Below, piece by piece: positions 1 to 64,000 of a stretch of 64,000 nucleotides of DNA (position 1 is its first letter; the number at the start of each line of letters is the position of its first letter). The notes below the pieces were generated by a model. That model was given only the letters and a program-made list of their open reading frames with translations, ran no database searches and was not told the DNA's origin. The DNA is from an uncultured Armatimonadetes bacterium (GTDB taxonomy: Bacteria; Armatimonadota; UBA5829; DTJY01): positions 4,640,001 through 4,704,000 of the forward strand of contig OY970325.1 of the NCBI GenBank assembly GCA_963717145.1, written 5' to 3'. A program made the position numbers and the translations under genes.

Positions 1-1841
1 GCGTCTGGCCGTCCACGGCGTGAGCTGCAGGACTGATATGGACGCCGATAGCAAGATCAACTGGCTGTTGGAGAATCGCCTGTTGTACGAGCACTATGCG
101 AAGCCGGAGGTTTTCCATGTGCTCAGCGAAGCTTATCTCAGCGCCGGCACAACGTCACGGCTCAGGCTGCTGGATGCAGTGGAAAGAGGCCCAGACCGTG
201 AGACGGCCCTCGGCGAGAGCTGAGACCGACAGCTATGAAGTCTACAATCTGCTTTATTGGCTTAAGCGTTCCGACCCCAGTTGCCATCATGCGAACAGCA
301 GGTTTGACGCCTTTCAGGAGAAGGTTGACTTCGAGCCACGGGAGTACCCTGATCGCGACTTCTGGACAGGGAGTTGGGTTGGCGGGGGTGAAAGCCCTGT
401 ATCAGCCGAGGAGTTGCTGCAGAAGGAGCCGGACAAGGCGGCTGCTCTCCTTCTGAAGTATGAAGGCACCGGATATCGAGGACCAAGCCGTGAGGGCCTG
501 ATGTCTGAACTCACCCGAGCCGTCACCATGTCACATAAGTGGGCGCAGAGGTTAGCCGAGTTCTTGGCGGAGGTGGATCCATGGCGGGAGGACGTCTGGC
601 GGTCTATCCTACTTGGTTGGGAGGGATCGGTGCTCAAGCCTCGACAGTGGAGCAAAGTCCTCACTCTCATCGATAAGCACCCCCAGGTGATGGCATTCCC
701 TTATGGCCCCGCACATCTCCTCTACACATTGGTTTCGCGTCCGGAAAAGGGATTTGGTGTCTCTAGTCTGCCTCTAGCGGAACGGATAGCCCGAAGGCTT
801 TGGGAAACATGCACAGCATCGGCCGAGGACATCCCAGAGAGCAGCGACGACTGGATGGCATCGGCAATCAACCATCCGGCCGGCAATACGACGCTATTCT
901 GGATGAATGCTCTTCTGATGCGTCGTAACCGGAAAGGCGCAGACTGGAGGAGCATACCGCGTGAGTATCAGTGCATCTTCGGAGAAGCAGTGCATGGCGA
1001 TTCTCTAGCGGCAGGGATGGCTCGGACGCTACTTGCCAGCCATACCACCGTCCTCTATGCGCTCGATCGTGAGTGGACGCGCCAAAACATCATACCACTC
1101 TACGATTGGAGAAACAGCACTCTGCGCGCTCAGCAAGCGTGGCAAGGGTTTCTGTACTGGGGCCGGCTGAACGACACTCTGGTCGTTGAGCTAATGCCGC
1201 ACTACCTCAGGTCTTTTTCAAGGGTTTCAGCATACCTTGGCGAATCTCGGGATAGGTTCAGCGAACATCTGGCTCACATCGCCGTCTATCACTCCGCCAA
1301 CCCTGTCAAAGAGGGGTACCTGGGACCATTCCTCAGCCAGGTAGAATCGCATGACAGGGCGGAGTGGGCTTCCTCCATGGCGGGCATCCTGCGCGAACTG
1401 GATGAAGCTGGCACTTCTGGGCTGTGGGATCGATGGCTGAGGGAGTACTGGAAGGCAAGGCTCAAAGGCACCCTGTGGGGACTGGATGCAGAGGAATGGG
1501 TCCCGATGCTTCGCTGGCTTACCTCTCTGGGACCAGCATTCCCGGATGCCGTGAGAGCCATGGATGGCTGTGTGCTGCCGGTCATTCACGATATCCCCCT
1601 CTACTACCTAGTGCACAATTCTGATTACCACGAAAGATACCCAGATGAGTTGGCGCTGCTATTGAAGCATTTGCTGGACAGCACCACACCACCGTTCAAT
1701 GAGTGTGAAGCAGTTGGCGAACTCGTTTCTCGCTTGATAGCCACCGGCGCACCGAGGGACACCCTAAGGGCCGTCTGCGACAGATTGGCGGACCTGGGTT
1801 GCGCAAACGCGAGCGGCTTGGCGAAGCGGTTGAACGAGTAA
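1..1841 (+). CDS. C-terminal part of a DUF4020-containing (SIR2-like-associated) large helical protein; 5' truncated, apparent frameshift near 215
   Basis: ORF 20..223 continues into ORF 96..1841 at ..GE/RAETDSYE. Trp-rich motifs AINHPAG, AWQGFLYWGR and WLREYWKAR resemble DUF4020 proteins. Confidence 0.55.
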
Positions 1842-1937
1842 CGCCAGTCCGCCGACTTCATGTGAGAGCAGGATCCGCCTGCAGACCCCCTGGGCACGGA
1901 GGCCGGTCACCCCTATCAAGGGGACAGCATCGGAGGT

Positions 1938-2504
1938 TCAGGCGGCGGGTGTGAGATACTTGGCGCGCAGGCGGTCGAGGAGCGCGTGATACCGCTCGTG
2001 GACTCCCGGCCCGATGCGCTCCTGCTCGATGCGCTCGAAGCCTTCCGCCAGTTTCGTGTGTTCATCCTCAGAGAGGTGTTGCTCGGCCATGCAGAAGAGG
2101 ATGTTGTTCTCCTTCTCGATGTGCTCTGTGAGAAGTTGAGCGTATCCGTGCGCCGCCGATGCGAACGCCTGCCGAGCACTCTCATCACCCTCGCGAAGCC
2201 CTGGAAGCGCATCGCTCATCCGTCGGACGAACTCCCGCCCGTGTGTGTGCTCGGTCAGCATGACGCCGATCGGCCCGCCCTCCCGTGGGATTCCGACCTT
2301 TTCCAGAGCGGGGAAGAGCAGGTCCTCTTCCTTCCCGTGGTGGCATCGGTCCGCGAAAGTCTTGATGAAATCCACCAGGTTGTCGAGATCATCGACCTCC
2401 ACCGCCCGGCCCGCCTCGAGATCCCCGGCCAGACGGTCGAGAACGGCGATCGCGACCTTGATTCCTTCGTGTTCGTCTCGTAGATCCTGGGTTGCGTATG
2501 TCAT
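1938..2504 (-). CDS. Hemerythrin (HHE cation-binding) domain protein
   Basis: Motifs LRDEH, HHGKEEDLLFP, MLTEH and HIEKENNILF. Confidence 0.9.
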   Translation of the reverse strand: MTYATQDLRDEHEGIKVAIAVLDRLAGDLEAGRAVEVDDLDNLVDFIKTFADRCHHGKEEDLLFPALEKVGIPREGGPIGVMLTEHTHGREFVRRMSDALPGLREGDESARQAFASAAHGYAQLLTEHIEKENNILFCMAEQHLSEDEHTKLAEGFERIEQERIGPGVHERYHALLDRLRAKYLTPAA

Positions 2505-2543
2505 GCTCAGTTGTTACCCGGAAGAGACAGGAGCCACACTCGG

Positions 2544-2578
2544 AATGCGGAATTGCGAATGCGAAATGCGGATTCCCG
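2544..2578. repeat. Short (AATGCG[G/A])n-type dispersed element, copy 1
   Basis: aatgcggaattgcgaatgcgaaatgcggattcccg matches the reverse complement of 21696..21730 at 32/35 positions. Confidence 0.75.
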
Positions 2579-2631
2579 GATGCTCTGGAGCTTCCGCTTT
2601 GGCACTCCAAAACACTCCACAACAGCGGATA

Positions 2632-2660
2632 TTGCTTTTCGGATTGCCCTATGCTATAAT
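2632..2660 (+). promoter_or_regulatory. Sigma70-type promoter of the transporter operon
   Basis: TTGCTT-N17-TATAAT with an extended -10 TG, 55 nt upstream of ATG 2716. Confidence 0.7.
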
Positions 2661-2715
2661 CGCAGGCGTGCTCCGGCCTTGTCGGATAACCAGTAGCCTA
2701 GAGAGTTAAGCTCAA

Positions 2716-5700
2716 ATGACCAACCGTAGGGTTACCACACTCGTCTTCCTTCTGTGTTCGCTGCTGTCGTGCGCCTGTTTTGCGGCGCCCAAAACGAAGA
2801 TCGATCCCAAGCTTGCCAAGGTCTACCAGAGCCTCGCCGGGGACGTGAGGACCTCGAACCTCGCGAGCACAGTCGAACTGCTCGCCTCGAAGGGATCGCG
2901 CATCGCTGGCTATCCCGGATGCGAATCCGCCGGCGACTACATCCATCAGCAGTTCAAGAACATCGGCCTCAAGGACATCAAGCGCGAGCCGTTCTTCGCG
3001 ACGGTGCCGGTCGATGTCAGCGCGTCCCTCAAAGTGAACGGCAAGTCGTACAAGCTTCATTCCGTCTGGCCCAATCTGGTGCGGACCTCCCAGCTCCCGA
3101 AGGCTGGCATGAGCGGCCCGCTCATGTACGCCGGCTCAGGGAAGCTCTCCGCGTTCGACGGCTATCCAGTCGACGGCAGCATCGTTCTGATGGATTTCAA
3201 CTCCGGCTCGGAGTGGCTCAATGCACCGAGGCTCGGCGCGAAGGCGGTTGTATTCGTCGAGCCGGACACGACGATGCGCGGTGAGGCCGAAGCGAAGTTC
3301 ATCTCGATCCCGATCTCGATCCCCCGCTACTGGATCTCGAAAGCCGACGCGGCATCTCTCCAGGCGCTCTGTGCGAAGGGGATGCCCAAGGTCACGCTCG
3401 CCTGCGAGTCCAAGTGGGAGCGCCTCCCGACCAGCAACATCACAGGGGTCATCCCCGGCAGCGATCCCAAGTTGCGCGATCAGATAATCGTCATCCAGGC
3501 ATACTACGACGCGACCTCCGTCGTGCCGAGCCTCGCTCCCGGCGCAGAGAGCGCGTGCGGAATCGCCTCGCTGCTCGAACTGGCACGTGTGTACAAGAAT
3601 CATCCGCCCGCCCGAACGATCTGGTTCATTGCGACGAGCGGGCACTTCCAGAGCCTCCAGGGGATGCGCGAGTACCTGGAGAAGCACCTTCCCGAGTTGC
3701 AGTCGCCCGGAGCAGGCGCGAGGATGGGCGCATGGTTCAGCCGATGGGTCCCCGGCATGAAGCATCGCACGGTTCACAAGCCGCCGCAGATCTACCTCAT
3801 GGCCGGCCTCGACCTCTCGAGCCAGACGAAGGGCGTCGGCATCTTCTACAAGGGCTACTTCTACGATTTTCGAGAGGACATCCAGAACAAGTTTTCCGAC
3901 ATAGCGCGTGTCTGCCGCGAGAACTCCGAGAAGGTCGGCGCTGTCCTCGGCTTCGACTCGGCCAAGGCATTCGCGGACGGTGTGAACCCGATCGCGGGGA
4001 AGAACTGGCGGAACTTCATCCCCGGCAAGATCGCATGCGACGCGGAGGCATGGACACTCGCCGGCGCGCGCGGCATCTCGTTCATCAGCACCGATGACTC
4101 CCGCGCGATGGTGGACACCCCATTCGACACAGCGGACAAGGTCAACTTCGCGAACCTCGCCCAACAGACGAAGCTGCTCGCATGCCTGTTCAGCCACATT
4201 CTGAACGACACCAACGCTCCCGAGGCGGTCGATGTCTCCAAGTTCCCGATCACCGAGCCCTCGATCTTCTCCAGGATGACCCTCCAGGGCGGATTCGCGC
4301 GGATCGAGGGGCAGACGCTCATCCTGAACCTGAAGAAGGGCTTCATCCCGAACGATCCGGTGCTCGGCACGCTGGTCGTGATCCGGCACGTGTCCCTCAA
4401 CAAGACGCTGATGGGCGTTCGCGGCAATATGATCGGGATGGTCGACGACGAGGCGCGGTTCGCCTTCCCCGGCGCGGCCCCTCTGACGGCCTACCAGGGC
4501 GCGGCTCGGATGACGAACGTCGCGGCGTATAAGCTCGACCCGGCGGACGGCGAGATCATCTACTCGCCGGACATGGGGATCTTCGGCGCGGACTACTATC
4601 CGACCGCCGTCACTGTGGCTTCGGGGATCAAGAATATCCCGATCGTGCTCTTCAAGTGCAAGGCGACTTCCGTCTTCGATCTGATCGACCCGCAGGCGCT
4701 CCGGACACTCCCGGCGATCGAGATCTACGACGGCGACACGAACGGGCGGCCGAGGATGTACGGCTTCTCGCTCGCGGTCCCGGAATGGCAGGTATCGCAC
4801 GTCGAGGACGTGGCGGTCATCTTCACCATGCCGGAGACGCGCCTGAAGATCGTGATGGCGGCGGGACCGGCGGCGGTCAGGCTCGTGCTGATCAACTCGA
4901 CCGAGAAGGAGCCCGAGGGCAACGGGTACCTCGTCGGCAATGGGAAGGCGATCACGAACACATCGCTCAAGGTCGCCAAGGACATGTGGAACCTCGATGA
5001 GTTCCGCATCAGCCGCTTGCGAAAGTACCGGATCATCAACGAGGGAATCGACCAACTTCATTCCCTCGCGAAGAGCGAGATCGGTATGGCCGAGAGAGAC
5101 CTCGCGGCCATGCAGTACTCGACGTTCGATTCGCATTCGAGAGCCGCGTGGGGATATGAGGCACGAGCGTATCCTGACGTCCAGAAGACGGCGAAAGACG
5201 TAGTCAACGGAGTTCTATTCTACCTGGCGCTCCTCCTGCCGTTTTCGTACTTCTGCGAGAGGCTTTTCTTCGGATTCCCGGACCTGAAGCGCCAGATCGT
5301 CGGCGTGTTCATCGTCTTCGTGGCAATATTCATGCTGTTCAGGTACTTCCATCCGGCGTTCGACATCACGATGAATCCCGCGATTGTATTCATCGCGTTC
5401 ATCATGCTGGCGCTCAGCGTGCTGGTCACGGTACTCGTTACCAACAAATTCGAGGAGCAGCTCAAGGCGCTCAACCGGAGCATGTCCGGCGTACACAAGG
5501 TGGACATCGGCCGCATGAGCATCGCGGCGGCGGCGTTCTCGCTCGGCGTGTCGAACATGAGACGCCGAAAAGCGAGGACGGTCCTCACGTGTATCACCCT
5601 CGTCCTGCTGACTTTCACGGTCCTGTCGTTCACCTCGATCGTGCAGACGATGCGCTTCAACAAGGTGCCCGCTCCCGGCAAGCCGGGGTACAACGGCCTG

Positions 5701-7284
5701 ATGCTTCGGACCGCCATGTGGGAGCCGCTTCAGGAGCCGGCTGTCCGTCTGCTGAAGGACGAGTTCGGCGAGAGCAGGGCCGTCGCTCCGAGGGCATGGT
5801 TCTTCGGCGCGTTTCTCGGCGAGCAGACGTTCCTCACGCTCAAGCGCAATGACAAGACTTACGATGCCAAAGGCGCCGTCGGCCTCTCTCCGGACGAGGA
5901 TCGAGTCACCGGCGTCAGCAGGGCGCTCATCGCCGGACGATGGTTCAACGATCAAGACACTTATTCCGTAGTCATTCCCGGCGCGATAGCGACTGCACTC
6001 GAGATCACCAAGGGCGATATCGGGAAAGCCAAGCTGACCTTCAGCGGCGTCGATTACACAGTCATCGGCATCATGGACAATGCCAAGGTCAAGGCAATCA
6101 CGGATCTCGACAACGAGACGCTCACGCCGGTCGACTTCATCCTGATGAACAAGCTCACCTCACAGGGCAAGTCGATGGGCGAGGCGGGATTCCGCGAATA
6201 CACGCACCTCGAGCCGGACACCACCTTCTTCGTCCCGTACCAGACGCTGATCAACCTCGGCGGCGAGATCCGCTCCATTGCGATCGACTTCGTGACCCCC
6301 ACCGAGGTCAAGTCGGTGCTCGAGAAGCTGATGCCGAGACTCGGCCTCAACCTGTATGCGGGTCTGGATGAGCAAACATTCCGATTCAGCTCGATCGCCA
6401 CTCAGTCCGGCAAAGGATTCGGCGCAGTGTTCATCCCGATCCTGATCGCGGCATTGATTGTTCTGAACACGATGCTCGGATCGGTCTACGAGCGCATAAA
6501 GGAGATACACATCTTCAGCTCGCTAGGCCTGGCGCCGAATCACATCGCCATGCTCTTCATCGCAGAGGCGTTGGTCTATGCGATCCTCGGCGCGGTCGCC
6601 GGATACCTGATCGGGCAGATAGCATCAAAGATAATATATACGTTCGGCTTGCTCCCGGGGCTCTATCTCAACTTCAGCTCGCTCTCGGCGGTGCTCTCGA
6701 CGCTGATCGTCGTCGCCGTAGTGCTTCTCTCAACGATCTACCCGGCGAGGAAAGCATCCGAGGTCGCGACCCCCGCCATCGAGCGCAGTTGGAAGGTGCC
6801 GGACCCCGTGGGCGACATCTGGCAGATCAAGCTGCCGTTCGCGGTCACCGGCGAGCAGGCCATGGGCGTCACGAGCTTCATATCCGAGTGGTTTGGGGCG
6901 TATGAGGAGTACTCAGTCGGCGATTTCGTGACGCAGGATGTCAAGACCTCACTGCGTGAAACGGACTTCGGGGACGCGCATCGCGTCCAGTGCCGAGCGT
7001 GGCTGGCCCCGTTCGATCTCGGAGTCAGCCAGTATGTCACGCTGGAGACGGTGCCGACCGTGATGGAAGATGTCTACGAGGTTCAACTGATCATCAACCG
7101 CGAGAGCGGTGACATATCGAACTGGAAACGAGTGAACCGCAGGTTCCTCAACACTCTTCGGAAGCAGTTCCTGATCTGGCGGACGTTGAGGGCCGAGGAG
7201 CGCGACAAGTATCTGGCAGGCGGTCAGGCCGGTTCACCATCAGCCGGCGCGAGTGTCGCCGTAGAGCCGGGCCCGGCAGGATAG
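2716..7284 (+). CDS. Giant secreted/membrane protein: M28-like/PA domain fused to a MacB/FtsX-type ABC permease
   Basis: Signal peptide, then M28-like IQAYYD..PGAESACGIASLLELAR. TM helices and NMRRRKARTVLT precede a periplasmic domain and the FtsX motif SVYERIKEIHIFSSLG. 1522 aa. Confidence 0.8.
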   Translation: MTNRRVTTLVFLLCSLLSCACFAAPKTKIDPKLAKVYQSLAGDVRTSNLASTVELLASKGSRIAGYPGCESAGDYIHQQFKNIGLKDIKREPFFATVPVDVSASLKVNGKSYKLHSVWPNLVRTSQLPKAGMSGPLMYAGSGKLSAFDGYPVDGSIVLMDFNSGSEWLNAPRLGAKAVVFVEPDTTMRGEAEAKFISIPISIPRYWISKADAASLQALCAKGMPKVTLACESKWERLPTSNITGVIPGSDPKLRDQIIVIQAYYDATSVVPSLAPGAESACGIASLLELARVYKNHPPARTIWFIATSGHFQSLQGMREYLEKHLPELQSPGAGARMGAWFSRWVPGMKHRTVHKPPQIYLMAGLDLSSQTKGVGIFYKGYFYDFREDIQNKFSDIARVCRENSEKVGAVLGFDSAKAFADGVNPIAGKNWRNFIPGKIACDAEAWTLAGARGISFISTDDSRAMVDTPFDTADKVNFANLAQQTKLLACLFSHILNDTNAPEAVDVSKFPITEPSIFSRMTLQGGFARIEGQTLILNLKKGFIPNDPVLGTLVVIRHVSLNKTLMGVRGNMIGMVDDEARFAFPGAAPLTAYQGAARMTNVAAYKLDPADGEIIYSPDMGIFGADYYPTAVTVASGIKNIPIVLFKCKATSVFDLIDPQALRTLPAIEIYDGDTNGRPRMYGFSLAVPEWQVSHVEDVAVIFTMPETRLKIVMAAGPAAVRLVLINSTEKEPEGNGYLVGNGKAITNTSLKVAKDMWNLDEFRISRLRKYRIINEGIDQLHSLAKSEIGMAERDLAAMQYSTFDSHSRAAWGYEARAYPDVQKTAKDVVNGVLFYLALLLPFSYFCERLFFGFPDLKRQIVGVFIVFVAIFMLFRYFHPAFDITMNPAIVFIAFIMLALSVLVTVLVTNKFEEQLKALNRSMSGVHKVDIGRMSIAAAAFSLGVSNMRRRKARTVLTCITLVLLTFTVLSFTSIVQTMRFNKVPAPGKPGYNGLMLRTAMWEPLQEPAVRLLKDEFGESRAVAPRAWFFGAFLGEQTFLTLKRNDKTYDAKGAVGLSPDEDRVTGVSRALIAGRWFNDQDTYSVVIPGAIATALEITKGDIGKAKLTFSGVDYTVIGIMDNAKVKAITDLDNETLTPVDFILMNKLTSQGKSMGEAGFREYTHLEPDTTFFVPYQTLINLGGEIRSIAIDFVTPTEVKSVLEKLMPRLGLNLYAGLDEQTFRFSSIATQSGKGFGAVFIPILIAALIVLNTMLGSVYERIKEIHIFSSLGLAPNHIAMLFIAEALVYAILGAVAGYLIGQIASKIIYTFGLLPGLYLNFSSLSAVLSTLIVVAVVLLSTIYPARKASEVATPAIERSWKVPDPVGDIWQIKLPFAVTGEQAMGVTSFISEWFGAYEEYSVGDFVTQDVKTSLRETDFGDAHRVQCRAWLAPFDLGVSQYVTLETVPTVMEDVYEVQLIINRESGDISNWKRVNRRFLNTLRKQFLIWRTLRAEERDKYLAGGQAGSPSAGASVAVEPGPAG

Positions 7285-7300
7285 GGGGGAAGACGCAGAT

Positions 7301-9298
7301 TTGGCTACTGAAACAGATGCCATGGAAAACGTCAGGGAACGCATAGAGGAGGGGACGGACACCGGCGAACCGACAAAGTTCGAAGACGGGTTCACTATCA
7401 AGACCGTCATCGGTGCGCTCTTCGTCGTCCTCTTCATGCTGCCCGGAGCGCTCTACCTGGGACTGGTCGCGGGTCAGGACCTTGGCCCGGCGGCGCAGTG
7501 GGTCACCATCGTGCTATTCGCCGAGGTCGCCCGGCGATCTTTCGTGCCTCTCAAGCGACAGGAGATCTACATCCTCTGGTACGTCGCAGGCGCGCTGGCG
7601 CACCTCACGTTGGCCGATAGGGGACTCTCCGGCGGAGCATTCAGCGGCCTGATATGGAACCAATACTTTGTCCAATCCCCTCAGGCCCAGTCGCTCGTGA
7701 ACGAGATTCCTCGATGGGTCGTCCCCGCTCCCGGCAGCCGCGCGCTCATCGAGCGGACGTTCTTGGACTCCGCGTGGGTGGTCCCCATCCTGCTCCTGGT
7801 GGTCTACGAGATTCTCGGGCGACTGAACTGGATCGGTCTGGGATACGTCCTATTCCGCATCACGTCGGACACGGAGCGACTGCCCTTCCCGATGGCGCCC
7901 GTCGCGGCGTCCGGGGCGACCGCCCTGGCGGAGGCGTCATCCAAGGAGGAGTCGTGGAGGTGGCAGGTCTTCTCCATCGGCACGATGGTCGGTCTGGTCT
8001 TCGGGTTCTTCTATCTCGCTGTGCCGATCTTCACGGGGGTGGTCCTCAGTAAACCGCTGATGATCATACCGATTCCGTTCATAGATTTCACGCGCAACAC
8101 CGAGACTATCCTGCCGGGCGCGCCAACGGGAATCAGCGGCGACCTCGGCAACATACTGATCGGCTTCGTGATTCCATTCGAGATCATGGCCGGGCAGGTG
8201 ATTACGTCGATAGCCTGTCAGGTCATCGGAAACCCGATACTCCAGAAACAGGGCTTGCTGCCCACGTGGCGGTACGGCATGGGCACGATCGAGACCAACC
8301 TCTCGACCAGCATCGACTTCTGGTTGAGTGTCGGCATCGGCGTTGGCGTTGCTGTCGGGATCATCGGCATCGTCAGCGTGGTAGTCGGCGCCAGAAAGGC
8401 TCAACGGGCGATGAGGGAGCGACGGACGGCGGCGTATACCATCCCCGCAGGGCGCGGTGATTTCCCAATCCAGCTCGCGATCGGCGCATGGCTCTTTGCG
8501 ACGGTTTCGTACATCGTGATCGCACATAGACTGGTGCCGGCATTCCCGCTGATATTCCTCATCGGCTTCGGCCTCTTCTACTCGCCGCTGATGTCCTACA
8601 TATCGGCGAGAATGATCGGTCTGACCGGCGGCGGTGTCGGCTTCCCGTTTGTGAAGGAGGCCGTTGTCATCAAGAGCGGCTACCAGAAGGCGGATATCTG
8701 GTTCGCCCCGATCCCGATGTACGATATGGGTGGGGCCGCCCAGAGGTTCCGCGAGATCGAGCTGACCGGCACCAAATTCACGAGCATTCTCAAGGCGGAA
8801 CTCTTCATGGTCCCGGTCATGCTGATATCGAGTTTCCTGTACTGGGCGTTCTTCTGGCACACAAGCCCGGTCCCGTCGCCGCAGTTCCCATTCGCGCAGA
8901 AGTTCTGGCCTCTGCACGCGACGATGCAGAGCATCTGGATGACGGCGAACAAGCCTGGAGGAAGTAACTTCTTTATGCAGGCGCTGAAGCCCAACATAGC
9001 CGTATATGGAGGCCTGGCGACTTTCGGACTGCTCGGAGCGACAGCGGCGCTCAAACTGCCGATTCTGTACTTCTATGGAATGGCGAGCGGTGTCGGAGCA
9101 ATCCCACACGGCGTCATCCCGAGGTTCGCCGGAGCGCTCCTCGGGCGTTACTACTTCGCGAGGCGGTTCGGCCTGGAGAACTGGCAGAAATACACCCCGG
9201 TGCTGCTCGCCGGGTTCTTCTGTGGGATGGGCCTGATGGGGATGAGTTCCATCGCACTCGCGCTCATATCGAAGTCGGTATCGTACCTGCCCTACTAG
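7301..9298 (+). CDS. OPT-like polytopic membrane transporter (putative peptide transporter)
   Basis: 665 aa, many TM helices, ERLPFPMAPV motif typical of OPT-related proteins. Start could be ATG 7322. Confidence 0.7.
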   Translation: MATETDAMENVRERIEEGTDTGEPTKFEDGFTIKTVIGALFVVLFMLPGALYLGLVAGQDLGPAAQWVTIVLFAEVARRSFVPLKRQEIYILWYVAGALAHLTLADRGLSGGAFSGLIWNQYFVQSPQAQSLVNEIPRWVVPAPGSRALIERTFLDSAWVVPILLLVVYEILGRLNWIGLGYVLFRITSDTERLPFPMAPVAASGATALAEASSKEESWRWQVFSIGTMVGLVFGFFYLAVPIFTGVVLSKPLMIIPIPFIDFTRNTETILPGAPTGISGDLGNILIGFVIPFEIMAGQVITSIACQVIGNPILQKQGLLPTWRYGMGTIETNLSTSIDFWLSVGIGVGVAVGIIGIVSVVVGARKAQRAMRERRTAAYTIPAGRGDFPIQLAIGAWLFATVSYIVIAHRLVPAFPLIFLIGFGLFYSPLMSYISARMIGLTGGGVGFPFVKEAVVIKSGYQKADIWFAPIPMYDMGGAAQRFREIELTGTKFTSILKAELFMVPVMLISSFLYWAFFWHTSPVPSPQFPFAQKFWPLHATMQSIWMTANKPGGSNFFMQALKPNIAVYGGLATFGLLGATAALKLPILYFYGMASGVGAIPHGVIPRFAGALLGRYYFARRFGLENWQKYTPVLLAGFFCGMGLMGMSSIALALISKSVSYLPY

Positions 9299-9302
9299 CA
9301 CT

Positions 9303-9331
9303 TTGACATCGGGCCTTGAAGCCTATAAAAT
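9303..9331 (+). promoter_or_regulatory. Internal sigma70 promoter, likely giving a leaderless mRNA
   Basis: TTGACA-N17-TAAAAT, 6 nt before ATG 9338, with no SD sequence. Confidence 0.7.
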
Positions 9332-9337
9332 ACAAGT

Positions 9338-10240
9338 ATGAGCAAAAACAACCCGCACGCCCTGGTAGCATGGCAGGGGGTCACCATCGAGGCCCCGGCT
9401 GATTGGAGCCTCGCATCGATCAGTGGTGACGAGAAGTCCGGCTACTACCGGGTCTCCAGTCCCGGCACGGCGGCCGTCGAGGTTCGGTGGTCCGAGGCAT
9501 CAGAGAAGGTCGACCTCGCCTCCAAGCTGGACACCTACCTGAGAGACCTCGAGCGCAAGTCTCGCAAGCAGCGGCTCGACTTCCAGAGCAAGGTTCGAGA
9601 GAAGGACGGGGACCTGCTCTTCACCTGGCGCGCCGACCGCAAGGCCGAGGGACGCCTCTATCGGTGTTCCGAGTGCAAGCGCGCGGTGATTGTGCAGGTC
9701 AGCGGAGTGCCGGGCGATCCGGTCTCGGCAGTCGCATCATTCGTGCTGCCCTCCGTAAGGGACCATGCCGAGGGCGGGTGGCGCACCTGGGCGATGTACG
9801 ACCTGCAGGCGGATGTGCCTCAGGGGTACAGGCTCGAGAAGCACAAGTTGATGTCGGGGTACCTACAGCTTCAGTTTCGAAAGGGAAGCTGCCAGCTCAT
9901 CATCGAGCGCTGGGGTCTTGCCAATATCGCTCTGAAGAAGGCGACCTTGGCCGAGTGGTTCCGCCAGCGGATGCGCACCGACCTGACCGGTTTTGCGTAT
10001 AAAGTAGAGGACCTGACCGACGAGCCGGAGCCCGCGGTTCAGGCGATCGGGCGAAGGTCGGGAATCCTGGGGATCTACCGGACCATCGGGGATCTGACCA
10101 AGCTCCGCGTGCCGGCGATGAGGCTCGATACATACGCCTGGGTGTGCGAGGAATCGAACAAGATCTACGCCGCGCAGAGCATGCATACGGCGAAGGAACG
10201 CATCCTGGAAGACGTGATAGCAAGAGTAGAGTGCCACTGA
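9338..10240 (+). CDS. Hypothetical soluble protein with two similar halves
   Basis: 300-aa ORF within the operon. AWQGVTIEAPADWSL and AMYDLQADVPQGYRL look like internal repeats. Confidence 0.75.
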   Translation: MSKNNPHALVAWQGVTIEAPADWSLASISGDEKSGYYRVSSPGTAAVEVRWSEASEKVDLASKLDTYLRDLERKSRKQRLDFQSKVREKDGDLLFTWRADRKAEGRLYRCSECKRAVIVQVSGVPGDPVSAVASFVLPSVRDHAEGGWRTWAMYDLQADVPQGYRLEKHKLMSGYLQLQFRKGSCQLIIERWGLANIALKKATLAEWFRQRMRTDLTGFAYKVEDLTDEPEPAVQAIGRRSGILGIYRTIGDLTKLRVPAMRLDTYAWVCEESNKIYAAQSMHTAKERILEDVIARVECH

Positions 10241-10241
10241 C

Positions 10242-10709
10242 ATGGGTGCGGTTTACAATATAGTCTCGCAGTACGTGCCGTTCATACGAAAGAAGCCGGT
10301 CGTCGACCGGGAGAAGGCGCTGAGGGCGATTCCTATTCGCCATCCGCAGGTGCGGTTCGAGCGCAACGAGGAGGGCGACATCTGCCTGTACCTCCCCCGG
10401 CGCAAGGATCGGTTCGCCCGGGCACTGATGTTCATATTTCGAGCCCCGCCCGAGAAGGAGATCGTGCTTGACGAGGTCGGCTCGGATGTCTGGGATCTGT
10501 GCGACGGTGAAAACACTGTCGAGGCGATCGTAAGTGCTGTCGCGAAGAAGTACAAGATCACACGGAGGGAATGCGAAACCTCCATCGGCGTATACCTGAA
10601 GACTCTCGGCGAGCGCCACCTCGTCGGATTGCGGATGGCCAGTCGTCCCGAGGCTCGGAAGCCCGAAGCGTCGCCGATTCGGCCGCGAAAGATACGAAGA
10701 AGACAATGA
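10242..10709 (+). CDS. PqqD family / RiPP-recognition-element-like protein
   Basis: LDEVGSDVWDLCDGENTVEAIV...YLKTLGERHLV wHTH pattern of PqqD. Confidence 0.8.
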   Translation: MGAVYNIVSQYVPFIRKKPVVDREKALRAIPIRHPQVRFERNEEGDICLYLPRRKDRFARALMFIFRAPPEKEIVLDEVGSDVWDLCDGENTVEAIVSAVAKKYKITRRECETSIGVYLKTLGERHLVGLRMASRPEARKPEASPIRPRKIRRRQ

Positions 10710-11338
10710 ACAATACCAATGGAAGTGAAGCTGTCGGCCGGCAGGTCCAACTGCCGCTGAAGAAGGCTTTCGAGATCAGCCTGAGGAGCATCAAGATCAG
10801 GTTCTGGCGGTCGATGATCACGGCCGGGGGGATCATGCTCGGGATCGCGTTCCTCACATCGGTGCTGACGACGACGCTGATCCAGTCGCATTTGCCGGAT
10901 GCCGCGATGGATGCGAAAGCGCTCCAGGCCGCACAGAACCGTCAGATTTGGCTTGTCATCATGTCGCTGCTCGTGTGTACCGTCGGCATCACCAATTCGA
11001 TGCTGATGTCGGTAACCGAGCGCTACAAGGAGATCGGGACGATGAAGTGCCTCGGAGCGCTCGACAGCTTTGTCGTGGAGCTGTTCATTCTGGAATCCGG
11101 CATGCTGGGAGTCATCTCATCGTTCATCGGGTGGTCCATCGGCGCCGGGGGCATCCTGCTGCTGGCGATCGGCGGCCATGGGGTGGCGATCGTTGGCAAG
11201 ATCGGGATCCTTCCGATCCTCGGCACGCTTGGAATTGCGATGCTCGTTGGGGTCAGTCTCACGATGATCGCGACGATTGCGCCCGCCGTCCGAGCGGCCA
11301 AGATGCCACCCGCCATGGCACTCAGGGCGGAGATCTAG
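10706..11338 (+). CDS. Minimal FtsX-like ABC permease lacking a large periplasmic domain
   Basis: ATGA overlap with the pqqD-like gene; GITNSMLMSVTERYKEIGTMKCLGA; C-terminal PAVRAAKMPPAMALR. Confidence 0.85.
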   Translation: MNNTNGSEAVGRQVQLPLKKAFEISLRSIKIRFWRSMITAGGIMLGIAFLTSVLTTTLIQSHLPDAAMDAKALQAAQNRQIWLVIMSLLVCTVGITNSMLMSVTERYKEIGTMKCLGALDSFVVELFILESGMLGVISSFIGWSIGAGGILLLAIGGHGVAIVGKIGILPILGTLGIAMLVGVSLTMIATIAPAVRAAKMPPAMALRAEI

Positions 11339-11342
11339 AGAC

Positions 11343-11484
11343 AAATCAGAAATTCGAAGCTCGAAATTCGAAACAAACCGCAAATCAGGAGAACTGCGAA
11401 AGAAGCAAACGGTTGTTTTCCCGCATTTTCGGATTCCGGTGATTGCTTCTTTGTTTCGAGTTTCGATATTCGTGCTTCGAATTT
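11343..11484. repeat. Miniature inverted-repeat element built from TTCGAAA-like heptamers
   Basis: aaattcgaagctcgaaattcgaaacaaa (11350-11377) pairs imperfectly with tttgtttcgagtttcgatattcgtgcttcgaattt (11450-11484). Confidence 0.7.
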
Positions 11485-11501
11485 CCAGAGGGTGAAAAAC
11501 A

Positions 11502-12242
11502 ATGTCGGCAAACGAATATGTAGTCAGAACGAAGGACGTTGCCAAGGAATTCACCATGGGCGACCAAGTCCTGCGCGCGCTCGATGGAGTGCATCTGGAC
11601 ATCCGCCGAGGTGAATACATATCCATCATGGGCCCGTCCGGCTCCGGGAAGTCCACGCTCTTCAATATGATCGGTGGGCTGGACAAGCCGAGCGAGGGCT
11701 CGGTCTTCATCAACGATGTCGACATGGCACAGCTCGACGCGCAGGAACTTGCGTACCTGCGCTGCCGCACCATCGGCTACATATTCCAGTCGTTCAACCT
11801 GATCCCCGTCATGACCGCGCTGGAGAACGTCACCCTCCCGATGATCTTTGCCGGCACACCCACCGAGGAGGCCAGCGAGAAAGGCATGGGACTCCTGAAG
11901 TTGGTCGGTCTCGGCGATCGGTTGTTCCACAAGCCGACCGAGCTTTCCGGCGGGCAGCAGCAGCGTGTGGCCATCGCCCGGTCGTTCGCCAACGACCCCG
12001 CGATCATCCTTGCCGACGAGCCCACGGGTAACCTCGACCTCAAGACCGGCAAGGACATCATCCTGCTGCTGAAAGAACTCAACAAGATTCGCGGCGTCAC
12101 AATCATTTCCGCGACCCACGACCTGAAAATGGTTGATGTCTCTGACCGCGTCGTATGGATTCGCGATGGTAAGATCGAGCGAATCGAAGAGCGCTCTGAC
12201 CTCGACCTGAAGGTCGGCGAGATGGAAGGCGTCGACGAGTAG
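11502..12242 (+). CDS. ABC transporter ATP-binding protein (LolD/MacB-like)
   Basis: Walker A GPSGSGKS, signature LSGGQQQRV, ILADEPTGNLD, and H-loop ATHD. Confidence 0.95.
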   Translation: MSANEYVVRTKDVAKEFTMGDQVLRALDGVHLDIRRGEYISIMGPSGSGKSTLFNMIGGLDKPSEGSVFINDVDMAQLDAQELAYLRCRTIGYIFQSFNLIPVMTALENVTLPMIFAGTPTEEASEKGMGLLKLVGLGDRLFHKPTELSGGQQQRVAIARSFANDPAIILADEPTGNLDLKTGKDIILLLKELNKIRGVTIISATHDLKMVDVSDRVVWIRDGKIERIEERSDLDLKVGEMEGVDE

Positions 12243-12317
12243 CCGAGTAAAATCCTGCAGTGGCGGTGCCCGTGCCGGCCTGCATCCGCCGTTTACCGAC
12301 ACATCATGCAGAACGCA

Positions 12318-12355
12318 AGGGCGATGGAGACATTCTCCGTCGCCCTATTGTTATT
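12318..12355 (+). terminator. Probable intrinsic terminator
   Basis: Stem agggcgatggaga/tctccgtcgccct followed by an AT-rich tail. Confidence 0.55.
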
Positions 12356-12395
12356 CTGCCAACCTGGTATTTGTACCTGATTGTTGCCCAGAGTC

Positions 12396-12424
12396 TTGAC
12401 GGGAGGCGAAACTTAACGTAGAAT
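12396..12424 (+). promoter_or_regulatory. Sigma70-type promoter
   Basis: TTGACG-N17-TAGAAT upstream of ATG 12503. Confidence 0.65.
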
Positions 12425-12502
12425 CGAAGCAGGAGATCAGGCGATCAGCGATTCTACGGGATCGCCGTCTGACTCCGAATACTACGCGAAGGGCCGGAAG
12501 TA

Positions 12503-15500
12503 ATGACTAAGAACCAATCGCTGATGCGGCTTTCCATAGCTCTCATGATCGCGGTACTTGCCGTGTGTTGCATGGGTACTGCCAGGGCCGATGAATACCG
12601 AGCTTTGTGGGTTGACGCGTGGGGAAACGGTTTCCTCAGCCAGTCGCAGGTCGACGCTCTCCTCGGCGTCGTTGGTAGTGCGACGAACAGGGGGACCATT
12701 CGAGACGCGAACTGCAACATGGTGATCGTGCAGGTACGGCGGCGCGCCGATGTCTGCTACCCCTCCGGCATGGGCGAGCCATATTTCTCCGGCCTGAGTC
12801 CCTCCAACTTCAATGCACTGCAGGCGATGATCAACGCCGCGCACGACACCACCGGCGGCAAGCAGCGGATCGAGGTCCACTGCTGGATGATCCCCTTCCG
12901 GAACGGCGGGAATTCTGTATATCAGGCCCACAACGACACACCAACCGGGAGCCTTACCAATCTCGATAACTATTGGCCCACGCGCAACTCGTCCGGCGCA
13001 GAGGTTGATGGGGGCGCATTCGACCCGGGCCATCCCAAGTGCGAGGAGTACCTGACTGACGTTTTTCTGGACGTGGCCACCAACTTCGACGTTGACGGAA
13101 TACATTACGACTACATCCGCTTCACGGGGAGCACCGAGGGATATAACCCCACGAGCGTAGCCAGGTACAACGCGCGCTATGGCCTCACCGGGCAGCCGGC
13201 GTCGACAAACGAGCAGTGGAAGCAGTGGCGCCGCGATCAGGTGACTGCGTTCGTTCGCAGAGTCTACGCCAAAGTGCAGGCCGTCGCGCCGAACGTGAGG
13301 GTATCGGGCTCGTTCGTCACATGGAATCCCTCACCGGCAGCTTCGACCAGGGCTGCCTTCCAGGGCACTCGGCCTTACTATGACGTCTTCTCCGATTGGG
13401 ACGCCTGGATGGAAGAAGGCATCGTGGACATGGCCGTCCCGATGACGTACTACGACCTGGCGCTTCTGCCGAACGACTACGTAAGATGGATCAACTTCGA
13501 GAAGGACCGCAAGTTCAACCGGCACATGATCATAGGCCCGGGGATCTACCATAACGTCGCCATGCAGGATGCGCTGACGGAGCTTCTGATGACGCGCACG
13601 CCCTCACCCGCCGGCAACTACGCGCAGGGATGGGCCGGTTACTCGTACCGCGTTCCCTGGACCGGCGGTACGTGGCCGGAGTTTGCTCCGTATCTGGTAG
13701 CGCAAGTGACCCCGACGCCGGACAACATCCCGACTATGCCATGGAAGACAAGTCCCACCAAGGGACACATGAGCGGAACGGTGACGTACACGAACGGCGC
13801 ATGGGCGGACGGCGCGACGGCGAGCATCACGGGCACTGAGAGCCGGACGATGACCTGCGACGGCACAGGGTTCTTCGCATTCATCGATGTCACCCCGGGT
13901 CCGTACACCCTGACGATCAGCAAGGCAGGGTATCCGAATATTCAGGTACCGGTGACCGTAGCGATTGGCGCAGTGACGGGGAACATGTATGTTACCGACG
14001 TGGTGATGTCCGAGTCCGATCCCACTCCGGTCATATCGAACGTTGGGGCAACGGGTGTGACAAACGGCTCCGCAACGATCAACTGGACGACCGACTTGGC
14101 CTCATCGAGCCAAGTCGAGTATGGGACGACTACCGCCTACGGAATGCTGACTACGCTCGACAGCACACCGGTGACATCCCATTCGGTGGGGCTCTCCGGG
14201 CTGGCTCAGAATCAGACCCATCACTACCGGGTCCTCTCCGCCAACGCGAACGGCACATCGACGTCCAACGACTACACATTCACGACCCTCGGCCCTCCGA
14301 CCATTACCAGCGGGCCCCTGGTCATTCCTACTCAGACGACGGCGACGATCACGTGGACCACGAACTCCGCGGCGAGTGGGCTGGTCAACTACGGGGCGAC
14401 ATCGTCATACGGAAGCCAGGTTGTCGATCCCAACTCGAGCACGACATCACACTCCGTGACGATCACAGGACTGACGGCCTCGACGCCGTACCACTATCAG
14501 TGTGTTAGCGCGAACGCCTACGGAAGCGTCCAGACGACGGACAACACGTTCACGACCTCGTCCACAACGCCTGATGTCATCGTGGATAACACCGATCCGG
14601 GGTGGACCAATACATCTCCGGGCGGCAACACCTGGTCCGCCGGGTCGGCTGCCGGCGTGCCTAAGATCGGGAGCAACTACCTGTACCGCGCTGGAGATGC
14701 ATCGCTTACCGAGTCGAGCATTACCAGGAAGTGCCGTTGGACACCGAGCTTGCCCACAGCAGGCACCTATGATGTCTATGCGTATTACCAGAAGGGCACA
14801 AACCGGAATACCGCCGCGCCCTACAAGGTGTACTACAACGGCGGCAACGCCACCAGTGTTCAGAACCAGTACCAGACGGAACCGAACGGGGGCGCATGGT
14901 TCCTGATCGGGCAGGATCTTCCGTTCGCGGCGGGAAGCGCAGGGTACGTCGAACTGACGACTTGTTCGATGGACACCAGGTATGTCAGCGCCGATGCCGC
15001 CAAGTGGGTATACAAGGCCGCTGCCGATTCGACCGCTCCTGTCATGATCTCGGTCACCGACGACATGTACACTACGTCTGCGACGAGCCTGCAGGCATCG
15101 TGGAGTGCGTCCGATCCCGAGAGTGCTATCACCCGCTACGATTATGCGGTTGGATCATCGGCCGGGTTGATCGATGTCAAGGGCTGGACGAACGCCGGCA
15201 CTTCGACTTCCGCCACGATCACGGGCCCGAGTTTCGCGGTGGGGTCCACCTACTACATCTCGGTACGCGCCGTGAACACCTGGGGACTCGTCTCCCTGCC
15301 CATGGCCTCCACAGGAGTCACAGTGGCACGGACCGTGGCGAACATCGCAGATGCAAAGGGCTTCGCGAATACCACGCCGGTCTGCATTCCGCTTACCGTC
15401 GTGAGCGCCAAGTTCCCGACGGCGTTCTACATGCAGGACGCCGAGCCGCGCATCGGGCATCCGAGTGGAGTCGGCTTCCGGCCTCTCGCAGGACGATACC

Positions 15501-15926
15501 GTCCTGGTGTACGGACGACTCGGCCTCGTAAACGGATGCGAGAGAGCCCTGCTGAACTGCAAGATCATACCGGGCGCGCCTGGAGATCCCGTTGAGCCGT
15601 TCCTGATCAATGCGAGGGCGGCCGGCGGCGAGCCGTTTGGAGGCTACACACCCGGAATCACCGGCGGGAACGGCCTGAACAATGTCGGAATGCTGGTCGT
15701 GATGGCGGGTTCGGTGACCGCGCTGACCTCCGATGGGTTCTACCTGCAGGACGGATCCGGCTTGCAGGATGATTCCGCCAACGCCGGTATCAAGGTCTGG
15801 ACCGGCGCACCCGACTCCGCATCCCAGAACGACATTGTGATCGTCACGGGTATTGTCTCCTGCAGGGTCGGCACGGGTGGCGTGATCTACCCGATGATCC
15901 TTGCCAGGGACATCCTGCCCCGGTAG
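12503..15926 (+). CDS. Secreted glycoside hydrolase-like family 10 (GHL10/DUF187) protein with carboxypeptidase-regulatory-like, FN3 and golvesin-like domains and an OB-like C-terminal module; +1 frameshift near 15445
   Basis: EYRALWVDAW, QVRRRAD, VDGIHYDYIRF and WRRDQVT motifs. The reading continues as ..ASGIRVESASG.. in ORF 15465..15926. Confidence 0.8.
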
Positions 15927-15950
15927 CCCGTTCCTATCAGCCCTGAAACC

Positions 15951-15994
15951 AAGATGCCAGGCATCGCATTCGCGATGCCTGGCGTTTTGCTTTT
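15951..15994 (+). terminator. Intrinsic terminator
   Basis: gatgccaggcatcgc-attc-gcgatgcctggcgtt followed by T-runs. Confidence 0.75.
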
Positions 15995-16054
15995 GTACCC
16001 CAAACAGCTGCACAGGTCAAAGGAATTCCAACTCCAACGTCGAACAGGCTGACT

Positions 16055-16558
16055 ATGAACGCAACTGTGCAGCCGTTCACTCAGGGACAATACTGCGTCA
16101 TCGATCCCGGTGTCACCATCGGTGAGGGCACACGTCTGGGGAACTTCGTCCTCATCCGGGCCGACACGTCGATAGGGCAGGGATGCACGATCGGGTCCTA
16201 CGTGGACATCGAAGGCGAAGTCTCCATCGGCAGTCTCGTCTCCCTGCAGAGCGCCGGTTATATCACGCGTGGGGTGATCATCGAGGATGAGGTATTCTGC
16301 GGCCCGCGCGTCATTACCATGAACGACAAGCGCATGACGTACCGACGCGCGAACCTCACTTTCGAGCGCAACGCGCCCCGCATTCTGCGCGCGGCAAGAG
16401 TGGGCGGCGGCAGTGTGCTCCTGCCTGGAGTCACCATCGGCGAGAATGCACTGGTGGGCGCCGGCTCAGTCGTCACCAAAGACGTGCCGGACTATGCCAT
16501 TGTCTTCGGCAATCCGGCGCGGATAGTCGGAACCGTGCGGACGGAGGATCGGCTGTGA
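16055..16558 (+). CDS. Hexapeptide-repeat acyltransferase (WbpD/WlbB-like sugar N-acyltransferase)
   Basis: Left-handed beta-helix repeats; [23 protein letters not shown]. Confidence 0.9.
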
Positions 16559-17436
16559 TTGATACAGACAAGCTCATCATAAACGCGGCCATCACAGGTT
16601 GCGTACTCGGCAAACACCACACTCCCCATCTGCCGATCACTGTATCGGAGATCGTCGAATGCGCCCAGCGCGTACAGGATGCCGGAGCGTCCATCGTGCA
16701 CCTGCACGCGCGGACCGCGGATGGGTCGCCGTCTTATGACGAGGACGCATACTGCGAACTCGTGGACCGCGTGCGGCGGGCATGCGATGATATGATCGTC
16801 TGCGTTTCCCTGAGCGGACGGCACGTCGAGGACCTCGACAGGCGGGCGGCGGCGTTGGCGTCGCGGCCCGATATGGCGAGTCTCACGATTGGGTCACTGA
16901 ACTTTGCCACCCAGCCCAGTGTCAACTCACCCGACACGATCCGTGGGCTGGCCGAGCGCACTCTCGCAGCGGGAGCAGTACCGGAACTCGAGGTGTTCGA
17001 GGCCGGGTTTATCAACTACGCCTCTTTCCTGATCAAGAAATCGGTGCTGCGCCCTCCCTACTACTTCAACATCATCCTGGGCTCGCTGGGCGCGGCCCCG
17101 CTTGATCTGTTAGGTCTGGGGCACATGGTCAGTCTTCTGCCGACCGGCTCGACGTGGGCGGTCGGCGGCCTGGGCCAGTATCAGTTGGACGCTAACGTGA
17201 TGTCCATCTCGGCAGGAGGCCACGTTCGCGTCGGGCTCGAGGACTGCATACACTACGACAGGGAGCGCACTCAACTCGCCGATAATGTTCAGCTTATCAG
17301 TCGGATCGCGCGGATCGCCCGTGAAATGGGCAGAGAGCCGGCCACTCCCGCCGAGGCCAGGAGGATCATCGGGCTCGATACGTCAGTTCCGCCGGACGCC
17401 GAAAGAAGGTTGGAGTTTGCGCGTCCTGATCACTAA
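16555..17436 (+). CDS. BKACE family (3-keto-5-aminohexanoate cleavage enzyme-like)
   Basis: [25 protein letters not shown] and GHVRVGLED motifs. Confidence 0.9.
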
Positions 17437-18538
17437 CTACTGCCTGATTTCGCGCACCGGCACCGAACTGTACGTCCGCGACCTCGCGCTGGAACTTCGA
17501 CGCCAGGGACACACGCCGGCCGTGTATTCATCGTGGTTGGGGGAAACTGCTGAGGAATTGCTGGCGGCGGGCATTCCCGTGACGGATTCGCTCGATCGGC
17601 TCGATTTCGAGCCTGATGTCATCCACGGCCACCACCGGCATGAGACGCTGTCGGCCGTCCTCCGTTTTCCATCCGCTCCGGCGCTGTTCATCTGCCACTC
17701 TCATACGCGGTGGACCGACAAGCCGCCGTTTCACTCGCGCATTCTCCGATACTTCGGGGTCAGCGGGATGTACATCGAGCGACTCCGCGCTCTGGGGGTT
17801 CCGAGCGACAAGATCGGTCGGTTGTACAACTTCGTCGATCTGGAGCGATTCCGTCCTCGCCCGCCCCTGCCCGCAACTCCTCGCCGCGCGCTCATCTTCA
17901 GCAACTATGCCACCAATGAGACCTATGTGCCTGCCGTTGCCGAAGCATGCAGGCGAGCGGGGATCGAGCTATCGGTGGCCGGAAGTGGCGTAGGGAACCC
18001 GGTTGAGCGGCCTGAGGAGATCCTGGGGCAGTATGACATGGTTTTCGCCAAAGCCAAGGCGGCAATCGAAGCCATGGCCGTCGGAAACGCCGTGATACTC
18101 TGCGACCTTGGCGGTGTGGGGCCGATGGTTACATCGTCGAACTTCGAGCGCTTGCGGCCATTGAACTTCGGCTTCCAGGCGCTCACCGAGACGCACACGC
18201 CGGAAAACGTATTGCATCAGATCGAGCACTATGATGCAGAGGACGCGGCGAAGGTCAGCGAGCAACTCCGGTCATGCGCGGGGTTGAGCCATGCAGTCGC
18301 GGAACTCACCGGCATCTATCAGCAGATGATTGACGAATACCAGGCGCAAGGTCCTCTTCCCGGTCGCCTTCGAGACATCGGAGCGTCGGCTCTGGAAGCG
18401 CGATTCCGCCTCACCTACGGCGCGCTGCGATTGTGGCGATCCATCCCGCAGGAGAAGCGCCAGGCCATGCAGAATCACTGGGGGATTGGTGCGGTAAAGC
18501 GCGGAATCCAACTCATGCTTTGCGGCCGTGCAAGATAG
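17417..18538 (+). CDS. Glycosyltransferase, GT-B/GT4-like
   Basis: TTG start (MRVLITN..GTELYVRDLA), PDVIHGHH, AIEAMAVG. Confidence 0.8.
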   Translation: MRVLITNYCLISRTGTELYVRDLALELRRQGHTPAVYSSWLGETAEELLAAGIPVTDSLDRLDFEPDVIHGHHRHETLSAVLRFPSAPALFICHSHTRWTDKPPFHSRILRYFGVSGMYIERLRALGVPSDKIGRLYNFVDLERFRPRPPLPATPRRALIFSNYATNETYVPAVAEACRRAGIELSVAGSGVGNPVERPEEILGQYDMVFAKAKAAIEAMAVGNAVILCDLGGVGPMVTSSNFERLRPLNFGFQALTETHTPENVLHQIEHYDAEDAAKVSEQLRSCAGLSHAVAELTGIYQQMIDEYQAQGPLPGRLRDIGASALEARFRLTYGALRLWRSIPQEKRQAMQNHWGIGAVKRGIQLMLCGRAR

Positions 18539-18714
18539 CAGCGACACACTTTCTTGTGCAGTTGTTTCCGACAGTGGCCTCTTGGGGAGCGGAGCGCAGC
18601 ACGGCCAGATTCTTCGCGCCGCTCCTTCGAAAATAGCCGACCATCGGCTGTTTTCATCTATAGTGGTGTCCCGAGGGGACATGCCGGATTCCTAAGAAAA
18701 CACCGATCCCCTGG

Positions 18715-18778
18715 CCGATCTCCAGACGACTCCGTCGTCGACCGCCGCAGATCGACGACGGAGTCGTCTGGAGATCGG
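18715..18778. repeat. Perfect inverted repeat, 27-bp arms, 10-nt loop
   Basis: ccgatctccagacgactccgtcgtcga / tcgacgacggagtcgtctggagatcgg. Confidence 0.9.
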
Positions 18779-18856
18779 TATTCTCTTTCTGAAACAACCG
18801 CGTTCCGCGCGGTAACCTGCTCAGAAGGACATTCGCTGAGCTGTTCCGGCGCGGAT

Positions 18857-18885
18857 TTGACACTCCGTTAACGGAGGTGTATAAT
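18857..18885 (+). promoter_or_regulatory. Consensus sigma70 promoter with a palindrome in the spacer
   Basis: TTGACA-N17-TATAAT; the spacer contains the perfect palindrome CTCCGTTAACGGAG (18863-18876). Confidence 0.85.
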
Positions 18886-19005
18886 TCCAGTGGCCCTGCC
18901 GGCGGATACGCCGGTCCTTCCGTTTTCCATGCTTGCTTCACAGGGCCGGCGCCTTCGGAAAATGATCTCTTCTCCGGCGAGCAACTCGTCGGAGTGATAT
19001 ATTGA

Positions 19006-20979
19006 ATGTTCGACGAACTTGATAAGATACTTCCGCGCGTCACCAAGCCCGCGCGGTACACAGGTGGCGAATATAACGCTGTGGTGAAAGACCATGCCTC
19101 AGTGCAGGTCAAATTCGCCCTGGCGTTCCCCGATACCTACGAGATCGGCATGTCGAATCTCGGAGTCCGCATCCTCTACCACACGCTCAACAAGCGAGAC
19201 GACACCGCCGCCGAGCGAGTCTTCGCCCCATGGACTGACATGGAGGACGAGATGCGGCGGAACGAGATCCCGCTTTTCAGCATCGAAACCCGCACGCCGC
19301 TCCGCGAGTTCGACATCATCGGCTTCTCCCTCGGCTATGAGATGGCGTACACCACGATGGTGAATATGCTCGATCTCGCCGGGTTGCCGGTCCGCTCATC
19401 CGAGCGCGATGACCAGTTGCCGCTCGTGATCGCCGGTGGATGCTGCACCGTCAACCCCGAGCCGATCGCGGAGTTCATCGACGCGTTCGTCATTGGCGAG
19501 GGCGAGGAGATCGTCCACGAGATCATCGACCTCGTGAAGGAGCACAAGTCCGAGGGCAAGGCGTCCCTGCTGCGGCGACTGTCACAGGTCCAAGGCGTAT
19601 ACGTTCCCAGCTTCTACGATGTCTCCTACAACGACGACGGCACGATCCGCGAAGTCACCCCGCGCGACGCCGATGTCCCGAAGGTCGTCACGCGTCGCCT
19701 CATCTGGGACTTCGAACACGCGGATTTCCCGGACAGGCCCGTGATGCCGTTCATCGAGACGGTGCATGACCGCATCGCCCTGGAGATCATGCGCGGGTGC
19801 TCTCGTGGATGTCGGTTCTGTCAGGCAGGCACAGTCTACCGCCCGGTCCGCGAGCGCTCGAAACAGAAGCTGATGGAAACCGCGGAGGCGCTCGTCGAGA
19901 ACACAGGCTACGACGAGATTGCGCTCATGTCCCTCTCCGCCACCGATCACAGCGAGATCAGCGGTCTTGTGGCCGACATCATCAAGACATACGAGCCCCA
20001 AAGGATCGGGGTGTCGCTCCCGTCGATCCGAGTCGATGCGCCGTGCGTCGACCTCGCCGCCGAGATACAGAAGGTGCGGAAGAGCGGGCTGACACTCGCG
20101 CCGGAAGCCGGCACTCAGCGGATGCGCGATGTGATCAACAAGAACGTGACCGAGGAGGATCTCTTCAGCGCGGTCAGTGAGGCGTTCAAGTGCGGTTGGC
20201 AGACCGTCAAGCTCTACTTCATGATCGGCCTCCCGACCGAGACCGAGGAGGACCTGCGCGGGATCGCCCGGCTCGCGATGAAGGTCACTCAGATCGGGCG
20301 TCAAGTCATGGGCCGGAAGCCGACTGTGAACGTCAGCGTCGCCTCGTTCGTCCCGAAGCCGCATACGCCGTTTCAGTGGCGTGCACAGGATACTGTCGAG
20401 GAACTCGAGAGAAAGCAGACGCTCGTCCGATACGCGATCACCGATCGTGCCGTCAAGGTTAGCTGGCACGATTCGAAGACCAGCATGCTCGAGGGAGTCC
20501 TCGCTCGAGGTGACCGCAGGGTGGGGGATGTCATCTATCGCGCCTGGCAGAACGGCAGCCGGTTCGATGCATGGCACGAGCATTTCAACTACCAGGCGTG
20601 GCTCGACGCCTTCCGGGAGGCCGGAATCGATCCGTCCTTCTATGCGAGCCGCACGAGAAGCTACGATGAGGTCCTCCCGTGGGATCATATCGACTGCGGC
20701 GTGACAAAGGCGTTCCTCCGGGCCGAGAATGAGCGCGCCGAGAAGGGCGATACAACCGCCGACTGCCGGCTGGATAGATGTTCCGGCTGTGGACTGACAA
20801 GGCTTCTGCCGCCGTCACCGGAGTACAACTCCGGTGACAACATGTCAGGATGCGGTGACAACACCTTAGGTACCGGTGACAACATTCTCAAAGACCGTTG
20901 TCACCGGAGTTGTACTCCGGTGACCAAGACTCCTCGTTGTCACCGGAGTTGTACTCCGGTGACGGTCACGGGGGAATGA
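19006..20979 (+). CDS. TIGR03960-family B12-binding radical SAM protein; C-terminal tail encoded by palindromic repeats
   Basis: KPARYTGGE, FPDTYEIGMSNLG, RGCSRGCRFC and KLYFMIGLPTET motifs. Confidence 0.9.
   Translation: MFDELDKILPRVTKPARYTGGEYNAVVKDHASVQVKFALAFPDTYEIGMSNLGVRILYHTLNKRDDTAAERVFAPWTDMEDEMRRNEIPLFSIETRTPLREFDIIGFSLGYEMAYTTMVNMLDLAGLPVRSSERDDQLPLVIAGGCCTVNPEPIAEFIDAFVIGEGEEIVHEIIDLVKEHKSEGKASLLRRLSQVQGVYVPSFYDVSYNDDGTIREVTPRDADVPKVVTRRLIWDFEHADFPDRPVMPFIETVHDRIALEIMRGCSRGCRFCQAGTVYRPVRERSKQKLMETAEALVENTGYDEIALMSLSATDHSEISGLVADIIKTYEPQRIGVSLPSIRVDAPCVDLAAEIQKVRKSGLTLAPEAGTQRMRDVINKNVTEEDLFSAVSEAFKCGWQTVKLYFMIGLPTETEEDLRGIARLAMKVTQIGRQVMGRKPTVNVSVASFVPKPHTPFQWRAQDTVEELERKQTLVRYAITDRAVKVSWHDSKTSMLEGVLARGDRRVGDVIYRAWQNGSRFDAWHEHFNYQAWLDAFREAGIDPSFYASRTRSYDEVLPWDHIDCGVTKAFLRAENERAEKGDTTADCRLDRCSGCGLTRLLPPSPEYNSGDNMSGCGDNTLGTGDNILKDRCHRSCTPVTKTPRCHRSCTPVTVTGE
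20812..20965. repeat. Cluster of three 25-bp palindromes GTCACCGGAGT(ACA/TGT)ACTCCGGTGAC inside the 3' end of the radical SAM gene
   Basis: Copies at 20814-20838, 20900-20924 and 20939-20963; ggtgacaaca fragments at 20833, 20854 and 20875. Confidence 0.9.
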
Positions 20980-21686
20980 TGTTCCGTGTCCTGCTGCGGC
21001 TTAAGAAAGGTGAGCAGATCAAGTACATCGCTCATCTTGATCTCATGCGCGCGTTCGAGCATGCTCTTCGGCGGGCGCGCATACCGGTGCTCTACTCGTC
21101 GGGGTTCAACCCGAGGCCGAAGATGCACTTCGGCGGGGCGATCGGCGTCGGGGTTACCAGCGATGACGAGCGGATCGTGCTCGATTTGGAGTGCGATGGC
21201 TCGACATCGCTTTCGGCGAACGGCGTCGAGCCGCCCGAGACCAAAGCGATGTCAAGCCATCGCACTCCAAAGGAGATCATGGCCCGGCTGAACCGTGTGA
21301 TGCCCGTGGGGATGGAGATCCTCGAGGCGGCGGACGTGCCGGAGGGGACGAAACCACTCGGCGCTCTCAATGCGGCGGAGTACCGGATCGGACTGCGCTG
21401 TCCGGCGGATCCGCAGACGGTCCGGTCCGCAGTGGACGAACTGATGGCTGCGGATGAGATCAAAGTCGTCCGGAAGCGCGACGAGTCGAAAGAGATAGAT
21501 ATCCGCCGCCATATCCTGGGGATCGAAGTCGACGAATGCGCAATGGGTAAGCTGGTGCTGACTGCCCGACTCATGGCAGGCAGTTCCGGTGGCGCGAGGC
21601 CTCAGGACCTCGTCCAGGCGCTCGCAGACCGCCTTCCCGGTTTGGAAGTGGACACTGTTCACAAGGTCAGACAGTACGCAGTCTGA
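20976..21686 (+). CDS. TIGR03936-family radical SAM-linked protein (DUF2344) with an in-frame palindromic insert
   Basis: KYIAHLDLMRAFEHALRRA..YSSGFNPRPK; ATGA overlap with the upstream gene. Confidence 0.9.
   Translation: MMFRVLLRLKKGEQIKYIAHLDLMRAFEHALRRARIPVLYSSGFNPRPKMHFGGAIGVGVTSDDERIVLDLECDGSTSLSANGVEPPETKAMSSHRTPKEIMARLNRVMPVGMEILEAADVPEGTKPLGALNAAEYRIGLRCPADPQTVRSAVDELMAADEIKVVRKRDESKEIDIRRHILGIEVDECAMGKLVLTARLMAGSSGGARPQDLVQALADRLPGLEVDTVHKVRQYAV
21185..21271. repeat. REP-like element TTTGGAGTGCG...CGCACTCCAAA, in frame (87 bp)
   Basis: 29-bp arms with 1 mismatch, at 21185-21213 and 21243-21271. Confidence 0.85.
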
Positions 21687-21695
21687 CCAGGAGTG

Positions 21696-21730
21696 CGGGA
21701 TTCCGCATTCCGCATTCGCAATACCGCATT
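21696..21730. repeat. (CGCATT)-type dispersed element, copy 2, inverted relative to 2544-2578
   Basis: cgggattccgcattccgcattcgcaataccgcatt. Confidence 0.75.
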
Positions 21731-21749
21731 CGAGAAAGGAGGTGAAACA

Positions 21750-23555
21750 ATGTCAAAAGAAATCGTAGTAAACGTCGGTACCCGCGAAACGAGAATGGCG
21801 CTCATCGACGCCGGGAAGCTCGTCGAGCTTCACGTCGAGCGCGAGGAGCGGGTCGCCGGCAGTGTATACAAGTGCAGAGTCGCGAACGTGCTTCCCGGAA
21901 TGGATGCCGCGTTCGTCGATATCGGGCTGGAGCGCAATGCCTTCCTGTATGCGGGCGACGTCCTTCCCGAAGCCGGCGAGGAGTTCCCCGCCACGAAGAA
22001 GGAACCTCAGAGGTCCGTGAACATCAAGGACCTGCTCAAGGTCGGTCAGGAGTTGGTCGTCCAGGTAGTCAAAGGCCCGCGCGGAACCAAAGGCGCGCGC
22101 GTATCAACGAGGATATCGCTCCCCGGCAGGTACCTGGTCCTCATGCCCGATGCCGACAACATCGGAATCTCGCGCAAGATAGATGACCCCGCGGAGCGCG
22201 ACCGCCTGAAGAAGATCGCCGACAAGATCAAGCCGCCGAACTGCGGCATGATTGTTCGGACCGAGGCTGAGGGCAGGGGCGACCGCGAACTCCGCGCGGA
22301 TGTGGAGTTCCTCACGCGCATGATGTCGCAGATCCAGGAGAAGGCCAAGGTTACCTCGGCCCCTGGAGTCGTCCATCAGGACCTCAGCCTGGTATTCAAG
22401 ACCATACGCGACGTGTTCGGCGCGAACATCCAGCGGATGTTCATAGACTCGCCGACCGAGTATGACAAGGCCATGGATGTGGTCCATCTCATGTCGCCGA
22501 AGCTCAAATCGCGACTGCTGCTGTATGATGATTCCGAACCGATCTTCGAGCACTTCAGCATCGAGACAGAGATCGACCGGTTGCTCAAACGCAAAGTTTG
22601 GCTCAAGTCCGGTGGCCACCTCACCATTGATGAGACCGAAGCACTGACCACCATTGACGTAAACACCGGTAAGTTCATCGGCAGCACGAGTCTGTCCGAT
22701 ACGATCCTGAAGACGAACCTCGATGCCGCCGGGGAGATCGCACGGCAGCTAAGGCTGCGCGATATCGGCGGGATCATCATCATCGACTTCATCGATATGT
22801 CGAGCGCGAGAGACCGCTCGCACGTCGTGAACGCGCTCGATCGCGCCCTCAAGAAGGACCGCACGCGGACCAAGATCTCGAATATCAGCCCGCTCGGACT
22901 GATCGAGATGACCCGCAAACGGACCGGAGAGACCATCTCCGAGTTGATCAGCGAGGCGTGTCCGTACTGCCAGGGACGAGGAAGCATCCTGTCCCCGGAG
23001 TCGGTGAGCATCAATGTCGAGCGCGAGCTGATGCAGAAGTCCGCTGAGGTCGACGATGAGGCGTTCCTCATCACAGTCAACCCCGAGGTCGCGGAGTTCC
23101 TGATCGGCCCTCGCGGAGAGACGGTCAAGCTGATCGAGGAGCAGATCAGGCGCGCCGTCTACGTGCGGAGCAGCCACGATCAGCACATCGAGAAGTACGA
23201 GATACAGCCCGGCGACCTTCAGGAGATCGAGAAGCAGATGCTTCCGTTCCAGAGGTCGCAGATCGTGGAGTGCGAGGTCGTGCGCAACCCGTTCGTCAGC
23301 CTGCCGAGGGCGGCGGCGTGGGCGGACGGCTACATGGTGGACCTCGCAAACGGCGGGAAGTTCATCGGCCAGAAGGTCAAGGCCCGGCTGATAAGCGTCT
23401 CCCGCTCATACGCGGAGGGCGACGTCCTCAACCCGGTCAAAGCGCCCGGCGAGCGACCGCCCGCCCCGCGCGAGAAAGCCGAGCCGCGTCCGAGAGGCGA
23501 TCGCCGCCCGAGAGGCGACGACCGCCCGAGACGCGACGAACGCTCCGCCGGCTGA
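21750..23555 (+). CDS. rng: Ribonuclease E/G family protein with a C-terminal TRAM-like domain
   Basis: SD AAGGAGGTG; S1 motif VLPGMDAAFVDIG; IDVNTGKF; QLRLRDIGGIIIIDFIDM; CPYCQGRG. Confidence 0.9.
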   Translation: MSKEIVVNVGTRETRMALIDAGKLVELHVEREERVAGSVYKCRVANVLPGMDAAFVDIGLERNAFLYAGDVLPEAGEEFPATKKEPQRSVNIKDLLKVGQELVVQVVKGPRGTKGARVSTRISLPGRYLVLMPDADNIGISRKIDDPAERDRLKKIADKIKPPNCGMIVRTEAEGRGDRELRADVEFLTRMMSQIQEKAKVTSAPGVVHQDLSLVFKTIRDVFGANIQRMFIDSPTEYDKAMDVVHLMSPKLKSRLLLYDDSEPIFEHFSIETEIDRLLKRKVWLKSGGHLTIDETEALTTIDVNTGKFIGSTSLSDTILKTNLDAAGEIARQLRLRDIGGIIIIDFIDMSSARDRSHVVNALDRALKKDRTRTKISNISPLGLIEMTRKRTGETISELISEACPYCQGRGSILSPESVSINVERELMQKSAEVDDEAFLITVNPEVAEFLIGPRGETVKLIEEQIRRAVYVRSSHDQHIEKYEIQPGDLQEIEKQMLPFQRSQIVECEVVRNPFVSLPRAAAWADGYMVDLANGGKFIGQKVKARLISVSRSYAEGDVLNPVKAPGERPPAPREKAEPRPRGDRRPRGDDRPRRDERSAG

Positions 23556-23557
23556 TA

Positions 23558-23635
23558 GATGTCCCCCTTACGAAGGGGGACCGGCCTCCGGGCACTCACG
23601 ATGTCCCCCTTACGAAGGGGGACCGGCCTCCGGGC
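23558..23635. repeat. Two identical 36-bp direct repeats, each with a GTCCCCCTT-acg-AAGGGGGAC hairpin
   Basis: Copies at 23558-23593 and 23600-23635, between convergent genes. Confidence 0.85.
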
Positions 23636-23749
23636 CGAGGGGGTTTCGTCCCCGACGTGTCCGACCAGAACCAACAAGGCCCGTGGATCACCCGATCCGC
23701 GGGCCTTCTCAACTCGGCTGGTTGGTGCGGACCTGAACTCAGAATCCGG

Positions 23750-23781
23750 CATCAACCATCAACCATCCCCCATCAACCATT
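23750..23781. repeat. Heptamer tandem repeat (CATCAAC)n
   Basis: catcaac-catcaac-catcccc-catcaac-catt. Confidence 0.7.
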
Positions 23782-23785
23782 CCCC

Positions 23786-24460
23786 CTACGCCGCAATCGT
23801 CGCGCTCTGGAGATCGGACCAGCCGCCCTTCTTGCCGTCCTTGTAGACCCAGCGCATCTTATAGTGCGCCTGCTTGTTTCCATCGCCGGGCGGGAACGGC
23901 ACAGCAAGCGTATTCCGGGTCGACATATTGACATACCGCATATCGGCCTCGGGGTCCGCCGGTGGGTCCCCGACCTTCACCCAGACCTCGACCGCCCTGA
24001 CGCCTTCGGGCTTGCCCTTTGTGATGTCGTTCGCGTTCTGGTTCCGGATGCGGAGAGTATGCCTCAGGAGGGCGCTGATGTTGATACCTGCGACCGGCTT
24101 ATCCCGTGACCCCTCCGGACCCGGCGGGGGTGAAGACATGCCGCGTTTCGGCAGCCCGAGCGAGGCGCGCTGCTGGTTTGTCATATTCGGATGCCCCTGG
24201 ATGCGCGCCGCCATCGACCTGATCTGCTTCGCGAGGGTAGCCCTCTTGGCCTTCTTAGCCGAACACAAGCCTCTGGCAGTGGTCCGCGCCCTATCATGAT
24301 CGGCCCTGGCCTGAGCGAACTCCGGCGTTGTGGCGACCAGTTCGGCCAGGTCCGCCTCCGTCAGTCCGAACTGCTCCGGATTGGCGGTGAGGTAAGCTAC
24401 ATAGCGGTTCGCCCACTCCTGTAGTTTCAGATCGCTCTCCGGCAAATAGTCTCTTCCCAC
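23786..24460 (-). CDS. Hypothetical protein with an N-terminal helical region and a C-terminal FN3-like beta domain
   Basis: GGAGG SD and GTG start at 24460; DYLPESD..W; LGL; KPEGVRAVEVW; YKMRWV..G..GGWSD. Confidence 0.75.
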   Translation of the reverse strand: MGRDYLPESDLKLQEWANRYVAYLTANPEQFGLTEADLAELVATTPEFAQARADHDRARTTARGLCSAKKAKRATLAKQIRSMAARIQGHPNMTNQQRASLGLPKRGMSSPPPGPEGSRDKPVAGINISALLRHTLRIRNQNANDITKGKPEGVRAVEVWVKVGDPPADPEADMRYVNMSTRNTLAVPFPPGDGNKQAHYKMRWVYKDGKKGGWSDLQSATIAA

Positions 24461-24574
24461 GATGATGATACCTCCAGGCTGGCGTGACCGACGGGAGTCG
24501 GTCCATGATCTCGCGGCCGGCCTCTGATGCCGGCCACCCGGTATAATCATCGGGTATCGATGGCAGTATCTTTA

Positions 24575-24772
24575 GGGGAGAACTCCCGGCTCTACCTCCG
24601 GGAGTTCTTGTCACCATACCCGAGTACTCTCGGCAGCATGCCCAAGAGTTCTTGCCACTAGCCCCAAGAGCTGACGGCAACACACCCGAGAACTCCGGGC
24701 ACTGCACCCAGGAGTTCTCGGCACTACACCCGGAAGCTCACGCCACTATACCCGAGAGCCCTCGGCAAAGCG
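24575..24772. repeat. Non-coding tandem array of nine degenerate 22-bp units with a palindromic core
   Basis: Unit starts 24575, 24597, 24619, 24641, 24663, 24685, 24707, 24729 and 24751; consensus about CCCGAGAGCTCTCGGCACTACA. Confidence 0.85.
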
Positions 24773-24810
24773 GCGTAGAACCCAGGAATGACACGCTAGG
24801 GAGCCGACAT

Positions 24811-24834
24811 CGTCATGCTGAACTCGATTCAGCA
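24811..24834. repeat. Short REP-like hairpin GTCATGCTGAACTCGATTCAGCA
   Basis: tgctgaa-ctcga-ttcagca stem just downstream of the 24861 stop. Confidence 0.45.
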
Positions 24835-24860
24835 CCCACGGTGGAGGCTCCCTGTGTGGA

Positions 24861-25970
24861 CTACTTCGACTTGGCCGGGGGCGGTGGCGCTTTCTTCGGG
24901 GCGGGCGCGCTCTTCAGGACATCGAGGAGGCCGGAGGGGACCATGAGGCGTCCGTTCACGACCTTCATCTTCTGAGCGAGCTTGATCGTCCCGCCGGTCC
25001 ACTCGATGGTGTCTTTCCCCGGCACGAGCGTGTACCGGTTCTTGCCGACGAAGAGCTTCGCCTCTTTCCCGAGCCATTCCACCTTCGCGCCGGGGATCTT
25101 GGCCGCGAGATCGCGGGTCGAGATAGGCTTGCCTGCCACCACGGATGGCTTAGTGGGCGAGGGAACCTGTGAGCCACCCATCGGTTCGTCGGCATAAAGG
25201 ATCTCACCCGTGATCGCATCTACCCCCGCGGCATAGGTCAGGTGCTCCCCCTGGGCATTGTCGCCAAGCACATCGAAGGCCCACATGGTGTTATCCGGGT
25301 CTTGAGAGAGCTCCGGATCGTAGTTTGCGCCTCCCGTTACCAGCCCTTTCGCGGTTTTCACTATCTCTATCGCCTGCTCTGCGGTGATCTGCGGCGCTTG
25401 AGGAGGCGGCATCGGAACTGCAAGACGGGAGCAGCCGTAATACTGAATACGACCGTCTGCGGGGCTCACCCTCACGCTGATGCTATTGGGAATCCACGCT
25501 CCGTAAGTATTCTTCCGTCGCCAGGAAAACCACCATCCATCGCCTTTCCACTTCGGTTCCTTCAATTGGAACCCCATGGTATCAAACTCGGCGTACTTTG
25601 CTCGGGCAAAGTTTTCCGCGATCTGCCGGCACTGCTCCTGCGTGAGTGGACCCGTAGGTTCCTCCGTTCGCACCTCCGAACGGGCTTCGTAGTAACTGGC
25701 CCTCGTCACCTCACCTGTGACGGCGTCGACGGTCCACCTATGGTCCTCATTCTGGGAGTCATAGATACGATAGGTTCTCTCATGCTCCCATTCGACACCT
25801 TCCAGGTCCTCCTCGATGGGATGGCAGGTAAGCTGGAGCGTGCTATTCCCCTCGAACGCTCGGACCGCATCCATAGCCTGCCCCCGACTGATCACCGACT
25901 GGCCCCTGCATCCGGCGGCCATGGTTACCAGCGCATAGCATATCAAAGCAAGCATTCGCAAACGTTTCAT
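24861..25970 (-). CDS. Secreted protein with PepSY/YcdB-like repeats and a C-terminal stalk-like module; paralog A
   Basis: Signal or lipoprotein-like N-terminus; VDAVTGEV, ITAEQAIEIV and VDAITGEI motifs; C-terminal VVNGRLMVP. Confidence 0.7.
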   Translation of the reverse strand: MKRLRMLALICYALVTMAAGCRGQSVISRGQAMDAVRAFEGNSTLQLTCHPIEEDLEGVEWEHERTYRIYDSQNEDHRWTVDAVTGEVTRASYYEARSEVRTEEPTGPLTQEQCRQIAENFARAKYAEFDTMGFQLKEPKWKGDGWWFSWRRKNTYGAWIPNSISVRVSPADGRIQYYGCSRLAVPMPPPQAPQITAEQAIEIVKTAKGLVTGGANYDPELSQDPDNTMWAFDVLGDNAQGEHLTYAAGVDAITGEILYADEPMGGSQVPSPTKPSVVAGKPISTRDLAAKIPGAKVEWLGKEAKLFVGKNRYTLVPGKDTIEWTGGTIKLAQKMKVVNGRLMVPSGLLDVLKSAPAPKKAPPPPAKSK

Positions 25971-26101
25971 ATCGACAATCCATCCTTTCTACTCAGGGGC
26001 GGGAAACGGGGACAGGCACAGTATTTACAGTACGATCAAGACGCTGACTCGGCATCGTCACATCTACCTCGCGAGTGATCCGTTCCCCCATGTTTCCGCA
26101 A

Positions 26102-26127
26102 GGAGGGAGCCGCTTGCGGCTCCCTCC
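26102..26127. terminator. Hairpin after paralog B (possible terminator)
   Basis: ggagggagccgc-tt-gcggctccctcc; no clear U-tail. Confidence 0.45.
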
Positions 26128-26138
26128 GGTAATACGAC

Positions 26139-27236
26139 CTACTTCGACTTAGCTGGGGTCGATGGAGCTTTCTTCGAGGCGGGCGGGCTCTTCAGGACAT
26201 CGAGGAGGCCGGAGGGGACCATGAGGCGTCCGTTCACGAGCTTCATCTTCTGGGAGAGCTTGATCGTGCCGCCGGTCCACTCGATGGTGTCCTTCCCCGG
26301 CACGAGCGTGTACCGGTTCCTGCCGACGAAGAGCTTTGCTTCCTTCCCCAGCCAGTGGACCCGCGCGCCCGGTACCTTGGCCGCGAGGTCGCGGATGGAG
26401 ATGGGATTGCCGGTACGCCCATCTCTTGGCGGGCTGGACGGGAGACGTGCCCTTGATACGGAGAGGACTTCCCCCGTTTCCGCGTCAATGGCTACTGAAT
26501 TGCTGACATACCGGTCTTCCGCATCCAGCCCGCCGATCTCAGTGTTCCACGACACGTTCCCGTCCGGGTCCGCGACCAGGAGCGGCCCTTGCACGTCCAC
26601 AACTTCCACGATCCCCGCGGCTTGGGCAGCAAGGTCGAGCGCCTCAGCGGAGGTCACCTGGGGTGGAGGGGGATTCGGTGTTGGAACGCGAATGGAAGTA
26701 TACTCCAGTATGTAACCGGTTTCAGGTGCAACCACTACAGCAACCATATTGATGGTCAACGCGTCGTATGTGACCCTCTGCTGCCAACCGTAGAGCCAGC
26801 CGGTGCCTATCCATCTCTCCATCGTCAAGACGAATCCCATGGTATCGAATCCATTGTACTTCGACTGAGCGAAGTCCTCCGCAGTTGGCCGATATGCTTC
26901 CTTGGTAAATGGCTCGCCGGGCTCGCCATATGGCACTGACTCACCTAGATCGGCATATGAGGCGTGATTCACCTCTGCACTATGTCCATCCACCGTCCAC
27001 AGGCGACGGGACGCCGGATAGTCCGCAGTCCTCAATGTGTACCAAGAGCGGTGACTCCATGCCGGTCCGCTGTCATCCTCTTGCAGTTCTACGCACGTAA
27101 GCGCCAGAGAAGGTTCGTTCTCGAAGTCACGGACAGCCTGCTTAGCAGCCTCTTCCGTAATCAGCCCCTGTGCGAGGACAAGTGCACACTGGAGCACGAG
27201 CCAAGCGGCAATGGCAACGCGAATGATGAGTTTCAT
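26139..27236 (-). CDS. Secreted PepSY/YcdB-like protein; paralog B
   Basis: Same architecture as paralog A; the last ~85 aa are nearly identical to it. Confidence 0.7.
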   Translation of the reverse strand: MKLIIRVAIAAWLVLQCALVLAQGLITEEAAKQAVRDFENEPSLALTCVELQEDDSGPAWSHRSWYTLRTADYPASRRLWTVDGHSAEVNHASYADLGESVPYGEPGEPFTKEAYRPTAEDFAQSKYNGFDTMGFVLTMERWIGTGWLYGWQQRVTYDALTINMVAVVVAPETGYILEYTSIRVPTPNPPPPQVTSAEALDLAAQAAGIVEVVDVQGPLLVADPDGNVSWNTEIGGLDAEDRYVSNSVAIDAETGEVLSVSRARLPSSPPRDGRTGNPISIRDLAAKVPGARVHWLGKEAKLFVGRNRYTLVPGKDTIEWTGGTIKLSQKMKLVNGRLMVPSGLLDVLKSPPASKKAPSTPAKSK

Positions 27237-27279
27237 TGCAGTATCTCCTAGTGTTGATTTCTGTGCTTTCCGATGCAGC

Positions 27280-28398
27280 CTACTTCGGTGGTGCCGGCGC
27301 TGACGGCGCCTTCCATAGCCGGGATACTAAGCTCTCTGCTGTATCGAGCAGAGATCGCCGTTCCGGTGGGTAGGAGACTCGCCACACGTACACCATGCCG
27401 TTGCTGAATCCGGCGGCGAGCATCTTCCCGTCCGGTGAGAATGCAACGGACACCGATGCGCCGGTTTCAAGCGCCAGTTCACTCACGTTGCCTGACTCGA
27501 GGCTCCAGACCGAAACCGATGACTCGTAGCCTTCAATGTTTGGTATATCCCTTGTCACGCCGTAAGCCAGCAGCATACCCTTCGGCGACGGATCCACTGA
27601 TATCAAGCGGACAAGGGATGATACCCACAGTGTATGATCCCTATTGCTTGCACTGGTACTGCGTACCTCGAGTCTGCGGTTGGAGTGACCGAATGTCCAG
27701 ACCACCAGGGACTTACCATCAGGTCCCCACCCCAGTAACTGTCCCCTGCGATGATCGGAATCAGGGACGATGGTCCGCATCAAGCGCCAGTACCGAGTAT
27801 CCCAGAGGCGGATGGCACGATTGTAATCCTGTGTTGCCAGCGTCGCGCCATCCGCAGAGAAGGTCGCCATATACACCGGATATCCCCGGCGCGGTTGATC
27901 ATGCTTGAGAATCTTGACGGTTCTGCTCCGCCTTACGTCCCATATCAGTGCGTCTCCATCATAGCAGGCGACAGCAAGATACCGACCATCTGGGGAGAAG
28001 TCCAGAGACATCGCGCTGGCCGTAGTGGGAACAGACGTGCGAACTCCACTCCGAACACCCCGCAATTCCAGCTGATGGCCTTCACAGGCTAGGTAGTCTG
28101 CGCCAGGAGAAAACTCGGCGCGGAACAGCTTCGCAGGCGGACCCTGGGCAACCTCCTGTATCTCGCCACAGTCGGGACGAAGTAGTCGCACCCGGGCGAC
28201 TTTATCTGCCACAGCCAAAGTACGTCCATCCTTCGAGAACCCGAGACACAAGATGTCTGTCTGGACAAAGCCTTTCCAGACCAGATCGGCATATGTCACG
28301 GGGACTTGGGTGATCTTCCTGTAGAGATCAACACCAGTGACACCGCCCATCACGAGAAGCACGACGACAACCAGATAGAGACGAATTCTGCGCCTCAT
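27280..28398 (-). CDS. Membrane-anchored WD40 beta-propeller protein
   Basis: N-terminal TM helix; repeated FSPDG..LA....D..IWD motifs. Confidence 0.85.
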   Translation of the reverse strand: MRRRIRLYLVVVVLLVMGGVTGVDLYRKITQVPVTYADLVWKGFVQTDILCLGFSKDGRTLAVADKVARVRLLRPDCGEIQEVAQGPPAKLFRAEFSPGADYLACEGHQLELRGVRSGVRTSVPTTASAMSLDFSPDGRYLAVACYDGDALIWDVRRSRTVKILKHDQPRRGYPVYMATFSADGATLATQDYNRAIRLWDTRYWRLMRTIVPDSDHRRGQLLGWGPDGKSLVVWTFGHSNRRLEVRSTSASNRDHTLWVSSLVRLISVDPSPKGMLLAYGVTRDIPNIEGYESSVSVWSLESGNVSELALETGASVSVAFSPDGKMLAAGFSNGMVYVWRVSYPPERRSLLDTAESLVSRLWKAPSAPAPPK

Positions 28399-28452
28399 GC
28401 TTGTTTCCTTTCCGGATTAGTCGCCCGGTCATCTATCCCGACGCTGCTCTGC

Positions 28453-31092
28453 CTAGTAGCCATCCTGAAGCCTATGATCCCACAGATAGTACTCCCCGCC
28501 CCAGATAACGGTCTTGGCGCCAAGCTTGAGGTCACACCACTGAGGGTAATTCAGTGCTGCGCCGAGTGGCAGACTCAGGCGCGCCCTCTCCACCGCCTCA
28601 TACACGGTCAGGCCTTTCCTGCACAAGCCTTCCCAGAAGAGCTGGTTGAAGGAGACGAAATCGTTGGTAGTCCAAAGTCCGTCGCGGAACCCCACAACAG
28701 AGTCGGCGCCTTCGTCCCAGAAGGCCGCAGCCACGGAATCAGCCGGGTTGGGGCAATCGTATAGCGTGCCGCCGATCCAAGGTCCCCATCCGTTCACCCT
28801 GACTTTTCCTCCCGCAGTGCCGCAGCCAGCCAGGTATGCTAGGTGAACATAATCCACCCCAGGCGTATACCAGACACTATACGCATCACCCGGTTCCTCG
28901 TATTCCTTAGTCAGCCCGCCGGATGAAAACTCCACATAATCGGGTGAAGAGTGGCCGAAGAAGGCCCAGACAGCGCTCGGCGCAGGCTTATAAGAATACT
29001 CCGGGTGCTGTGGGAGGTTACGCAACTCGGCGGAGTTCAGCCGATCAAGCGTATGCACCATGTCGTCAGCAGGCTTCTGCGAACATAAGCCGCTCCCTCC
29101 GATCGAAGGATAGCCTAGCTGCCACCGTCCGTGATAGCCTGGTTCCATTTGTTGGTCGTTTGGGTCGTATATGCTTGCCAACATGTTGTAAGCATACTGA
29201 CCGTTGGGCGTGTCATCAATCTCCTCATCTGCGCATACATAGACTGTGGCTGAACGCTGGTCCCAGGCATAGCTCAGATCAACCGCCCATCTGTTGCCGG
29301 TCCTCCTGTACAAGTCGCCATGGGCATCTTTGACGTGCAGCACGAATCGGTATATGCCTCCGTACGGGATGTCACTTGGCGAGAGCTTTAGCAGTAGGCC
29401 ATGGCGACCGGGCTCGAGGCCGTCTTTCACCTCATTGGTAACCGTTGAGTGTTCGGTGCATCGCAGGTCCGAGATGTTCCAGGATCTGGCCAGCGCAAGG
29501 TCCGGGCCATACAGGAGCAAATTTCCCCAGCTGGGAATGATCATATCCGTACTGCTCATCACGTAGCGGCGAAGAAGGAATACGTATTCGTCGTCGAAGG
29601 TCCACGGCGTACCGTTGTTGTCGGTTCCGACGTATTCGACCCTGAAGATCGGCTCGTCATAGTCATCCAGGCCACGCCTGATGTTGACATGCTCGCTCCG
29701 ATACCTGGCGTGGTCTTCGATCCGCGATTCGGGGTCGCGGTTGGTGGCGCAGGAGTCATCACGATTGATGTCAGTCTGCGAAGCCTCCACGCTATACGTG
29801 TACAGCCCCCGTGGGGCAGCAAACGTCTCACTGTTCAGGGGCAAGGTATAGCTCGATCCCCCTAGACCCTGTGGCAGATCGATTGGGGGGACGACCGGAT
29901 AAGCGTCCGGTGTACTGTGGCTGTTGTCCATGGATGTCGGGTAGAACCTGAAGGTTAGGGTCATCGGATCGGTTAGATCGTTGTCTTCCATGTTCACTGT
30001 TAGGGTTTTCGGCTCTCCGTCATCCTTCCACACCACAACTCCCTCCGGGTCCGCCGAGGTGAACGAGAGGTTCCTGACCTCGACGCTCTGTGTCACTGTC
30101 ACCGGGATCATCTGAGAGCCTACATCGAAGTTCGCGGATGCCCTGAGAGAGATCGGGCCGTTCTTGAGGGGTGTGGTGTCCCAGTCATAGAGCAATCTGT
30201 AGATTTCCGTATCTATCCCATTTTCCGACGATGACGTGCCCGCTTCGTGCATCGTGATGAACGAGTGCCATCCTGTCGGTTCAGTGGGATCCTCCGCCTG
30301 GATCAGAAGGCCGGACTCTCCCCCGTGGAGTGTTGCGCACCCGGTGGTGGTCCTGACCTGGATCCTGATCGGAGTCATGCCACCGATCGTCCCGGTCGGG
30401 CCGAGGAACGTCATTTCGCAGATGGGATCCTGCACCACCACCTGCACAGACTTGCCCACCTCCGTGCCGCATAGCTTTGCTGTAACCTCATAGACGCCGG
30501 GCGCGCTGAACACCGCACTGTACTTGAGACCGTTCAACGGCCATACCGTTCCATTCTCTCCGCCGGTCCAGGTCAAGAACTGCGCCCCGCGTCCACCCGT
30601 GGTGGTCGCCTCAAAATCGATGTACGCCGGGCTTGGACAGACCACTACTGGGTCCGACGGCCCGGTGACATTGATCAGTTCAATGGGCGTGATCTTGACC
30701 GTCTGCGTGCCGGGGAAATCGTTTTCCGCGGGAGGGCAGTGTGCCTGGTCATCTGCCGAGAAGCTGAACGTTCTCTCACCTGACCAATCGCAGGTGATGA
30801 TGCTCTCCATACGATACGAGCCGTTCGGTTGCCTGGTGGGCGCCGGCAATTCAGGTGGCCAGGTGAACGTCAAGTCGTCCCAACAGCAACCGCAGTCGCC
30901 CTGTTGGTCGCAGTCACTTGCTGTGGCGATGATCCTCACGGTGCTTCCCTTGCATACTTCAAGGCCCTCAGAGCAAGTCCCCGTTCCTTCAACGTCGACA
31001 TTCAGGGCGACCCAGCCCGCCTGGGCGGAGAGATTCGCGGCGAGCAGGAGGGCTATCAGGGCTACCCAATAGATACTAGATCGCAGTCTCAT
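28453..31092 (-). CDS. Large secreted protein with Ig-like domains and a C-terminal caspase/gingipain-fold (CHAT/DUF6345-like) domain
   Basis: ATG 31092 overlaps the upstream stop; signal peptide; WAFFGHS...AYLAGCGT...GADSVVGF...FWEGL..GLTVYEA. Confidence 0.6.
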   Translation of the reverse strand: MRLRSSIYWVALIALLLAANLSAQAGWVALNVDVEGTGTCSEGLEVCKGSTVRIIATASDCDQQGDCGCCWDDLTFTWPPELPAPTRQPNGSYRMESIITCDWSGERTFSFSADDQAHCPPAENDFPGTQTVKITPIELINVTGPSDPVVVCPSPAYIDFEATTTGGRGAQFLTWTGGENGTVWPLNGLKYSAVFSAPGVYEVTAKLCGTEVGKSVQVVVQDPICEMTFLGPTGTIGGMTPIRIQVRTTTGCATLHGGESGLLIQAEDPTEPTGWHSFITMHEAGTSSSENGIDTEIYRLLYDWDTTPLKNGPISLRASANFDVGSQMIPVTVTQSVEVRNLSFTSADPEGVVVWKDDGEPKTLTVNMEDNDLTDPMTLTFRFYPTSMDNSHSTPDAYPVVPPIDLPQGLGGSSYTLPLNSETFAAPRGLYTYSVEASQTDINRDDSCATNRDPESRIEDHARYRSEHVNIRRGLDDYDEPIFRVEYVGTDNNGTPWTFDDEYVFLLRRYVMSSTDMIIPSWGNLLLYGPDLALARSWNISDLRCTEHSTVTNEVKDGLEPGRHGLLLKLSPSDIPYGGIYRFVLHVKDAHGDLYRRTGNRWAVDLSYAWDQRSATVYVCADEEIDDTPNGQYAYNMLASIYDPNDQQMEPGYHGRWQLGYPSIGGSGLCSQKPADDMVHTLDRLNSAELRNLPQHPEYSYKPAPSAVWAFFGHSSPDYVEFSSGGLTKEYEEPGDAYSVWYTPGVDYVHLAYLAGCGTAGGKVRVNGWGPWIGGTLYDCPNPADSVAAAFWDEGADSVVGFRDGLWTTNDFVSFNQLFWEGLCRKGLTVYEAVERARLSLPLGAALNYPQWCDLKLGAKTVIWGGEYYLWDHRLQDGY

Positions 31093-32228
31093 TGGACTCC
31101 TCCTTCCTGCATCCATGCCATCGGCGCGGTCGATGTCTGATCCTTGAACGATGATGACTTTACGTCTGAGAGCTTTGCGGTATCGGCGCTGGTGGAGTTC
31201 GGGCCAAGGTAGTGGTAGCTGTAGAGTACGACTCCCTCCGCGCCCACGGCTCGGCAGTCGGCGATATGCTTCGATGCGAGCGCTCCGGGTATCCGCCACG
31301 CGCCGATCCCGACGTAGATGTGTCTGTCGTGCGATGCGTCCAGCGACTTGACGGCCGCAGCGGGCATCGAGTCGGTTTGGAGGTAGACCATCGGCACGAG
31401 GAAATCGACCAGGCCGTCACGCGTCCACCCATCCCAGTCCTGCATGAACTGCATGGCGGCGAGTTTCGGATCGGAAAGCATGACGGACGCAGAGAGCTTG
31501 ACCATCCGCTTTCCCTCCGAGAGGGCGGTATGGATCCTTGCCACCAGACCTGTCACCTGCTGAGTCCGCCACTTGCGCCAGTCGGGGTCGTTCGGATTGG
31601 GACTCCCCGACTTGCCGGTTTCTGTGTTGAACCGTGCGACGCTCAGGGCATTGTAGCCGCTCCCGACATCCGGGTAGCGGACGTTATCGAGGTGGATGCC
31701 GTCTACGCTGTAGTTGGCGACTACCTCGCTGACGACGGACACCATGCGGTCCTGCACGGCGGTAACTCCGGGGTCGAGGTAGACCTTGCCGTGGTCGAGG
31801 GCGGTCCTGCCCTGCTGGTCGGCCATCAGCCAGTCGGGGTGGGTCAGATGGACTGAGTTCGCGGCGGGCTTGAACCACTTGGAGTCGAGCGCGACCTCAT
31901 AAAGTGAGAGCCAGGCGTGTACCTCGATGCCCTGAGCATGAGCCTGGGTGATAACGTCTGCGAGCGGATCGTAGTCCGCGGAGATATCGGATGCCTTCGG
32001 CTCGATGGCCGAGTTGTAGTACGCATCCCCTCTCTTGCGAACCTGCACGATCAGCGCGTTCACGTTGGCCGCCTTTGCGGCGGTCACCATCTGGGTCACC
32101 TCCTGGTGGGTCTTGAACCCCGGATGGAACGCATCGACGTACAAGCCTCGGAATTCGGCCGCCCGCGCCGGGAGCAGACCCGCCAGGGCTGCAATGACCG
32201 CGAGCGCGAGAAGAAACCTGAACCGCAT
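31089..32228 (-). CDS. Secreted GHL10 family glycoside hydrolase-like protein
   Basis: EFRGLYVDAF, QVRKRGDAYY, VDGIHLDNVRYP and QDWDGW motifs. Confidence 0.85.
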   Translation of the reverse strand: MRFRFLLALAVIAALAGLLPARAAEFRGLYVDAFHPGFKTHQEVTQMVTAAKAANVNALIVQVRKRGDAYYNSAIEPKASDISADYDPLADVITQAHAQGIEVHAWLSLYEVALDSKWFKPAANSVHLTHPDWLMADQQGRTALDHGKVYLDPGVTAVQDRMVSVVSEVVANYSVDGIHLDNVRYPDVGSGYNALSVARFNTETGKSGSPNPNDPDWRKWRTQQVTGLVARIHTALSEGKRMVKLSASVMLSDPKLAAMQFMQDWDGWTRDGLVDFLVPMVYLQTDSMPAAAVKSLDASHDRHIYVGIGAWRIPGALASKHIADCRAVGAEGVVLYSYHYLGPNSTSADTAKLSDVKSSSFKDQTSTAPMAWMQEGGVQ

Positions 32229-32361
32229 ACCTCATACCTCCTTCGCGTAGTTTGCGGGAGCGCTGATAATCCCAGCTTCGACGTGTAACCTTAAACTCCT
32301 GCTCAGTATAGACGGAAATGAACAGGCGCAGGTTACGGGTGTCTGCGCTATTCTTTCTCCC

Positions 32362-32982
32362 CTACCTGCGAAACATCCCCACGGTGAGCTGCCCGGGGTG
32401 GACGCTCGTGACGTGGCCGTCCGCGAATAGCACGTCCGTCTGGTCGAGGTGAGTCGGGTTCATCGCATCCCCGGTGGGCGGCTCGTCGGAGTCGCGGTCG
32501 TACACCGTGACCGCCGGGTCCTCATCCTCATCGCAATCGGGGACGACGAACGAGGAGTCGTTCACCAGCGCATCGAGCAGGATCACAGTGCCGGATGGGT
32601 CGTCCACCGACGCTTCGGGGAGGCTCATCAGCCACGCGTTCATCTCATAGCTGAGGAGCTTCTTCGGGGCGTCGGGATCGGACATGCAGGAGTAGACGGC
32701 CTTGTTCCTCAGGTAGGAGTACAGGCCGCCGGTGGAGACATCGAACGGCGGCACCGGCGGGCTCGCGTTCGTCGCCCAGTTCGAGGCGGGGTAGAGCCCG
32801 TTGTAGTCCTCGTAGTAGAGGGTCATCGCCATCCCGAGCTGGCGCAGGTTGCTCAGGCACGAGACCTGGCGTCCCTTCGCCCTCGCGGTGGCGAATACGG
32901 GGAAGAGCATCGCGGCCAGGATCGATATGATCGCGATGACGACGAGAAGCTCGATGAGAGTGAAACCCCTGCGGTACTTCAT
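32362..32982 (-). CDS. Prepilin-type N-terminal cleavage/methylation protein with H-X9-DG motif (DUF1559-like)
   Basis: GFTLIELLVVIAII..LFPVF..AR..CLSNLRQLG; HLDQTDVLFADGHV. Confidence 0.9.
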   Translation of the reverse strand: MKYRRGFTLIELLVVIAIISILAAMLFPVFATARAKGRQVSCLSNLRQLGMAMTLYYEDYNGLYPASNWATNASPPVPPFDVSTGGLYSYLRNKAVYSCMSDPDAPKKLLSYEMNAWLMSLPEASVDDPSGTVILLDALVNDSSFVVPDCDEDEDPAVTVYDRDSDEPPTGDAMNPTHLDQTDVLFADGHVTSVHPGQLTVGMFRR

Positions 32983-33264
32983 GGCGAACCTCCCCCGGGG
33001 GCACATTCATGTCCCCTAAGCATAGATCTTTCCAACGGGAGGTTTTTGCCGGGCGTGTTTCACTTATTAGACTAGTTGACTTGCGGCCATTGTTCCAGAG
33101 GCGGGGAAACACGAATCGCACGAATGGACGAATAATGGGGAAGGATCAGGTGATCCACGGTCGGAAGAGATGATCATCAGGCGGTAGGTCATGCTGTGGC
33201 GGGACCGGTCACGAATGGGGATTCGAATGTGGGCGGAATGGGGGCTAGAGGAATATCGGTGCAT

Positions 33265-33334
33265 GTAGGGGCGAAGCATTGGCTACCGCAAGCCAGCACT
33301 TGTCGGATATCGGAAGCCAATGCTTCGCCCCTAC
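33265..33334. repeat. GTAG-type REPIN (GTAGGGGCGAAGCATTGGC family), copy 1
   Basis: 20-bp perfect arms at 33265-33284 and 33315-33334; the right arm supplies the TAG stop of the 33331 gene. Confidence 0.85.
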
Positions 33335-34569
33335 TTCTTCGGTGGGAAGAGCTTGCCGGCCACGATGTCGCCCACGTCCTTGTCATTGATGTTCCTTGGA
33401 GGCGCGCCGCTGTCGTCCTTGCCGTTGATGTTCCTTGGAGGCGCCCCGCCGTTGTCCTTGCCGTCGGGGCCGACGCTGTAGAGCAGGTAGCCGTTCCCCG
33501 CTCGCTTGTACTTCAGTGGCTTGCCGGTGAACTCGTCCGTGGTGTCGATGCCGTAGGACTTCAGACCGGCGAGGCTGTCGGGATACGCGCCGCGCTCCAA
33601 CTCGTATGACCTGAGCGCGATCATCAGCTTGAGGATCTGCTCTTTGGTTGAGGTCAGACTCGTTCTCGTGATGAGGTCGAAAGAGGGAGTCGCGAAGGCA
33701 GACCCTATGGTCTGCGGCTCGGGCGGCGGCTTCCTGAGATAGAATGGCTTGGACAGTTCGTCCCCCAGCGCCTGCATGTATGATTCGTAGTCCTCGCGTG
33801 ACGACCGTCCCCGCCCGAACAGACGGTCGATGAGCGGAGGAAACGGCTCGCCCATGGGCTTGCCGCTGTCATCCTTGATGGTGCCTTCCTGCAGTTCCTT
33901 GATGAAGGCCAATCCCATGGCCTTATCCCACTCCAGAGTCTGATGGAGCAGCGGCTCTCGGGCATCCGCCTTGCCGAGTTCCTTGAGCACATATCGGCAC
34001 TCGGAGGAGTCGAGCTTCGGGTAGATCGACTCCAGCCCTCTGAACCCGGTTTCAGAGACGGCGCGTCCGACCAGCATATGAATCACCGAGCCGCCGCTCG
34101 GCATCAGCGCGCCGAACCGCCGGGCGTCGAGGAAGCTCTCGACCGCGCCGGAGAGATCGCCGCCGGATGCCTTCAGTCGCCCCTCCATGAGCAACAGCTT
34201 GCCGATATCCCGGTAGCCTTTCAGATACCGGAACTCCTCATCCCAGCGCTTCACCTGCGGGGTCATGTAGTCCTTGGGTAGTGCCTCGCGCACCAGATCG
34301 AGCGACGGACGGTTGAGCTTCACCAGTGCGGCTGCCTGTCGAGGTTGTTTGGCGACATCCAATCGGTCGAGCTTGTCGGTGTCCTTCAGGAGTGACGCCG
34401 CCCGCACGCAGTCATCGAAGCCGTTGTCCGCCGGCAGCGGGGGTGGGGGAGGGATGACGATCGGGGGCAGCGGACGGCTCAGATACGCGCCGCCGATTAT
34501 CACCACCGCGATCACCAGCACTATCAGCGCCCCGACTATGATCCCGCAAGTGACAAAGGTCTTCTGCAT
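33331..34569 (-). CDS. Membrane-anchored hypothetical protein with a GspG-like C-terminal motif
   Basis: Start MQKTF, one TM helix; GAYPDSL...DEFTGKPLKY...LLYSVGPDGKDNGG. Confidence 0.7.
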   Translation of the reverse strand: MQKTFVTCGIIVGALIVLVIAVVIIGGAYLSRPLPPIVIPPPPPLPADNGFDDCVRAASLLKDTDKLDRLDVAKQPRQAAALVKLNRPSLDLVREALPKDYMTPQVKRWDEEFRYLKGYRDIGKLLLMEGRLKASGGDLSGAVESFLDARRFGALMPSGGSVIHMLVGRAVSETGFRGLESIYPKLDSSECRYVLKELGKADAREPLLHQTLEWDKAMGLAFIKELQEGTIKDDSGKPMGEPFPPLIDRLFGRGRSSREDYESYMQALGDELSKPFYLRKPPPEPQTIGSAFATPSFDLITRTSLTSTKEQILKLMIALRSYELERGAYPDSLAGLKSYGIDTTDEFTGKPLKYKRAGNGYLLYSVGPDGKDNGGAPPRNINGKDDSGAPPRNINDKDVGDIVAGKLFPPKK

Positions 34570-34591
34570 TCTATCCTCCGGGAACAAACGC

Positions 34592-34999
34592 CTACTCGAG
34601 CCCGTCGATGCTCCGGGTGAGCCAGAGAGAACACTGCGCCACGAAGTCTCGGGTCTGAACGAGCCATGGCTGCACGTCGCCCGAATCGAATTCGATGAGG
34701 TCCCTATAGTCGCTTTCCTGCCGGCGGTCGAACATATCGTGGTAGAGCCTCCCCATCTCACGCGGGAGGACGCCCGTCTTGATGAAGTGTCGATCAAAGA
34801 GCGCGACCACGCCGCTGTGCTTCGCGGAGGAATGCCCCTGGGAGTAGAGCAGAGCGGAAACCGCATAGAAACAGGCGTAGTAGAGCCGGTTCACTGCGGC
34901 CATGGTGAACCCGCCGGATATGAGCAGTTCGGCTTCTCCAACCGCGCTGTTAGCCCTGAAAAGGCGATGCTTGATGTACTCGATCTCCATCGAGGTCAC
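34592..34999 (-). CDS. HEPN domain protein (putative toxin)
   Basis: NRLYYACF, KHSGV and RQESDY motifs; GTGA overlap with the MNT gene. Confidence 0.85.
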   Translation of the reverse strand: MTSMEIEYIKHRLFRANSAVGEAELLISGGFTMAAVNRLYYACFYAVSALLYSQGHSSAKHSGVVALFDRHFIKTGVLPREMGRLYHDMFDRRQESDYRDLIEFDSGDVQPWLVQTRDFVAQCSLWLTRSIDGLE

Positions 35000-35343
35000 A
35001 GGAGCACCCCATCCCGTTCGATGTTTCTGCGATACGGGCTCGCCGCGGTTACCGGGGCATCCCATTGTTCGCGGGTATAGAACATCAGCGACAGAACGAC
35101 TTCGCGCGCGATCTCCAGGTCGTAGACCGCATCGCGAATCCTGTCTTCCTGTGCACGGGAGAGAGGCTCGGGCAGGAGCACGAGGATATCATAGTCGGAT
35201 TCAGGACCGGCATCACCCCGGGCAGCGCTTCCATAGAGGAGAATTGCGGCGTCGGGGATGAGCGCGAGCACCTTCTGCTTCAGATCGAGCAGGAGTCGCT
35301 TGTCTACGGGTCGGATTGTGAGAGCCTCTTCCAGATGCTTCAT
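34996..35343 (-). CDS. Minimal nucleotidyltransferase (MNT antitoxin)
   Basis: LYGSAARGD...SDYDILV; C-terminal NIERDGVLL. Confidence 0.9.
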   Translation of the reverse strand: MKHLEEALTIRPVDKRLLLDLKQKVLALIPDAAILLYGSAARGDAGPESDYDILVLLPEPLSRAQEDRIRDAVYDLEIAREVVLSLMFYTREQWDAPVTAASPYRRNIERDGVLL

Positions 35344-35378
35344 CTCATGCATTCCTCCGGGCCATGGTGCAGTCACAT

Positions 35379-35406
35379 ATTATGCGGGTCCGGGCGGAAT
35401 TGTCAA
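35379..35406 (-). promoter_or_regulatory. Promoter of the MNT-HEPN pair
   Basis: TTGACA-N16-CATAAT on the minus strand. Confidence 0.55.
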
Positions 35407-35420
35407 GGAGCACTTCTCTG

Positions 35421-36356
35421 CTATCCTCCCGGCAGGAGCTTCTCCGCGCCCTCGGGCGACTTCCACTTGCTCTTGGGGTTGTAGTGCTTCCAGACCATCT
35501 CGGCGAGGGTGCGGATCGCGACCGAGCCCTCGTTGTTGTGCGACCAACTCTGATCCTGCTGCTCCTTCGTGTAGACAGCGAGGACGTACTGCCCGCCCGG
35601 ACTGTCGACCACCGCCACATCGGATTTCGACTGGTTGATCGCCCCGCTCTTCGCGGCCGTATGAATGTCCGGCGGCACGGTGTAGAGGATGCAGTCGTCC
35701 CAGTACTGATGAGTCAGTACCCGAAGCATCCGGTCGCACGATGCGGTGCTGCCCGCCTTCTTGTCGACGATCAGCTCGAACAGCTTGACCATCTCGTTGG
35801 GGCATGTCATCCCGAGCCCCCACTTCTGCTGGAGCGGTCTGAGCCCGAGTTCGTCGCACTTCTTGCCGTTGAGCAGCTTGGTGGTCTTGAACCCATGCGC
35901 GTCGAGCCAGTCGTTCACGTTCTTCTGGCCGAGGTGCTCGCGGAGAAGCATCGTCGCGGTGTTGTCGCTCACGGTGATCATCAGGTGGACCCACTGGCAG
36001 AGCGGGAGCTTCGTGCCCTCCTTGAAGTAGCAGGCGAACCCGCCCTCTTGGCGGTCGTCGTCCTTCGGCTGGACCTCGATCGGGTCGTTCCAGCCGACTT
36101 TGCCCTGCTCGATCTGGTGCATCGCCTCGCACATGATCGTGGTCTTGATCGTGCTGGCGGTCGGGAAGGTCTCGTCGCCCCGAAGTTCGATCCGCTCGTC
36201 CGGCTTGCCCCGGTAGTGGAGGCTGTATCCGAGCGTGCCGTGGAATCCCTCGGCCACCTTGTCCATTCTCGCCTTCAGCTCGGCGAGCGTCTCGGCGGAT
36301 GCGGATACCGCGCAGATCAGAATGCCGATCAGGAACATGATGCATTGTCGTCGCAT
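35421..36356 (-). CDS. Class A beta-lactamase-like serine hydrolase (secreted)
   Basis: SxxK (ASTIK), SDN and KSG motifs; signal peptide. Confidence 0.85.
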   Translation of the reverse strand: MRRQCIMFLIGILICAVSASAETLAELKARMDKVAEGFHGTLGYSLHYRGKPDERIELRGDETFPTASTIKTTIMCEAMHQIEQGKVGWNDPIEVQPKDDDRQEGGFACYFKEGTKLPLCQWVHLMITVSDNTATMLLREHLGQKNVNDWLDAHGFKTTKLLNGKKCDELGLRPLQQKWGLGMTCPNEMVKLFELIVDKKAGSTASCDRMLRVLTHQYWDDCILYTVPPDIHTAAKSGAINQSKSDVAVVDSPGGQYVLAVYTKEQQDQSWSHNNEGSVAIRTLAEMVWKHYNPKSKWKSPEGAEKLLPGG

Positions 36357-36411
36357 GGAGTGCTCCTTGTCAGTCGAGAATCCAGAACATCGAACCCGTG
36401 GGGAACGTGCA

Positions 36412-36894
36412 TCAGCGAATCGGGATACCGTAGACCAGCAGCTTGTCCCTGTTGGTCGGGCCACCGCTCACCGAGCGATATTCCAGGGAGTACTCAATAA
36501 CACTTCCCTTGCTATTCTGCCATTGAGCAATCCAGCGCTGGACATCCTCCTCGGGCTTCGTCGTTCCGTCAACGAAGAACACCCAACCTCTAACATGCGA
36601 AGACGGCAGGCCAGGGTTCAGGACATCGTCCCTCAGAGGCTTATAGCCAAGAGCATCTAAGCGATCAGAGATCTCCTTCAGTGCAGCATCTGCCGGATAC
36701 GGCTGATTCACTTCATACCGAATCTGTCTCGAGCCGCCGACAACGCTGTAGTGTACGTCCTTGGCGCCCTTCACAACTATCAACGCCTTCGGATCCTGCT
36801 TCGCACATCCGCCGAGGATCATAGCCGCTGCCAGCACAGCCCACGAGAATCGACTCTTACGCGATAGCATAATCATTGCCTCCTCCGAATTCAC
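36412..36894 (-). CDS. Hypothetical lipoprotein
   Basis: Lipobox ILGGC; start overlaps the upstream stop. Confidence 0.6.
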   Translation of the reverse strand: MNSEEAMIMLSRKSRFSWAVLAAAMILGGCAKQDPKALIVVKGAKDVHYSVVGGSRQIRYEVNQPYPADAALKEISDRLDALGYKPLRDDVLNPGLPSSHVRGWVFFVDGTTKPEEDVQRWIAQWQNSKGSVIEYSLEYRSVSGGPTNRDKLLVYGIPIR

Positions 36895-39410
36895 TTTCTC
36901 TTATAGACAATCACGGCTGCTTCCGGTTGCATTCTGAGCGTGACGAGATAGCCCGTCTCCATCAAGTCCTTCCCGGTCGCCTCGATGGTTTCCTTCGAGT
37001 CGAAGCTCGACACCTTGTACCGCGCCTCGGGATCGAGGCCCTGGAGCTTGAAGCGCGCCAACTCATAGGCGCTGTTCGGACGACGGAACGCCTGCACCAT
37101 CCCCGCGCCGAGGTCCGGGCGGTCGAACTGCCAGGCCATCCACTGGTCGTACTCCAGCGAATACTTCGTGAGCGGGTAGAAGTCGCCGTAGTAGTAATCG
37201 ACCACCTGCCGCCACTCGCCGATCAGCTTCCGAAGGAGCGGCCAGTCGATGTCCGTGCGCCGCACGTCCGGGCCGAGCGTCGTGTTCGGGCACATCGTGC
37301 TCCGGAAGATGTAGGTATCGAACTTGATGAACCCTGTGCCGTAGAACGGCAGCCATGACGCCAGCCCGTAGGTGTGGCACTGCTCGCCGACGGGATCGAA
37401 GATGTAGTCGCTTCGGAGCAAGGGCACGCTCCGGCGCATCGTCTCCAGGTCGTTCCGATGCCCGCCGGACGCGCAGGAGTCGATCAGCATGTCGGGCCGC
37501 CTGTGCCGAAGCTCGTCCCAGAATGCGAGGTAGCCGGTTACGTAGTGGTTCTCGGTGATTCCCTGGCGATTGGCGGCGTCGTTTGCGCGCCAGTAGGAGA
37601 GCGGATCGACGTTGTAGTCCTGGCGGTAGGCGTCGATGCCCTGCTCGGTCATCAGCTTGTCGGTGTGATCGGTCACCCACTTGCGGGCCTCAGGATTGCC
37701 GAGGTCGAGGAGTTTCGTCCCGCCGTCCGCGCCGAGCAGCCACTCGGGATGAGTGTCGTAGAGCCATGAACCCGGCGTGACGCGCTCCGGCTCGAACCAG
37801 ACCATCGTCTTGATTCCCCGCTCTCTCGCATAGTCGCTCACCGCGCGGAGGCCGCCGGGGAAGCGCGTCTTATCGACCTCCCACGTGCCGACGCTCGACC
37901 AACTGCCCTTGTTCGGATACCAGCCGGCGTCCATCCACCAGTAGTCCGGCTTGATCCCGTTCTCCAGATAGCGGTCGAGGAAAAGGATCTCGTCCTTCTC
38001 GTTGCATAGCAGGCCGGGGAAATGGTTGCCGCTGACCTCGGGCATGATCGGCTGAGGGAGCTTGCCGCCGTATCGGGGCAGGCTGTGCGCGATCATCCAG
38101 CGCCGCCAGATGTTCTGCGAGCGGACTGGGTCGCCCGTGTAGAATTGCAGGACGATGAGCGGCGTCCGGATCTCCTCCCCGGGATGGAGTGTCAGCTTTG
38201 TCAACTCCTGGCCGGCCTTGATGCGCAGGCCCCCGAATCGCGTTGGGGAGGGAGTTGGACTCCCTCCCCTGACCTGGTCATCGGGGAGGGAGTCCAACTC
38301 CCTCCCCAACGCGATTGGGGTGAACTCCGCCGCCCACTGACCGGGCCAACCGACGACGGCGATCATCCCCTGGTTCTCCCACTGGAGGTTGAAGTAGGGG
38401 AAGACGACCCCGAGCGGGCGACCTCCCGGCGGCGCGAACCGGATGCTCTCTCCCGACTCAAGCTTCGTTTCGAGCGGCTCGAAGTCGCGTGGAGTGACGG
38501 TCGTCCCGGCATGGTGGTGGAGGATGAAGTCGCCCTGACCGGTCCTCTCCAGGCGTAGGTCGAGGGCCTGGATATCGGATATGACCGGAGTGTCCGATTC
38601 GCCGGTGTTCTTGAGGTAAAGTGTCCACTCCACGGTCGGGAAGTCGGTGTATTCGATGCCGACGCACCGCACCTGCAGGCCCTTCGGCTCGGTGTAGATC
38701 AGTGTGTGCTGGATGCGGTTGTCGTCGAGCTTCTTAGAGGCGCGCTCGACTTTCCATGCCTTCGGGTCGAACGGCTTGCCGTCGTAGATGAACGAGAACG
38801 GCGGGTCTGATGTGAGCGCTGAGCCCTTCCCACCGAACGGCAGGTCCCCGAGCCGGATCGACTTGCCGTTCTCCAGGGTGACCGCCGCATCGGCCCAGTC
38901 GGCCTGGTCGCTCGTGATGCCGTCGCCCGCGTCACCGACCGCCAGCACGAACTCGGTCGCGCCATGGAGGTCGACGCTGATCGGCAGCGGGGAATCCCCG
39001 ATGTGCCGCACGCCGGAGTTGAACGCCTCTTTGCTCGCCACGCTCACCGAGAAGACGACGCTCCCACCGCCCGCGCGGGCATCGACGCCGATCACCGACG
39101 CGAACTCCCGGCCCGGCGACGGGAGGCGCACGACGACCCGGCTCGGCGCATGGCAGTAGAGGCCGTGCTGGAAATTCCTGCTGCCGATCCTCAGCGGCTC
39201 GTTCCCGCGAGCGTTCAACTGCACCGGCCCGTGGTTTTCGAGCACGAGCAGCCCGGCCTCCAAGGCCTCCTTTGGCTGCACCCCCTGAAACTTCGCCACC
39301 GCCCACTGATGAGCGGTCTGCATCTCGCCCTTCGTCGGCTCCATCGCATACGATGTCTGCGCAATAGTCATGAGCGCGATAACCCCCGTGATCAGTCTGA
39401 CTATCTTCAT
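36891..39410 (-). CDS. Alpha-galactosidase-like GH36 protein with NPCBM domain; contains an in-frame palindrome
   Basis: GLYCHAPS..DQADWADA (NPCBM); WWMDAGW, VWFEPERV, YRQDYN and DSCASGGHRND motifs. Confidence 0.85.
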   Translation of the reverse strand: MKIVRLITGVIALMTIAQTSYAMEPTKGEMQTAHQWAVAKFQGVQPKEALEAGLLVLENHGPVQLNARGNEPLRIGSRNFQHGLYCHAPSRVVVRLPSPGREFASVIGVDARAGGGSVVFSVSVASKEAFNSGVRHIGDSPLPISVDLHGATEFVLAVGDAGDGITSDQADWADAAVTLENGKSIRLGDLPFGGKGSALTSDPPFSFIYDGKPFDPKAWKVERASKKLDDNRIQHTLIYTEPKGLQVRCVGIEYTDFPTVEWTLYLKNTGESDTPVISDIQALDLRLERTGQGDFILHHHAGTTVTPRDFEPLETKLESGESIRFAPPGGRPLGVVFPYFNLQWENQGMIAVVGWPGQWAAEFTPIALGRELDSLPDDQVRGGSPTPSPTRFGGLRIKAGQELTKLTLHPGEEIRTPLIVLQFYTGDPVRSQNIWRRWMIAHSLPRYGGKLPQPIMPEVSGNHFPGLLCNEKDEILFLDRYLENGIKPDYWWMDAGWYPNKGSWSSVGTWEVDKTRFPGGLRAVSDYARERGIKTMVWFEPERVTPGSWLYDTHPEWLLGADGGTKLLDLGNPEARKWVTDHTDKLMTEQGIDAYRQDYNVDPLSYWRANDAANRQGITENHYVTGYLAFWDELRHRRPDMLIDSCASGGHRNDLETMRRSVPLLRSDYIFDPVGEQCHTYGLASWLPFYGTGFIKFDTYIFRSTMCPNTTLGPDVRRTDIDWPLLRKLIGEWRQVVDYYYGDFYPLTKYSLEYDQWMAWQFDRPDLGAGMVQAFRRPNSAYELARFKLQGLDPEARYKVSSFDSKETIEATGKDLMETGYLVTLRMQPEAAVIVYKRK
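38236..38316. repeat. REPIN-like doublet (GTTGGGGAKGGAGTTGGACTCC family) in frame in the GH36 gene
   Basis: Perfect 34-bp arms at 38236-38269 and 38283-38316; sister copy at 49448-49530. Confidence 0.9.
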
Positions 39411-39433
39411 TCCGTGGTCTCCAATCCGTCGGT

Positions 39434-39539
39434 ACCCAGATGCTTCGGTAGCAGAGGCCTGGCGGCGCTACCGAAGCCCCTCGGAGCTAGACCGATGCTT
39501 CGGTAGCGCCACCGGGTTCTGCTACCGAAGCATCTGGGT
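39434..39539. repeat. REPIN-like element (GATGCTTCGGTAGCAGAGGCC family), copy 1
   Basis: Terminal inverted repeat acccagatgcttcggtagcaga...tctgctaccgaagcatctgggt. Confidence 0.85.
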
Positions 39540-39548
39540 TGTGCTGTC

Positions 39549-39878
39549 TCACTGCGGCTTCATCCCCATCGCGAAGAGCGCCATGCCGACCGACACGAGC
39601 GCCATCCCACCATACTGGACCGGCGAGACACCCACGCGGAAGATGAGCAGGAGCGCGATCTGTGCGCACAGGAATCCGCCGCCGGTGCCGAGTCCGAGCG
39701 CGATCGCCGGGTTCATCGACTTGTACAGGAGCATCAAGAGCCAGATGCTCGACGCGCCGAACACGTTGCCCGCGATGAAGCCGAACAGCCAGCGCGAGGG
39801 CGTCAGGCTGCCATACTTGAACAAGACCTGCGCCGTCGCCTGCATCAACCAGAATGCCACCATCCACACGATACTCAA
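39549..39878 (-). CDS. Small 4-TM membrane protein (SMR/EamA-like)
   Basis: GGAGG SD and TTG start; about 109 aa; AQVLFKYGS; four hydrophobic segments. Confidence 0.65.
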   Translation of the reverse strand: MSIVWMVAFWLMQATAQVLFKYGSLTPSRWLFGFIAGNVFGASSIWLLMLLYKSMNPAIALGLGTGGGFLCAQIALLLIFRVGVSPVQYGGMALVSVGMALFAMGMKPQ

Positions 39879-39895
39879 TGTCGGTACCTCCACTC

Positions 39896-39989
39896 GATGC
39901 TTCGGTAGCAGAGGCCTGGCGGCGCTGCCGAAGCCCCTCACTCGACCGATGCTTCGGCAGCGCCGCCAGGCCTCTGCTACCGAAGCATC
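39896..39989. repeat. REPIN-like element, same family, copy 2
   Basis: Perfect 39-bp arms at 39896-39934 and 39951-39989. Confidence 0.9.
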
Positions 39990-39996
39990 TGGCGCG

Positions 39997-42454
39997 TTAC
40001 AGCCGCTTGTATGTCACCATCGCGGAGTCCGGCTGATTCGACAGGGTGATGAGCAGGCCGGTCTCCATCAACTCTTTGCCGGTGTGCGCCTCGCCCGAGA
40101 TGCTGTACTTCGCTTCGGGGTCGAGGCCACGGAACCTGAACCGCGCCGACTCGTAGATGCTGTTCGGCCGGCGGAACACCTGCACGACTCCTTCGCCGAT
40201 GTCCGGGCGGTCGAACTGCCAGGCCATCCAGACGTCGTTCTCCGGGCTAAAGGGTGTCAGCGGGTAGTAGTCGCCGGAGTAGTAGGGCGAGATGCTCTTC
40301 CACTCGCCGATGAGGCGGCGCGCCGCATCCCAGTCCGAATCACGCTTGCGCATGTCGTAGCACGCGTTGATATATGGGCAGATGTTGCTCCGGAAGCTGT
40401 ACGGCTCGAACTGGTTCACGCCCGTGCCGTATGCCGGAATCCACGAGGCGATGCCGTAGGTGTGGTTCTGCTGGCTCGTCGGCTCGAGCAGCCAGTCGCT
40501 CCTGAGAAGCGGGACAGCCCGCCGGAGCGTCTCGATGTCGTTCCGACGCCCGCCGGACGCGCAGGTGTCGATCAGCATGTTCGGATGCCGCCGCCGAAGC
40601 TCGTCCCAGTAGGCGAGGTAGCCGGTGACGTGGTGGTTCTCGGTGATCCCCTGCCGGTCCTCGGCGTCGTTCGCCCGCCAGTACGCGAGCGGGTCCATGT
40701 TGAAGTCCTGGCGGTAGAGATCGATTCCCTGCGACACGAGCAGTCCGTCGACGTGCTCCGTGAGCCACTCCCGCGCGTCGGGATTGCCCAGGTCGAGCAG
40801 CTTCTGCTCCCCGTCCTTGCCGAGCAGCCACTCCGGATGCGTGTCATAAAGCCACGTGTCCGGGCGTGACGCGCTCCGGCTCGAACCAGACGATCGATCT
40901 TCACGCCCTTCGCGTGCGCGTGATCGGTGATCGCACGCAGACCGCCGGGGAATCGCTTCGTATCGACCTCCCACGTGCCGGTGTTCGGCCAGCCGGTCTT
41001 GTTGATGTACCATCCCGCGTCCATCCACCAGTAGTCGATCGGCAGCTTCTCCTCGAGGTAGCGGTCGACGAAGAACTTCTGGCTCTCCTCGTCGGCGTGG
41101 ATCATCTCGCCGAACTGGTGCGAGCTGCACGCCGCCATGTGCGGCGCGGGGTAGCTTGCCGCCGGGCTGGGGCATGTTGTGCGCCATCATCCACCGCCGC
41201 CAGACGTTCTGCGAGCGGACGCAGTCGCCCTTCCAGAACTGCAGGACGACCAGCGGCGACCGGACCTCCTCGCCGGGATGCAGCTTGAGATGCGTCAGTT
41301 CCTGCCCGCCGACGACGCGCAGGCCGTTCGTCTGATCGCGAGTGAACTCGACGGCCCACTGGCCGGGCCAGCCGAGGACCGCGATCACTCCCTCGCCCGG
41401 CCACTCGATGTTGAAGTACGGCAGATCGCTGTTCGTCGGCCGCCCGCCGCCTGTGGTGATGCGCTTCGATGCGCCCGGACCGAGCGTATCCCTGAACGGC
41501 TGGTAGTCGGTCGGGATGCACGGGCTGCCGGTGTTGTGGTTGAGCGCGAACTCGCCCTCCGCGTTGCGCTCGAACGTCGACGTCGAGCGCCTGGATCTTC
41601 TCCAGGATCGGCGTGTCGGCGGCACCGGTGTTCTTGAAGTAGACCGTCCACTCCACCGTCGGGAAATCCTTGTACTCGACGCCGACGCACCGGACTTGCA
41701 GCTTCGTCGCCGGATCGGTCCACGTGATCGTCCGCTGCTCCCTGTTGGCATCGAGTTTCTTCGAGCTTCTCTCCATCTTCCAGGTCTTCAGCAGCTCAGC
41801 GGACGGCTTGCCTCCGTAGACGAACGAGAACGGCGGATCGGTCGAGTAGGTGCGCGCCCGATCTTCGATGATCGGCAGTTCGCCGAGCCAGACCTTCTCA
41901 CCGTTGGTCAGCGTAACCTGCGCATCGGCCCAGTCGGACTGATCGCACGAGATTCCGTCGCCCGCGTCGCCGACCTCCAGCGCGAACTCGGTCGCCCCGC
42001 CGAGGTCGATCGAGACCGGAACGCCGGGCATCCCCTCGCGCATCACGCCGGAGTTGAACCTCTCGCCGCCGCCGACTTTGACGACGAAGACCACGCTCCC
42101 TCGTCCGCCCGAGGTCTGCTCGTTGCTGTCGACGCCGACGACCGCGCTGAGAGTCTTGCCGGGACTCGGAAGCCGCACGATCACCTTGCTGACCGCGTGG
42201 CAATAGAGCCCGCGAGTGTACTGCTTCCCCGCGATCACCATCGGCTTCTCGTGGCGGCCGTTCCGCTGCACGGGATCGTTGTTCGCCAGCACCATCAGCC
42301 CCGGCTTCGCGGTCGGCGTCTCCACCTTGCCCTCGAACCGCGCGGACGTCCACAACCGGGCCTCCGACATCTCATCCGCGGTCGGTATCGCTGCACTGAG
42401 CGACGTTGCCATCATCAGCACCACCATTCCTGTAAGTATGCGATATGTCATCAT
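39997..42454 (-). CDS. GH36 + NPCBM paralog broken by four apparent +1 frameshifts (about 41580, 41150, 40897 and 40863); pseudogene or consensus error
   Basis: Pieces of ORFs 41102..42574, 39997..41751 and 40572..41138 are colinear with the 36891..39410 protein. Confidence 0.75.
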
Positions 42455-42482
42455 GTCTGCGCCTTCTGTCCTTCCAGGCTCT

Positions 42483-42546
42483 GTTATACACTCCCGCCGC
42501 ATCTTTGGCAAGCACCTTGACCGAGGGCCTCCCGAGACCGTATGAT
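42483..42546. promoter_or_regulatory. Back-to-back divergent sigma70 promoters
   Basis: Minus strand: TTGCCA-N17-TATAAC (42511-42483). Plus strand: TTGACC-N18-TATGAT (42517-42546). Confidence 0.6.
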
Positions 42547-42555
42547 AGACCCACC

Positions 42556-43698
42556 ATGTCGTCACTAGTTCCATCCACCATATCTCTTCTGATCAAGCCC
42601 GCGGGGCCTGACTGCAATCTCCGGTGCACATACTGCTTCTACCGCCAAAAATCGGGCATGTTTCCGGGGGCCAAAGAGCACCGCATGACCGACGAGACGC
42701 TCGTGCGGACGATCTACCAGGCGATGGACGCCGGGCGCGATTTCGCGATGTTCTCCTGGCAGGGCGGAGAGCCGACGCTCATGGGCCTCGACTTCTTCAA
42801 GCGCGCGGCTCAGCTTCAGGGCGAGAACCTGCACCAGGGCCAGATCGTCTCGAACGCCCTCCAGACCAACGGTACGCTGATCGACCGCAAGTGGGCCGAG
42901 TTCCTCAAGGAGTACAACTTCCTGGTCGGAGTGAGCCTCGACGGACCCTCCGGCATCCATGACCACTACCGCCGCGACGAGAACAAGTCGCCGACTCACG
43001 CACGCGTAATGCGTAACCTACAGACAATGCTCGATGTTGGCGTGGAGGTTAACATCCTGACGCTGCTCAACGAGAAGAACGTCAAGGAGCCGGACCGCGT
43101 GTATGAGTTCCTGCTCAAGACCGGCGTCAAGTACTTCCAGTTCGTGCCATGCGTCGAGCCCGGACCGGGCGGCAAGGCGGCGTTCTTCTCGATCACGCCC
43201 GAGGAGTACGGCGACTTCCTCTGCCGGCTCTTCGACCTCTGGCTCGACAGCTCGATGGACATCTCGATCCGCGACTTCGACGACCTGATGATGCTCTTCC
43301 AGGGTCAGCGCCCGAACACGTGCATCTGGGGCCCGAGGTGCGGCGGATACGTCGTCGTCGAGCACACCGGCGACGTATTCCCATGCGACTTCTTCGTGCT
43401 GCCGAAGTGGAAGCTCGGCAATGTGAACGAGACGACCCTCGCGGAGATCATGTACACGGAGAAGATCCGGGAGTTCGGCGACGAGAAGACGAAATACTCC
43501 GAGGAGTGCGCCGAGTGCGAGTGGCTAGGATTCTGCCACGGAGGATGCCTCAAGCATAGGCTGCTCATCGGATGCGCGTCGCCCGAGCAGACCTACTTCT
43601 GCAAGTCGTACAAGCAGCTTTTCGAACACAGCCGGTCGGTGCTGGACGAAATTCACGAGCAAGCCCCTGAACACAAACCGACCGTGGAGAACGTCTAA
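42556..43698 (+). CDS. Anaerobic sulfatase maturase (radical SAM/SPASM)
   Basis: IKPAGPDCNLRCTYCFY, WQGGEPTL, LQTNG; SPASM motifs CDFFV and CAECEWLGFCHGGC. Confidence 0.9.
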   Translation: MSSLVPSTISLLIKPAGPDCNLRCTYCFYRQKSGMFPGAKEHRMTDETLVRTIYQAMDAGRDFAMFSWQGGEPTLMGLDFFKRAAQLQGENLHQGQIVSNALQTNGTLIDRKWAEFLKEYNFLVGVSLDGPSGIHDHYRRDENKSPTHARVMRNLQTMLDVGVEVNILTLLNEKNVKEPDRVYEFLLKTGVKYFQFVPCVEPGPGGKAAFFSITPEEYGDFLCRLFDLWLDSSMDISIRDFDDLMMLFQGQRPNTCIWGPRCGGYVVVEHTGDVFPCDFFVLPKWKLGNVNETTLAEIMYTEKIREFGDEKTKYSEECAECEWLGFCHGGCLKHRLLIGCASPEQTYFCKSYKQLFEHSRSVLDEIHEQAPEHKPTVENV

Positions 43699-43741
43699 AC
43701 TTAGGTAGCAGTATGCCCCACCGTGCAAGGAGGTACGTTCG

Positions 43742-45529
43742 ATGACCCGTATTGCTTTCCGAGGGATACCCCGCGAGCACCTGATTGCTCTCGCCATCGC
43801 TCTTCTGGTCTCCGCCGTCTGTCTGCTGGTCTCCTGCGGGACGGCTGACGGCGCGGACCCGATGACGATCAAGCAGTATAGCCCCTTCGATGATCCGAAG
43901 CCCGCCATCCCACGGGAGATCCGCTCAGACAAGCGGCTCGATCAGAAGCTCCAGGTATTCGCGAAGAACATGGACCTCAGGGCGCTTCTGGGCGATCTGA
44001 GGTCCAAGACCGGCGTGAAGCTCTCCGTCGAGCCAAAGATAGCGTCCGAGCACCCGATCATCTTCTTCAAGAGCAAATCCCTTCGCGACGTAATGACGGA
44101 ACTGTCCGGCTTCTACGGATATACGTGGCGCGTGAAGGCTCAGGGATACGAGTTGTCCGAGGACGCAAAGCATGTGAACTTGCGCACGTCCCTGGTCAAG
44201 CAAGGCAGGCAGAAGCAGGATGCGCAGCTTCTCGACTTCACGCGGAAGTACCTCGCTGCCAAGCCCGAAGATGAGAACATCGTGAAGCTCTCCATGACCA
44301 ACAACATGTTGTACCAGATGCTTTTCGGTGCGACCGGCAAGTCTACCGCTGCAATACTCTCGAGCCTTGGCGAGGACACCCTTCGCCGCGCACTGACCGA
44401 CGGCGGCGTGAACATGGGCTTCTCGGAAGCGCCGGCGGCGTTCCAGACCGCGTTCTGCGACTGGTCGAACGCGATGATCGAGAGGGGCAGGAGATTTCGC
44501 GGAGGCGATCAGGCGATCACTGTGACGGTCATCGACCCGGCGGGCATGGCCGCGCAGAAGGTGTCGATCAGGCGCGCTGAAGCCGGCTCATCGAGCTTCC
44601 CCAGGTTCGAGTTCAGCGTCACAACCCCAAGTGGTAATCCCGTGACACTCCAGTGGCCGCCCTATCAACTCCGGTACGAGGAGCTGAGCCTCGTCGCGGG
44701 GTGGGACACGGACATGGGCACATCAACCGCACCCGTGCTTTCCAGCGACATCAGGATCAGCCCTGCGATTCCTCAGACCCGGCTCTGGCTCACGACGTCG
44801 GATATCCTTCAGGCCATCGCCGAACAGGCCCCGATGGACGTGATCGCCGACAACATCCAGCAGGAACAGCAGGGTCCGCTGATCGCAGGAGTCCCGCTCA
44901 GCGCGCTCGTCGAGCGACTGTGCAGAGACCAGCGATACTCCTGCCAGGTCGATGATTCCACCCTGCGCCTGCGTCTGACTCAGTGGTTCTCGCAGCCTCT
45001 CCTCGCGGAGGGCCCGACGAAACTGCTGGAAACCTGCTGGAAGGACCTCGAGAAGGACGGCAAGCTGTCCATGGCCGATCTTGTCGCGCTGGCGAGCTTG
45101 CCGCCCGATCAGATGCAGTTGCCCGAGGTCCGCAACTTGCCCGGCTCGAGAGAAGCGCTGCGGTCACCATCAGCGTTCAGGCTGTGGGCATCGTTGGTTG
45201 ATGCTAAGGTACCCGCAGAGGGCATGGCGGTCGCCGGTCTCTCTTCGGAACAGAAGAAGTTGCTCGACGCCTGGATCGCCACGGCACGGAGCCCGGTCGC
45301 TCCTGACAAGATAGCACGGGCGGTGCTGACGGTTACCACGGAAGTCAGCCAGAATTCCTACCGAGGCGGCACGATGGAGTACCAGCAGTTGAACCTGAAG
45401 GCAGGCGATGAGGTGCTGATGTCGAACCCGTTCTACCTGTCACCGCCTCTGAGCGACGACGACCGCAAGGCGATCATCGAGCAGCGCAAAGCTGAGCGCG
45501 AGGCCGACGTGATCAAGGTCCTGAACTAG
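43742..45529 (+). CDS. Hypothetical exported protein with possible STN/secretin-N-like domains
   Basis: Hydrophobic N-terminus; DKRLDQKL..LRALLGDL..TGVKL pattern. Confidence 0.65.
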   Translation: MTRIAFRGIPREHLIALAIALLVSAVCLLVSCGTADGADPMTIKQYSPFDDPKPAIPREIRSDKRLDQKLQVFAKNMDLRALLGDLRSKTGVKLSVEPKIASEHPIIFFKSKSLRDVMTELSGFYGYTWRVKAQGYELSEDAKHVNLRTSLVKQGRQKQDAQLLDFTRKYLAAKPEDENIVKLSMTNNMLYQMLFGATGKSTAAILSSLGEDTLRRALTDGGVNMGFSEAPAAFQTAFCDWSNAMIERGRRFRGGDQAITVTVIDPAGMAAQKVSIRRAEAGSSSFPRFEFSVTTPSGNPVTLQWPPYQLRYEELSLVAGWDTDMGTSTAPVLSSDIRISPAIPQTRLWLTTSDILQAIAEQAPMDVIADNIQQEQQGPLIAGVPLSALVERLCRDQRYSCQVDDSTLRLRLTQWFSQPLLAEGPTKLLETCWKDLEKDGKLSMADLVALASLPPDQMQLPEVRNLPGSREALRSPSAFRLWASLVDAKVPAEGMAVAGLSSEQKKLLDAWIATARSPVAPDKIARAVLTVTTEVSQNSYRGGTMEYQQLNLKAGDEVLMSNPFYLSPPLSDDDRKAIIEQRKAEREADVIKVLN

Positions 45530-45545
45530 TCGTATATGTTTCTGT

Positions 45546-45611
45546 GTAGGGGCGAAGCATTGGCCCTTCGGACTGCGCTGACGTGTGGCAACAATCGCCA
45601 ATGCTTCGCCC
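45546..45611. repeat. GTAG-type REPIN (GTAGGGGCGAAGCATTGGC family), copy 2, right end truncated
   Basis: Arms identical to 33265-33334, with a different spacer. Confidence 0.85.
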
Positions 45612-45618
45612 GGATTTC

Positions 45619-45654
45619 GAGTATGAGTATGAGTATGAGTATGAGTATGAGTAG
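45619..45654. repeat. Hexanucleotide microsatellite (GAGTAT)5-GAGTAG next to the purN RBS
   Basis: Directly visible in the sequence. Confidence 0.95.
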
Positions 45655-45660
45655 GAGCGG

Positions 45661-46284
45661 ATGATCAACATCGCTGTCATGATCTCCGGGCACGGCCGAG
45701 GGAGCAACATGCAGGCTATCATCGACGCCTGCAGGGACGGCCGCATCGACGGCCGGGTCGCCATCGTCATCGGCACAAGGGACGATGCGCCCGCCATGCA
45801 GCGCGCCCGTGACAACGGCGTGACGGCGGTCGAGGTGCGCCCAAAAGCATTCGAGACCGACGAGGGATACGGGGGCGCGCTCCTCGACGTCCTCGCCGAT
45901 CACGAGGTCGATCTCATCTGCCTCGCGGGTTACATGCGCATCCTCCCCGGCAGCGTCATCAGCGGCTACCGGTCGCGGGTCATGAACATCCATCCCGCGC
46001 TGATCCCGCTCTTCTGCGGCAAGGGTATGTTCGGCGAGCACGTTCATCAGGCGGTGATCGACTCTGGCATGAAGGTCACCGGCGTGACCGTCCACTTCGT
46101 CGATGAGCAGTACGACACCGGCCCGATCATCCTCCAGAAGTGCGTCCCGGTCGAGGAGGGCGACACAGCCGAGACCCTCGCCGCCCGAGTGCTCGTCCAG
46201 GAGCACAACGCGTACCCCGAAGCCATCCAGCTCTTCGCCCAGTCCCGACTCAAAGTCGAGGGACGCATAGTCCAGATCCGGTGA
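45661..46284 (+). CDS. purN: Phosphoribosylglycinamide formyltransferase
   Basis: ISGHGRGSNMQA, LAGYMRIL, NIHPAL and GVTVHFVDEQYDTGPII motifs. Confidence 0.95.
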   Translation: MINIAVMISGHGRGSNMQAIIDACRDGRIDGRVAIVIGTRDDAPAMQRARDNGVTAVEVRPKAFETDEGYGGALLDVLADHEVDLICLAGYMRILPGSVISGYRSRVMNIHPALIPLFCGKGMFGEHVHQAVIDSGMKVTGVTVHFVDEQYDTGPIILQKCVPVEEGDTAETLAARVLVQEHNAYPEAIQLFAQSRLKVEGRIVQIR

Positions 46285-46294
46285 GGTCATATCC

Positions 46295-47164
46295 ATGAAC
46301 GTATGGCGCGTCGAAACCCTCAGGTGGCGGATCATGGCAGTCATCGGGTTGGGATTCGGAGCCTTCGCCCTGACTCTGGCCGGCTGGAGTATCGCCGACT
46401 TCTACTTCCATTCGGCGATGCTTTGGCCTGCTGTCGGCCTGATCGGTGCCGGAGTAGGCGGAGTTCTACTGCTTTGGATCCGCATGGTCAGATCCGGTCG
46501 CAACGGGCTGATCTGGGCGGCACATTGGCTACTCGGTTGGTTCTACCTTTTGCCGCTGGCAATTCCGCTGTTCGCCCTGATGGTCTTTGCTTCCCTCCTG
46601 CCGATTGCGGCCTCGCAGATCCTGGTGGGCTACGGCGCATGGAGGGATTCCAAGCAATCTGAGTCTGTATCTGCTTCTCGATCCCTTGGCCTACCGATGA
46701 TAGCAGTCCACGCTCTGACCTCCATCGTGGTGCTCGTCATGTTTCTCTCCGGCTTTCGTGTGGAAGGTATGGCGTGGCCCAGCCATCGGACTTGTCTCTG
46801 GGAAGTATCGAGGGCATCGTCCGTCCGGTTCCCACAAAGCGCCAGGCTCGTCAATGGGTATGCCAACTTCGACGCTATGAGCAGCATGCTCCTGGCGAAG
46901 GTGGAGATTGACCGCGTCGATGTTAAGGAGTTCATCCGATCGCTTCCGCCGTCTTGGGGCGACAAACCGAGTGCTGATGCGAGTGACCTCCGCCGTGGAA
47001 ACGGGCCCGCTGGTGACTTTGTCTACCCCAAGTGGTTCACGCCGCCGCATCAGAAGTGTGAGGTCTTTCATCCAGGCGTTCTGCAATGGGACTCAACGAA
47101 CGTCCTAGTGACCCTTGATGATCCCAAACGGGCGATAGTGTACGTCTACTGCTACGAGGACTGA
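46295..47164 (+). CDS. Hypothetical membrane protein
   Basis: 289-aa ORF with about five N-terminal TM helices. Confidence 0.6.
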   Translation: MNVWRVETLRWRIMAVIGLGFGAFALTLAGWSIADFYFHSAMLWPAVGLIGAGVGGVLLLWIRMVRSGRNGLIWAAHWLLGWFYLLPLAIPLFALMVFASLLPIAASQILVGYGAWRDSKQSESVSASRSLGLPMIAVHALTSIVVLVMFLSGFRVEGMAWPSHRTCLWEVSRASSVRFPQSARLVNGYANFDAMSSMLLAKVEIDRVDVKEFIRSLPPSWGDKPSADASDLRRGNGPAGDFVYPKWFTPPHQKCEVFHPGVLQWDSTNVLVTLDDPKRAIVYVYCYED

Positions 47165-47406
47165 ACCGCCAGTGTAATCGTTTTCATTACCCCTTTACGA
47201 ACGCGGGCCGTTTGTGGTATCATGTCCTCCGGTTGATAGTCGTGCAAGCACCGTATGAGGAACGCCCCCCTTTCCGTGGAGGCAGTCCCGCGCCCGGAAC
47301 CGAACCTTATCGTCATTGCTATTGACTGATTCATTGTCGCCACGACGCGGGCATTTCGGGCCGCGTCGATTTATTGTGTCAGGCGGCAGAAGTTTACTAA
47401 AACAGA

Positions 47407-47554
47407 GAACACAGAGGCACAGAAGGAAGACGGAAACACAGAAGAGACTGACTGAGACATTAGACCTTAGACTTTGGGTCTGGAGTCTGAAGTCCAAGGT
47501 CTAATGTCTAACAGCAATCCGGTGTTTCCTCTCCCTTCCGTGCTTCCGTGTTCT
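47407..47554. repeat. Nested inverted-repeat element in the glmS leader
   Basis: Outer imperfect pair agaacacagaggcacagaagg / ccttccgtgcttccgtgttct; inner 20-bp arms at 47455-47474 and 47490-47509 with 1 mismatch. Confidence 0.65.
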
Positions 47555-47578
47555 AAGAAAGAACCGAGGGACATTTCA

Positions 47579-49400
47579 ATGTGTGGAATCGTTGGATTCG
47601 TAGGAAGCAGGAACTGCGTCGAGTCGCTGCTTGACCAGTTGTCGAAACTCGAGTACCGTGGATACGACTCAGCCGGCGTGGCCGTAGTAGATGGCGGCTC
47701 GCTCAATGTGGTTAAGTCGGTCGGCAAGATCAAGAACCTCAAGGCCATCACAGCCGACATGAAGGGTACGCTCGGGATATGTCACACCCGCTGGGCGACC
47801 CATGGAGCGCCTTCGACCCCCAATTCGCATCCCCATACGAGCTGCGACGGGAACATCGCGGTCGTTCACAACGGCATCGTCGAGAACTACCTCGACCTCA
47901 GGGCCGACCTGATCAAGCAGGGCCACGTCTTCAAGTCCGAGACCGACACAGAGGTCATCGCGCACCTGATCGAGAAGCACTTCAAGGGCGACCTCCTCGA
48001 GGCGGTTCGGAGCGCCGTCAAGGAGATCGAGGGATCGTATGCGATCGGCGTCATCAGCAAGGACAACCCGGGCGTATTCAGTTGCCGCGCGCAAGGACAG
48101 CCCGCTGATCCTGGGCGTCGGTGAGGGCGAGAACTACATCGCATCCGACATCCCCGCGCTGCTCGGCCACACGCGTTTCTTCAAGGTGCTCGAGGACGGC
48201 GACATGGCCGTGTTGACGAAGGACGGCATCACGCTGACCTCCGTGAGCGGCGCGCCGGTCGAGCGCGAGACACTCGAGATCACGTGGGACGCCGGAGCTG
48301 CCGAAAAGGGCGGCTACGAGCACTTCATGATCAAGGAGATCCACGAGCAGCCCGCCATCATCAAGGATGCCCTCCGCGGCCGGCTGACCGCCGACGATAC
48401 GGTCAACCTCGAGGAGATGAAGCTCACCCCCGAGCAGATTCGCAACTTCAACCGCATCTACATCGTAGCGTGCGGCACTGCATACTACGCCGGCTGCGTC
48501 GGCAAGTACTTCTTCGAGAAGGTACTCGGCGTCCCGGTGGAGGTCGATCTGGCGTCCGAGTTCCGATACCGAGGCCCGATCCTCGACGACAAGAGCCTGG
48601 TCATCGCGATCAGCCAGTCCGGTGAGACCGCCGACACCCTGGCCGCGATCCGCCTCGCCAAGAAGCACGGCTCGACCACCGCGACGGTCGTCAACGTCGT
48701 CGGAAGCTCGCTCTACCGGGAGTGCGACAGCATCCTTCACACGAAGGCCGGCCCTGAGATCTGCGTCGCCTCGACGAAGGCGTACATCACCCAGATCATC
48801 GGCCTCTACGTCATGGGCATCTTCCTGGCGCGCGCCAGGGGCACGATGACCGCCGAGATGGAGAAGGAATACGTACAGGAGCTTCGCAAGCTTCCCGAGC
48901 TGGCCGCCGAAGCCATGAAGACCGAGGAGCAGATCAAGGAGATCGCCAAAGCGCTCTCCAAGAAGGAGCATGCGTACTTCCTCGGACGCGGACTCGACTA
49001 TGCCGTCGGCCTCGAGGGCGCTCTGAAGCTCAAGGAGATATCATATATCCACGCGGAGGCCTACGCCGCTGGTGAGATGAAGCACGGCCCGCTCGCCCTG
49101 ATCACCAAGGACACGTGGATCATCGTTCCGGTGACTCAGGACCATGTCCGTGAGAAGACCATCTCGAACATCAAGGAGATGCAGGCCAGAGGCGCGACCA
49201 TCCTGGCGCTGCTCAAGGAAGGCGATCCCGACCTGAGCGAGGTAGTGGACTACGTCGTCTGGATCCCGAAGATGAACGACCTGTTCATGCCGGTGCCGAC
49301 GATGATCCCGCTGCAGTTGCTCTCGTACTGGACCTCCCAGATCCTCAACCGCGAGATCGACCAGCCGCGGAACCTCGCCAAGAGCGTGACTGTAGAGTAA
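47579..49400 (+). CDS. glmS: Glutamine-fructose-6-phosphate transaminase; +1 frameshift near 48080 (likely sequencing error)
   Basis: MCGIVG start, LEYRGYDSAG, HTRWATHG, SQSGETADT, C-terminal PRNLAKSVTVE. Confidence 0.95.
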
Positions 49401-49412
49401 GTGCGCTTTGTC

Positions 49413-49444
49413 GATGCCCTGACGACTCCCGTCGTCAGGGCATC
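49413..49444 (+). terminator. Hairpin after glmS
   Basis: gatgccctgacgac-tccc-gtcgtcagggcatc; no U-tail. Confidence 0.4.
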
Positions 49445-49447
49445 CGA

Positions 49448-49530
49448 TGAAACTCGTTGGGGATGGAGTTGGACTCCATCCCCGTTAAGCCTTGGGGGAT
49501 GGAGTCCAACTCCATCCCCAACGAGTTTCA
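49448..49530. repeat. Intergenic REPIN-like doublet, sister of 38236-38316
   Basis: Perfect 36-bp arms at 49448-49483 and 49495-49530. Confidence 0.9.
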
Positions 49531-49554
49531 GGGCAGATGGGGACACCGACTGCC

Positions 49555-50442
49555 ATGAACGCATTCCTGATCCTGAACCCTACCGCCGGTCAGAGGAAAC
49601 CCTCGGATACCCGCGAGCAGGTTGAGCGGGCGCTTCGCGAGTGCGCCCTGGAATGCGAGATCGCGACGACCGAGAAAGCCGGCGACGGCACGGACCTCGC
49701 TCGGAGGGCGGTTGCCTCGGGATGCGACCTGGTGATCGCCGCAGGTGGTGACGGCACCGTCAACGAAGTCGCGGCCGGCCTCATAGGAACCGGCGTCCCC
49801 CTCGGAATCCTCCCACTCGGCACTGTGAACGTCCTCGCCCGTCAGCTTCGAATTCCCATGAAGACCCGTCAAGCCGCTCGCACGATCGCTGAGGGCAACG
49901 TCAGGCAGATCGACATCGGGCGCGCGAATGATCGGTACTTCACGCTAATGGCGGGGTTCGGCTTCGATGCCGAGGTCGTGGGGAACGTCCTCCAGCCGCT
50001 GAAGGATGTGATCGGCGCATCGGCCTATGTCATCAAGACGCTGGAGATGCTGACCAAGTACGAGGCCACCGAGGTGACGCTCGAGATGCCTCAGGAGACG
50101 TACACCGGCAAGGCGTATCTCGTGGTCGTGGCGAACTCACCGACCTATGCGCATAAGATGAGAATGGCCCCGTATGCCTCGACGGACGATGGCCTGCTCG
50201 ACGTGATCGTGTTCGAGCAGGCAGCCACCAAACGCATCGGGTTCCTCCGCCAGATACTGGAGGTTTTCATCCGCAGGCACGTCTACCACCGCGCCGTCCG
50301 CTGCTTCAAGACTCCGAAGGTGACAGTGCGCTCGACGCCCGATGTAATGGTCCAACTCGACGGCGACTCACATGGCACGACTCCGACCGAGGTCTCGATC
50401 ATCCCTCACGGCCTCCCGATCATAGTTCCGGAGAGAGGATAG
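49555..50442 (+). CDS. Diacylglycerol kinase family lipid kinase (YegS/Rv2252-like)
   Basis: NPTAG, AGGDGTVNEV, LPLGTVN, GFDA and QLDGD motifs. Confidence 0.9.
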   Translation: MNAFLILNPTAGQRKPSDTREQVERALRECALECEIATTEKAGDGTDLARRAVASGCDLVIAAGGDGTVNEVAAGLIGTGVPLGILPLGTVNVLARQLRIPMKTRQAARTIAEGNVRQIDIGRANDRYFTLMAGFGFDAEVVGNVLQPLKDVIGASAYVIKTLEMLTKYEATEVTLEMPQETYTGKAYLVVVANSPTYAHKMRMAPYASTDDGLLDVIVFEQAATKRIGFLRQILEVFIRRHVYHRAVRCFKTPKVTVRSTPDVMVQLDGDSHGTTPTEVSIIPHGLPIIVPERG

Positions 50443-50457
50443 GCGATGTCGCTGATG

Positions 50458-50496
50458 CACTCCCACACTCCCACACTCCCATACTCTCACACTCCC
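50458..50496. repeat. Octamer tandem repeat (CACTCCCA)n
   Basis: Five units between convergent genes. Confidence 0.85.
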
Positions 50497-50498
50497 GC

Positions 50499-52553
50499 TT
50501 ACCGCTTCACCGCCGTTACGCTTCCGTCCATCGATGGCACGATCACCAGGTCTTTCCAGACCGTCGGCGATGCGAGCAGGTATCCGTTGCCGGTGGAGTA
50601 GGTCCATTCCTTCTTGCTGCTCTCCGCGTCGAAGCAGACGAGGTTCCCCCGCAGGCCCGAGACATAGAGCTTGCCGTCCGCAAATACCGGCCAGTTGTCG
50701 TAGCAGGTCTGGCCGATGGTGGTGCGCCATATCTCGCTGCCGTCCATCATCTTCATGCAGTAGAGATTGCCGCCGACGTCCGGGAGATAGAACCTGTCGC
50801 CGACGACAGTTGGGCTGTTGAAGATGGCAAGCGACTTCCCGCCCGGGTTCTTGCGCTTCCATACCTCGTGGCCGGTCTTTACGTCGATGCAGAAGACATC
50901 CGGCGCGCCCGGCTCAGGTCCCTGGTAGGCGGTCACTACGATGCGCTCGCCGTCCGTCGACGGATCGGAGTTCGATGGCGACCAGAAAAGGGTGTCGCCG
51001 GTCTTGTACTGCCACACGTCCTTGCCGGTCGTGGCATTGACGGCATGGAAATGGCCATCCCATGCGCCGAAGTAAACCACGCCGTTCATATAGATCGGCA
51101 CGGTCTGGCACATACGCTTCATCTCATAGCGCCAGGCCAGATCGCCGGTCTTCGCATCGATCGCGTAGAACGAACAGTCGCCGGAGCCGATGAAGACCTT
51201 GCCCTCGCCCACGGCCGGTGAGCCGACCACCGGGCCGCCGGTCTTGTACTCCCACGCCTGGTCGCCGGTATCCGCCTTGAGGGCGAGGATCTTCCCGTTC
51301 ACCGATCCCAGGTAGACAAGGCCATCTGCGACTGAGGGATAGCTGATCGTGTCCGCGCCGACATTCTTCTTCCAGACCTCTTTGCCCGTGCGCGCATCGA
51401 GGCAGTACACGTCCCCGCCCCAGCAGCCGAAGTAGAGCCTGTCTCCATCCGCCCGGATCGGACGCTCCACCGCGCCTGAGACGTTGATGTGCCAGACTTC
51501 CTTGTCGCCCGCCCCAATGCGAATCCACGCCGCGTCCGACCACTCCATGCCATCCTTGTCGGTCGCACGGACTGAGACCAGATGCCGGCCGGGTGTGCCG
51601 CTGAAGTCCGACTTCGCCTCGTAGATGCCGGACTTGCCAGGCTCAATGGGCTTGTAGTCGCCGTCGATAGCGTACTCCACCTTCTCCATCGGGGCACCTA
51701 CCCGCGCTCGAACCTGCACCTGGCCCTCTACGACAGCGCCGGTCTTCGGGCTGAGGAGGAGGACGGGATTGGCGGTCGGCTTGAGGGAGATGGTTCCATC
51801 GGCCTTCTTCTCGCCGCCCGTGATCTTCGTGTAGCTCCTGATCTCGTCGCCGGTGACCTCGAGAATCCGGTAGCCGCCGGGAGCATTCATGACGCCCTTG
51901 ACTTCCTGGAAGAGCACGCCGTTCTTCTTCCAGGTCTTGAAGTTGTGGCCGTGCCCCACGAGGATGAGCTTCACATTGTACGGCCTGATCGTGCGGAGAA
52001 GCTGGTCCTCGTTCGGTATGAATCCGGGCATGTGGTGATAGAAGAGCACCGAGGGGGTATCCTTGCCGGCCTTCTTCAGGTCGCTGTTCAGCCACGTGAG
52101 CATGTGCTGGTCGAGGATGCCGTAATGCTCCAGCCAGAGGGCGCTGTCCAGGCCGACGAAGTGCACGCCGCCATGATCGAAGCTGTAGTACGGGTCCTGG
52201 CCGAGGAACTTCGTGGGGCCGAACTTGCCCCAGTTCGACCACTTGGTCTCGTGGTTGCCGGAGACGTTGTAGACGGGGATGCCGAAGCTCTCCATCGCGG
52301 CCTTATAGTGCTGGAACTCCGCCTCGAAGCCGACCTCTACGAGATCGCCCGTACAGACGACCAGCGCCGGCTTTGGGTTCATCGCGTTTGTCTCGGAGGC
52401 GATGGCCTTCAGGTTGTCCGTGTACTTCCCTTGCGAGTTGACATGCACATCCGAGATGTGGATGAACGTGAACGGCTCAGCGGCAGTGGCACACACGCAC
52501 ATTGCCACGAGCGCGACGACAAACAATGCAGTCAGCCTGTTGTGCGATCGCAT
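50499..52553 (-). CDS. Secreted calcineurin-like metallophosphoesterase fused to a PQQ-like (BamB-type) beta-propeller
   Basis: SDVH, TGD, GNHE and GHGH motifs; repeated A.TG...W propeller blades. Confidence 0.85.
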   Translation of the reverse strand: MRSHNRLTALFVVALVAMCVCATAAEPFTFIHISDVHVNSQGKYTDNLKAIASETNAMNPKPALVVCTGDLVEVGFEAEFQHYKAAMESFGIPVYNVSGNHETKWSNWGKFGPTKFLGQDPYYSFDHGGVHFVGLDSALWLEHYGILDQHMLTWLNSDLKKAGKDTPSVLFYHHMPGFIPNEDQLLRTIRPYNVKLILVGHGHNFKTWKKNGVLFQEVKGVMNAPGGYRILEVTGDEIRSYTKITGGEKKADGTISLKPTANPVLLLSPKTGAVVEGQVQVRARVGAPMEKVEYAIDGDYKPIEPGKSGIYEAKSDFSGTPGRHLVSVRATDKDGMEWSDAAWIRIGAGDKEVWHINVSGAVERPIRADGDRLYFGCWGGDVYCLDARTGKEVWKKNVGADTISYPSVADGLVYLGSVNGKILALKADTGDQAWEYKTGGPVVGSPAVGEGKVFIGSGDCSFYAIDAKTGDLAWRYEMKRMCQTVPIYMNGVVYFGAWDGHFHAVNATTGKDVWQYKTGDTLFWSPSNSDPSTDGERIVVTAYQGPEPGAPDVFCIDVKTGHEVWKRKNPGGKSLAIFNSPTVVGDRFYLPDVGGNLYCMKMMDGSEIWRTTIGQTCYDNWPVFADGKLYVSGLRGNLVCFDAESSKKEWTYSTGNGYLLASPTVWKDLVIVPSMDGSVTAVKR

Positions 52554-52778
52554 GAATCTTCCCTTCCCACTATCTGATCGAGTTATCCCCTACCAGATAC
52601 GCATTCACTGACTGCCCATACCAATCCTCCGTCGTGCTGATCAGCAGGCGCTTATGACTTGAGTTACGTAAACTGTCAGCAACAAAAAGATGGTTAAACC
52701 GAGTCGGTTTTGCACAATAAGACAGTTGACTGACGCCCTTGGCCGCGAGGGATTGTACGTGAGAGGAGGAAGGTCGAA

Positions 52779-53726
52779 ATGAGATTAGCGACGAGATTGT
52801 GTACATTGGTTCTAGTCTTGCTGATTGGAGTGACGCCCGCGTGGTGCGCTCTGAGTCTGAATGCCACGATGCTGGTGGCGCCACCCGGCTATGATGTGCA
52901 TCCGACAGGGCTGAACATCAACGACCAGGCGTGTGGATACCTTACCGATGTTATGGGGGAACACACCGCCTTCATGTGGTCGAGCGCGACCGGAATGGTC
53001 CTGTTGGGAGACAGCCGGGCATACGGGATCAACAGGTTCAAGGCAGTTGTCGGAGAAACCATCTTCACGGATATCATTTCCGTATCCATCGCCACCGTCT
53101 GGACCAGAGGATCCCAAACCTGGCTAACCGACCAGCCGAGTGTGGCCAGGGCGATCTCGACCCTTGGCCAAGTGGCGGGTGAGTTGAACTCCATGCCCGT
53201 CCTGTGGGAATACCGGAACACGATACCGCTATTCCTGATCCCCGGCACCGGAAGCGCGAACGCTCTCAATGAGTACCGGGTCGTAGTCGGTGGGTTCAAC
53301 GGAGACGCGTTCAGATGGAAGAACGGCGTCGCAACGAACCTCGGCTTGGGAGAGGCCTTCGCCGTCGACAATCTGGGCAATATCGCCGGTATGGCGCTGG
53401 TTGGCTCGGTTGAGCGGCCGGCCCGATGGAAGGCCGGCACGTACACCAGGCTGCTCCTGGGAACGCTCGGCATATCCGGCAGGGTCTTGGCGATGAATAA
53501 TCGCAATTGCATGGTCGGGTATGGCGAGGACCTCCTGGGGGACAAGAGCGCGGCTCTCTGGATCGGTGGCGGACTCACGTCGCTGAACATGATCAGCGTG
53601 GGAGTGCCGGTGGGCTGGACGTTGACGAAGGCGGTTGCGATCAACGATCAGAGCAAGCTGCATATTCTCTGCGAAGCCGAGGATATCGGCGGCAATACCG
53701 CCGCATTCCTGCTCAAGCAGCCATAA
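52779..53726 (+). CDS. Secreted HAF-repeat-like beta-propeller protein
   Basis: Signal peptide; repeats of the form A.(G/A)IN..G.VVG..AF.W. Confidence 0.65.
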   Translation: MRLATRLCTLVLVLLIGVTPAWCALSLNATMLVAPPGYDVHPTGLNINDQACGYLTDVMGEHTAFMWSSATGMVLLGDSRAYGINRFKAVVGETIFTDIISVSIATVWTRGSQTWLTDQPSVARAISTLGQVAGELNSMPVLWEYRNTIPLFLIPGTGSANALNEYRVVVGGFNGDAFRWKNGVATNLGLGEAFAVDNLGNIAGMALVGSVERPARWKAGTYTRLLLGTLGISGRVLAMNNRNCMVGYGEDLLGDKSAALWIGGGLTSLNMISVGVPVGWTLTKAVAINDQSKLHILCEAEDIGGNTAAFLLKQP

Positions 53727-53744
53727 GGCAGGATATCAACAACA

Positions 53745-53848
53745 CGTAGGAGGGATTTTCCGGGATGGTTTGTGCCCGGTAATCCCGAAGGTCGGCGTAT
53801 GCGTTCGGGATTACCGGGCACAAACCATCCCGGAAAATCCCTCCTACG
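53745..53848. repeat. Perfect GTAG-ended inverted repeat, 45-bp arms, 14-nt loop
   Basis: Arms at 53745-53789 and 53804-53848, between convergent genes. Confidence 0.95.
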
Positions 53849-53852
53849 GTCG

Positions 53853-56800
53853 TTAGTTGCGCATCAGGTAATCCACCAGGTTCGCCGTGAACCGTTTCGC
53901 GAGTGGATCGTCCGCGAGGAGCATGCTGCTGATGATCAGCCGTCCCTCGCCGACCTTCATCTCGACCACCGGCCATGACGTGTACCTGGCGATCTGCTCT
54001 TTCCCCTGTCTGAGGTAGCTGTGCGGCTGAATGTGCTGGGCGAGCTTCGTGATCCCCGGCGCGTCCGGCATCTGGTACGACTTGGAACAGACCCTCACGA
54101 GTCCGCCCGGCGACGCGTTCCACCAGTGCATGTCCATCGGATCCATGCCTGACAGAAGGTCGGGCGCGTACACCTCGACGAAGTCGCCTGACGTGTCGAT
54201 CATCGTCCAGTCCTGACCGGTGATCGCCTTGATCGCCTCGACGTTCGGTTCGATCATCAGTACCTTCGCCCCGGACGCCAGGACGTTCTTGACCAGTTCC
54301 GGATTTCCGATCCCTGAGCCGACAACAAACAGGGCTCCTCTTCGACCAGCATCGCGGTCACATCCGGCGCCTGCTGGCATCCGATCCCGAGTTGCTGAAG
54401 ATACTGAGCGACCGGAAGGTCGACGCCGATCGTGTAGACAGTGCCCTTCCCCCGCTCATACCAATTGCTCGTCGTGCAGATCAGCGGATAGTCGTTCTTC
54501 GAGATCACCTCGTCGCCCTGAAGCAGTTGGAGTTCGAGCGTCATCGGCGCGCGCTCGGTATAGAGCTTCGCCGGGACGATGAACTCGACCGACTGCCTGC
54601 TCTTGCCGTCATACGCGCATCCGGGGAATGGGACCGAGCCGGATGTCCCCCAGTCGGGGCCCTTGCCGAAGATGTGCCACCTCATCGTCAGGTTGTCGAT
54701 CTTGGGCCGGTCCGGGTCATCGTTGACAACGACCACCTCGCCGGTGAACGTCTGGCCCGCCTCGAAATGCCGGTCGTGGAGCGCCAGGGACACGAGCACC
54801 GGCTGATGCGCCTTCTGCACTCCCCAGTAAGCAGGGTAGGGGGCAATCGTCTCGGCATTGTAGACGTCCTTGAACCAACAGCAGTTGGCGAAGAGCATCC
54901 ATCCCGAGAACACCTCGCGATCGCGGCGGATCTTCTCCGCGTACTCCTTGGTGATCTGCCCGTGGGTCTCGAGGAACATATCCGGCCGCTCGTTGAAGGT
55001 CCCGTACTTCCCGACCCACGCTTGCGGGACGACGTGATCGCGGATGTACGACTCGACCGGGTGGCCGGTGTCCTGGTCGGGGTAGCCGGTGGAAGCTTCC
55101 TGGCTGATGATCGGCCGAGTCCTGCCCTCCATGCCGCCCTCGATGTGCTGAGCGACGTCAATGTGGAATGGTGAGGCCGAGTACCAGCCGAAGTAGGCGT
55201 GCTTGTCGTCCACATCGCCGTCATCGAGGCCGTTCGGCTTCAGGATCGAGTCGTAGTCGCCCTGATCGCGGACGTACCCGGAGTGCAGGACGACCGGGGT
55301 CTTCGGATCAAGCTGCCTCGCGCCCTTGATGACATCGGAGAACCAGCGGTACTTCTCGGTCTGACGTTCCTTGTCAGGATCGCGGCCTCCTTCGAAGTAG
55401 CTCTCGTTGCTGATCGTCCAGAGCATCAGGCTTGGATGATTGCGATTGGCCTTGACGACCTCCCGGAATTCGTCCCTCCAGACCTCCATCAGCCTGGTGT
55501 CGGGGATCGGGTTGCTGCCCATCAGCACCCACGGCCACGTCTCGCCGACGCTGGTGCCGACGCCCTGCTTGTCGGCGGCGTCCATCCAGATCTTGCTCGG
55601 AGGGCACATGTGGAAGCGAGTCGCCATCTCGTTGCCGTCGTGCATGAGCTTCATGAACCTGTCCGCGAGCGGCTTGTCGTTCGGCATGAGTCCGTGCGGA
55701 GGCATGTCCGCGCCGCGGATGAAGTACGGCTTGCCGTTCAAGTAGAGGCGGTTGCCGTTAGCCCAAAAGACTTTGAACCCGACGGTGATGATCTTCCTGT
55801 CGACCACAATGCCATTAGCCAGCAGTTCCGTCTTCAGTCTGTAGAGATTCGGATGCTCCGGCGACCAGAGCTTCGGTGTGAGTCGCCCGGTGCTTGTCCA
55901 TACCGCCTTGGAGTTGACGGGAGTGCCCCTGGTATCGCGGTACAAGATGTGGGCGGTCGCGGCGTCGACGATCGTGTGCCTGACCTCAAGCTTGCCGCCG
56001 GACTTGCCGTCCACCGTCGTCTCGATCTCCGCTCCGTCGAGCCTCGATTTGAAGTAGATATCTGCGATGCGGTCCTTGCCCGTGACCTCGAGCGAGACCG
56101 GCTGCCAGATCCCCGCCATGCCGTTCTTGAACCACCCGTGCGGGAGGGAGTTCAGCATGTCCTTGGTGATATTGACCGTCACCGCCACCCCGACGCTGTC
56201 CTTCGCGAAGTTTGGGTCCGCCTTGCTCGATCCGACCATCACCGCGAGCAGGTTCTTCTCGCCGAATCGGACGTGAGGCGTCACCTCGACCTCGAACGGG
56301 CCGAACATCCCAACGTGCGAGCCGACCTTCTTCCCGTTCCAGTAGACCTCCGCCATGCTCGCGACAGCGTCGAACTTCAGCACGAGCCGCTTGCCCTTCA
56401 TCGAGGAGGGCACGTCGATCCATTGGCGATACCAGCCGCTTTCGGTCGTCTTGTAGTCGAAGGTGAAGTCCTCACAGCGCTCGATCTCCTTGCGGATGTA
56501 GTTGTGCGAGGTGCCGTTGGCGGTGGTGTAGATCCACCACTCGGTCGGGTTCCAGAACTGCGGAACTCCGAGCACGTGCCAGCCTTGATCAATGACGTTC
56601 GGATCCTCAGCCCATGATGCATTTCCTGGCATGAAGAGCCAGTCGCCGGTAAGATCGATCGTCTGCCGGGGAGTCTTCGCGTCCTCGATCACGACTGCCC
56701 TGTACGCCGCCCGCTGCCGCGAGTGCTTCTCTTCCTGATCGACCCTGGCTTTCTTTATGCCTGCGAGATAGGTCTGAACCGTCTGGTTGGCGAGATTCCA

Positions 56801-57352
56801 CTTCTGAGGTTCGGCCGATGCGGGAGTGATCGTGATCTCGTGGACCATGCAGTTCGGGTAGGCGCTCAGGCCTCCCATGAGCGTCACCGACGCCCTTCCG
56901 CCTCTGCTCGTGACCGGGATTGTCATCGCGCCCCTCTCGCCAGACCGCAGACGCATCGAGCCGAGCGCGGTCTCTCCCTCGATGAGCGGCGTGATGCCCG
57001 TCGAGAAACCGGTGTCCCATGCCGTGACGCTGAAGAGGTAGTTCCCGTCCGGGAGGGCGACGCTGAACGTCGCAGTCGTGATCGCGCGGTCGATGAGCGC
57101 GACGCCGGTGCATCCATCGCCCCGGTCGCGCGCCTGATCGCGGAGGTCCTGGTCCCATCCCAGGCCCTTCTCCGCCGAGTAGACCGATCCGTCGCTCACC
57201 AGCATCCCGTCCGGGACCTTGGTGCTCGAGGGCTGAAATCGGATGACAACTTTGCCGTCCGCCGCCAGCATCTGAGCGGGGGTATCCGCGAGACATGCGC
57301 CGGTCAGAAGCAGCAGTATCGAAAAAAGGGTGAGAATGCGCTCGATCCGCAT
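53853..57352 (-). CDS. Secreted GH2-family glycoside hydrolase; -1 frameshift near 54340
   Basis: IDLTGDWLF, LKFDAV, GIWQPV, LWSPEHPNLY and NHPSLMLWTISNES motifs; C-terminus lies in ORF 53853..54380. Confidence 0.8.
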
Positions 57353-57470
57353 GGTTCTGTCTCCTTGATGGGCCAATCAGTCCTTGCCCCTTGGGTTGCG
57401 CTCATTGTATACTAGCGACGTACCGTTGAGCAAGATGTAACCTCGATGCCGATCGACCGGAGACACCGAA

Positions 57471-59300
57471 ATGAAAAGAAACCGCCCACTGTGGCTTACC
57501 GTTGTGCTGGTCCTGCCATGCATGCGCGTCCTCGCACAGCAGCCGGCGGATATCCAGGTCACGAAGGACAAGGTGATCTGTTTCGCCCTCTACACAGTGC
57601 ATAACAACACCCTGAAGCTTACCGCCCAGCTCTATCCGCTCGACGATGCCGACCCGCGTGTCGTCCGCCTGGAGGTCAAGCAGGGCGCGGAATGGAAGCA
57701 GATCGCCACCACCCATATCATCAACCCCGGCTGGAACGCCACATTCCGCGTGACCGGCTGGGTCGTGACGAAGGAAGTGCCGTACCGCGTCCGACACGGC
57801 GAGTCGGCCGTCTACGAGGGCATCATCCGCCGGAATCCGGTCGACAAGGACGAGATCGTCGTGGTCGCATTCACCGGCAACTCGATCAACCCCGCGCACG
57901 GCGGCGATGTCTCCAAGCAGGATATCGTCGAGAACGTCAAGCGCCTCAATCCCGATCTCCTGTTCTTCTCGGGCGATCAGGTTTACGATCACAACCGCCA
58001 CTACGCGCGCTGGCTGCAGTTCGGCCGCGATTTCGGCGATGTCATCCGCAACTACCCGACGATCACCATCCCCGACGACCATGATGTCGGCCAGCCGAAC
58101 CTTTGGGGCGCGGGCGGCAAGAAGTCGAACAAGCCCAACGGCGATGACGGCGGCTACGTCAAGCCGGTGGAGTACGTCCAGGAGGTCCAGAGGGCGCAGA
58201 CGAGCCACCTCCCCGATCCCTTCGATCCGACGCCGGTCGAGCAGGGGATCGGCGTCTACTACACGGCGCTGAACTGGGGCGCCATCAGCTTTGCCATCAT
58301 TGAGGACCGCAAGTGGAAGTCGGGCCCGGCCGGCCTTATCGAGCAGAAGGGTCCGCGCCCGGACCACGTCACCGACCCGAACTACGATCCGGAGGACCTC
58401 GACGTAAGTGGCGCGGAATTGCTGGGAGAGCGGCAGTTGAAGTTCCTCCGGCTTTGGGCTCAGGACTGGAAGGGCGCTGAGATGAAAGCGGTCCTCTCCC
58501 AAACGACGTTCTGTGGCGGCGCGACGCTCCATGGAAGCCGCGACTATCGGGTCTTCGCCGATCTCGATTCCAACGGTTGGCCGCACACGGGGCGAAACAA
58601 GGCGCTGGCGGAGATGCGGAAGGGCTTCGCGTTCCACCTCGCAGGCGATCAGCACCTCGGGATGATCGTCCACTACGGAATCGACGACTGGAACGACGCG
58701 GGCTATGGGTTCAGCGTCCCCTCGATCGCCAATCTCTATCCGCGCTGGTGGGAGCCGCTCGAACCGGGGAAGAATCGGGGGATCGGGCAGCCGAAGTACA
58801 CGGGCGAGTTCCTCGATGGATTCACGAACAGGATCACGGTCCTCGCCGCCGCGAACCCCCGCCTCGGTGTAGGAGCGGCTTCCCAGCCGCGATCCGACGG
58901 CCCACTCGACATCCGCTCGGCGGGATTCGGCGTCGTCACGTTCGACAAGACCAAGCGCACGATCGAGATGGAATGCTGGCCGCGAAACGTCGATGTCACC
59001 GATCCGAAGGCGAGGCAGTATCCCGGCTGGCCGCGCACCGTGACTCAGATGGACAACTACGGGCGAGAAGCAGTTGCCTACCTCCCGACGCTCAAGGTCC
59101 GGGGCATGACCGATCCCGTCGTCCAGGTGATCGACGATGCCGGCGAGATCGTCTACACCCTTCGCATCCGGGGCCGGGAGTTCCGCCCGAAGGTCTTCCG
59201 CGAGGGTACGTACACGATCAGGGTCGGCGACAAGGAGTTCAAGGGCATCGAGTCCCTCCCGCCTGGCAAGCCCGGTGAGTTGGCGGTGGATCTACCGTAA
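57471..59300 (+). CDS. PhoD-like (alkaline phosphatase D superfamily) metallophosphoesterase
   Basis: Signal peptide; SGDQVYD, PDDHDV and LAGDQH motifs. Confidence 0.75.
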   Translation: MKRNRPLWLTVVLVLPCMRVLAQQPADIQVTKDKVICFALYTVHNNTLKLTAQLYPLDDADPRVVRLEVKQGAEWKQIATTHIINPGWNATFRVTGWVVTKEVPYRVRHGESAVYEGIIRRNPVDKDEIVVVAFTGNSINPAHGGDVSKQDIVENVKRLNPDLLFFSGDQVYDHNRHYARWLQFGRDFGDVIRNYPTITIPDDHDVGQPNLWGAGGKKSNKPNGDDGGYVKPVEYVQEVQRAQTSHLPDPFDPTPVEQGIGVYYTALNWGAISFAIIEDRKWKSGPAGLIEQKGPRPDHVTDPNYDPEDLDVSGAELLGERQLKFLRLWAQDWKGAEMKAVLSQTTFCGGATLHGSRDYRVFADLDSNGWPHTGRNKALAEMRKGFAFHLAGDQHLGMIVHYGIDDWNDAGYGFSVPSIANLYPRWWEPLEPGKNRGIGQPKYTGEFLDGFTNRITVLAAANPRLGVGAASQPRSDGPLDIRSAGFGVVTFDKTKRTIEMECWPRNVDVTDPKARQYPGWPRTVTQMDNYGREAVAYLPTLKVRGMTDPVVQVIDDAGEIVYTLRIRGREFRPKVFREGTYTIRVGDKEFKGIESLPPGKPGELAVDLP

Positions 59301-59303
59301 ACG

Positions 59304-59370
59304 GCTGTAGGGGCGTGCCTTGTGCCGCCCGGTACGTGGGTGCGGGCGGCACAAGGCACGCCCCTACAGC
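59304..59370. repeat. GTAG-type REPIN (GTAGGGGCGYGCCTTGTGCCGCCC family), intergenic copy
   Basis: Perfect 28-bp arms at 59304-59331 and 59343-59370. Confidence 0.9.
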
Positions 59371-59413
59371 GTTGATCTCCCGTGCCAACCGGTAGGAAAC
59401 AAAGGAGTCTGAA

Positions 59414-61456
59414 ATGACCAAGCTTATCATCAGCCTGTGCATCCTGATGTGCATCCCGGCGACCGCCGACATCACCGCGATCATACCGGAGATGCCCGGG
59501 ATCGACGCCCAGTGGACGTGCGTCCCGCTGGAGAGCCTCGACCTGAGGAACATGTCGCAGGAGTACGGCGAGCCGAAGATCGCCAAGTCGATCATCGACA
59601 AGCCGCTCACCCTCGGCGGGACCGTATTCGAGCGCGGAGTCGGAAGCCATGCCGCGAGCGAGTTGATCATCGACCTGAAGGGAGCGGCGAAGGCGTTCAT
59701 CGCCATAGTCGGCGTTGATGACAACACGCAGGGCAAGGGCTCGGTGATCTTCAGCATCCTCGTCGATGGCAAGATAGTCGCACGGACCGCCGTAATGAAG
59801 GGCGGCGACAAGCCGATCCGACTCGGCGTTCCCCTCGCAGGCGCGAAGACGATGATCCTGACCGTCGAGGACGCCGGCGACAACATCATGTTCGACCATG
59901 CGGACTGGGCCGACGCGTGCATATTCCTCCCCGGAGACACGGACAAGGCGTTGTACCCGCAGTCGATCGCGCATCTCGGGCAGGAGCCGATGGAGATCGC
60001 CCCCGCCGACAACACGACCCTGCGAATCAACTATCCGCGGATCACCGGCGCGACTCCCGGGCGTCCGTTCCTCTTCCGCATCCCCGCGACCGGCATCCCG
60101 CCCCTCCGGTTCTCCGCCAAGGGCCTCCCCGCGGGACTCACTCTCGATCCGAGCACGGGCATCATCACTGGTTCCCTCCAGGAAGCCGGTGAGTGGAACG
60201 TCGGGCTCACCGTCGCCGAATCCTCTTCGCCTGTAGGGGCGCGCCTTGTGCCGCCCGCCGCGGGGTTGCGGGCGGCACAAGGCGCGCCCCTACAGGCGAA
60301 GGGGTCGTCCGCATCCGCCACGCTCACCATCGTCGGGGGCAACCGCAAGGTCGCGCTCACTCCGCCGATGGGCTGGAACTCCTGGTACTGCTGGAGCAGC
60401 CATATCACCGCCGACAAGATGATGGCCCACGCCGACATCATGGTCAAGTCCGGCCTCGCGGGCCACGGATACCAGTACGTGAACATCGACGACTGCTGGG
60501 AGGGCGGGCGCGACTCGACCGGCGAGATCCAGACTAACGAGCGATTCCCCGACATGAAGGCGATGGCCGACTACATCCACGGCCGCGGCCTGAAGTTCGG
60601 CATCTACTCCTCCCCAGGTCCGCAGACGTGCTCCGGATACGAGGGCACCTACCGCCATGAGGTCCAGGACGCGAAGACCTACGCGCGCTGGGGCGTCGAT
60701 TTCTTCAAGCACGACTGGTGCAGCTATGGGAAGATCGCGAAGGACGGCAGCCTTCCCGAACTCCAGAAGCCCTACGCCATCATGCGCTACGCACTCGACG
60801 CGAGCGGCCGGGACATGGTCTACAGCCTCTGCCAGTACGGCATGGGCAACGTCTGGGAGTGGGGCGACCTCGTCGGCGCGAACATGTGGCGCACGACGGG
60901 CGACCTGCTCGATAGCTGGGGGAACATGGCGCGGATCGGCTTCGGCCACGCCGGTCGGGAGAAGTACGCCGGCCCGGGGCATTGGAACGACCCCGACATG
61001 CTCTGCATCGGCAAGGTCGGATTCGGCAACCTGCGCCCGTCGAAGCTCACGCAGAACGAGCAGATCACGCAGATGACGCTCTGGAGTCTGATCGCCGCGC
61101 CGCTGCTCATCGGCGGCGATATCATGGAGATGGACGAGTTCACGCTCGACATCCTGAGCAACGACGAGGTGATCGCGGTCGACCAGGATCCGCTCGGCAA
61201 GGCGGCGAGTCGGATATGGCAGAAAGGCGACCTGGAGGTCTGGGCCCGCCCGCTCGCGGACGGCACGCATGCGGTCGGCCTCTTCAACCGGAGCGCCTAC
61301 AAGGCGAAGGTAACGGTCCGCTGGTCGGATATCGGAATCATCGGCCCACAACCCGTCCGCGACCTCTGGCGTCACAAGGACCTCGGCGTCTTCTCCGATT
61401 CCTTCTCCGCGACCGTCCTCCCGCACGCGGCGTGGATGATCAAGGTGGGGAAGTAA
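59414..61456 (+). CDS. GH27 alpha-galactosidase with NPCBM and putative Ig (He_PIG) domains; contains an in-frame REPIN
   Basis: TPPMGWNSW, NIDDCW, WGVDFFKHDWC, MWRTTGD and WNDPDML motifs. Confidence 0.9.
   Translation: MTKLIISLCILMCIPATADITAIIPEMPGIDAQWTCVPLESLDLRNMSQEYGEPKIAKSIIDKPLTLGGTVFERGVGSHAASELIIDLKGAAKAFIAIVGVDDNTQGKGSVIFSILVDGKIVARTAVMKGGDKPIRLGVPLAGAKTMILTVEDAGDNIMFDHADWADACIFLPGDTDKALYPQSIAHLGQEPMEIAPADNTTLRINYPRITGATPGRPFLFRIPATGIPPLRFSAKGLPAGLTLDPSTGIITGSLQEAGEWNVGLTVAESSSPVGARLVPPAAGLRAAQGAPLQAKGSSASATLTIVGGNRKVALTPPMGWNSWYCWSSHITADKMMAHADIMVKSGLAGHGYQYVNIDDCWEGGRDSTGEIQTNERFPDMKAMADYIHGRGLKFGIYSSPGPQTCSGYEGTYRHEVQDAKTYARWGVDFFKHDWCSYGKIAKDGSLPELQKPYAIMRYALDASGRDMVYSLCQYGMGNVWEWGDLVGANMWRTTGDLLDSWGNMARIGFGHAGREKYAGPGHWNDPDMLCIGKVGFGNLRPSKLTQNEQITQMTLWSLIAAPLLIGGDIMEMDEFTLDILSNDEVIAVDQDPLGKAASRIWQKGDLEVWARPLADGTHAVGLFNRSAYKAKVTVRWSDIGIIGPQPVRDLWRHKDLGVFSDSFSATVLPHAAWMIKVGK
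60225..60301. repeat. Same REPIN family, in frame inside the GH27 gene
   Basis: Perfect 34-bp arms at 60225-60258 and 60268-60301. Confidence 0.9.
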
Positions 61457-61562
61457 GGGTGTTGGGTGTTGGGGGGCCGGAAGACCGCTAGCCCTGAGTG
61501 TGCCGGTGAATGACGGCATGTATCGAAGGGCGGCCTCCGCAAGACGAAAGGACGAATAGCGC

Positions 61563-61967
61563 ATGGACTTGGGACTTGGTGTTCTGCAATACGCCTTCCT
61601 TCATAAACCATTGCTGATCGGCGGGAAAGCCATGGAGTACCACGGCCTGCGGAAGGCCGGGGCCGACACCGATCTGGTGATCCATCCGGACGACCATGCG
61701 GCGCTGCTCGCCAGGTATCCCGACAACGTCAAGGATCTGTACGGAGACATCGGCATCTGCGAGTTCGGCTTTGAGATATGGAATCAGATCTGCACATTCG
61801 ACTACGAGTACCTGAGGGCCAACGCGATAGAAGAGCCCGGTTTTCTGGTGGTGTCACTGGAGAGACTGCTGTTCTTGAAGGCGCTTGCCATGCACATACC
61901 AAAGTATCACGATGACCTTGAGATGGTGGTTGGCCTTGTCCTGAAGAGAGCCTACGGGAAGGCATAG
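61563..61967 (+). CDS. Hypothetical protein, nucleotidyltransferase-like
   Basis: LIGGKAM..G.R...DTDLVI; LLFLK...K..DD. Confidence 0.55.
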   Translation: MDLGLGVLQYAFLHKPLLIGGKAMEYHGLRKAGADTDLVIHPDDHAALLARYPDNVKDLYGDIGICEFGFEIWNQICTFDYEYLRANAIEEPGFLVVSLERLLFLKALAMHIPKYHDDLEMVVGLVLKRAYGKA

Positions 61968-62023
61968 CCGTCCCATCCGGAGGCCACCCATGACCAACCC
62001 CAAGCGGCCTCGAAGGAGACAGC

Positions 62024-62500
62024 GTGTCGAACTACATCAAGGATCTAAGAGAACTGATCGGTAACAGGCCGCTGATCGCTTGCGCGGCGTGCGTGATATT
62101 CATGGATGACGCGGAGCGAATCTTGATGCAGCGGCGGACCGACAACGGCAGTTGGGGTCTTCCGGGCGGGGCGATGGAGATCGGGGAGGACCTGGAGCAA
62201 ACCGCCAGGCGCGAAGCCCTCGAGGAGGTCGGCCTGACGTGCAATGCCCTCGAATTCCTCGCAGTCCATTCCGGCCCGCAGTTCTACTCCCGATATCCCA
62301 ACGGAGATGAGAGCTACGTCGTTGCGGCTTCGTATCTTTGCCGTGACTACTCCGGGACCCTTGCCGCCGACCAGGACGAAGCGTCGGATGCCCGGTTCTT
62401 CGCCCTCTCGGATCTGCCACCCGAGATCAACCCGGTAGACCACCTCATCTTGGACAGCTTCCTTCGGTTGCGCGCCGTCCCATGCGGAGGCCAACCATGA
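62024..62500 (+). CDS. NUDIX hydrolase
   Basis: Nudix box GGAMEIGEDLEQTARREALEEVGL. Confidence 0.9.
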   Translation: MSNYIKDLRELIGNRPLIACAACVIFMDDAERILMQRRTDNGSWGLPGGAMEIGEDLEQTARREALEEVGLTCNALEFLAVHSGPQFYSRYPNGDESYVVAASYLCRDYSGTLAADQDEASDARFFALSDLPPEINPVDHLILDSFLRLRAVPCGGQP

Positions 62501-62928
62501 ACACCGAATACCAGATCACCGAAGAAATCCCCGGCATCGATGAATACGAGGCCCTGCGAGCCTCCGTAGGGTGGGGCGGGATGAACCTGAAGAGCCTGGC
62601 AGGCGGGCTGAGGGGCTGCCTGTTGTGCGTGTGTGTCAGGAAGGGCGGTGAACTGGTCGGCTTCGGGCGGGTGCTCGGAGACGGATGCTCCGCGTTCTAC
62701 ATCCAGGATGTCATCGTCCACCCCGACCACCAGAAGAAGGGGCTCGGGAAGGCGATCGTGTCCCGGCTCATCGGCTGGATCGACTCCGTGTGCGCGGAAG
62801 ACACCTTCGTGGGACTGGAGGCGGCACGGGAAGCGGTCGGATTCTACGAGCAGTTCGGATTCAAGGCCCGCCCTCCGGATGCCCCCGGAATGGAACTCTG
62901 GCTCAAACGCCGCCAAGTCGGGCGCTGA
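62497..62928 (+). CDS. GNAT family N-acetyltransferase
   Basis: ATGA overlap; VHPDHQKKGLGKAIV and FYEQFGF motifs. Confidence 0.9.
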   Translation: MNTEYQITEEIPGIDEYEALRASVGWGGMNLKSLAGGLRGCLLCVCVRKGGELVGFGRVLGDGCSAFYIQDVIVHPDHQKKGLGKAIVSRLIGWIDSVCAEDTFVGLEAAREAVGFYEQFGFKARPPDAPGMELWLKRRQVGR

Positions 62929-62982
62929 ACTGCGGCTGAGTGATGGCACTCTCAGCGCCCTTCCCCAACACGGCTGAAGCGG

Positions 62983-63738
62983 TCAGGGTCGGTAGGCTGG
63001 GGACGCGATCAGTGTACCCGACGGGCTAAGCAGCCCGCGAGGCCTTTCATCCCAAGTCTTGCCCTGCAAGTCCCGGCCTGTCTTCTTCTTGTTGACGCCG
63101 CCCCACTGTTTGAAGAAGAACGGAACGGCTGTCTCAATGCATTGGTCCCGAAGCTCGGTAACCCATTCCTCTGACATCGTCCGCGCCTTGGGGCCTGATT
63201 CGCCACCAGCAATCACCCAGTCGATACCAGTGAGATCCAATGCCGATAACGGCCCAAGCAGGGGCTCGCACGACAGAAAACGGCTTCGGGCTCCCGAAGC
63301 TACCAAGTCCGTAGTCCGGTCGATGAAGTCTCCGCACTCAACCGTGACCCCCATCCATATGTTGTCAGTCCATATTAGGCGTTCGGAGAGTTGGAGCAGT
63401 CGGTTCGAGCGCTTGGTGAGTATCTGAAAGCGGTGCCACGTAGCTCGGTTCATGGTGGAAAAGACCCGCTCGATGAACTCGAACGGCACGTCCTCGTGGA
63501 ACAGATCGCTCATGGAGTTCACGAAGATCAACTGGGGCTTGCGCCATCGAAGCGGCAAGTCCACGGCGTGAGGATGACAAGTCACCTCGAAACCATTCCT
63601 GTAGTTCGGTTGGCCCATCGCCTGCAGACGCAGGGCCATCGGCCTGGCATAGCAGTTCTGGCATCCGAGACTTATCGGTGTACACCCAGTCACCGGATTC
63701 CACGTCGCTTCCGTCCACTCAATCTTAGATGTCCGCAT
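62983..63738 (-). CDS. DUF5131 / phage Gp37/Gp68 family protein
   Basis: IEWTEATWNPVTGC...GCQNCYA, FVNSMSDLFH, GGESG and FFFKQWGG motifs. Confidence 0.9.
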   Translation of the reverse strand: MRTSKIEWTEATWNPVTGCTPISLGCQNCYARPMALRLQAMGQPNYRNGFEVTCHPHAVDLPLRWRKPQLIFVNSMSDLFHEDVPFEFIERVFSTMNRATWHRFQILTKRSNRLLQLSERLIWTDNIWMGVTVECGDFIDRTTDLVASGARSRFLSCEPLLGPLSALDLTGIDWVIAGGESGPKARTMSEEWVTELRDQCIETAVPFFFKQWGGVNKKKTGRDLQGKTWDERPRGLLSPSGTLIASPAYRP

Positions 63739-64000
63739 GTTCGTCGCCTTTGTACTCGAAGAACGCCTTCACTGTGCTATGCTTGTAGCATTCCCATGAG
63801 ACGTAGAACGCACCTCTTCTGAGCTTCTCATTGCCAGGCGCTGGTTTCACTTCCAAGCTACGTGAATCCTGGAGTTCCTTGAGCACCGTATTCATGTGAT
63901 ATGGAAGAAACCCCGACCGCAGGCAGAATCGGTAAAGATCCAGGTTATCACATTGCCCGCCGCTCATGTACTTGATCGTGTCTCGGCGGAATCTGTCATA
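63725..64000 (-). CDS. C-terminus of a probable three-Cys-motif partner protein (TcmP-like); truncated by the window edge
   Basis: Overlaps the DUF5131 start; NLDLYRFCLRSGFLPYHMNTVLKELQ...RRGAFYV; this pairing is typical of DUF5131. Confidence 0.5.
   Translation of the reverse strand, partial: YDRFRRDTIKYMSGGQCDNLDLYRFCLRSGFLPYHMNTVLKELQDSRSLEVKPAPGNEKLRRGAFYVSWECYKHSTVKAFFEYKGDEHADI

Follow-up and report, generated by a model that had tools for sequence, protein, structure and literature searches.

A conserved, self-contained cassette of six genes encodes a type VII (MacB/FtsX-fold) ABC system in which a giant FtsX permease carries a peptidase-like head, and the gene of this giant is always followed by that of a divergent OPT-superfamily permease. 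The cassette was read in a window of 64,000 nucleotides from an uncultured Armatimonadetes bacterium (GCA_963717145.1 OY970325.1:4640001-4704000), where six co-oriented ORFs occupy positions 2716-12242 of the plus strand (Table 1). It is a real six-gene membrane machine found in most Armatimonadota. Across this phylum, which has been little studied, the cassette is near-core, and its core pair occurs in at least six others, but no paper describing it came up in a literature search. All of its parts belong to well-studied folds, whereas the combination of a mechanotransmission ABC system, an OPT-type permease, an RRE protein and a PsbP-like, probably zinc-binding protein is without described precedent. 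Solving it would widen the range of what FtsX-type motors drive, explain what a large orphan group within the OPT superfamily does and define a role for RREs outside RiPP pathways.

Table 1. Features of the cassette and its surroundings (positions counted from the first nucleotide of the window).
Feature	Position	Strand	Basis and remarks
Putative promoter, TTGCTT, 17 nt, TATAAT	2632..2660	+	Read from sequence; weak
Gene 1, 1522-aa giant	2716..7284	+	Pfam, PDB sequence matches, AF2 model, hydropathy
Gene 1, PA domain and M28-like domain, aa 46-510	2851..4245	+	PDB sequence matches; motif table of 62 giants
Gene 1, beta-sandwich domain(s) and three-helix stalk, aa 528-851	4297..5268	+	AF2 model, pLDDT 80; VIA
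Gene 1, three extra TM helices before the FtsX module, aa 829-908	5200..5439	+	Hydropathy scan; helices in model
Gene 1, FtsX/MacB module (TM1, Porter/Sabre periplasmic core, TM2-4), aa 958-1341	5587..6738	+	Pfam, PDB, VIA
Gene 1, cytoplasmic C-terminal alpha+beta domain, aa 1366-1492	6811..7191	+	Model
Gene 2, 665-aa polytopic OPT-superfamily permease	7301..9298	+	Homologue searches; start possibly ATG 7322
Internal promoter-like site, TTGACA-17-TAAAAT, 11/12	9303..9331	+	Consensus scan; between genes 2 and 3
Gene 3, 300-aa cytoplasmic tandem PsbP/Mog1-fold protein	9338..10240	+	Alignment, model pLDDT 92, Foldseek, VIA
Gene 4, 155-aa PqqD/RRE-family protein, domain aa 74-128 (nt 10461-10625)	10242..10709	+	Pfam
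Gene 5, ~210-aa FtsX permease without periplasmic domain	10706..11338	+	Pfam, hydropathy; longest ORF from 10571
Intergenic long hairpin, genome-wide repeated motif	11339..11501	+	163-nt gap before ATPase gene
Gene 6, 246-aa LolD/MacB-type ABC ATPase	11502..12242	+	Pfam ABC_tran 115 bits; motifs in translation
Terminator-like hairpin, 13 pairs, T-rich tail	12318..12346	+	Hairpin scan, 3' of gene 6

The original prediction of a co-oriented six-gene cluster, made from the sequence of the window, proved correct, since the ORFs are present and their order is kept in 19 of the 20 fetched relatives' loci; its domain calls were likewise all borne out by Pfam or, for the OPT-like permease, by transitive homology. 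The first four genes are closely spaced (16, 39 and 1 nt), and genes 4 and 5 overlap by 4 nt if gene 5 starts at ATG 10706, a start supported by the length of near-family homologues (203-220 aa). The 163 nt between genes 5 and 6 form a hairpin of -53.6 kcal/mol, whose constituent motif has 66 copies in the genome. The terminator expected at the end of the cluster has a counterpart in the hairpin at 12318-12346, but the single promoter that was also proposed is doubtful. Ahead of gene 1, TTGCTT and, after a 17-nt spacer, TATAAT (2655-2660) make a weak candidate, since the pair is missing from the list of the consensus scan, and the best promoter-like site of the region instead separates genes 2 and 3.

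The giant runs from a signal peptide through a PA/M28-like ectodomain, a beta-sandwich, a helical stalk and three extra TM helices to the FtsX module and a C-terminal domain; hydropathy places the head on the outer side of the membrane and the C-terminal domain in the cytoplasm. A Tat signal and a lipobox were rejected, as neither the RR of the signal peptide nor the Cys is conserved among 62 homologues. Pfam placed Peptidase_M28 at aa 241-324 (38.5 bits, spanning only positions 1-80 of the 193 in the profile), MacB_PCD at aa 955-1139 (36.6 bits) and FtsX at aa 1237-1348; FtsX was scored at 58.7 and 60.1 bits (cut-off 25.5) in the two FtsX proteins, genes 1 and 5. PDB sequences matching the head were 2ek8 (1.8e-11), YwaD (2.5e-7) and Nicalin (3.1e-5; aa 215-328), and those matching the FtsX module were MacB, LolC, YtrF and LolF. 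Structural comparison of the membrane module in VIA agreed, giving Z scores of 16.1 for YtrEF, 15.4 for 5xu1, 15.2 for MacB, 14.0 for FtsEX, 13.9 for HrtBA, 13.2 for LolCDE and 12.4 for YbbAP, and the periplasmic core matched the periplasmic domains of MacB, YknZ, LolC and LolE with Z 11.5-12.6. The beta-sandwich resembles transthyretin-like/carboxypeptidase D domain II (VIA Z 8.5), and the stalk matches helical bundles and PIGS with Z about 10. We did not take the match to PIGS of the GPI transamidase (Z 10.8, 86 residues) as kinship, because many helical bundles reach an equal Z. No named fold was adopted for the C-terminal domain, whose middling VIA matches (METTL16 VCR, Z 8.4; Bet v 1-like At1g24000, Z 8.1) fall in the range of common arrangements. 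Larger giants of relatives, like their larger counterparts of gene 5, yielded no extra Pfam domains.

The head does not carry a canonical M28 site. Alignment to 2ek8 and a motif table of 62 giants, read with the residue roles usual for the family, showed that the di-zinc ligands H, D, E, D and H and the catalytic Glu are not preserved as a set: the first His is replaced by Y, F or S in 60 of the 62 giants, DD has become E/D-x, EE has become H-(F/Y/H or others) and is never E, and the last position has no His. Only D265 (62/62) and D366 (61/62) of the canonical set are retained. The conserved residues of this non-canonical site are Y263, D265, E278, H310, F311, D366 and D442/E444, with an acidic residue at 278 in 59 and H310 in 61 of the 62 giants. 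In these giants, the site is altered yet conserved, rather than decayed.

Genes 5 and 6 supply the remaining parts of the ABC system. Gene 5, a mini-FtsX with Pfam FtsX at aa 128-247 (numbering of the longest ORF), has only a short loop between TM1 and TM2, where the giant has its Porter/Sabre periplasmic domain; homologues of gene 5 in other families reach 431-651 aa through an insert at this same loop. Gene 6 has intact Walker A, signature, Walker B and H-loop motifs, and its top NCBIfam neighbours are LolD, which ranks first, YbbA, MacB and FtsE. The four-helix FtsX domain, the periplasmic core of the giant and a cognate ATPase with intact motifs together define a type VII ABC system. Although the giant has no ATPase gene of its own, E1259, R1260 and I1264 of its coupling helix do not vary among the giants (38/38).

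Gene 2 reached no Pfam family at E values up to 0.1, none in the genome scan and no NCBIfam model, and neither single-sequence searches nor a profile of its homologues run against PDB sequences returned anything useful. Its kinship with the OPT family rests on its homologues, of which 23 of 49 diverse ones, though not gene 2 itself, match PF03169 (best 1.7e-20), and this transitive homology upholds the earlier description as OPT-like; its atlas neighbours are OPT and peptide-transporter clusters. Because the database copy has 658 aa, the start may be ATG 7322. The family has an invariant motif of its own, D/H-x-E-R/K-L-P-F-P-M/L-A, and forms an orphan branch of 947 clusters at 50% identity. 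In longer relatives, PDZ, beta-propeller or FGE-sulfatase-like domains, all of a ligand- or protein-binding kind, are inserted at one loop. By homology, gene 2 is a divergent OPT-superfamily permease and may share the family's proton-coupled uptake of peptides or metal chelates.

Genes 3 and 4 encode binding-fold proteins. Gene 3, which was assigned to no family by Pfam, NCBIfam or sequence searches, lacks a signal peptide and is therefore cytoplasmic. Its alpha-beta-alpha sandwich matches the PsbP/Mog1 fold across the whole domain: the N-terminal half aligned 134 of 155 residues with PsbP (2xb3; VIA Z 13.0, rmsd 3.4 A), followed by Mog1 (Z 11.8), DcrB (11.4), TplEi (11.1) and SciW (9.7), Foldseek gave a probability of 1.00 to PsbP and TplEi, and the second domain matched more weakly (Z 6.5-6.9). 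Six residues are invariant in the alignment (C110, C113, H143, C270, C299 and H300), and a zinc site is probable. Gene 4 exceeds the Pfam gathering score for PqqD (47.5 bits against 23.4), has a conserved, family-specific N-terminal extension of 70 aa and a basic tail, and shares with its homologues the typical W-x-x-x-D-G motif. At one locus, a PqqD domain 35% identical to gene 4 is fused in frame to the small FtsX; a search for longer, fused forms with gene 4 as query found none, the search being a weak one in view of this low identity. Complex prediction for genes 3 and 4 gave a score of 0.09, with the mark at 0.32, which counts neither for nor against an interaction. Neither the PsbP/Mog1 fold nor the RRE fold points to a particular ligand, both being general-purpose binding scaffolds.

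A PqqD protein could serve as the leader-peptide recognition element of a RiPP biosynthesis and export cluster, and the best NCBIfam neighbour of gene 4 is indeed the lasso-peptide PqqD chaperone. Its score of 36.3 is, however, far from the cut-off of 80, and gene 4 lies below the cut-offs of all the specific NCBIfam PqqD models. Moreover, the 48 full cassettes share, within them or at their flanks, no RiPP maturase, radical SAM enzyme, YcaO, protease or precursor, which agrees with the absence of a precursor peptide and of RiPP-modifying enzymes noted earlier for the cluster itself, and near-universal presence in a phylum is unlike natural-product clusters. We regard a RiPP cluster as extremely improbable.

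Co-occurrence in other genomes, which the original prediction had named among its tests, was confirmed. The order of all six genes in 19 of the 20 fetched relatives' loci is far beyond chance; the complete set is present at 48 of 100 loci overall, and gene 3, which is specific to the cassette, occurs in 239 of the 301 Armatimonadota genomes, or, counted by genus, in 123 of 159. No gene family flanks more than 7 of the 48 full-cassette loci, and none is conserved outside the six genes. Beyond the phylum, the giant lies directly upstream of the OPT-like gene at loci of Planctomycetota, Gemmatimonadota, Latescibacterota, Hydrogenedentota, Ratteibacteria and Desantisbacteria, so that the core pair is found in at least six phyla besides Armatimonadota.

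The cassette seems to be made up of two modules, one of genes 1-2 and the other of genes 3-6, which are unlinked in other phyla. Two unrelated systems, the giant with its permease and the small FtsX-ATPase with two cytoplasmic partners, might then simply be neighbours in Armatimonadota, and several observations fit this: the modules are apart in Brocadiia (genes 3-6 alone at locus L121, genes 1-2 at locus L083), many loci carry genes 1-2 only, the internal promoter-like site lies between the modules and the PqqD fusion involves the small FtsX, not the giant. We nevertheless consider this very unlikely. Gene order is fixed across the phylum, and genes 3-4 follow genes 1-2 without genes 5-6 at loci of Latescibacterota and Gemmatimonadetes; the invariant coupling helix of a giant that lacks its own ATPase gene also argues against it. 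Furthermore, every tested genome with one module held the other as well: genomes in which only the giant and permease genes were seen together had a mini-FtsX in five of five cases and gene 3 in four of five, and those with a solitary OPT-like gene had the giant in five of five. In another phylum-level group, the giant was found in 33 of 33 sampled genomes, mostly with three matches each, so that this group offers no genome without the giant for a presence/absence comparison of the modules.

We tentatively favor a single device for ATP-assisted capture and import, or sensing, of an envelope-side or environmental peptide, at a probability somewhat short of even. Gene 6 would power the pair of giant and small FtsX in the fashion of LolC/LolE, and the motion would be relayed through the periplasmic core domain and the stalk to the peptidase-like head. 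On the outer side of the cytoplasmic membrane, the head may bind a peptide-like ligand, and perhaps trim or release it; the neighboring OPT-like permease would bring the ligand into the cell, and the RRE/PsbP-like pair would bind or gate it there or report back to the ABC module. The anatomy, the OPT kinship, the linkage and the conserved altered M28 site are points in favor of this device. On the other hand, MacB-type systems are known as exporters, extractors or regulators, not as helpers of importers; in addition, genes 3-6 are separable from genes 1-2 with a promoter-like site between them, and the groups might therefore act separately. Some cassettes of relatives also contain a TatA gene or an unrelated gene for a membrane protein of ~275 aa, which import does not explain. 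In its most specific form, which we consider doubtful, a type VII mechanotransducer with a nicalin/nicastrin-like head would act as the ATP-driven capture arm of an OPT-type permease, and the RRE/PsbP-like zinc pair would read the imported peptide. If true, the system would open a new class of hybrid transporter, with ABC assistance of an OPT importer seen for the first time, and its head would parallel in bacteria the M28-like 'gatekeeper' ectodomains of eukaryotes.

The direction of transport could also be the reverse. In an export or extraction machine of the LolCDE/MacB type, the RRE and PsbP/Eag-like proteins would hold a cytoplasmic peptide or small protein, the OPT-like protein, or in some lineages Tat, would let the cargo cross, and the FtsX pair with the ectodomain would then release it on the outer side or process it there. 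The type VII systems known so far act by expulsion or extraction, and both cytoplasmic folds are used by chaperones of peptides awaiting processing or export (RRE; SciW/Eag-type and DcrB, Z 9.7-11.4). At five loci a TatA gene separates gene 2 from gene 3, and the three tested all match Pfam TatA_B_E (1e-17 to 1e-19), but in the genome of the window TatA is located elsewhere, outside the cassette. To our knowledge, the characterized OPT members all act as importers. No conserved small ORF or cargo gene was found in or beside the cassette, and characterized OPT members are described as moving peptides and iron-siderophores (PMC3061005). Export is thus quite unlikely in our estimation, and import or sensing of a peptide remains the preferred reading.

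As the original prediction had supposed, the cassette matches no characterized transporter: NCBIfam equivalog scores are all far under their cut-offs, and the literature search was negative. Among the closest known systems is FtsEX with EnvC, PcsB or RipC, type VII ABC regulators of cell-wall hydrolases, which share the FtsX four-helix module, a periplasmic domain, a LolD/FtsE-like ATPase and a stalk leading to a peptidase-like domain without canonical catalytic residues. In the cassette, however, the stalk and head are within the FtsX polypeptide itself, the head is M28/PA-like rather than LytM/CHAP, the giant adds three TM helices and a cytoplasmic C-terminal domain, and the set is extended by a second FtsX that lacks an ectodomain, by an OPT-like permease and by two proteins of the cytoplasm. 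FtsEX equivalog models were not reached (FtsX, 12.7-31.8 bits against 225-255; FtsE, 204.7 against 264.85). The common layout of FtsX fold, long helical stalk and non-canonical peptidase-like domain raises the possibility, which we judge unlikely, of an envelope-remodeling regulator that is FtsEX-EnvC-like in one chain, with an ATP-driven stalk exposing or hiding the head and so activating or restraining a separate cell-wall or surface hydrolase, and with the OPT-like protein only recycling products or acting as a scaffold. Near-core presence in the phylum would suit such housekeeping envelope work, but no hydrolase gene is conserved beside the cassette (flank families at no more than 7 of 48 loci), the constant OPT-type neighbor and the two cytoplasmic binding proteins would be left unexplained, and the residues that have replaced the canonical ones in the pocket show the conservation of a functional site for binding or catalysis.

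The other known systems each resemble one part of the cassette. LolCDE likewise combines two different FtsX-type permeases with one ATPase gene, and the giant matches LolC in sequence and fold; in the cassette, though, one permease has, in this genome, no periplasmic domain, there is no LolA/LolB context, and the equivalog scores fall short (LolD, 229 against 307.75; lolCE, 27.9 and 33.6 against 362). MacB, YtrEF, YbbAP, HrtBA and BceAB are type VII ABC systems, of which the first four are among the best structural matches of the giant's membrane module; the six-gene cassette differs in that it contains no gene for a membrane-fusion protein or outer-membrane partner in Pfam or NCBIfam searches. 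None of these five is known to be coupled to an OPT permease, and the literature search found no report of such coupling. In comparison with PqqD/RRE systems, gene 4 has no partner maturase or precursor, bears an N-terminal extension and has one FtsX-fused homologue, and in comparison with PsbP, Mog1, DcrB and Eag (SciW), gene 3 is cytoplasmic, with two domains in tandem and six invariant Cys/His residues. Gene 2 resembles the OPT family (PF03169 / TC 2.A.67), which transports peptides and iron-siderophores (PMC3061005), in size and polytopic build, but it matches no OPT model, has its own motif and is genetically tied to an FtsX giant. The head of that giant, finally, recalls proteins of the Nicalin/nicastrin/GPAA1 type in being an M28-like domain without canonical zinc ligands, on the non-cytoplasmic face and tethered to a multi-pass assembly. 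These proteins are M28-like non-peptidase receptors of eukaryotic membrane complexes, and the kinship may merely reflect common descent from PA-domain aminopeptidases; the best sequence matches are 2ek8 and YwaD. The giant, by contrast, is bacterial, is fused to an ABC-type permease and has a conserved acidic/His replacement pocket.

The cassette is single-copy in the uncultured Armatimonadetes genome (a 5.37-Mb single contig), and all six genes, with their order kept, were found at 19 of 20 sampled loci that surround homologues of gene 2 in relatives' genomes; the twentieth locus was without gene 3 and had only a weak gene 4. In a wider sample combining these loci with the best 80 of 565 (one genome per species), the complete cassette was present at 48 of 100 loci, some of them truncated by contig ends, a co-occurrence that bears out the original prediction of a six-gene unit. 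No flank gene family was common to more than seven of the 48 full cassettes, and thus the cassette is six genes and nothing more; neither the divergent hemerythrin-domain gene upstream of gene 1 nor the downstream GHL10/Golvesin_C/fn3 multidomain gene, which has its own promoter-like site, is conserved as a cassette neighbour. Gene 3, which is cassette-specific, was present in 239 of 301 Armatimonadota genomes (190 of the 238 of high quality) and in 123 of 159 genera.

The same prediction had placed six co-oriented genes under one promoter and before a terminator. The six open reading frames and a terminator-like hairpin are indeed present; a single promoter is not established, as the strongest promoter-like site falls between genes 2 and 3. 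Because the nearest families have gene 5 homologues of 203-220 aa, translation of gene 5 probably starts at ATG 10706, overlapping the gene 4 stop by four bases, and the 658-aa database copy of gene 2 indicates that ATG 7322 may be its start. The gene 5/gene 6 spacer folds into a hairpin whose core motif, GAAATTCGAA, has 66 copies in the genome, and a GAATGCG repeat run related to this motif lies upstream of gene 1; together they look like a REP/MITE-like intergenic element family.

Features of the cassette, its flanks and selected relatives' loci (L-numbers)
Feature	Position	Strand	Description
Hemerythrin-domain gene	1938-2504	-	Upstream flank
GAATGCG repeat run	2540-2580		Upstream of gene 1
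TATAAT, perfect	2655-2660		TTGCTT 17 nt upstream; read in sequence
Gene 1 (giant)	2716-7284	+	1522 aa; Peptidase_M28, MacB_PCD, FtsX (Pfam)
Gene 2 (OPT-like)	7301-9298	+	665 aa; no family (Pfam, NCBIfam)
Promoter-like site	9303-9331		Region's best, 11/12 matches; between genes 2 and 3
Gene 3	9338-10240	+	300 aa; no family (Pfam, NCBIfam)
Gene 4 (PqqD)	10242-10709	+	155 aa; PqqD at aa 74-128 (Pfam)
Gene 5 (small FtsX)	Probable ATG 10706	+	FtsX (Pfam)
Gene 5/gene 6 spacer	11339-11501		163 nt; long imperfect palindrome, -53.6 kcal/mol
Gene 6 (ATPase)	11502-12242	+	ABC ATPase (Pfam, NCBIfam)
Terminator-like hairpin	12318-12346		13 pairs; downstream of gene 6
Promoter-like site	12396-12424		Of the GHL10/Golvesin_C/fn3 gene
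GHL10/Golvesin_C/fn3 gene	12503-15595	+	1030 aa; downstream flank
Cassette with internal TatA-family gene	L039, L041, L042, L059, L077		e.g. L041:12038-12253
Cassette with internal multi-TM ORF	L043, L046, L048, L051, L052, L055, L061		
PqqD-small FtsX fusion	L045:13397-14503		368 aa, in frame

The domains predicted for genes 1, 4, 5 and 6 (an M28-FtsX giant, PqqD/RRE, a mini-FtsX and an ABC ATPase) were all recovered by Pfam. In the giant, Peptidase_M28 was matched at aa 241-324, over profile positions 1-80 of 193 only, MacB_PCD at aa 955-1139 and FtsX at aa 1237-1348. A hydropathy scan revealed a signal peptide (aa 6-24), three transmembrane helices at aa 829-908 and, following these, four FtsX helices (aa 958-976, 1236-1254, 1277-1307 and 1323-1341), a topology in which aa 25-828 and the MacB core domain lie on the outer side of the cytoplasmic membrane and the last ~180 residues on its inner side. 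The signal peptides are ordinary ones: the twin arginine and the cysteine found in the giant of this genome are both unconserved among homologues. Among PDB sequences, aa 1-840 matched the PA-domain M28 aminopeptidases 2ek8 (1.8e-11) and YwaD (2.5e-7), and aa 215-328 matched Nicalin (3.1e-5). When this alignment was combined with one of 62 giants, all full-length and drawn from several phyla, the canonical M28 catalytic set proved to be missing from the head: Tyr, Phe or Ser replaces the first zinc His in 60 of the 62, Asp-Asp is replaced by Glu/Asp-x, Glu-Glu by His plus Phe, Tyr, His or others but never Glu, and the last ligand position lacks His. Since the replacement residues are themselves conserved (D265 in 62/62, an acidic residue at 278 in 59/62, H310 in 61/62 and D366 in 61/62), the pocket has been altered rather than left to decay, and it could serve either for binding or as a non-canonical site for a single metal.

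An AlphaFold2 model of giant aa 506-1522, built with 38 homologues (mean pLDDT 80), predicted in order one or more beta-sandwiches, a three-helix stalk, the membrane helices, a Porter/Sabre periplasmic domain and a C-terminal alpha+beta domain. The modelled beta-sandwich domain or domains match the transthyretin-like/carboxypeptidase D domain II (Z 8.5), and the membrane module matches solved type VII ABC structures, with the highest scores for YtrEF (Z 16.1), 5xu1 (15.4) and MacB (15.2), followed by FtsEX (14.0), HrtBA (13.9), LolCDE (13.2) and YbbAP (12.4). The likeness to FtsEX brings in an alternative whereby the system would regulate an unlinked envelope hydrolase in the manner of FtsEX-EnvC, which we consider rather unlikely. 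In the cytoplasmic coupling helix, E1259, R1260 and I1264 do not vary across the 38 aligned giants, those at loci without a nearby ATPase gene included. The gene 6 ATPase has intact motifs, and its nearest curated NCBIfam models (LolD, YbbA, MacB, DarD and FtsE) all scored below cut-offs. In other families of the class (L017-L024, L026 and L028), gene 5 homologues reach 431-651 aa through an insertion of 230-440 aa between TM1 and TM2, for which Pfam gave no match, and the giants of these genomes are up to 2243 aa long; compared with such homologues, the small FtsX studied here is a reduced form.

Relatives of the gene 2 protein number in the thousands: matches were obtained to 3304 of 8000 scored candidates and to 947 clusters formed at 50% identity. 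NCBI calls a few of these relatives 'peptide transporter'. The protein itself matches no model in Pfam, NCBIfam or the genome scan, and the predicted OPT likeness holds by way of its homologues, 23 of 49 diverse full-length ones matching Pfam OPT (best 1.7e-20). Because of these matches, and because the Atlas clusters closest to it are those of OPT proteins or peptide transporters, we assign it by sequence kinship to a divergent OPT-superfamily branch, not PF03169 proper. Longer relatives (811-1083 aa; P0218, P0219, P0223, P0224, P0229, P0233 and P0235) have one loop, in the vicinity of residue 550, enlarged by an insert of the Reg_prop or WD40 beta-propeller, PDZ or FGE-sulfatase-like kind; these are ligand- or protein-binding modules, so the family is prone to gaining capture domains. 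Outside the window, the genome also encodes about 12 membrane proteins of DUF6785 (PF20581; 620-730 aa), near OPT in the Atlas (for example G000:C1:5219590-5221746, 599925-601976 and 1826055-1828031). Many of them are encoded beside large secreted-type proteins (FG-GAP/propeller, M6 peptidase or F5/8 type C), a GH42 beta-galactosidase, PmbA/TldD, or transporters of the MFS or SSF type, which suggests uptake in polymer-degradation clusters.

The gene 3 protein, with 89 relatives in a large protein database and no family assigned there, lacks a signal peptide, and its invariant C110, C113, H143, C270, C299 and H300 (33 relatives aligned) suggest a zinc site. Its model (pLDDT 92) shows two domains in tandem, of which the first matches PsbP (Z 13.0 over 134 residues, rmsd 3.4 A), Mog1 (11.8), DcrB (11.4), the T6SS immunity protein TplEi (11.1) and the Eag-type chaperone SciW (9.7), and the second shows a similar fold more weakly (Z 6.5-6.9). 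In gene 4, a PqqD/RRE domain scoring 47.5 bits against the Pfam cut-off of 23.4 is preceded by a conserved N-terminal extension of 70 residues and followed by a basic tail. A RiPP cluster would also contain such a domain; all specific NCBIfam PqqD models fell below cut-off, and we regard this explanation as very improbable indeed. PqqD and small FtsX are fused in one 5-Mb chromosome-level Armatimonadetes assembly, a lone case in which an assembly error is possible.

Two kinds of additional gene interrupt the cassette. In five Armatimonadota loci, a TatA/B/E-family gene of 68-78 aa lies between genes 2 and 3 (three of three tested match Pfam TatA, 1e-17 to 1e-19); the window's genome encodes TatA elsewhere, outside the cassette. 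This gene, itself unexplained, lends some support to an exporter or extractor with the two cytoplasmic proteins as chaperones, which we nevertheless judge improbable. At the same place, Chthonomonadales loci have a multi-TM ORF of 270-288 aa, and the four of seven searched in Pfam matched no family.

Outside Armatimonadota, loci of Brocadiia/Planctomycetota, Gemmatimonadota, Latescibacterota, Nitrospiraceae, Ratteibacteria, Hydrogenedentota and Desantisbacteria keep the giant immediately ahead of the OPT-like gene, often without genes 3-6 inside 10 kb. The cassette is modular, genes 3-6 being present elsewhere in the tested genomes though unlinked to genes 1-2: all five giant-OPT-only genomes tested have, at another site, a homologue close to the small FtsX (43-49% identity), and four of the five have gene 3 elsewhere, a Brocadiia genome has a separate cluster of genes 3-4-5-6, and one Latescibacterota and one Gemmatimonadetes genome have a second giant-OPT pair followed by genes 3-4 without 5-6. 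All five genomes with a lone OPT-like gene have one to three giants elsewhere. In a midpoint-rooted tree of 103 OPT-like proteins, drawn with no test of clade support, the 'alone' genes form three clades nested within giant-linked ones, which suggests that giant-OPT linkage is the older state. A giant pseudo-M28/FtsX homologue was present in 33 of 33 sampled genomes (G315-G349) of the phylum-level group to which the L079 genome belongs, mostly with three matches per genome (range 2 to 11, some being fragments of one gene) at separate chromosome positions. In the genomes tested, the ABC module is simply present at another site, and these results argue against reading a locus that lacks an ATPase gene as an ATP-independent user of the FtsX fold. 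That two independent systems are merely neighbours in the cassette is a reading to which this modularity lends itself; given the linkage of all parts, we hold it to be slightly less probable still than the exporter.

On the established anatomy, topology, intact ATPase motifs, conserved altered pocket and OPT kinship, together with this linkage, we tentatively build a model, possible though somewhat short of probable as a whole, whereby an FtsX motor moves a peptidase-like head, an OPT-type permease imports the ligand and a cytoplasmic pair receives it or signals. By analogy with LolC/LolE/LolD, in which an ATPase works with an FtsX pair, the gene 6 ATPase would drive the two FtsX proteins; motion would pass through the periplasmic core and helical stalk to the head, which would bind a peptide-like ligand and perhaps trim or release it. 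The adjacent permease would then import this ligand, and the cytoplasmic RRE and PsbP-like zinc protein may bind it or return a signal to the ABC module.

Each part of this widespread and uncharacterised cassette lies in or near a known fold or family; none reaches curated equivalog level in NCBIfam, and full-text literature searches, with supplements outside their scope, found no paper on the combination. We rate the cassette as a type VII ABC system whose set of partners has no precedent. The giant's membrane module is like those of YtrEF, MacB, FtsEX, HrtBA, LolCDE and YbbAP (Z 12.4-16.1), and its putative mechanism would use the same stalk-to-head arrangement as FtsX-EnvC, here in one single chain.

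What the first reader, a model, noticed from the sequence alone, without database searches (positions are those of the whole stretch)
20812..60301. Many unrelated palindromic element families coexist, and four have entered protein-coding genes in frame
Seen: about ten distinct REP/REPIN-like families (18715, 20814, 21185, 23558, 33265/45546, 38236/49448, 39434/39896, 47407, 53745, 59304/60225). Four lie inside intact ORFs: TIGR03960, TIGR03936, GH36 and GH27. Several start with GTAG. Knowledge: GTAG REPs are mobilised by RAYT/TnpA-REP HUH transposases and are normally extragenic; coding insertions are best known from Rickettsia palindromic elements. No transposase is in the window. Inference: a multi-family system in this lineage that creates new ~25-aa peptide segments in proteins.
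Basis: partly seen in the sequence, partly recalled or inferred. Interest (0 to 1): 0.8.

Follow-up and report, generated by a model that had tools for sequence, protein, structure and literature searches.

The report
Mobile DNA hairpins inside protein genes
This soil bacterium's genome is crowded with short mobile palindromic repeats, mostly of the known REP type with their own transposases, and about one in eight sits in frame inside a working gene and adds a floppy loop to its protein, a behaviour already described in other bacteria.

Summary
All ten listed sites are near-perfect palindromes, and nine of the ten belong to multi-copy genome families. My genome census found 944 long hairpins in 30 multi-copy clusters. 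111 of the 944 lie in frame inside 101 coding ORFs.

All four coding inserts in the window are real. The peptide segments are missing from every same-family ortholog aligned, from 59 of 59 TIGR03936 homologs and from 37 of 39 GH27 homologs. Soil-metagenome contigs of a ~93%-identical relative lack the TIGR03936 and GH36 inserts, by exactly 21 and 24 codons.

The genome encodes seven RAYT-type transposases plus one IS200-type. Five RAYTs score above the NCBIfam cut-off, and each gene is flanked by its own repeat family. Window families E, G, J and B/F have such a partner. A, C, H and I have none; D brackets a DUF559 gene.

The kind is published: Di Nocera et al. 2013 (PMC3733652) list about 70 in-frame intragenic REPs in Opitutus terrae. 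This scan had already reported the same thing on other DNA of this genome. It is a large new example, probably in Armatimonadota, not a new kind. Expression is untested.

The parts
18715..18778 (.). Family A doublet, intergenic (27-nt perfect arms)
   Evidence: I8. Arm has 17 genome hits. No transposase partner found.
19006..20979 (+). TIGR03960 B12-binding radical SAM gene; its last ~55 codons are read from the family B array
   Evidence: TIGR03960, 879.8 bits, protein residues 6-599 of 657. The tail is longer than in 10 same-family orthologs.
20812..20965 (.). Family B array: four GTCACC-GGAGT-TGT/ACA-ACTCC-GGTGAC units forming the 3' tail of the TIGR03960 ORF
   Evidence: It belongs to the GGAGT-N3-ACTCC superfamily. 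The metagenome relative carries a shorter arrangement at the same site (joint 20842->20935/20896 with 16 other letters).
20976..21686 (+). TIGR03936/DUF2344 radical-SAM-associated gene; its start overlaps the upstream stop (ATGA)
   Evidence: P0001 has 236 aa.
21185..21271 (.). Family C doublet (TTTGGAGTGCGATGGCTCGACATCGCTTT arms) in frame in TIGR03936; net +21 codons
   Evidence: I7. Absent in 10 of 10 same-family orthologs and 59 of 59 homologs. Empty site in the relative: 22 nt replace 85 nt. The insert is a coil with lower pLDDT in the model.
23561..23623 (.). Family D: two direct copies of the hairpin GTCCCCC-TTACGAA-GGGGGAC, starting just after the stop at 23555
   Evidence: 52 genome hits. 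The same hairpin type brackets a DUF559 gene elsewhere.
33265..33334 (.). Family E GTAG doublet (GTAGGGGCGAAGCATTGGC), at the 3' end of the minus-strand gene 33331-34866
   Evidence: Its partner RAYT at G000:C1:4204934-4205650 has E units on its flank and inside it.
36891..39410 (-). GH36-like alpha-galactosidase gene with NPCBM domain
   Evidence: Melibiase, NPCBM, Glyco_hydro_36C. Orthologs.
38232..38320 (.). Family F doublet (GTTG-GGGAG-GGAGT-TGG-ACTCC-CTCCC) in frame in GH36; net +24 codons
   Evidence: I3. Absent in 9 of 9 orthologs. Empty site in the relative: 28 nt replace 100 nt.
39434..39539 (.). Family G element (GATGCTTCGGTAGCAGAGGCC...), intergenic
   Evidence: The same family flanks both sides of the RAYT at G000:C1:4478919-4479455.
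39896..39989 (.). Family G doublet, 39-nt perfect arms, intergenic
   Evidence: I2. 49 arm hits.
45546..45611 (.). Family E doublet, 17 nt after the stop at 45529
   Evidence: (I17).
47455..47509 (.). Family H hairpin built from short tandem units; low copy
   Evidence: I13; 9 and 2 hits.
49448..49530 (.). Family F doublet (GGGAT stem variant), 48 nt after the glmS stop
   Evidence: I4. An identical unit lies next to the RAYT at 4878206-4878751.
53745..53848 (.). Family I GTAG-headed doublet, 45-nt perfect arms, intergenic
   Evidence: I1. 70 arm hits. No partner found.
59304..59370 (.). Family J GTAG doublet, starting 4 nt after the stop at 59300
   Evidence: I6. 164 units in the genome. The unit abuts the RAYT at 827030-827575.
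59414..61456 (+). GH27 alpha-galactosidase gene (NPCBM, He_PIG, Melibiase_2, Melibiase_C)
60222..60304 (.). Family J doublet in frame in the He_PIG-to-catalytic-domain junction of GH27; +26 residues
   Evidence: I5. 37 of 39 homologs have 32 residues in this region against 58 here. Absent in 7 of 8 relatives' orthologs; the eighth has a different repeat there.

Best explanation
The elements are REP-type repeats. Each unit is a 20-45-nt hairpin. Most units sit as tail-to-tail inverted doublets (REPIN-like) that can fold into one long hairpin.

Inferred from what is known of RAYT/IS200-type HUH transposases: each family is copied through single-stranded DNA by its own REP-associated tyrosine transposase (RAYT), encoded once elsewhere in the genome and flanked by that family's units.

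Copies land anywhere and selection filters them. Most survivors lie just after stop codons. A copy inside a gene survives only if three conditions hold: the net length change is a multiple of three, the frame read has no stop, and the site is a loop, linker or tail that tolerates about 21-29 extra Gly/Pro/Ser/Ala/Arg-rich residues.

The four window cases are such survivors. They are recent, because a ~93%-identical relative still has the empty sites for two of them.

Shown here: the structure and copy numbers, the RAYT-repeat pairing, the absence from orthologs, the empty sites, the frame preservation, and the predicted loop location for one case. Inferred: that the RAYTs do the copying, that the filter is selection, and that the longer proteins are made.
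For: Census and depletion
- 944 hairpins with >=18-bp arms fall into 30 multi-copy clusters.
- 111 of 944 are in frame in ORFs with coding-like flanks, against 824 of 2000 random placements.
- Families with more stop-free frames are more often in genes (Spearman 0.55, p=0.026, 16 families). Examples: 0 of 75 and 1 of 126 for stop-rich families, 10 of 20 and 12 of 30 for open ones.
- Of 20 randomly sampled host ORFs, 17 have Pfam hits at E<=1e-5. In 10 the hairpin lies within a domain envelope or between two domains.

Transposases
- Five RAYTs score above the NF047646 cut-off. One reaches 74.9 bits, one is split, and one is IS200-type.
- They are 22-38% identical pairwise and all carry HUH.
- Each is flanked by its own family.

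Repeat organisation
- Family J: 164 units, of which 134 are in doublets.
- Family J has 0 copies in 19 of 20 relatives.

Inserts are lineage-specific
- Absent from orthologs.
- Empty sites differ by exactly 63 and 72 nt.

Location in the protein
- The TIGR03936 model has mean pLDDT 91. The insert is a coil between strand 60-71 and helix 98-108, with block pLDDT 63-76.

Age
- In-gene copies are as perfect as the others: 83 of 111 against 626 of 833 have perfect arms.

Lineage
- RAYTs are found in 24 of 40 relatives, up to 7 per genome.
Against: - No partner transposase was found for families A, C, H and I. Family C made the TIGR03936 insert.
- In my MAFFT alignment the RAYTs paired with families B/F and G show no Tyr at the usual YYDH position, so their activity is open.
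- At both empty sites the relative's 22 and 28 nt show no significant similarity to the loop or outer parts of the element here (655 and 423 of 2000 shuffles reach the score). The events look like replacements rather than clean insertions.
- All 67, 131 and 41 doublet spacers of families J, fam1 and E differ in sequence although their lengths are conserved. That fits poorly with a whole doublet transposing as one unit.
- My gene calls are crude (78% coding). At least one 'in-gene' case is two genes read through the element (L063).
Confidence: 0.85

Rival explanations
1. Some families, including family C in TIGR03936, are spread by something other than a RAYT. Candidates are a DUF559-type nuclease, another family's RAYT acting in trans, or a lost enzyme. 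On this view the window mixes at least two kinds of mobile palindrome.
For: - No Y1 gene lies within 3 kb of any family A, C or I copy.
- Five gene-sized intervals bracketed by C heads hold only ordinary genes.
- D-type hairpins bracket a DUF559 gene on both sides.
- A small GIY-YIG gene lies 190 nt from a hairpin of another family.
Against: - The C head (GGAGTGC) resembles the GGAGT-N3-ACTCC units around the RAYT at 4878206, so trans-mobilisation by that RAYT is possible.
- Only two DUF559 genes exist in the genome. Bracketing by abundant intergenic repeats can be chance.
Confidence: 0.3
2. The doublets do not move as units. A single unit, or a copy templated from another locus during break repair or template switching, is built into a palindrome on the spot and replaces a few host bases.
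For: - All doublet spacers are unique in sequence, with a preferred length: 13 nt in 34 of 67 family J and 72 of 131 fam1 doublets, and 31-33 nt in 37 of 41 family E doublets.
- In families J and fam1 the palindrome extends beyond the GTAG head with copy-specific bases far more often than chance. Only 9 of 67 J doublets have no extension, against 50 expected.
- Both empty sites look like replacements.
Against: - Tail-to-tail REP dimers with spacers of similar length but different sequence are already described (PMC3733652, section 'Organization of REP dimers').
- Family E shows no outer extension (35 of 38 with none).
- Only two empty sites were seen, both in a variable loop, from contigs of a ~7% divergent relative.
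Confidence: 0.15
3. The in-gene palindromes are kept because they do something, such as pausing translation or transcription, setting mRNA stability, or providing a useful protein loop. They are not merely tolerated junk.
For: - In-gene copies keep perfect arms as often as intergenic ones.
- Two different families occupy the same GH27 junction in two genera.
- 259 of 544 intergenic copies lie within 20 nt of a stop codon, as expected for terminator-like or mRNA-stabilising roles.
Against: - The inserts are lineage-specific and recent. Their peptides are low-complexity and modelled as a low-confidence coil.
- In-gene copies are depleted about 3.5-fold against random placement.
- Recurrence at one site is equally explained by a permissive linker.
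Confidence: 0.1
4. The segments are old parts of the proteins, or assembly artefacts, and are not insertions.
For: None found.
Against: - 0 of 10, 0 of 9 and 0 of 59 orthologs or homologs carry them.
- The peptide of the TIGR03936 insert matches ten other places in the same genome in translated search.
- The genome is one closed contig.
- Independent metagenome contigs carry family B units at the same site.
Confidence: 0.01

Closest known systems
GTAG-tagged REP superfamily with RAYT 'REPtrons', including intragenic REPs (Di Nocera, De Gregorio & Rocco 2013, PMC3733652; abstract, sections 14-16 and Additional file 3 part 1 read)
   Same: - Short GTAG-headed hairpin units, mostly in inverted dimers.
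- Several families per genome, each with its own flanked tyrosine transposase.
- Location mostly just after stop codons.
- A minority entirely inside ORFs, encoding about 7-30 extra residues, often in glycoside hydrolases. The file lists about 70 rows for Opitutus terrae.
- Tail-to-tail dimers with spacers of like length and unlike sequence.
   Different: - The host is probably Armatimonadota. No paper in the library joins that phylum with REPIN or RAYT (the 15 of 35 papers listed all show 0 occurrences of 'Armatimonadota').
- There are more RAYT-repeat pairs here (7 plus 1), and at least 111 in-gene doublets.
- Three of the four window coding inserts are not GTAG-headed.
REPIN-RAYT systems of Pseudomonas and enterobacteria (Bertels & Rainey 2011, PMC3116915; seen only as search listing and abstract)
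   Same: Inverted REP doublets as the abundant form; single-copy RAYT flanked by its REPs; vertical, lineage-specific populations.
   Different: The spacers here are unique in every copy. There are many coexisting systems. About 12% of long doublets are in coding sequence.
Rickettsia palindromic elements (RPE), 'protein-coding palindromes' (Ogata et al. 2002 and Claverie & Ogata 2003; known to me only from the reference list and text of PMC3733652, and from recall; PMC186582 is not held)
   Same: Palindromic repeats inserted in frame in many unrelated genes, host proteins kept intact, inserts absent from orthologs and thought to sit on the surface.
   Different: No sequence relation was tested. 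By recall, RPEs have no known transposase. Here four of the window's families have a cognate RAYT. The host is a free-living soil organism with a 5.4-Mb genome.

Membership tests
REP/REPIN-RAYT system | Short hairpin-forming unit present in tens to hundreds of copies per genome | tested here: met
   Arms of 9 of the 10 window families have 17-163 hits. Family J has 164 units against 0 for the reversed pattern. Family H is low-copy.
REP/REPIN-RAYT system | Conserved GTAG (or CGTC) tetranucleotide at one end of the unit | tested here: inconclusive
   Met for E, I and J. In G the GTAG is internal to the stem. Not met for A, C, D and H. B and F carry GTTG (57) or GTTC (38) among 194 perfect GGAGT-N3-ACTCC hairpins.
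REP/REPIN-RAYT system | Units mostly arranged as inverted doublets able to fold into one long hairpin | tested here: met
   134 of 164 J units, 262 of 318 fam1 units and 82 of 115 E units are in head-out doublets. 944 long hairpins genome-wide.
REP/REPIN-RAYT system | A cognate RAYT gene flanked by units of the family | tested here: inconclusive
   Met for window families E, G, J and B/F, and for three further families outside the window. Not found for A, C, H and I. D brackets a DUF559 gene instead.
REP/REPIN-RAYT system | The transposase has the HUH motif and the catalytic tyrosine of Y1 enzymes | tested here: inconclusive
   HxH is present in all 8 proteins. A YYDH/YYEH-type Tyr is present in 5 RAYTs. 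None aligns at that position in the RAYTs at 4878206 and 4478919 (MAFFT only). NF047646 scores are 102.6, 100.7, 97.1, 95.8 and 91.8 (cut-off 80), then 74.9 and a split 36.5+20.2.
REP/REPIN-RAYT system | Mainly extragenic, near gene 3' ends | tested here: met
   111 of 944 in ORFs against 824 of 2000 random placements. Median distance to the upstream stop is 24.5 nt, and 259 of 544 lie within 20 nt (crude gene calls).
REP/REPIN-RAYT system | Mobility: presence/absence differences between close relatives | tested here: met
   Contigs of a ~93% relative bridge empty sites at 21184/21270 and 38221/38322. Family J is absent from 19 of 20 relatives searched.
Protein-coding palindromes (RPE-like behaviour) | In-frame insertion with the host ORF intact and homologous on both sides | tested here: met
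   for three internal window cases. Net changes are +63 and +72 nt. The fourth case is a 3'-tail extension.
Protein-coding palindromes (RPE-like behaviour) | Insert lies in a surface loop or linker and leaves the fold intact | tested here: met
   TIGR03936 model: mean pLDDT 91, with the insert a coil at pLDDT 63-76 between a strand and a helix. The GH27 insert lies at a domain junction. Prediction only; GH36 was not modelled.
Protein-coding palindromes (RPE-like behaviour) | Insert-bearing protein is expressed | not testable with these tools
   No RNA run is listed for this DNA. No proteome is available.
MITE derived from an insertion sequence | Terminal inverted repeats with a target-site duplication | tested here: inconclusive
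   At the two empty sites the relative's 22 and 28 nt are replaced. No similarity to element parts, and I saw no flanking direct repeat in the sequences. Only two sites.

The most novel reading that the evidence does not exclude
This genome may hold more than textbook GTAG REPs.

First, a GTTG/GTTC-headed GGAGT-N3-ACTCC hairpin superfamily has freely co-varying outer stems and its own RAYT, which seems to lack the usual catalytic Tyr position.

Second, at least one family that writes itself into proteins (TGGAGTGCG..., in TIGR03936) has no transposase partner.

Third, both dated coding events replaced 22-28 host bases rather than simply inserting.

Together with the always-unique spacers, this could mean that doublets are built in place by a repair or template-switch route that has not been described. 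If so, the lineage is a natural generator of new protein loops in about 100 genes.
Probability: 0.15. Interest if true: 0.6.

Novelty: new member of a known kind. Interest (0 to 1): 0.4.

Why it matters
This is one of the largest sets of translated palindromic repeats in a single genome: at least 111 doublets in 101 ORFs, from several families. The likely transposases are identifiable and empty sites are recoverable from metagenomes. That makes it a usable natural system for three questions: how REP doublets form and move, which protein sites tolerate about 25 random residues, and whether such inserts seed new loops. It also extends RAYT-REP systems to a poorly studied phylum. It does not change the picture of what these elements are.

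Tried and rejected
- RNA evidence: no RNA holder is listed for window 19000-23600, so expression could not be examined.
- Rfam: 0 families reach the gathering score in the window.
- Length mod 3 of the maximal palindrome is uninformative (inside 41/35/35, outside 259/300/274), because the palindrome ends are fuzzy. The exact net changes came from the empty sites instead.
- One search used a mistyped pattern (one N too many). It found 0 hits even in this genome and is void. The corrected pattern was run only on this genome, so the spread of the GGAGT-N3-ACTCC family in relatives is untested.
- Partner search for family C: five intervals bracketed by C heads hold only ordinary genes.
- Test of whether doublet spacers are host target DNA: no significant similarity at the two empty sites.
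- PF01797 alone missed one RAYT. NF047646 found it.
- The exact structure of the relative's family B array could not be resolved, because the units are repeated.
- Literal search for the GGAGT...ACTCC core strings found 3 papers. The 2 listed are unrelated primer text.
- PMC186582 (Ogata 2002) is not held.
- My single-linkage clustering merges related GTAG families into one 177-member cluster, so '30 families' is a rough count.

Full report
Setting. The window is G000:C1:4640001-4704000 of a closed 5,366,867-bp genome with 60.6% G+C. The nearest named homologs of two window proteins are from 'Armatimonadota bacterium' MAGs. The phylum is therefore probably Armatimonadota, as earlier notes of this scan also say.

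Observation. Arms of nine families recur 17-163 times in the genome at >=85% identity. The 47407 element is low-copy and made of short tandem units. The REP unit of family J occurs 164 times, against 0 for the same pattern read backwards.

My own census found 944 non-overlapping hairpins with at least 18 matched arm bases and loops up to 120 nt. They fall into 96 single-linkage clusters, 30 of them multi-copy; the largest have 177, 128, 126, 75 and 65 members. The largest cluster merges several GTAG families, so the family count is approximate. The families are not all unrelated. E, I and J share a GTAG head. B and F share a GGAGT-N3-ACTCC core. That core occurs 194 times with perfectly complementary but varied 5-nt outer stems, preceded by GTTG in 57 cases and by GTTC in 38.

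The four coding cases.

TIGR03936/DUF2344 (20976-21686). The doublet at 21185-21271 splits the profile match. All 10 same-family orthologs lack 21 residues there. So do 59 of 59 database homologs. In translated search the insert peptide matches ten other places in this genome.

GH36-like gene (36891-39410, minus strand). 9 of 9 orthologs lack 24 residues at aa 365-393.

GH27 gene (59414-61456). 37 of 39 homologs have 32 residues where this protein has 58. One homolog, which matches the G001 ortholog, has 118 residues there. They are encoded by a 60-nt tandem array of a different hairpin, CCCTCCCCG-N4-CGGGGAGGG. One further homolog has 54. The junction after the He_PIG domain has thus been colonised independently by different families.

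TIGR03960 gene (19006-20979). This case is different. The profile match ends at residue 599 of 657, and the family B array supplies the tail up to a TGA that overlaps the next ATG. In some relatives the two genes are fused.

Dating. Contigs from four soil-metagenome runs were laid on 20500-40400 at 88% likeness. They include a relative about 93% identical to the window.
- One 1,627-nt contig bridges 21184->21270 with 22 other letters in place of 85, a net difference of 63 nt or 21 codons. It reads DLTEHEPAKEIM, like the other orthologs.
- Contigs in two runs of one sample bridge 38221->38322 with 28 letters in place of 100, a net difference of 72 nt or 24 codons.
- The same relative keeps family B units at 20812-20965 in a shorter arrangement that I could not resolve.
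So the C and F insertions are younger than about 7% divergence, and B is older.

At neither empty site do the relative's letters resemble the loop or outer parts of the element here. The events therefore look like small replacements rather than clean insertions. This is unexplained.

Who moves them. A Pfam Y1_Tnp search found seven loci, and the NCBIfam RAYT model found eight matches at seven genes. Five score above the 80-bit cut-off: 5159741, 3783899, 241995, 4878218 and 827150. One scores 74.9 bits (4478991). One is split, at 4205105 and 4205447. One further gene is IS200-type. The proteins are 22-38% identical to one another and all carry HxH.

Each gene is flanked by its own repeat:
- Family J abuts the RAYT at 827030-827575.
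- Family G lies on both sides of 4478919-4479455.
- Family E lies upstream of 4204934-4205650.
- Other GTAG-type or GTGG-headed units flank 241896 and 5159624.
- The RAYT at 4878206-4878751 was missed by Pfam (20.2 bits) but scores 96.2 bits with NCBIfam. It sits in an array of GGAGT-N3-ACTCC hairpins that includes the exact GGGAT variant of window 49448.

So window families E, G, J and B/F have partners. For A, C, H and I none was found. The RAYTs paired with B/F and G show no Tyr at the YYDH position in my alignment. RAYT genes occur in 24 of 40 relatives of the class, up to seven per genome. Family J itself has 0 copies in 19 of 20 relatives and 1 copy in G006.

Genome-wide coding load. I used a home-made coding model, which% of the genome coding and is crude. 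With it, 111 of 944 hairpins lie in a stop-free frame with at least 150 nt of coding-like sequence in the same frame on both sides. The same test passes 824 of 2000 random placements.

The 111 hairpins occupy 101 ORFs. Nine ORFs hold more than one, up to three. None lies in the first tenth of the protein (the test requires 150 nt of ORF on each side). The median encoded segment is 29 residues. The commonest residues are G, P, S, A and R.

In a random sample of 20 host ORFs, 17 have Pfam hits. In 10 the hairpin is inside a domain envelope or between two domains. One case (L063) is probably two genes read through the element.

The in-gene fraction per family rises with the number of stop-free frames (Spearman 0.55, p=0.026, 16 families). 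In-gene copies are as perfect as the others. Intergenic copies hug stop codons, at a median of 24.5 nt.

An AlphaFold model of the TIGR03936 protein has mean pLDDT 91. It places the insert as a coil with block pLDDT 63-76 between strand 60-71 and helix 98-108.

Doublet anatomy. In families J, fam1 and E, 67, 131 and 41 head-out doublets have preferred spacer lengths: 13 nt for J and fam1, and 31-33 nt for E. Every spacer sequence is unique. In J and fam1 the palindrome often runs several copy-specific bases beyond the GTAG head. The literature already notes tail-to-tail dimers with spacers of similar length and different sequence. I therefore treat this as a lead on mechanism, not as a new kind.

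Comparison with what is known. Di Nocera et al. 2013 (PMC3733652; abstract, sections 14-16 and part 1 of Additional file 3 read) describe the following:
- GTAG- and CGTC-tagged REP superfamilies.
- Family-specific transposase loci.
- REPs entirely inside ORFs in many species.
- About 70 listed rows for Opitutus terrae, several of them in glycoside hydrolases.
- Rickettsia RPEs as members of the same picture.

I found no paper joining Armatimonadota with REPIN or RAYT, and none with the GGAGT...ACTCC core. Earlier agents of this scan reached the same reading on other windows of this genome.

Verdict. The phenomenon is a known kind, seen here in a new phylum and at unusually large scale. Three matters stay open: families without a mobiliser, replacement-like empty sites, and expression of the longer proteins.

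Noticed in passing
window 23694-32357: Contigs of the ~93% relative join 23693 to 32358 with 31 other letters, so an 8.66-kb gene block present here is absent there.
   Followed up: no
window 23480-23555: The C-terminal part of the gene ending at 23555 is a short tandem repeat. One metagenome contig lacks 21 nt at 23516.
   Followed up: no
G000:C1:4204934-4205650: The RAYT next to family E carries units of its own repeat family in frame inside its ORF, at 4205360 and 4205399 with a degenerate partner near 4205310. They add about 45 residues after the HUH motif and split its family match in two.
   Followed up: partly
L040:2684-2985 (G001 ortholog of the GH27 gene): A 60-nt tandem array of CCCTCCCCG-N4-CGGGGAGGG hairpins adds 86 residues at the same junction where this genome has the family J doublet. 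It is a different family at the same site.
   Followed up: partly
G000:C1:5226560-5227025: A DUF559 gene (5226639-5226962) is bracketed by D-type hairpins in inverted orientation: the CCCCTCC variant upstream and the GTCCCCC variant at 5227003. The same hairpin type is at window 23561-23623.
   Followed up: partly
L063 = G000:C1:607482-608408: One open frame runs from an RNase H-like domain (aa 10-131) through an F-type doublet (141-166) into a UPF0047 domain (195-307). It is either a fusion made by the repeat or two genes with the stop lost.
   Followed up: no
window ~40003-42448, minus strand: The neighbouring GH36 paralog is matched in two different frames: residues 287-838 in one and 3-291 in another. 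It may be frameshifted.
   Followed up: no
window 45618-45650: A run of GAGTAT hexamers directly follows the family E doublet. Similar short-unit tandem hairpins form clusters 6 and 7 of the census.
   Followed up: no
G000:C1:242411-242700: Downstream of the RAYT at 241896-242408 lies a tandem array of about 41-nt units containing GGGCGGGCGTAGAAGCACCGCCCCTAC.
   Followed up: no

Follow-up and report, generated by a model that had tools for sequence, protein, structure and literature searches.

What role is played by a strictly periodic array of 22-bp units that lies directly upstream of a stand-alone gene? The question arose from a stretch of 64,000 nucleotides (hereafter the window) in the genome of an uncultured Armatimonadetes bacterium. 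A preliminary description of this DNA had read array and gene as a two-part module, and the array as either a phased protein-binding platform (iteron- or centromere-like, or a cooperative operator) or a repeat RNA. The recurrence of this pairing of repeats and gene, in this genome and in distant bacteria, points to an undescribed gene-control cassette.

The array consists of nine 22-bp units (Table 1). In the autocorrelation its sequence matched itself at 0.59, 0.64 and 0.63 with lags of 22, 44 and 66, and at 0.39 or less with every other lag from 1 to 69; together with the register layout, this bore out the exact 22-bp periodicity reported before. Tandem Repeats Finder at its thresholds called only 24700-24754 (period 22, 2.5 copies), which indicates that most of the array is too degenerate for the tool. 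The plus-strand consensus unit, CCCGAGAGTTCTCGGCACTACA, contains a dyad with the arms CCGAGA/TCTCGG, like the palindromic core described earlier; individual units are imperfect. As had been stated, the 22-mers are contiguous and lack the unique spacers of similar length that define CRISPR arrays. Nor is the array one of many dispersed copies of a single palindrome family, as REP/BIME elements are, and no second copy was found in the 5.37-Mb genome (self-match E 1.5e-113, all others E at least 1). The exact 22-bp period of the nine units agrees with the direct-repeat spacing of iterons. Counted from the transcription start predicted for the gene, which was placed from the promoter motif, the array spans roughly -37 to -235.

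Table 1 Features of the array locus, in window coordinates
Feature	Position	Strand	Basis
Gene, 224-aa protein, GTG start	23786..24460	-	ORF, start alignment, AlphaFold2
5' leader of about 80 nt, predicted	24461..24540	-	hairpins 24515-24535 and 24486-24503, RBS GGAGG 24471-24475
Sigma-28 (FliA)-type promoter, predicted	24547..24574	-	TAAA-N15..17-GCCGATAA match, 2 mismatches
Array, nine 22-bp units with dyad core	24575..24772	.	register layout, autocorrelation

The predicted -35 element TAAA (24574..24571, minus strand) abuts the last repeat unit and is followed, after a 16-nt spacer, by the -10 element CCCGATGA (24554..24547). What had been taken for a further degenerate unit at 24549-24570 is in fact the spacer and the -10 element of this predicted promoter. 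The sigma-28 consensus TAAA-N15-GCCGATAA was drawn from PMC2859248 and PMC8325347. When TAAA-N15..17-GCCGATAA was scanned with up to two mismatches, 12 of the 25 genes of the family described below gave a match, compared with 101 of 4000 random windows, and all 12 matches had a spacer of 16. The genome encodes flagellin and a FliA-type sigma factor, the latter represented by two TIGR02479 matches of 250.1 and 226.8 bits (cut-off 189.6). Sigma-70-type sites were not detected in 23550-24900, and a sigma-54 motif was present at none of the 25 family genes, the window promoter included, versus 95 of 4000 windows. Two further candidates were rejected: CCGATAAT as a general promoter word, with 108 occurrences against 88 expected, and the arrays as copies of promoter -35/-10 elements, whose scores showed no difference from those of shuffled sequences (p 0.84, 0.68). 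As a separate observation, an ORF with a FliG N-terminal domain sits downstream of a similar sigma-28-type motif.

The predicted sigma-28-type promoter beside the arrays is a new finding; the preliminary description had missed both the promoter and the paralog family. The predicted promoter type places the helix-FN3 gene with late motility-class genes in this lineage. It would link the family to the motility programme and offers a direct way into experiments. Co-occurrence with flagella was uninformative, since flagellin was present in 32 of 41 genomes and one genome (G006) had five family genes and no flagellin match. The predicted leader folds at -35.3 kcal/mol with a z of -1.43, which is not exceptional; the hairpin GACCGAC-N4-GTCGGTC reported between array and ribosome-binding site is indeed present, as the second of the two leader hairpins.

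The start codon of the gene is the GTG at 24460, which is preceded by GGAGG and aligned with the starts of all paralogs. The AlphaFold2 model (mean pLDDT 91.1) combines a helical hairpin with a C-terminal FN3 domain. Predicted helices cover residues 10-26, 35-88 (the long helix) and 95-101, and residues 118-224 adopt an FN3 fold that matched 6rpx_A (Z 11.6, rmsd 2.5 over 92 residues) and 4yfe_B (Z 11.5). The earlier view of a helical and FN3-like product was thereby corroborated. Foldseek with the predicted structure returned FN3 matches only, and the Pfam fn3 model did not match the protein despite its FN3 fold. Other searches yielded little: nothing above noise in Pfam (Rod_CreS, 16 bits against a cut-off of 100), nothing meaningful for the family in NCBIfam and PHROGs, only 'hypothetical protein' clusters in the ESM Atlas, and in PADLOC a single entry for the window protein, TmtA (E 0.0034), with no match for two other members. 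The N-terminal domain alone resembled generic helical hairpins (best Z 6.6), with no Foldseek match at E ≤0.001. Thus, no known DNA-binding domain was found in Pfam, NCBIfam, PHROGs, PADLOC or the N-terminal fold search. Literature searches, with supplementary files outside their scope, found no description of the module or of the gene family.

The protein is predicted to form a homodimer, with an ipSAE of 0.73 versus 0.30 for the best of three controls; of the proteins solved as one-chain pairs, 20 of 30 reach the ipSAE mark, as does 1 of 23 of those solved as single chains. Across the homodimer runs, contact agreement was at least 87% and partner pLDDT at least 84, and the dyad lay at residue 62. 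The earlier label of a basic protein is true of the window protein (pI 9.9) but not of the family, whose 25 paralogs have a median pI of 5.95. Over residues 55-100 the median net charge is +4, with K69, R81, R86 and R98 conserved. A reading of the C-terminal ...AA as an ssrA-like degron was dropped: these residues form the final FN3 strand, and the C-termini vary among relatives (ATIAA, ATIVG, ATITG and others).

The window gene, whose flanking genes encode RNase E/G (RNase G), DUF2344 and PepSY/Cu_amine_oxidN1 proteins, belongs to subfamily A (ending in ...SATIAA) of a family of 25 paralogs scattered along one chromosome. Arrays were called at a score of at least 13 at lags 19-25, 40-45 or 61-66. 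By this measure 24 of the 25 paralogs possess an upstream array of their own, compared with 16 of 400 random 800-nt windows; raising the threshold to at least 20 left 20 of 25 and 2 of 400. Together with the loci from relatives and other phyla presented below, this linkage strongly supports the proposed module of array and gene. The period is 21-24 bp or a multiple thereof, with 22 and 24 bp at own00, 01, 02, 04 and 06, and the sequence differs from locus to locus. Among the 25 arrays searched, 18 were unique to their own locus. The one pair of paralogs with an array sequence in common was own11 and own13, which encode proteins of 94% identity. Even at 71% protein identity, own19 and own22 shared no 9-mer in their arrays, unlike orthologs at 58-64% identity, which retain the array core. 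Arrays therefore appear to change fast after duplication. The arrays at own03, 10, 11, 14 and 20 are homogeneous (90-98% matches between units), and the 43-bp unit of own03 includes part of the segment that precedes the arrays of close paralogs; new arrays seem to arise by amplification of arbitrary local sequence. Orphan copies of four array types adjoin unrelated genes. They were rejected as a regulon, their neighbours having no common theme (radical SAM, YcxB, TIM barrel, FGE-sulfatase, Mrr, KdpD). The tandem GTAG-type REPs of this genome are of a different class from the family arrays.

Orthologous loci of two species of the same genus differed in unit number (6.6 vs 7.4 and 9.9 vs 13.8 copies). 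Such variation, together with the many arrays that look young and homogeneous, fits a contingency or rheostat element, in which slippage of whole units would alter the promoter context and tune or switch expression with no dedicated binder. We regard this explanation as improbable. The addition of whole 21-bp units preserves helical phase and should change little unless something binds, degenerate arrays such as that of the window slip poorly yet keep their exact register, and slippage requires no conservation of a core between species.

A core of this kind was found outside the genus. The family itself is patchy and was detected in 6 of 41 genomes, this one included, with a mere 42-residue fragment in G009. 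Periods of 21, 42 or 63 at a score of at least 20 were present at 16 of 19 loci from related genomes. A profile built from the 25 paralogs matched 6257 cluster representatives (E ≤0.001), in Planctomycetota, Armatimonadota, Verrucomicrobiota, Acidobacteriota and Bacteroidota. In Planctomycetota and other phyla, arrays occurred in 16 of 51 upstream regions versus 0 of 47 downstream controls, with periods of 21 (7 loci), 42 (5), 63 (2), 23 (1) and 62 (1). The proposed search for periodic arrays upstream of homologs thus found the pairing in both sets. At four Phycisphaerae loci (L096, L098, L101 and L109) a 12-bp core recurs every 21 bp, and the -35 and -10 elements fall in the spacers between cores. 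For L098, L101 and L109, whose proteins are 59-69% identical, identity between species reached 70-93% at positions 0-4, 8 and 9 of the core, as against 26-59% in the spacers.

These comparisons also bear on the idea that the arrays are functionless minisatellites carried along by a mobile gene. In its favour, tandem repeats of many periods abound in the genome (635 TRF clusters), and relatives lack the module at the corresponding site, with none at 9 loci downstream of the RNase G gene. We nevertheless consider a neutral origin barely credible, given that array and gene stay linked across phyla with the period kept, that the core has survived a protein divergence large enough to randomise neutral DNA, and that the downstream controls were empty.

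Some family copies lie on viral contigs beside terminase, capsid and methylase genes. No neighbour gene was generally conserved at the distant loci, where subsets adjoin methylase, terminase or capsid genes. On one viral contig, the protein of L144 is 83% identical to those of L096 and L098, yet its array is of the type of another protein group, with which the protein shares almost no residues common solely to that group. This mismatch reflects either a true uncoupling of protein and array or a chimeric metagenome assembly.

Whether the repeats act as DNA or as RNA was assessed by folding and by promoter position. The sense strand was more stable than the antisense strand in 33 of 69 arrays (Wilcoxon p 0.62), some arrays are entirely non-palindromic, and several have no predicted structure. 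Rfam returned four chance-level rows over 23000-25500, the best with 20.9 bits against a gathering score of 60. Arrays lie upstream of, across or downstream of the predicted promoter. Among consensus matches, all 8 subfamily-A genes, the window gene included, have the promoter downstream of the array, whereas all 4 subfamily-B genes have it upstream. Because there is no folding bias between the strands, some arrays are non-palindromic, arrays occur on either side of the predicted promoter and a short core is kept between species at exact 21-bp spacing, a phased platform at the DNA level is favoured. Of the two options offered originally, the platform was thus retained and the repeat RNA disfavoured.

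An RNA reading would make the repeats part of a type III toxin-antitoxin-like pair (ToxIN), or a protein-bound leader for translational control. The order of tandem repeats, hairpins and a stand-alone gene for about 220 amino acids resembles the ToxIN layout, subfamily-B arrays would be transcribed from their upstream promoters, and the family is patchy, present in many copies and partly located on viral contigs. In subfamily B the sense strand was favoured in 8 of 10 arrays by raw folding energy but in only 6 of 10 by z-score. The promoter between array and gene in subfamily A, the overall lack of strand bias, the unstructured arrays and the empty Rfam search argue against RNA, as does a protein with no ToxN/AbiQ-like family or fold. 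The 21-nt unit is also much shorter than the antitoxin repeats known to us. We accordingly give the RNA reading little weight.

On the favoured DNA level, the observed array and its period, its link to the gene family, the motif and position of the promoter and the conservation of the core between species can be combined into one model. We tentatively propose, with somewhat less than even confidence, that array and gene form a self-contained control cassette in which the array is a phased binding platform and the adjacent protein, as the likeliest binder, regulates its own gene. The array would present a helically phased row of candidate binding sites against a sigma-28-type promoter; with one site per two helix turns, all sites would face the same side of the DNA. 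The adjacent protein, a predicted symmetric dimer whose long antiparallel helical bundle holds it together and bears an FN3 domain at either end, would align cooperatively along its own paralog-specific array and set the output of its own promoter. The result would be autoregulation through a high-capacity, thresholding operator. We infer the binding, the identity of the binder and the sign of this regulation; self-binding is supported by the gene-array linkage, the single array type per paralog and the constraint on the core, as well as by the predicted homodimer and the positive charge of residues 55-100.

Several observations count against self-binding, namely the lack of a known DNA-binding domain, the acidic family, the L144 mismatch and the orphan array copies. 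Arrays born from arbitrary local sequence would be awkward if the protein must already recognise a sequence. A different reading, which is possible although rather doubtful, therefore takes the array as a cis-regulatory platform for other factors or for DNA geometry, with the helix-FN3 gene as regulated cargo only. In its geometric version, a unit every two helical turns would add small bends in phase and yield curved or wrappable DNA beside the promoter. This would suit a period that is kept while sequence is not, the apparent birth of arrays from arbitrary sequence, the coupling of one protein group with the array of another at L144, the acidic proteins without a recognisable DNA-binding domain and the flexible position of the array relative to the predicted promoter. 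However, geometry alone leaves the conservation of the 12-bp core amid drifting spacers unexplained, and bends spaced 22 or 24 bp apart would not sum in a single plane. Other sequence-specific readers would have to number about 22 in this one genome, one per array, whereas the adjacent gene is the sole paralog-specific component seen at each locus.

Within the model of self-binding, the long helix of 54 residues measures about 80 Å, near the 71 Å or so of 21 bp of B-DNA, so that the protein may itself set the repeat length. The model can also be taken further. In a bolder form, which we judge unlikely as a whole, the helix-FN3 dimer would be its own molecular ruler of about 21 bp, tiling head-to-head on private sites that interdigitate with the sigma-28 -35 and -10 elements. 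About 25 insulated, switch-like circuits would then operate per cell, possibly with a stochastic or mutually exclusive choice of paralog in the motile state.

The family is large and nameless, and the N-terminal half of its proteins has no domain model. With a unit of fixed length and free sequence, its arrays offer an unusually clear and testable case of regulatory DNA. Should each protein read its own array, the family would embody a new DNA-binding architecture, with about two dozen orthogonal protein-operator pairs in a single genome, and a protein that also acts as ruler would make it a natural library of such pairs. Otherwise the arrays would be regulatory DNA whose reader is geometry or some other factor.

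Partition loci with autoregulators are among the closest known systems. ParR-parC (R1, pSK41), the omega heptad arrays (pSM19035) and SopB-sopC (F) have, like the loci described here, tandem repeats at or around the promoter of the presumed binder's gene and many sites filled cooperatively, and their periods of about 20 bp (pSK41) and 43 bp (sopC) resemble the 21-22 and 42-43 bp found here. Unlike these systems, the present loci have no ParA/ParM NTPase gene, their neighbours being RNase G and PepSY-domain genes, and the protein gave no match to the ribbon-helix-helix or ParB families, its predicted N-terminal fold matching only generic helical structures (best Z 6.6). Moreover, each of the 25 chromosomal copies has its own sequence, with a sigma-28-type predicted promoter. 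Iteron origins with Rep initiators, such as the 22-bp iterons of R6K and pPS10 and those of RK2, share direct repeats about 22 bp apart which adjoin the presumed binder's gene. They differ in that no Rep or winged-helix family was found here by Pfam and NCBIfam, the fold being a helical hairpin plus FN3, and in that the 25 loci reside on a single chromosome, many units are palindromic where iterons are direct repeats, and arrays of up to 14 units flank or overlap the predicted promoter. The labels iteron-like and centromere-like hence found no support: neither a Rep nor a ParA, ParM or ParB-like gene was detected, and the 25 copies are scattered on one chromosome.

Type III toxin-antitoxin systems (ToxIN, CptIN, TenpIN; PMC3401426, PMC8860590) are alike in the array directly upstream of a stand-alone gene, in a repeat sequence that varies by member and in their many-copy, patchy occurrence that extends to phage-like contigs. 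The protein described here lies outside the ToxN/AbiQ/CptN/TenpN families and has an unrelated fold; strand-specific RNA structure is lacking, and in subfamily A the predicted promoter separates array and gene. A functional analogy is provided by repeated decoy sites for transcription factors, which according to PMC3322331 sharpen the dose-response in a synthetic yeast system; many tandem sites could in the same manner turn graded control into a threshold.

The promoter itself resembles those of the sigma-28 (FliA/SigD/WhiG) class, as the window sequence fits TAAA-N16-xCCGATxA and the genome encodes a sigma factor of the FliA type, although the gene regulated here is no recognised flagellar or chemotaxis gene. 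No sigma-28 promoter that carries 5-14 sites in a phased array is known to us. The E. coli aer promoter, described in PMC2859248 as an activator-dependent sigma-28 promoter with CRP sites, is comparable in having extra DNA sites upstream of a sigma-28 promoter, a position in which the array of the window is found as well.

The exact 22-bp periodicity claimed in the preliminary description was borne out. The array comprises nine contiguous units, and its self-match was 0.59 at lag 22, 0.64 at lag 44 and 0.63 at lag 66, compared with at most 0.39 at all other lags between 1 and 69. Tandem Repeats Finder detected only 24700-24754 (2.5 copies), so the units have drifted considerably while their register was kept. 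The consensus unit is a dyad core with the arms CCGAGA/TCTCGG. No second copy of the array was found in the 5.37-Mb genome, and no Rfam match at the array rose above chance.

Coordinates of the array, the adjoining gene and related features (window positions unless prefixed by C1, the contig of the same genome)
Feature	Position	Strand	Basis or remark
Helix-FN3 gene	23786-24460	minus	GTG start nine bases after GGAGG
Repeat array, nine contiguous 22-bp units	24575-24772	plus-strand layout	register and self-match
Predicted sigma-28-type promoter	TAAA 24574..24571, CCCGATGA 24554..24547	minus	consensus match
FliA/WhiG-type sigma genes (L151, L152)	C1:3299321-3299992, C1:273050-273718
Orphan array (L162)	C1:546374-546997		no family gene adjoining
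Orphan array (L163)	C1:1805382-1805668		no family gene adjoining
Orphan array (L159)	C1:4716195-4716381		no family gene adjoining
Orphan array (L160)	C1:895087-895273		no family gene adjoining
Orphan array (L161)	C1:1292442-1292600		no family gene adjoining

Several other repeats lie nearby. Behind the stop codon of RNase G (23559-23640) are two tandem copies of a ~51-bp unit, each with a GTCCCCCTT-ACGA-AGGGGGAC hairpin; they look like a REP- or terminator-type repeat, and a three-copy variant with a 43-bp period occurs at genome position 4417718-4417838. Directly after the helix-FN3 stop codon are 4.4 copies of a CATCAAC heptamer (23750-23785), seven being the commonest tandem-repeat period in the genome (112 of 635 TRF clusters). 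An 18-bp unit occurs three times within the 3'-terminal part of the RNase E/G coding sequence (23490-23543) and encodes a repeated basic tail, PRGD(D/R)RP. The genes at 24861-25970 and 26139-27236 encode neighbouring paralogous secreted proteins with PepSY, DUF4901 and Cu_amine_oxidN1 domains, whose C-terminal ~80 residues are nearly identical.

The GTG at 24460 was preferred as the start of the helix-FN3 gene over the ATG at 24550 on account of the ribosome-binding site and the alignment of the paralogs, to all of which the GTG position is common. The longer minus-strand frame of 254 aa (P0001) is not the likely product; its ATG lies inside the predicted -10 element of the promoter. No fitting family for the protein was found in Pfam, NCBIfam, PHROGs or PADLOC. 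An AlphaFold2 model built with the 25 paralogs as alignment (mean pLDDT 91.1) predicted helices at residues 10-26, 35-88 (54 residues) and 95-101 and a beta-sandwich at 118-224. The latter is an FN3 domain (6rpx_A, Z 11.6, rmsd 2.5 over 92 aligned residues), and Foldseek returned FN3 matches only, in line with the proposed helical and FN3-like architecture. The N-terminal domain folded by itself with a pLDDT of 94; its fold search yielded only generic helical hairpins (best Z 6.6) and no Foldseek match at E ≤0.001. Prediction with two copies gave a homodimer with antiparallel long helices and a dyad at residue 62. Its ipSAE was 0.73, compared with 0.30 for the best of three controls; among proteins of solved structure, 20 of 30 one-chain pairs and 1 of 23 single chains reached that mark. 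Contact agreement between runs was at least 87% and partner pLDDT at least 84. The description of the protein as basic applies to the window copy (pI 9.9) but not to the family (median pI 5.95), in which residues 55-100 alone are mildly basic (median net charge +4).

The genome, a single contig, encodes 25 intact paralogs of 215-227 aa and one broken fragment. Fifteen, the window copy included, end in ...SATIAA (subfamily A), and ten carry a short C-terminal extension (subfamily B). The expectation that homologs would be preceded by periodic arrays held within this genome: a tandem array lies within 800 nt upstream of 24 paralogs (own12 is the sole exception), a score reached by 16 of 400 random 800-nt windows, and at a higher mark the counts were 20 of 25 and 2 of 400. 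It is highly improbable that these arrays are neutral. Array periods are 21, 22, 24 or 41-44 bp. The unit sequence changes from locus to locus and is shared only by own11 and own13 (94% protein identity), and most units are dyad-symmetric; own04, own06, own10 and own16 have plain direct repeats without a fold. Four array types have orphan copies elsewhere in the genome, next to unrelated genes. At 546 kb, an orphan 22-bp array and an orphan 43-bp array (the latter with 12 units by layout) stand back to back, preceded by a short segment that also precedes the arrays of own01-04. The other 40-44-bp tandem arrays of the genome are mostly GTAG-type REP hairpins, a separate class.

A profile of the 25 paralogs matched 6257 cluster representatives at E ≤0.001 and 489 at ≤1e-30, nearly all of ~220 aa. 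Among 41 genomes (the own genome and 40 relatives) the family occurred in six, all from the same taxonomic family: the own genome and five of ten other members, with 13, 5, 2 and 2 copies and one fragment. The module is lineage-specific at this position: none of nine relatives had a family gene within ~1.5 kb downstream of the RNase G gene. A wider scan with one genome per species returned 149 relatives, mostly Phycisphaerae, Pirellulales and other Planctomycetota, with a minority of Verrucomicrobiaceae, Pyrinomonadales, Chthonomonadales, a Tannerella and a cyanobacterial MAG; seven family loci were on viral contigs. In a part of the Phycisphaerae MAGs and IMG/VR contigs (L086, L098, L142-L146, L079 and L136) the neighbour of the family gene is a large terminase gene in divergent orientation, a phage capsid gene in convergent orientation or, directly downstream, a gene for an N6/N4 DNA methylase.

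The association with arrays extended beyond the own genome. Upstream arrays of period 21, 42 or 63 were present at 16 of 19 loci in relatives. For the distant loci, 600 nt upstream were searched at the 51 of 87 whose match started within the first five residues; arrays scoring at least 20 were found at 16, compared with none of 47 downstream controls. Their periods were 21 (seven), 42 (five), 63 (two), 23 and 62 (one each), and weaker arrays at the remaining loci also often had periods of 21, 42 or 63. Between orthologous loci of two species of one genus the unit was kept and copy number differed (6.6 vs 7.4 and 9.9 vs 13.8). That the arrays act as a slippage rheostat is nevertheless considered improbable.

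Between array and gene, subfamily A has a two-part motif (CTAAAG-like, 18 bases, GATAAT-like) that matches the flagellar sigma-28 consensus TAAAGTTT-N11-GCCGATAA, with TAAA as -35 and GCCGATAA as -10 element (PMC2859248; PMC8325347). A search of 700 nt upstream with the published consensus alone (spacer 15-17, at most two mismatches) matched 12 of 25 family genes, all with spacer 16, compared with 101 of 4000 random windows; at the distant loci it matched 12 of 51 upstream and 3 of 48 downstream regions. No sigma-54-type or sigma-70-type site fitted. Given the position of TAAA in the window, the final repeat stops at the base next to the -35 element, and the array extends from about -37 to -235. 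In all eight subfamily-A matches the array comes before the promoter, and in all four of subfamily B after it, which places the subfamily-B array in the leader. In the Phycisphaerae loci L096, L098, L101 and L109 the array spans the promoter and has a 12-bp core at 21-bp intervals. Two successive spacers between cores are filled by the -35 and -10 elements, whose centres are ~21 bp apart, the length of one repeat unit. The idea that the arrays are degenerate copies of promoter elements was rejected by comparison. Flagellin is encoded in the genome, as are two sigma factors of FliA type that score above the curated cut-off; a similar motif precedes an ORF with a FliG N-terminal domain. One sigma gene belongs to the flagellar cluster. 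The other is solitary, has a TTGACA-type promoter and comes after a run of four tandem 43-bp long-stem hairpins at the end of the upstream gene.

An action of the repeats as RNA, also proposed in the preliminary description, appears quite unlikely. In 33 of 69 arrays the sense strand had the more stable fold of the two strands (p 0.62), and the preference for the sense strand in subfamily B alone (eight of ten arrays by raw folding energy, but only six by z-score) was not convincing. The position of the array relative to the promoter is variable. Among the orthologs L098, L101 and L109 (proteins 59-69% identical), core positions 0-4, 8 and 9 were 70-93% identical between species and the spacers 26-59%, a pattern of conserved cores and drifting spacers that fits sites read on double-stranded DNA.

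As to the reader, we tentatively favour autoregulation by the adjoining protein, because it is the only locus-specific component. This reading is also favoured by the fate of the arrays: orthologs at 58-64% protein identity retain the core, whereas the paralogs own19 and own22, at 71%, have unrelated arrays, as would be expected if duplicated protein-site pairs had been pushed apart. A third argument is the conserved, mildly basic helix of the predicted symmetric dimer, whose 54 residues (~80 Å) would come near the length of 21 bp (~71 Å). Autoregulation is weakened by the lack of a recognisable DNA-binding domain in the protein, by the acidic family, by the orphan arrays and by arrays that seem seeded from arbitrary local sequence. 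It is further weakened by locus L144 on an IMG/VR contig: its protein, 83% identical to L096 and L098, belongs to the GTCGCG-array group, but the array ~300 nt ahead of the gene (at 6001) has the TTCC-N9-GGAA pattern of another protein group. Either array and gene were naturally exchanged against each other, or the contig is an assembly chimera. That the platform is read instead by other factors, or through its geometry, is possible, if rather unlikely.

The layout of the module works like that of iterons and of the operator or centromere arrays by which plasmids control partition and copy number; in appearance it resembles a type III toxin-antitoxin locus. The proposed iteron- or centromere-like label is nonetheless not supported: unlike iteron origins the locus has no Rep protein, and unlike plasmid partition systems it has no ParA/ParM and no recognisable ribbon-helix-helix protein. 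It differs from type III toxin-antitoxin loci by the lack of a ToxN-type protein and by the predicted promoter between array and gene in subfamily A. No published description of an array with a helix-FN3 gene was found in the literature searched. This analysis adds a census of every copy in one complete genome, a promoter of sigma-28 type that is placed in two ways with respect to the array, and a dimer prediction.
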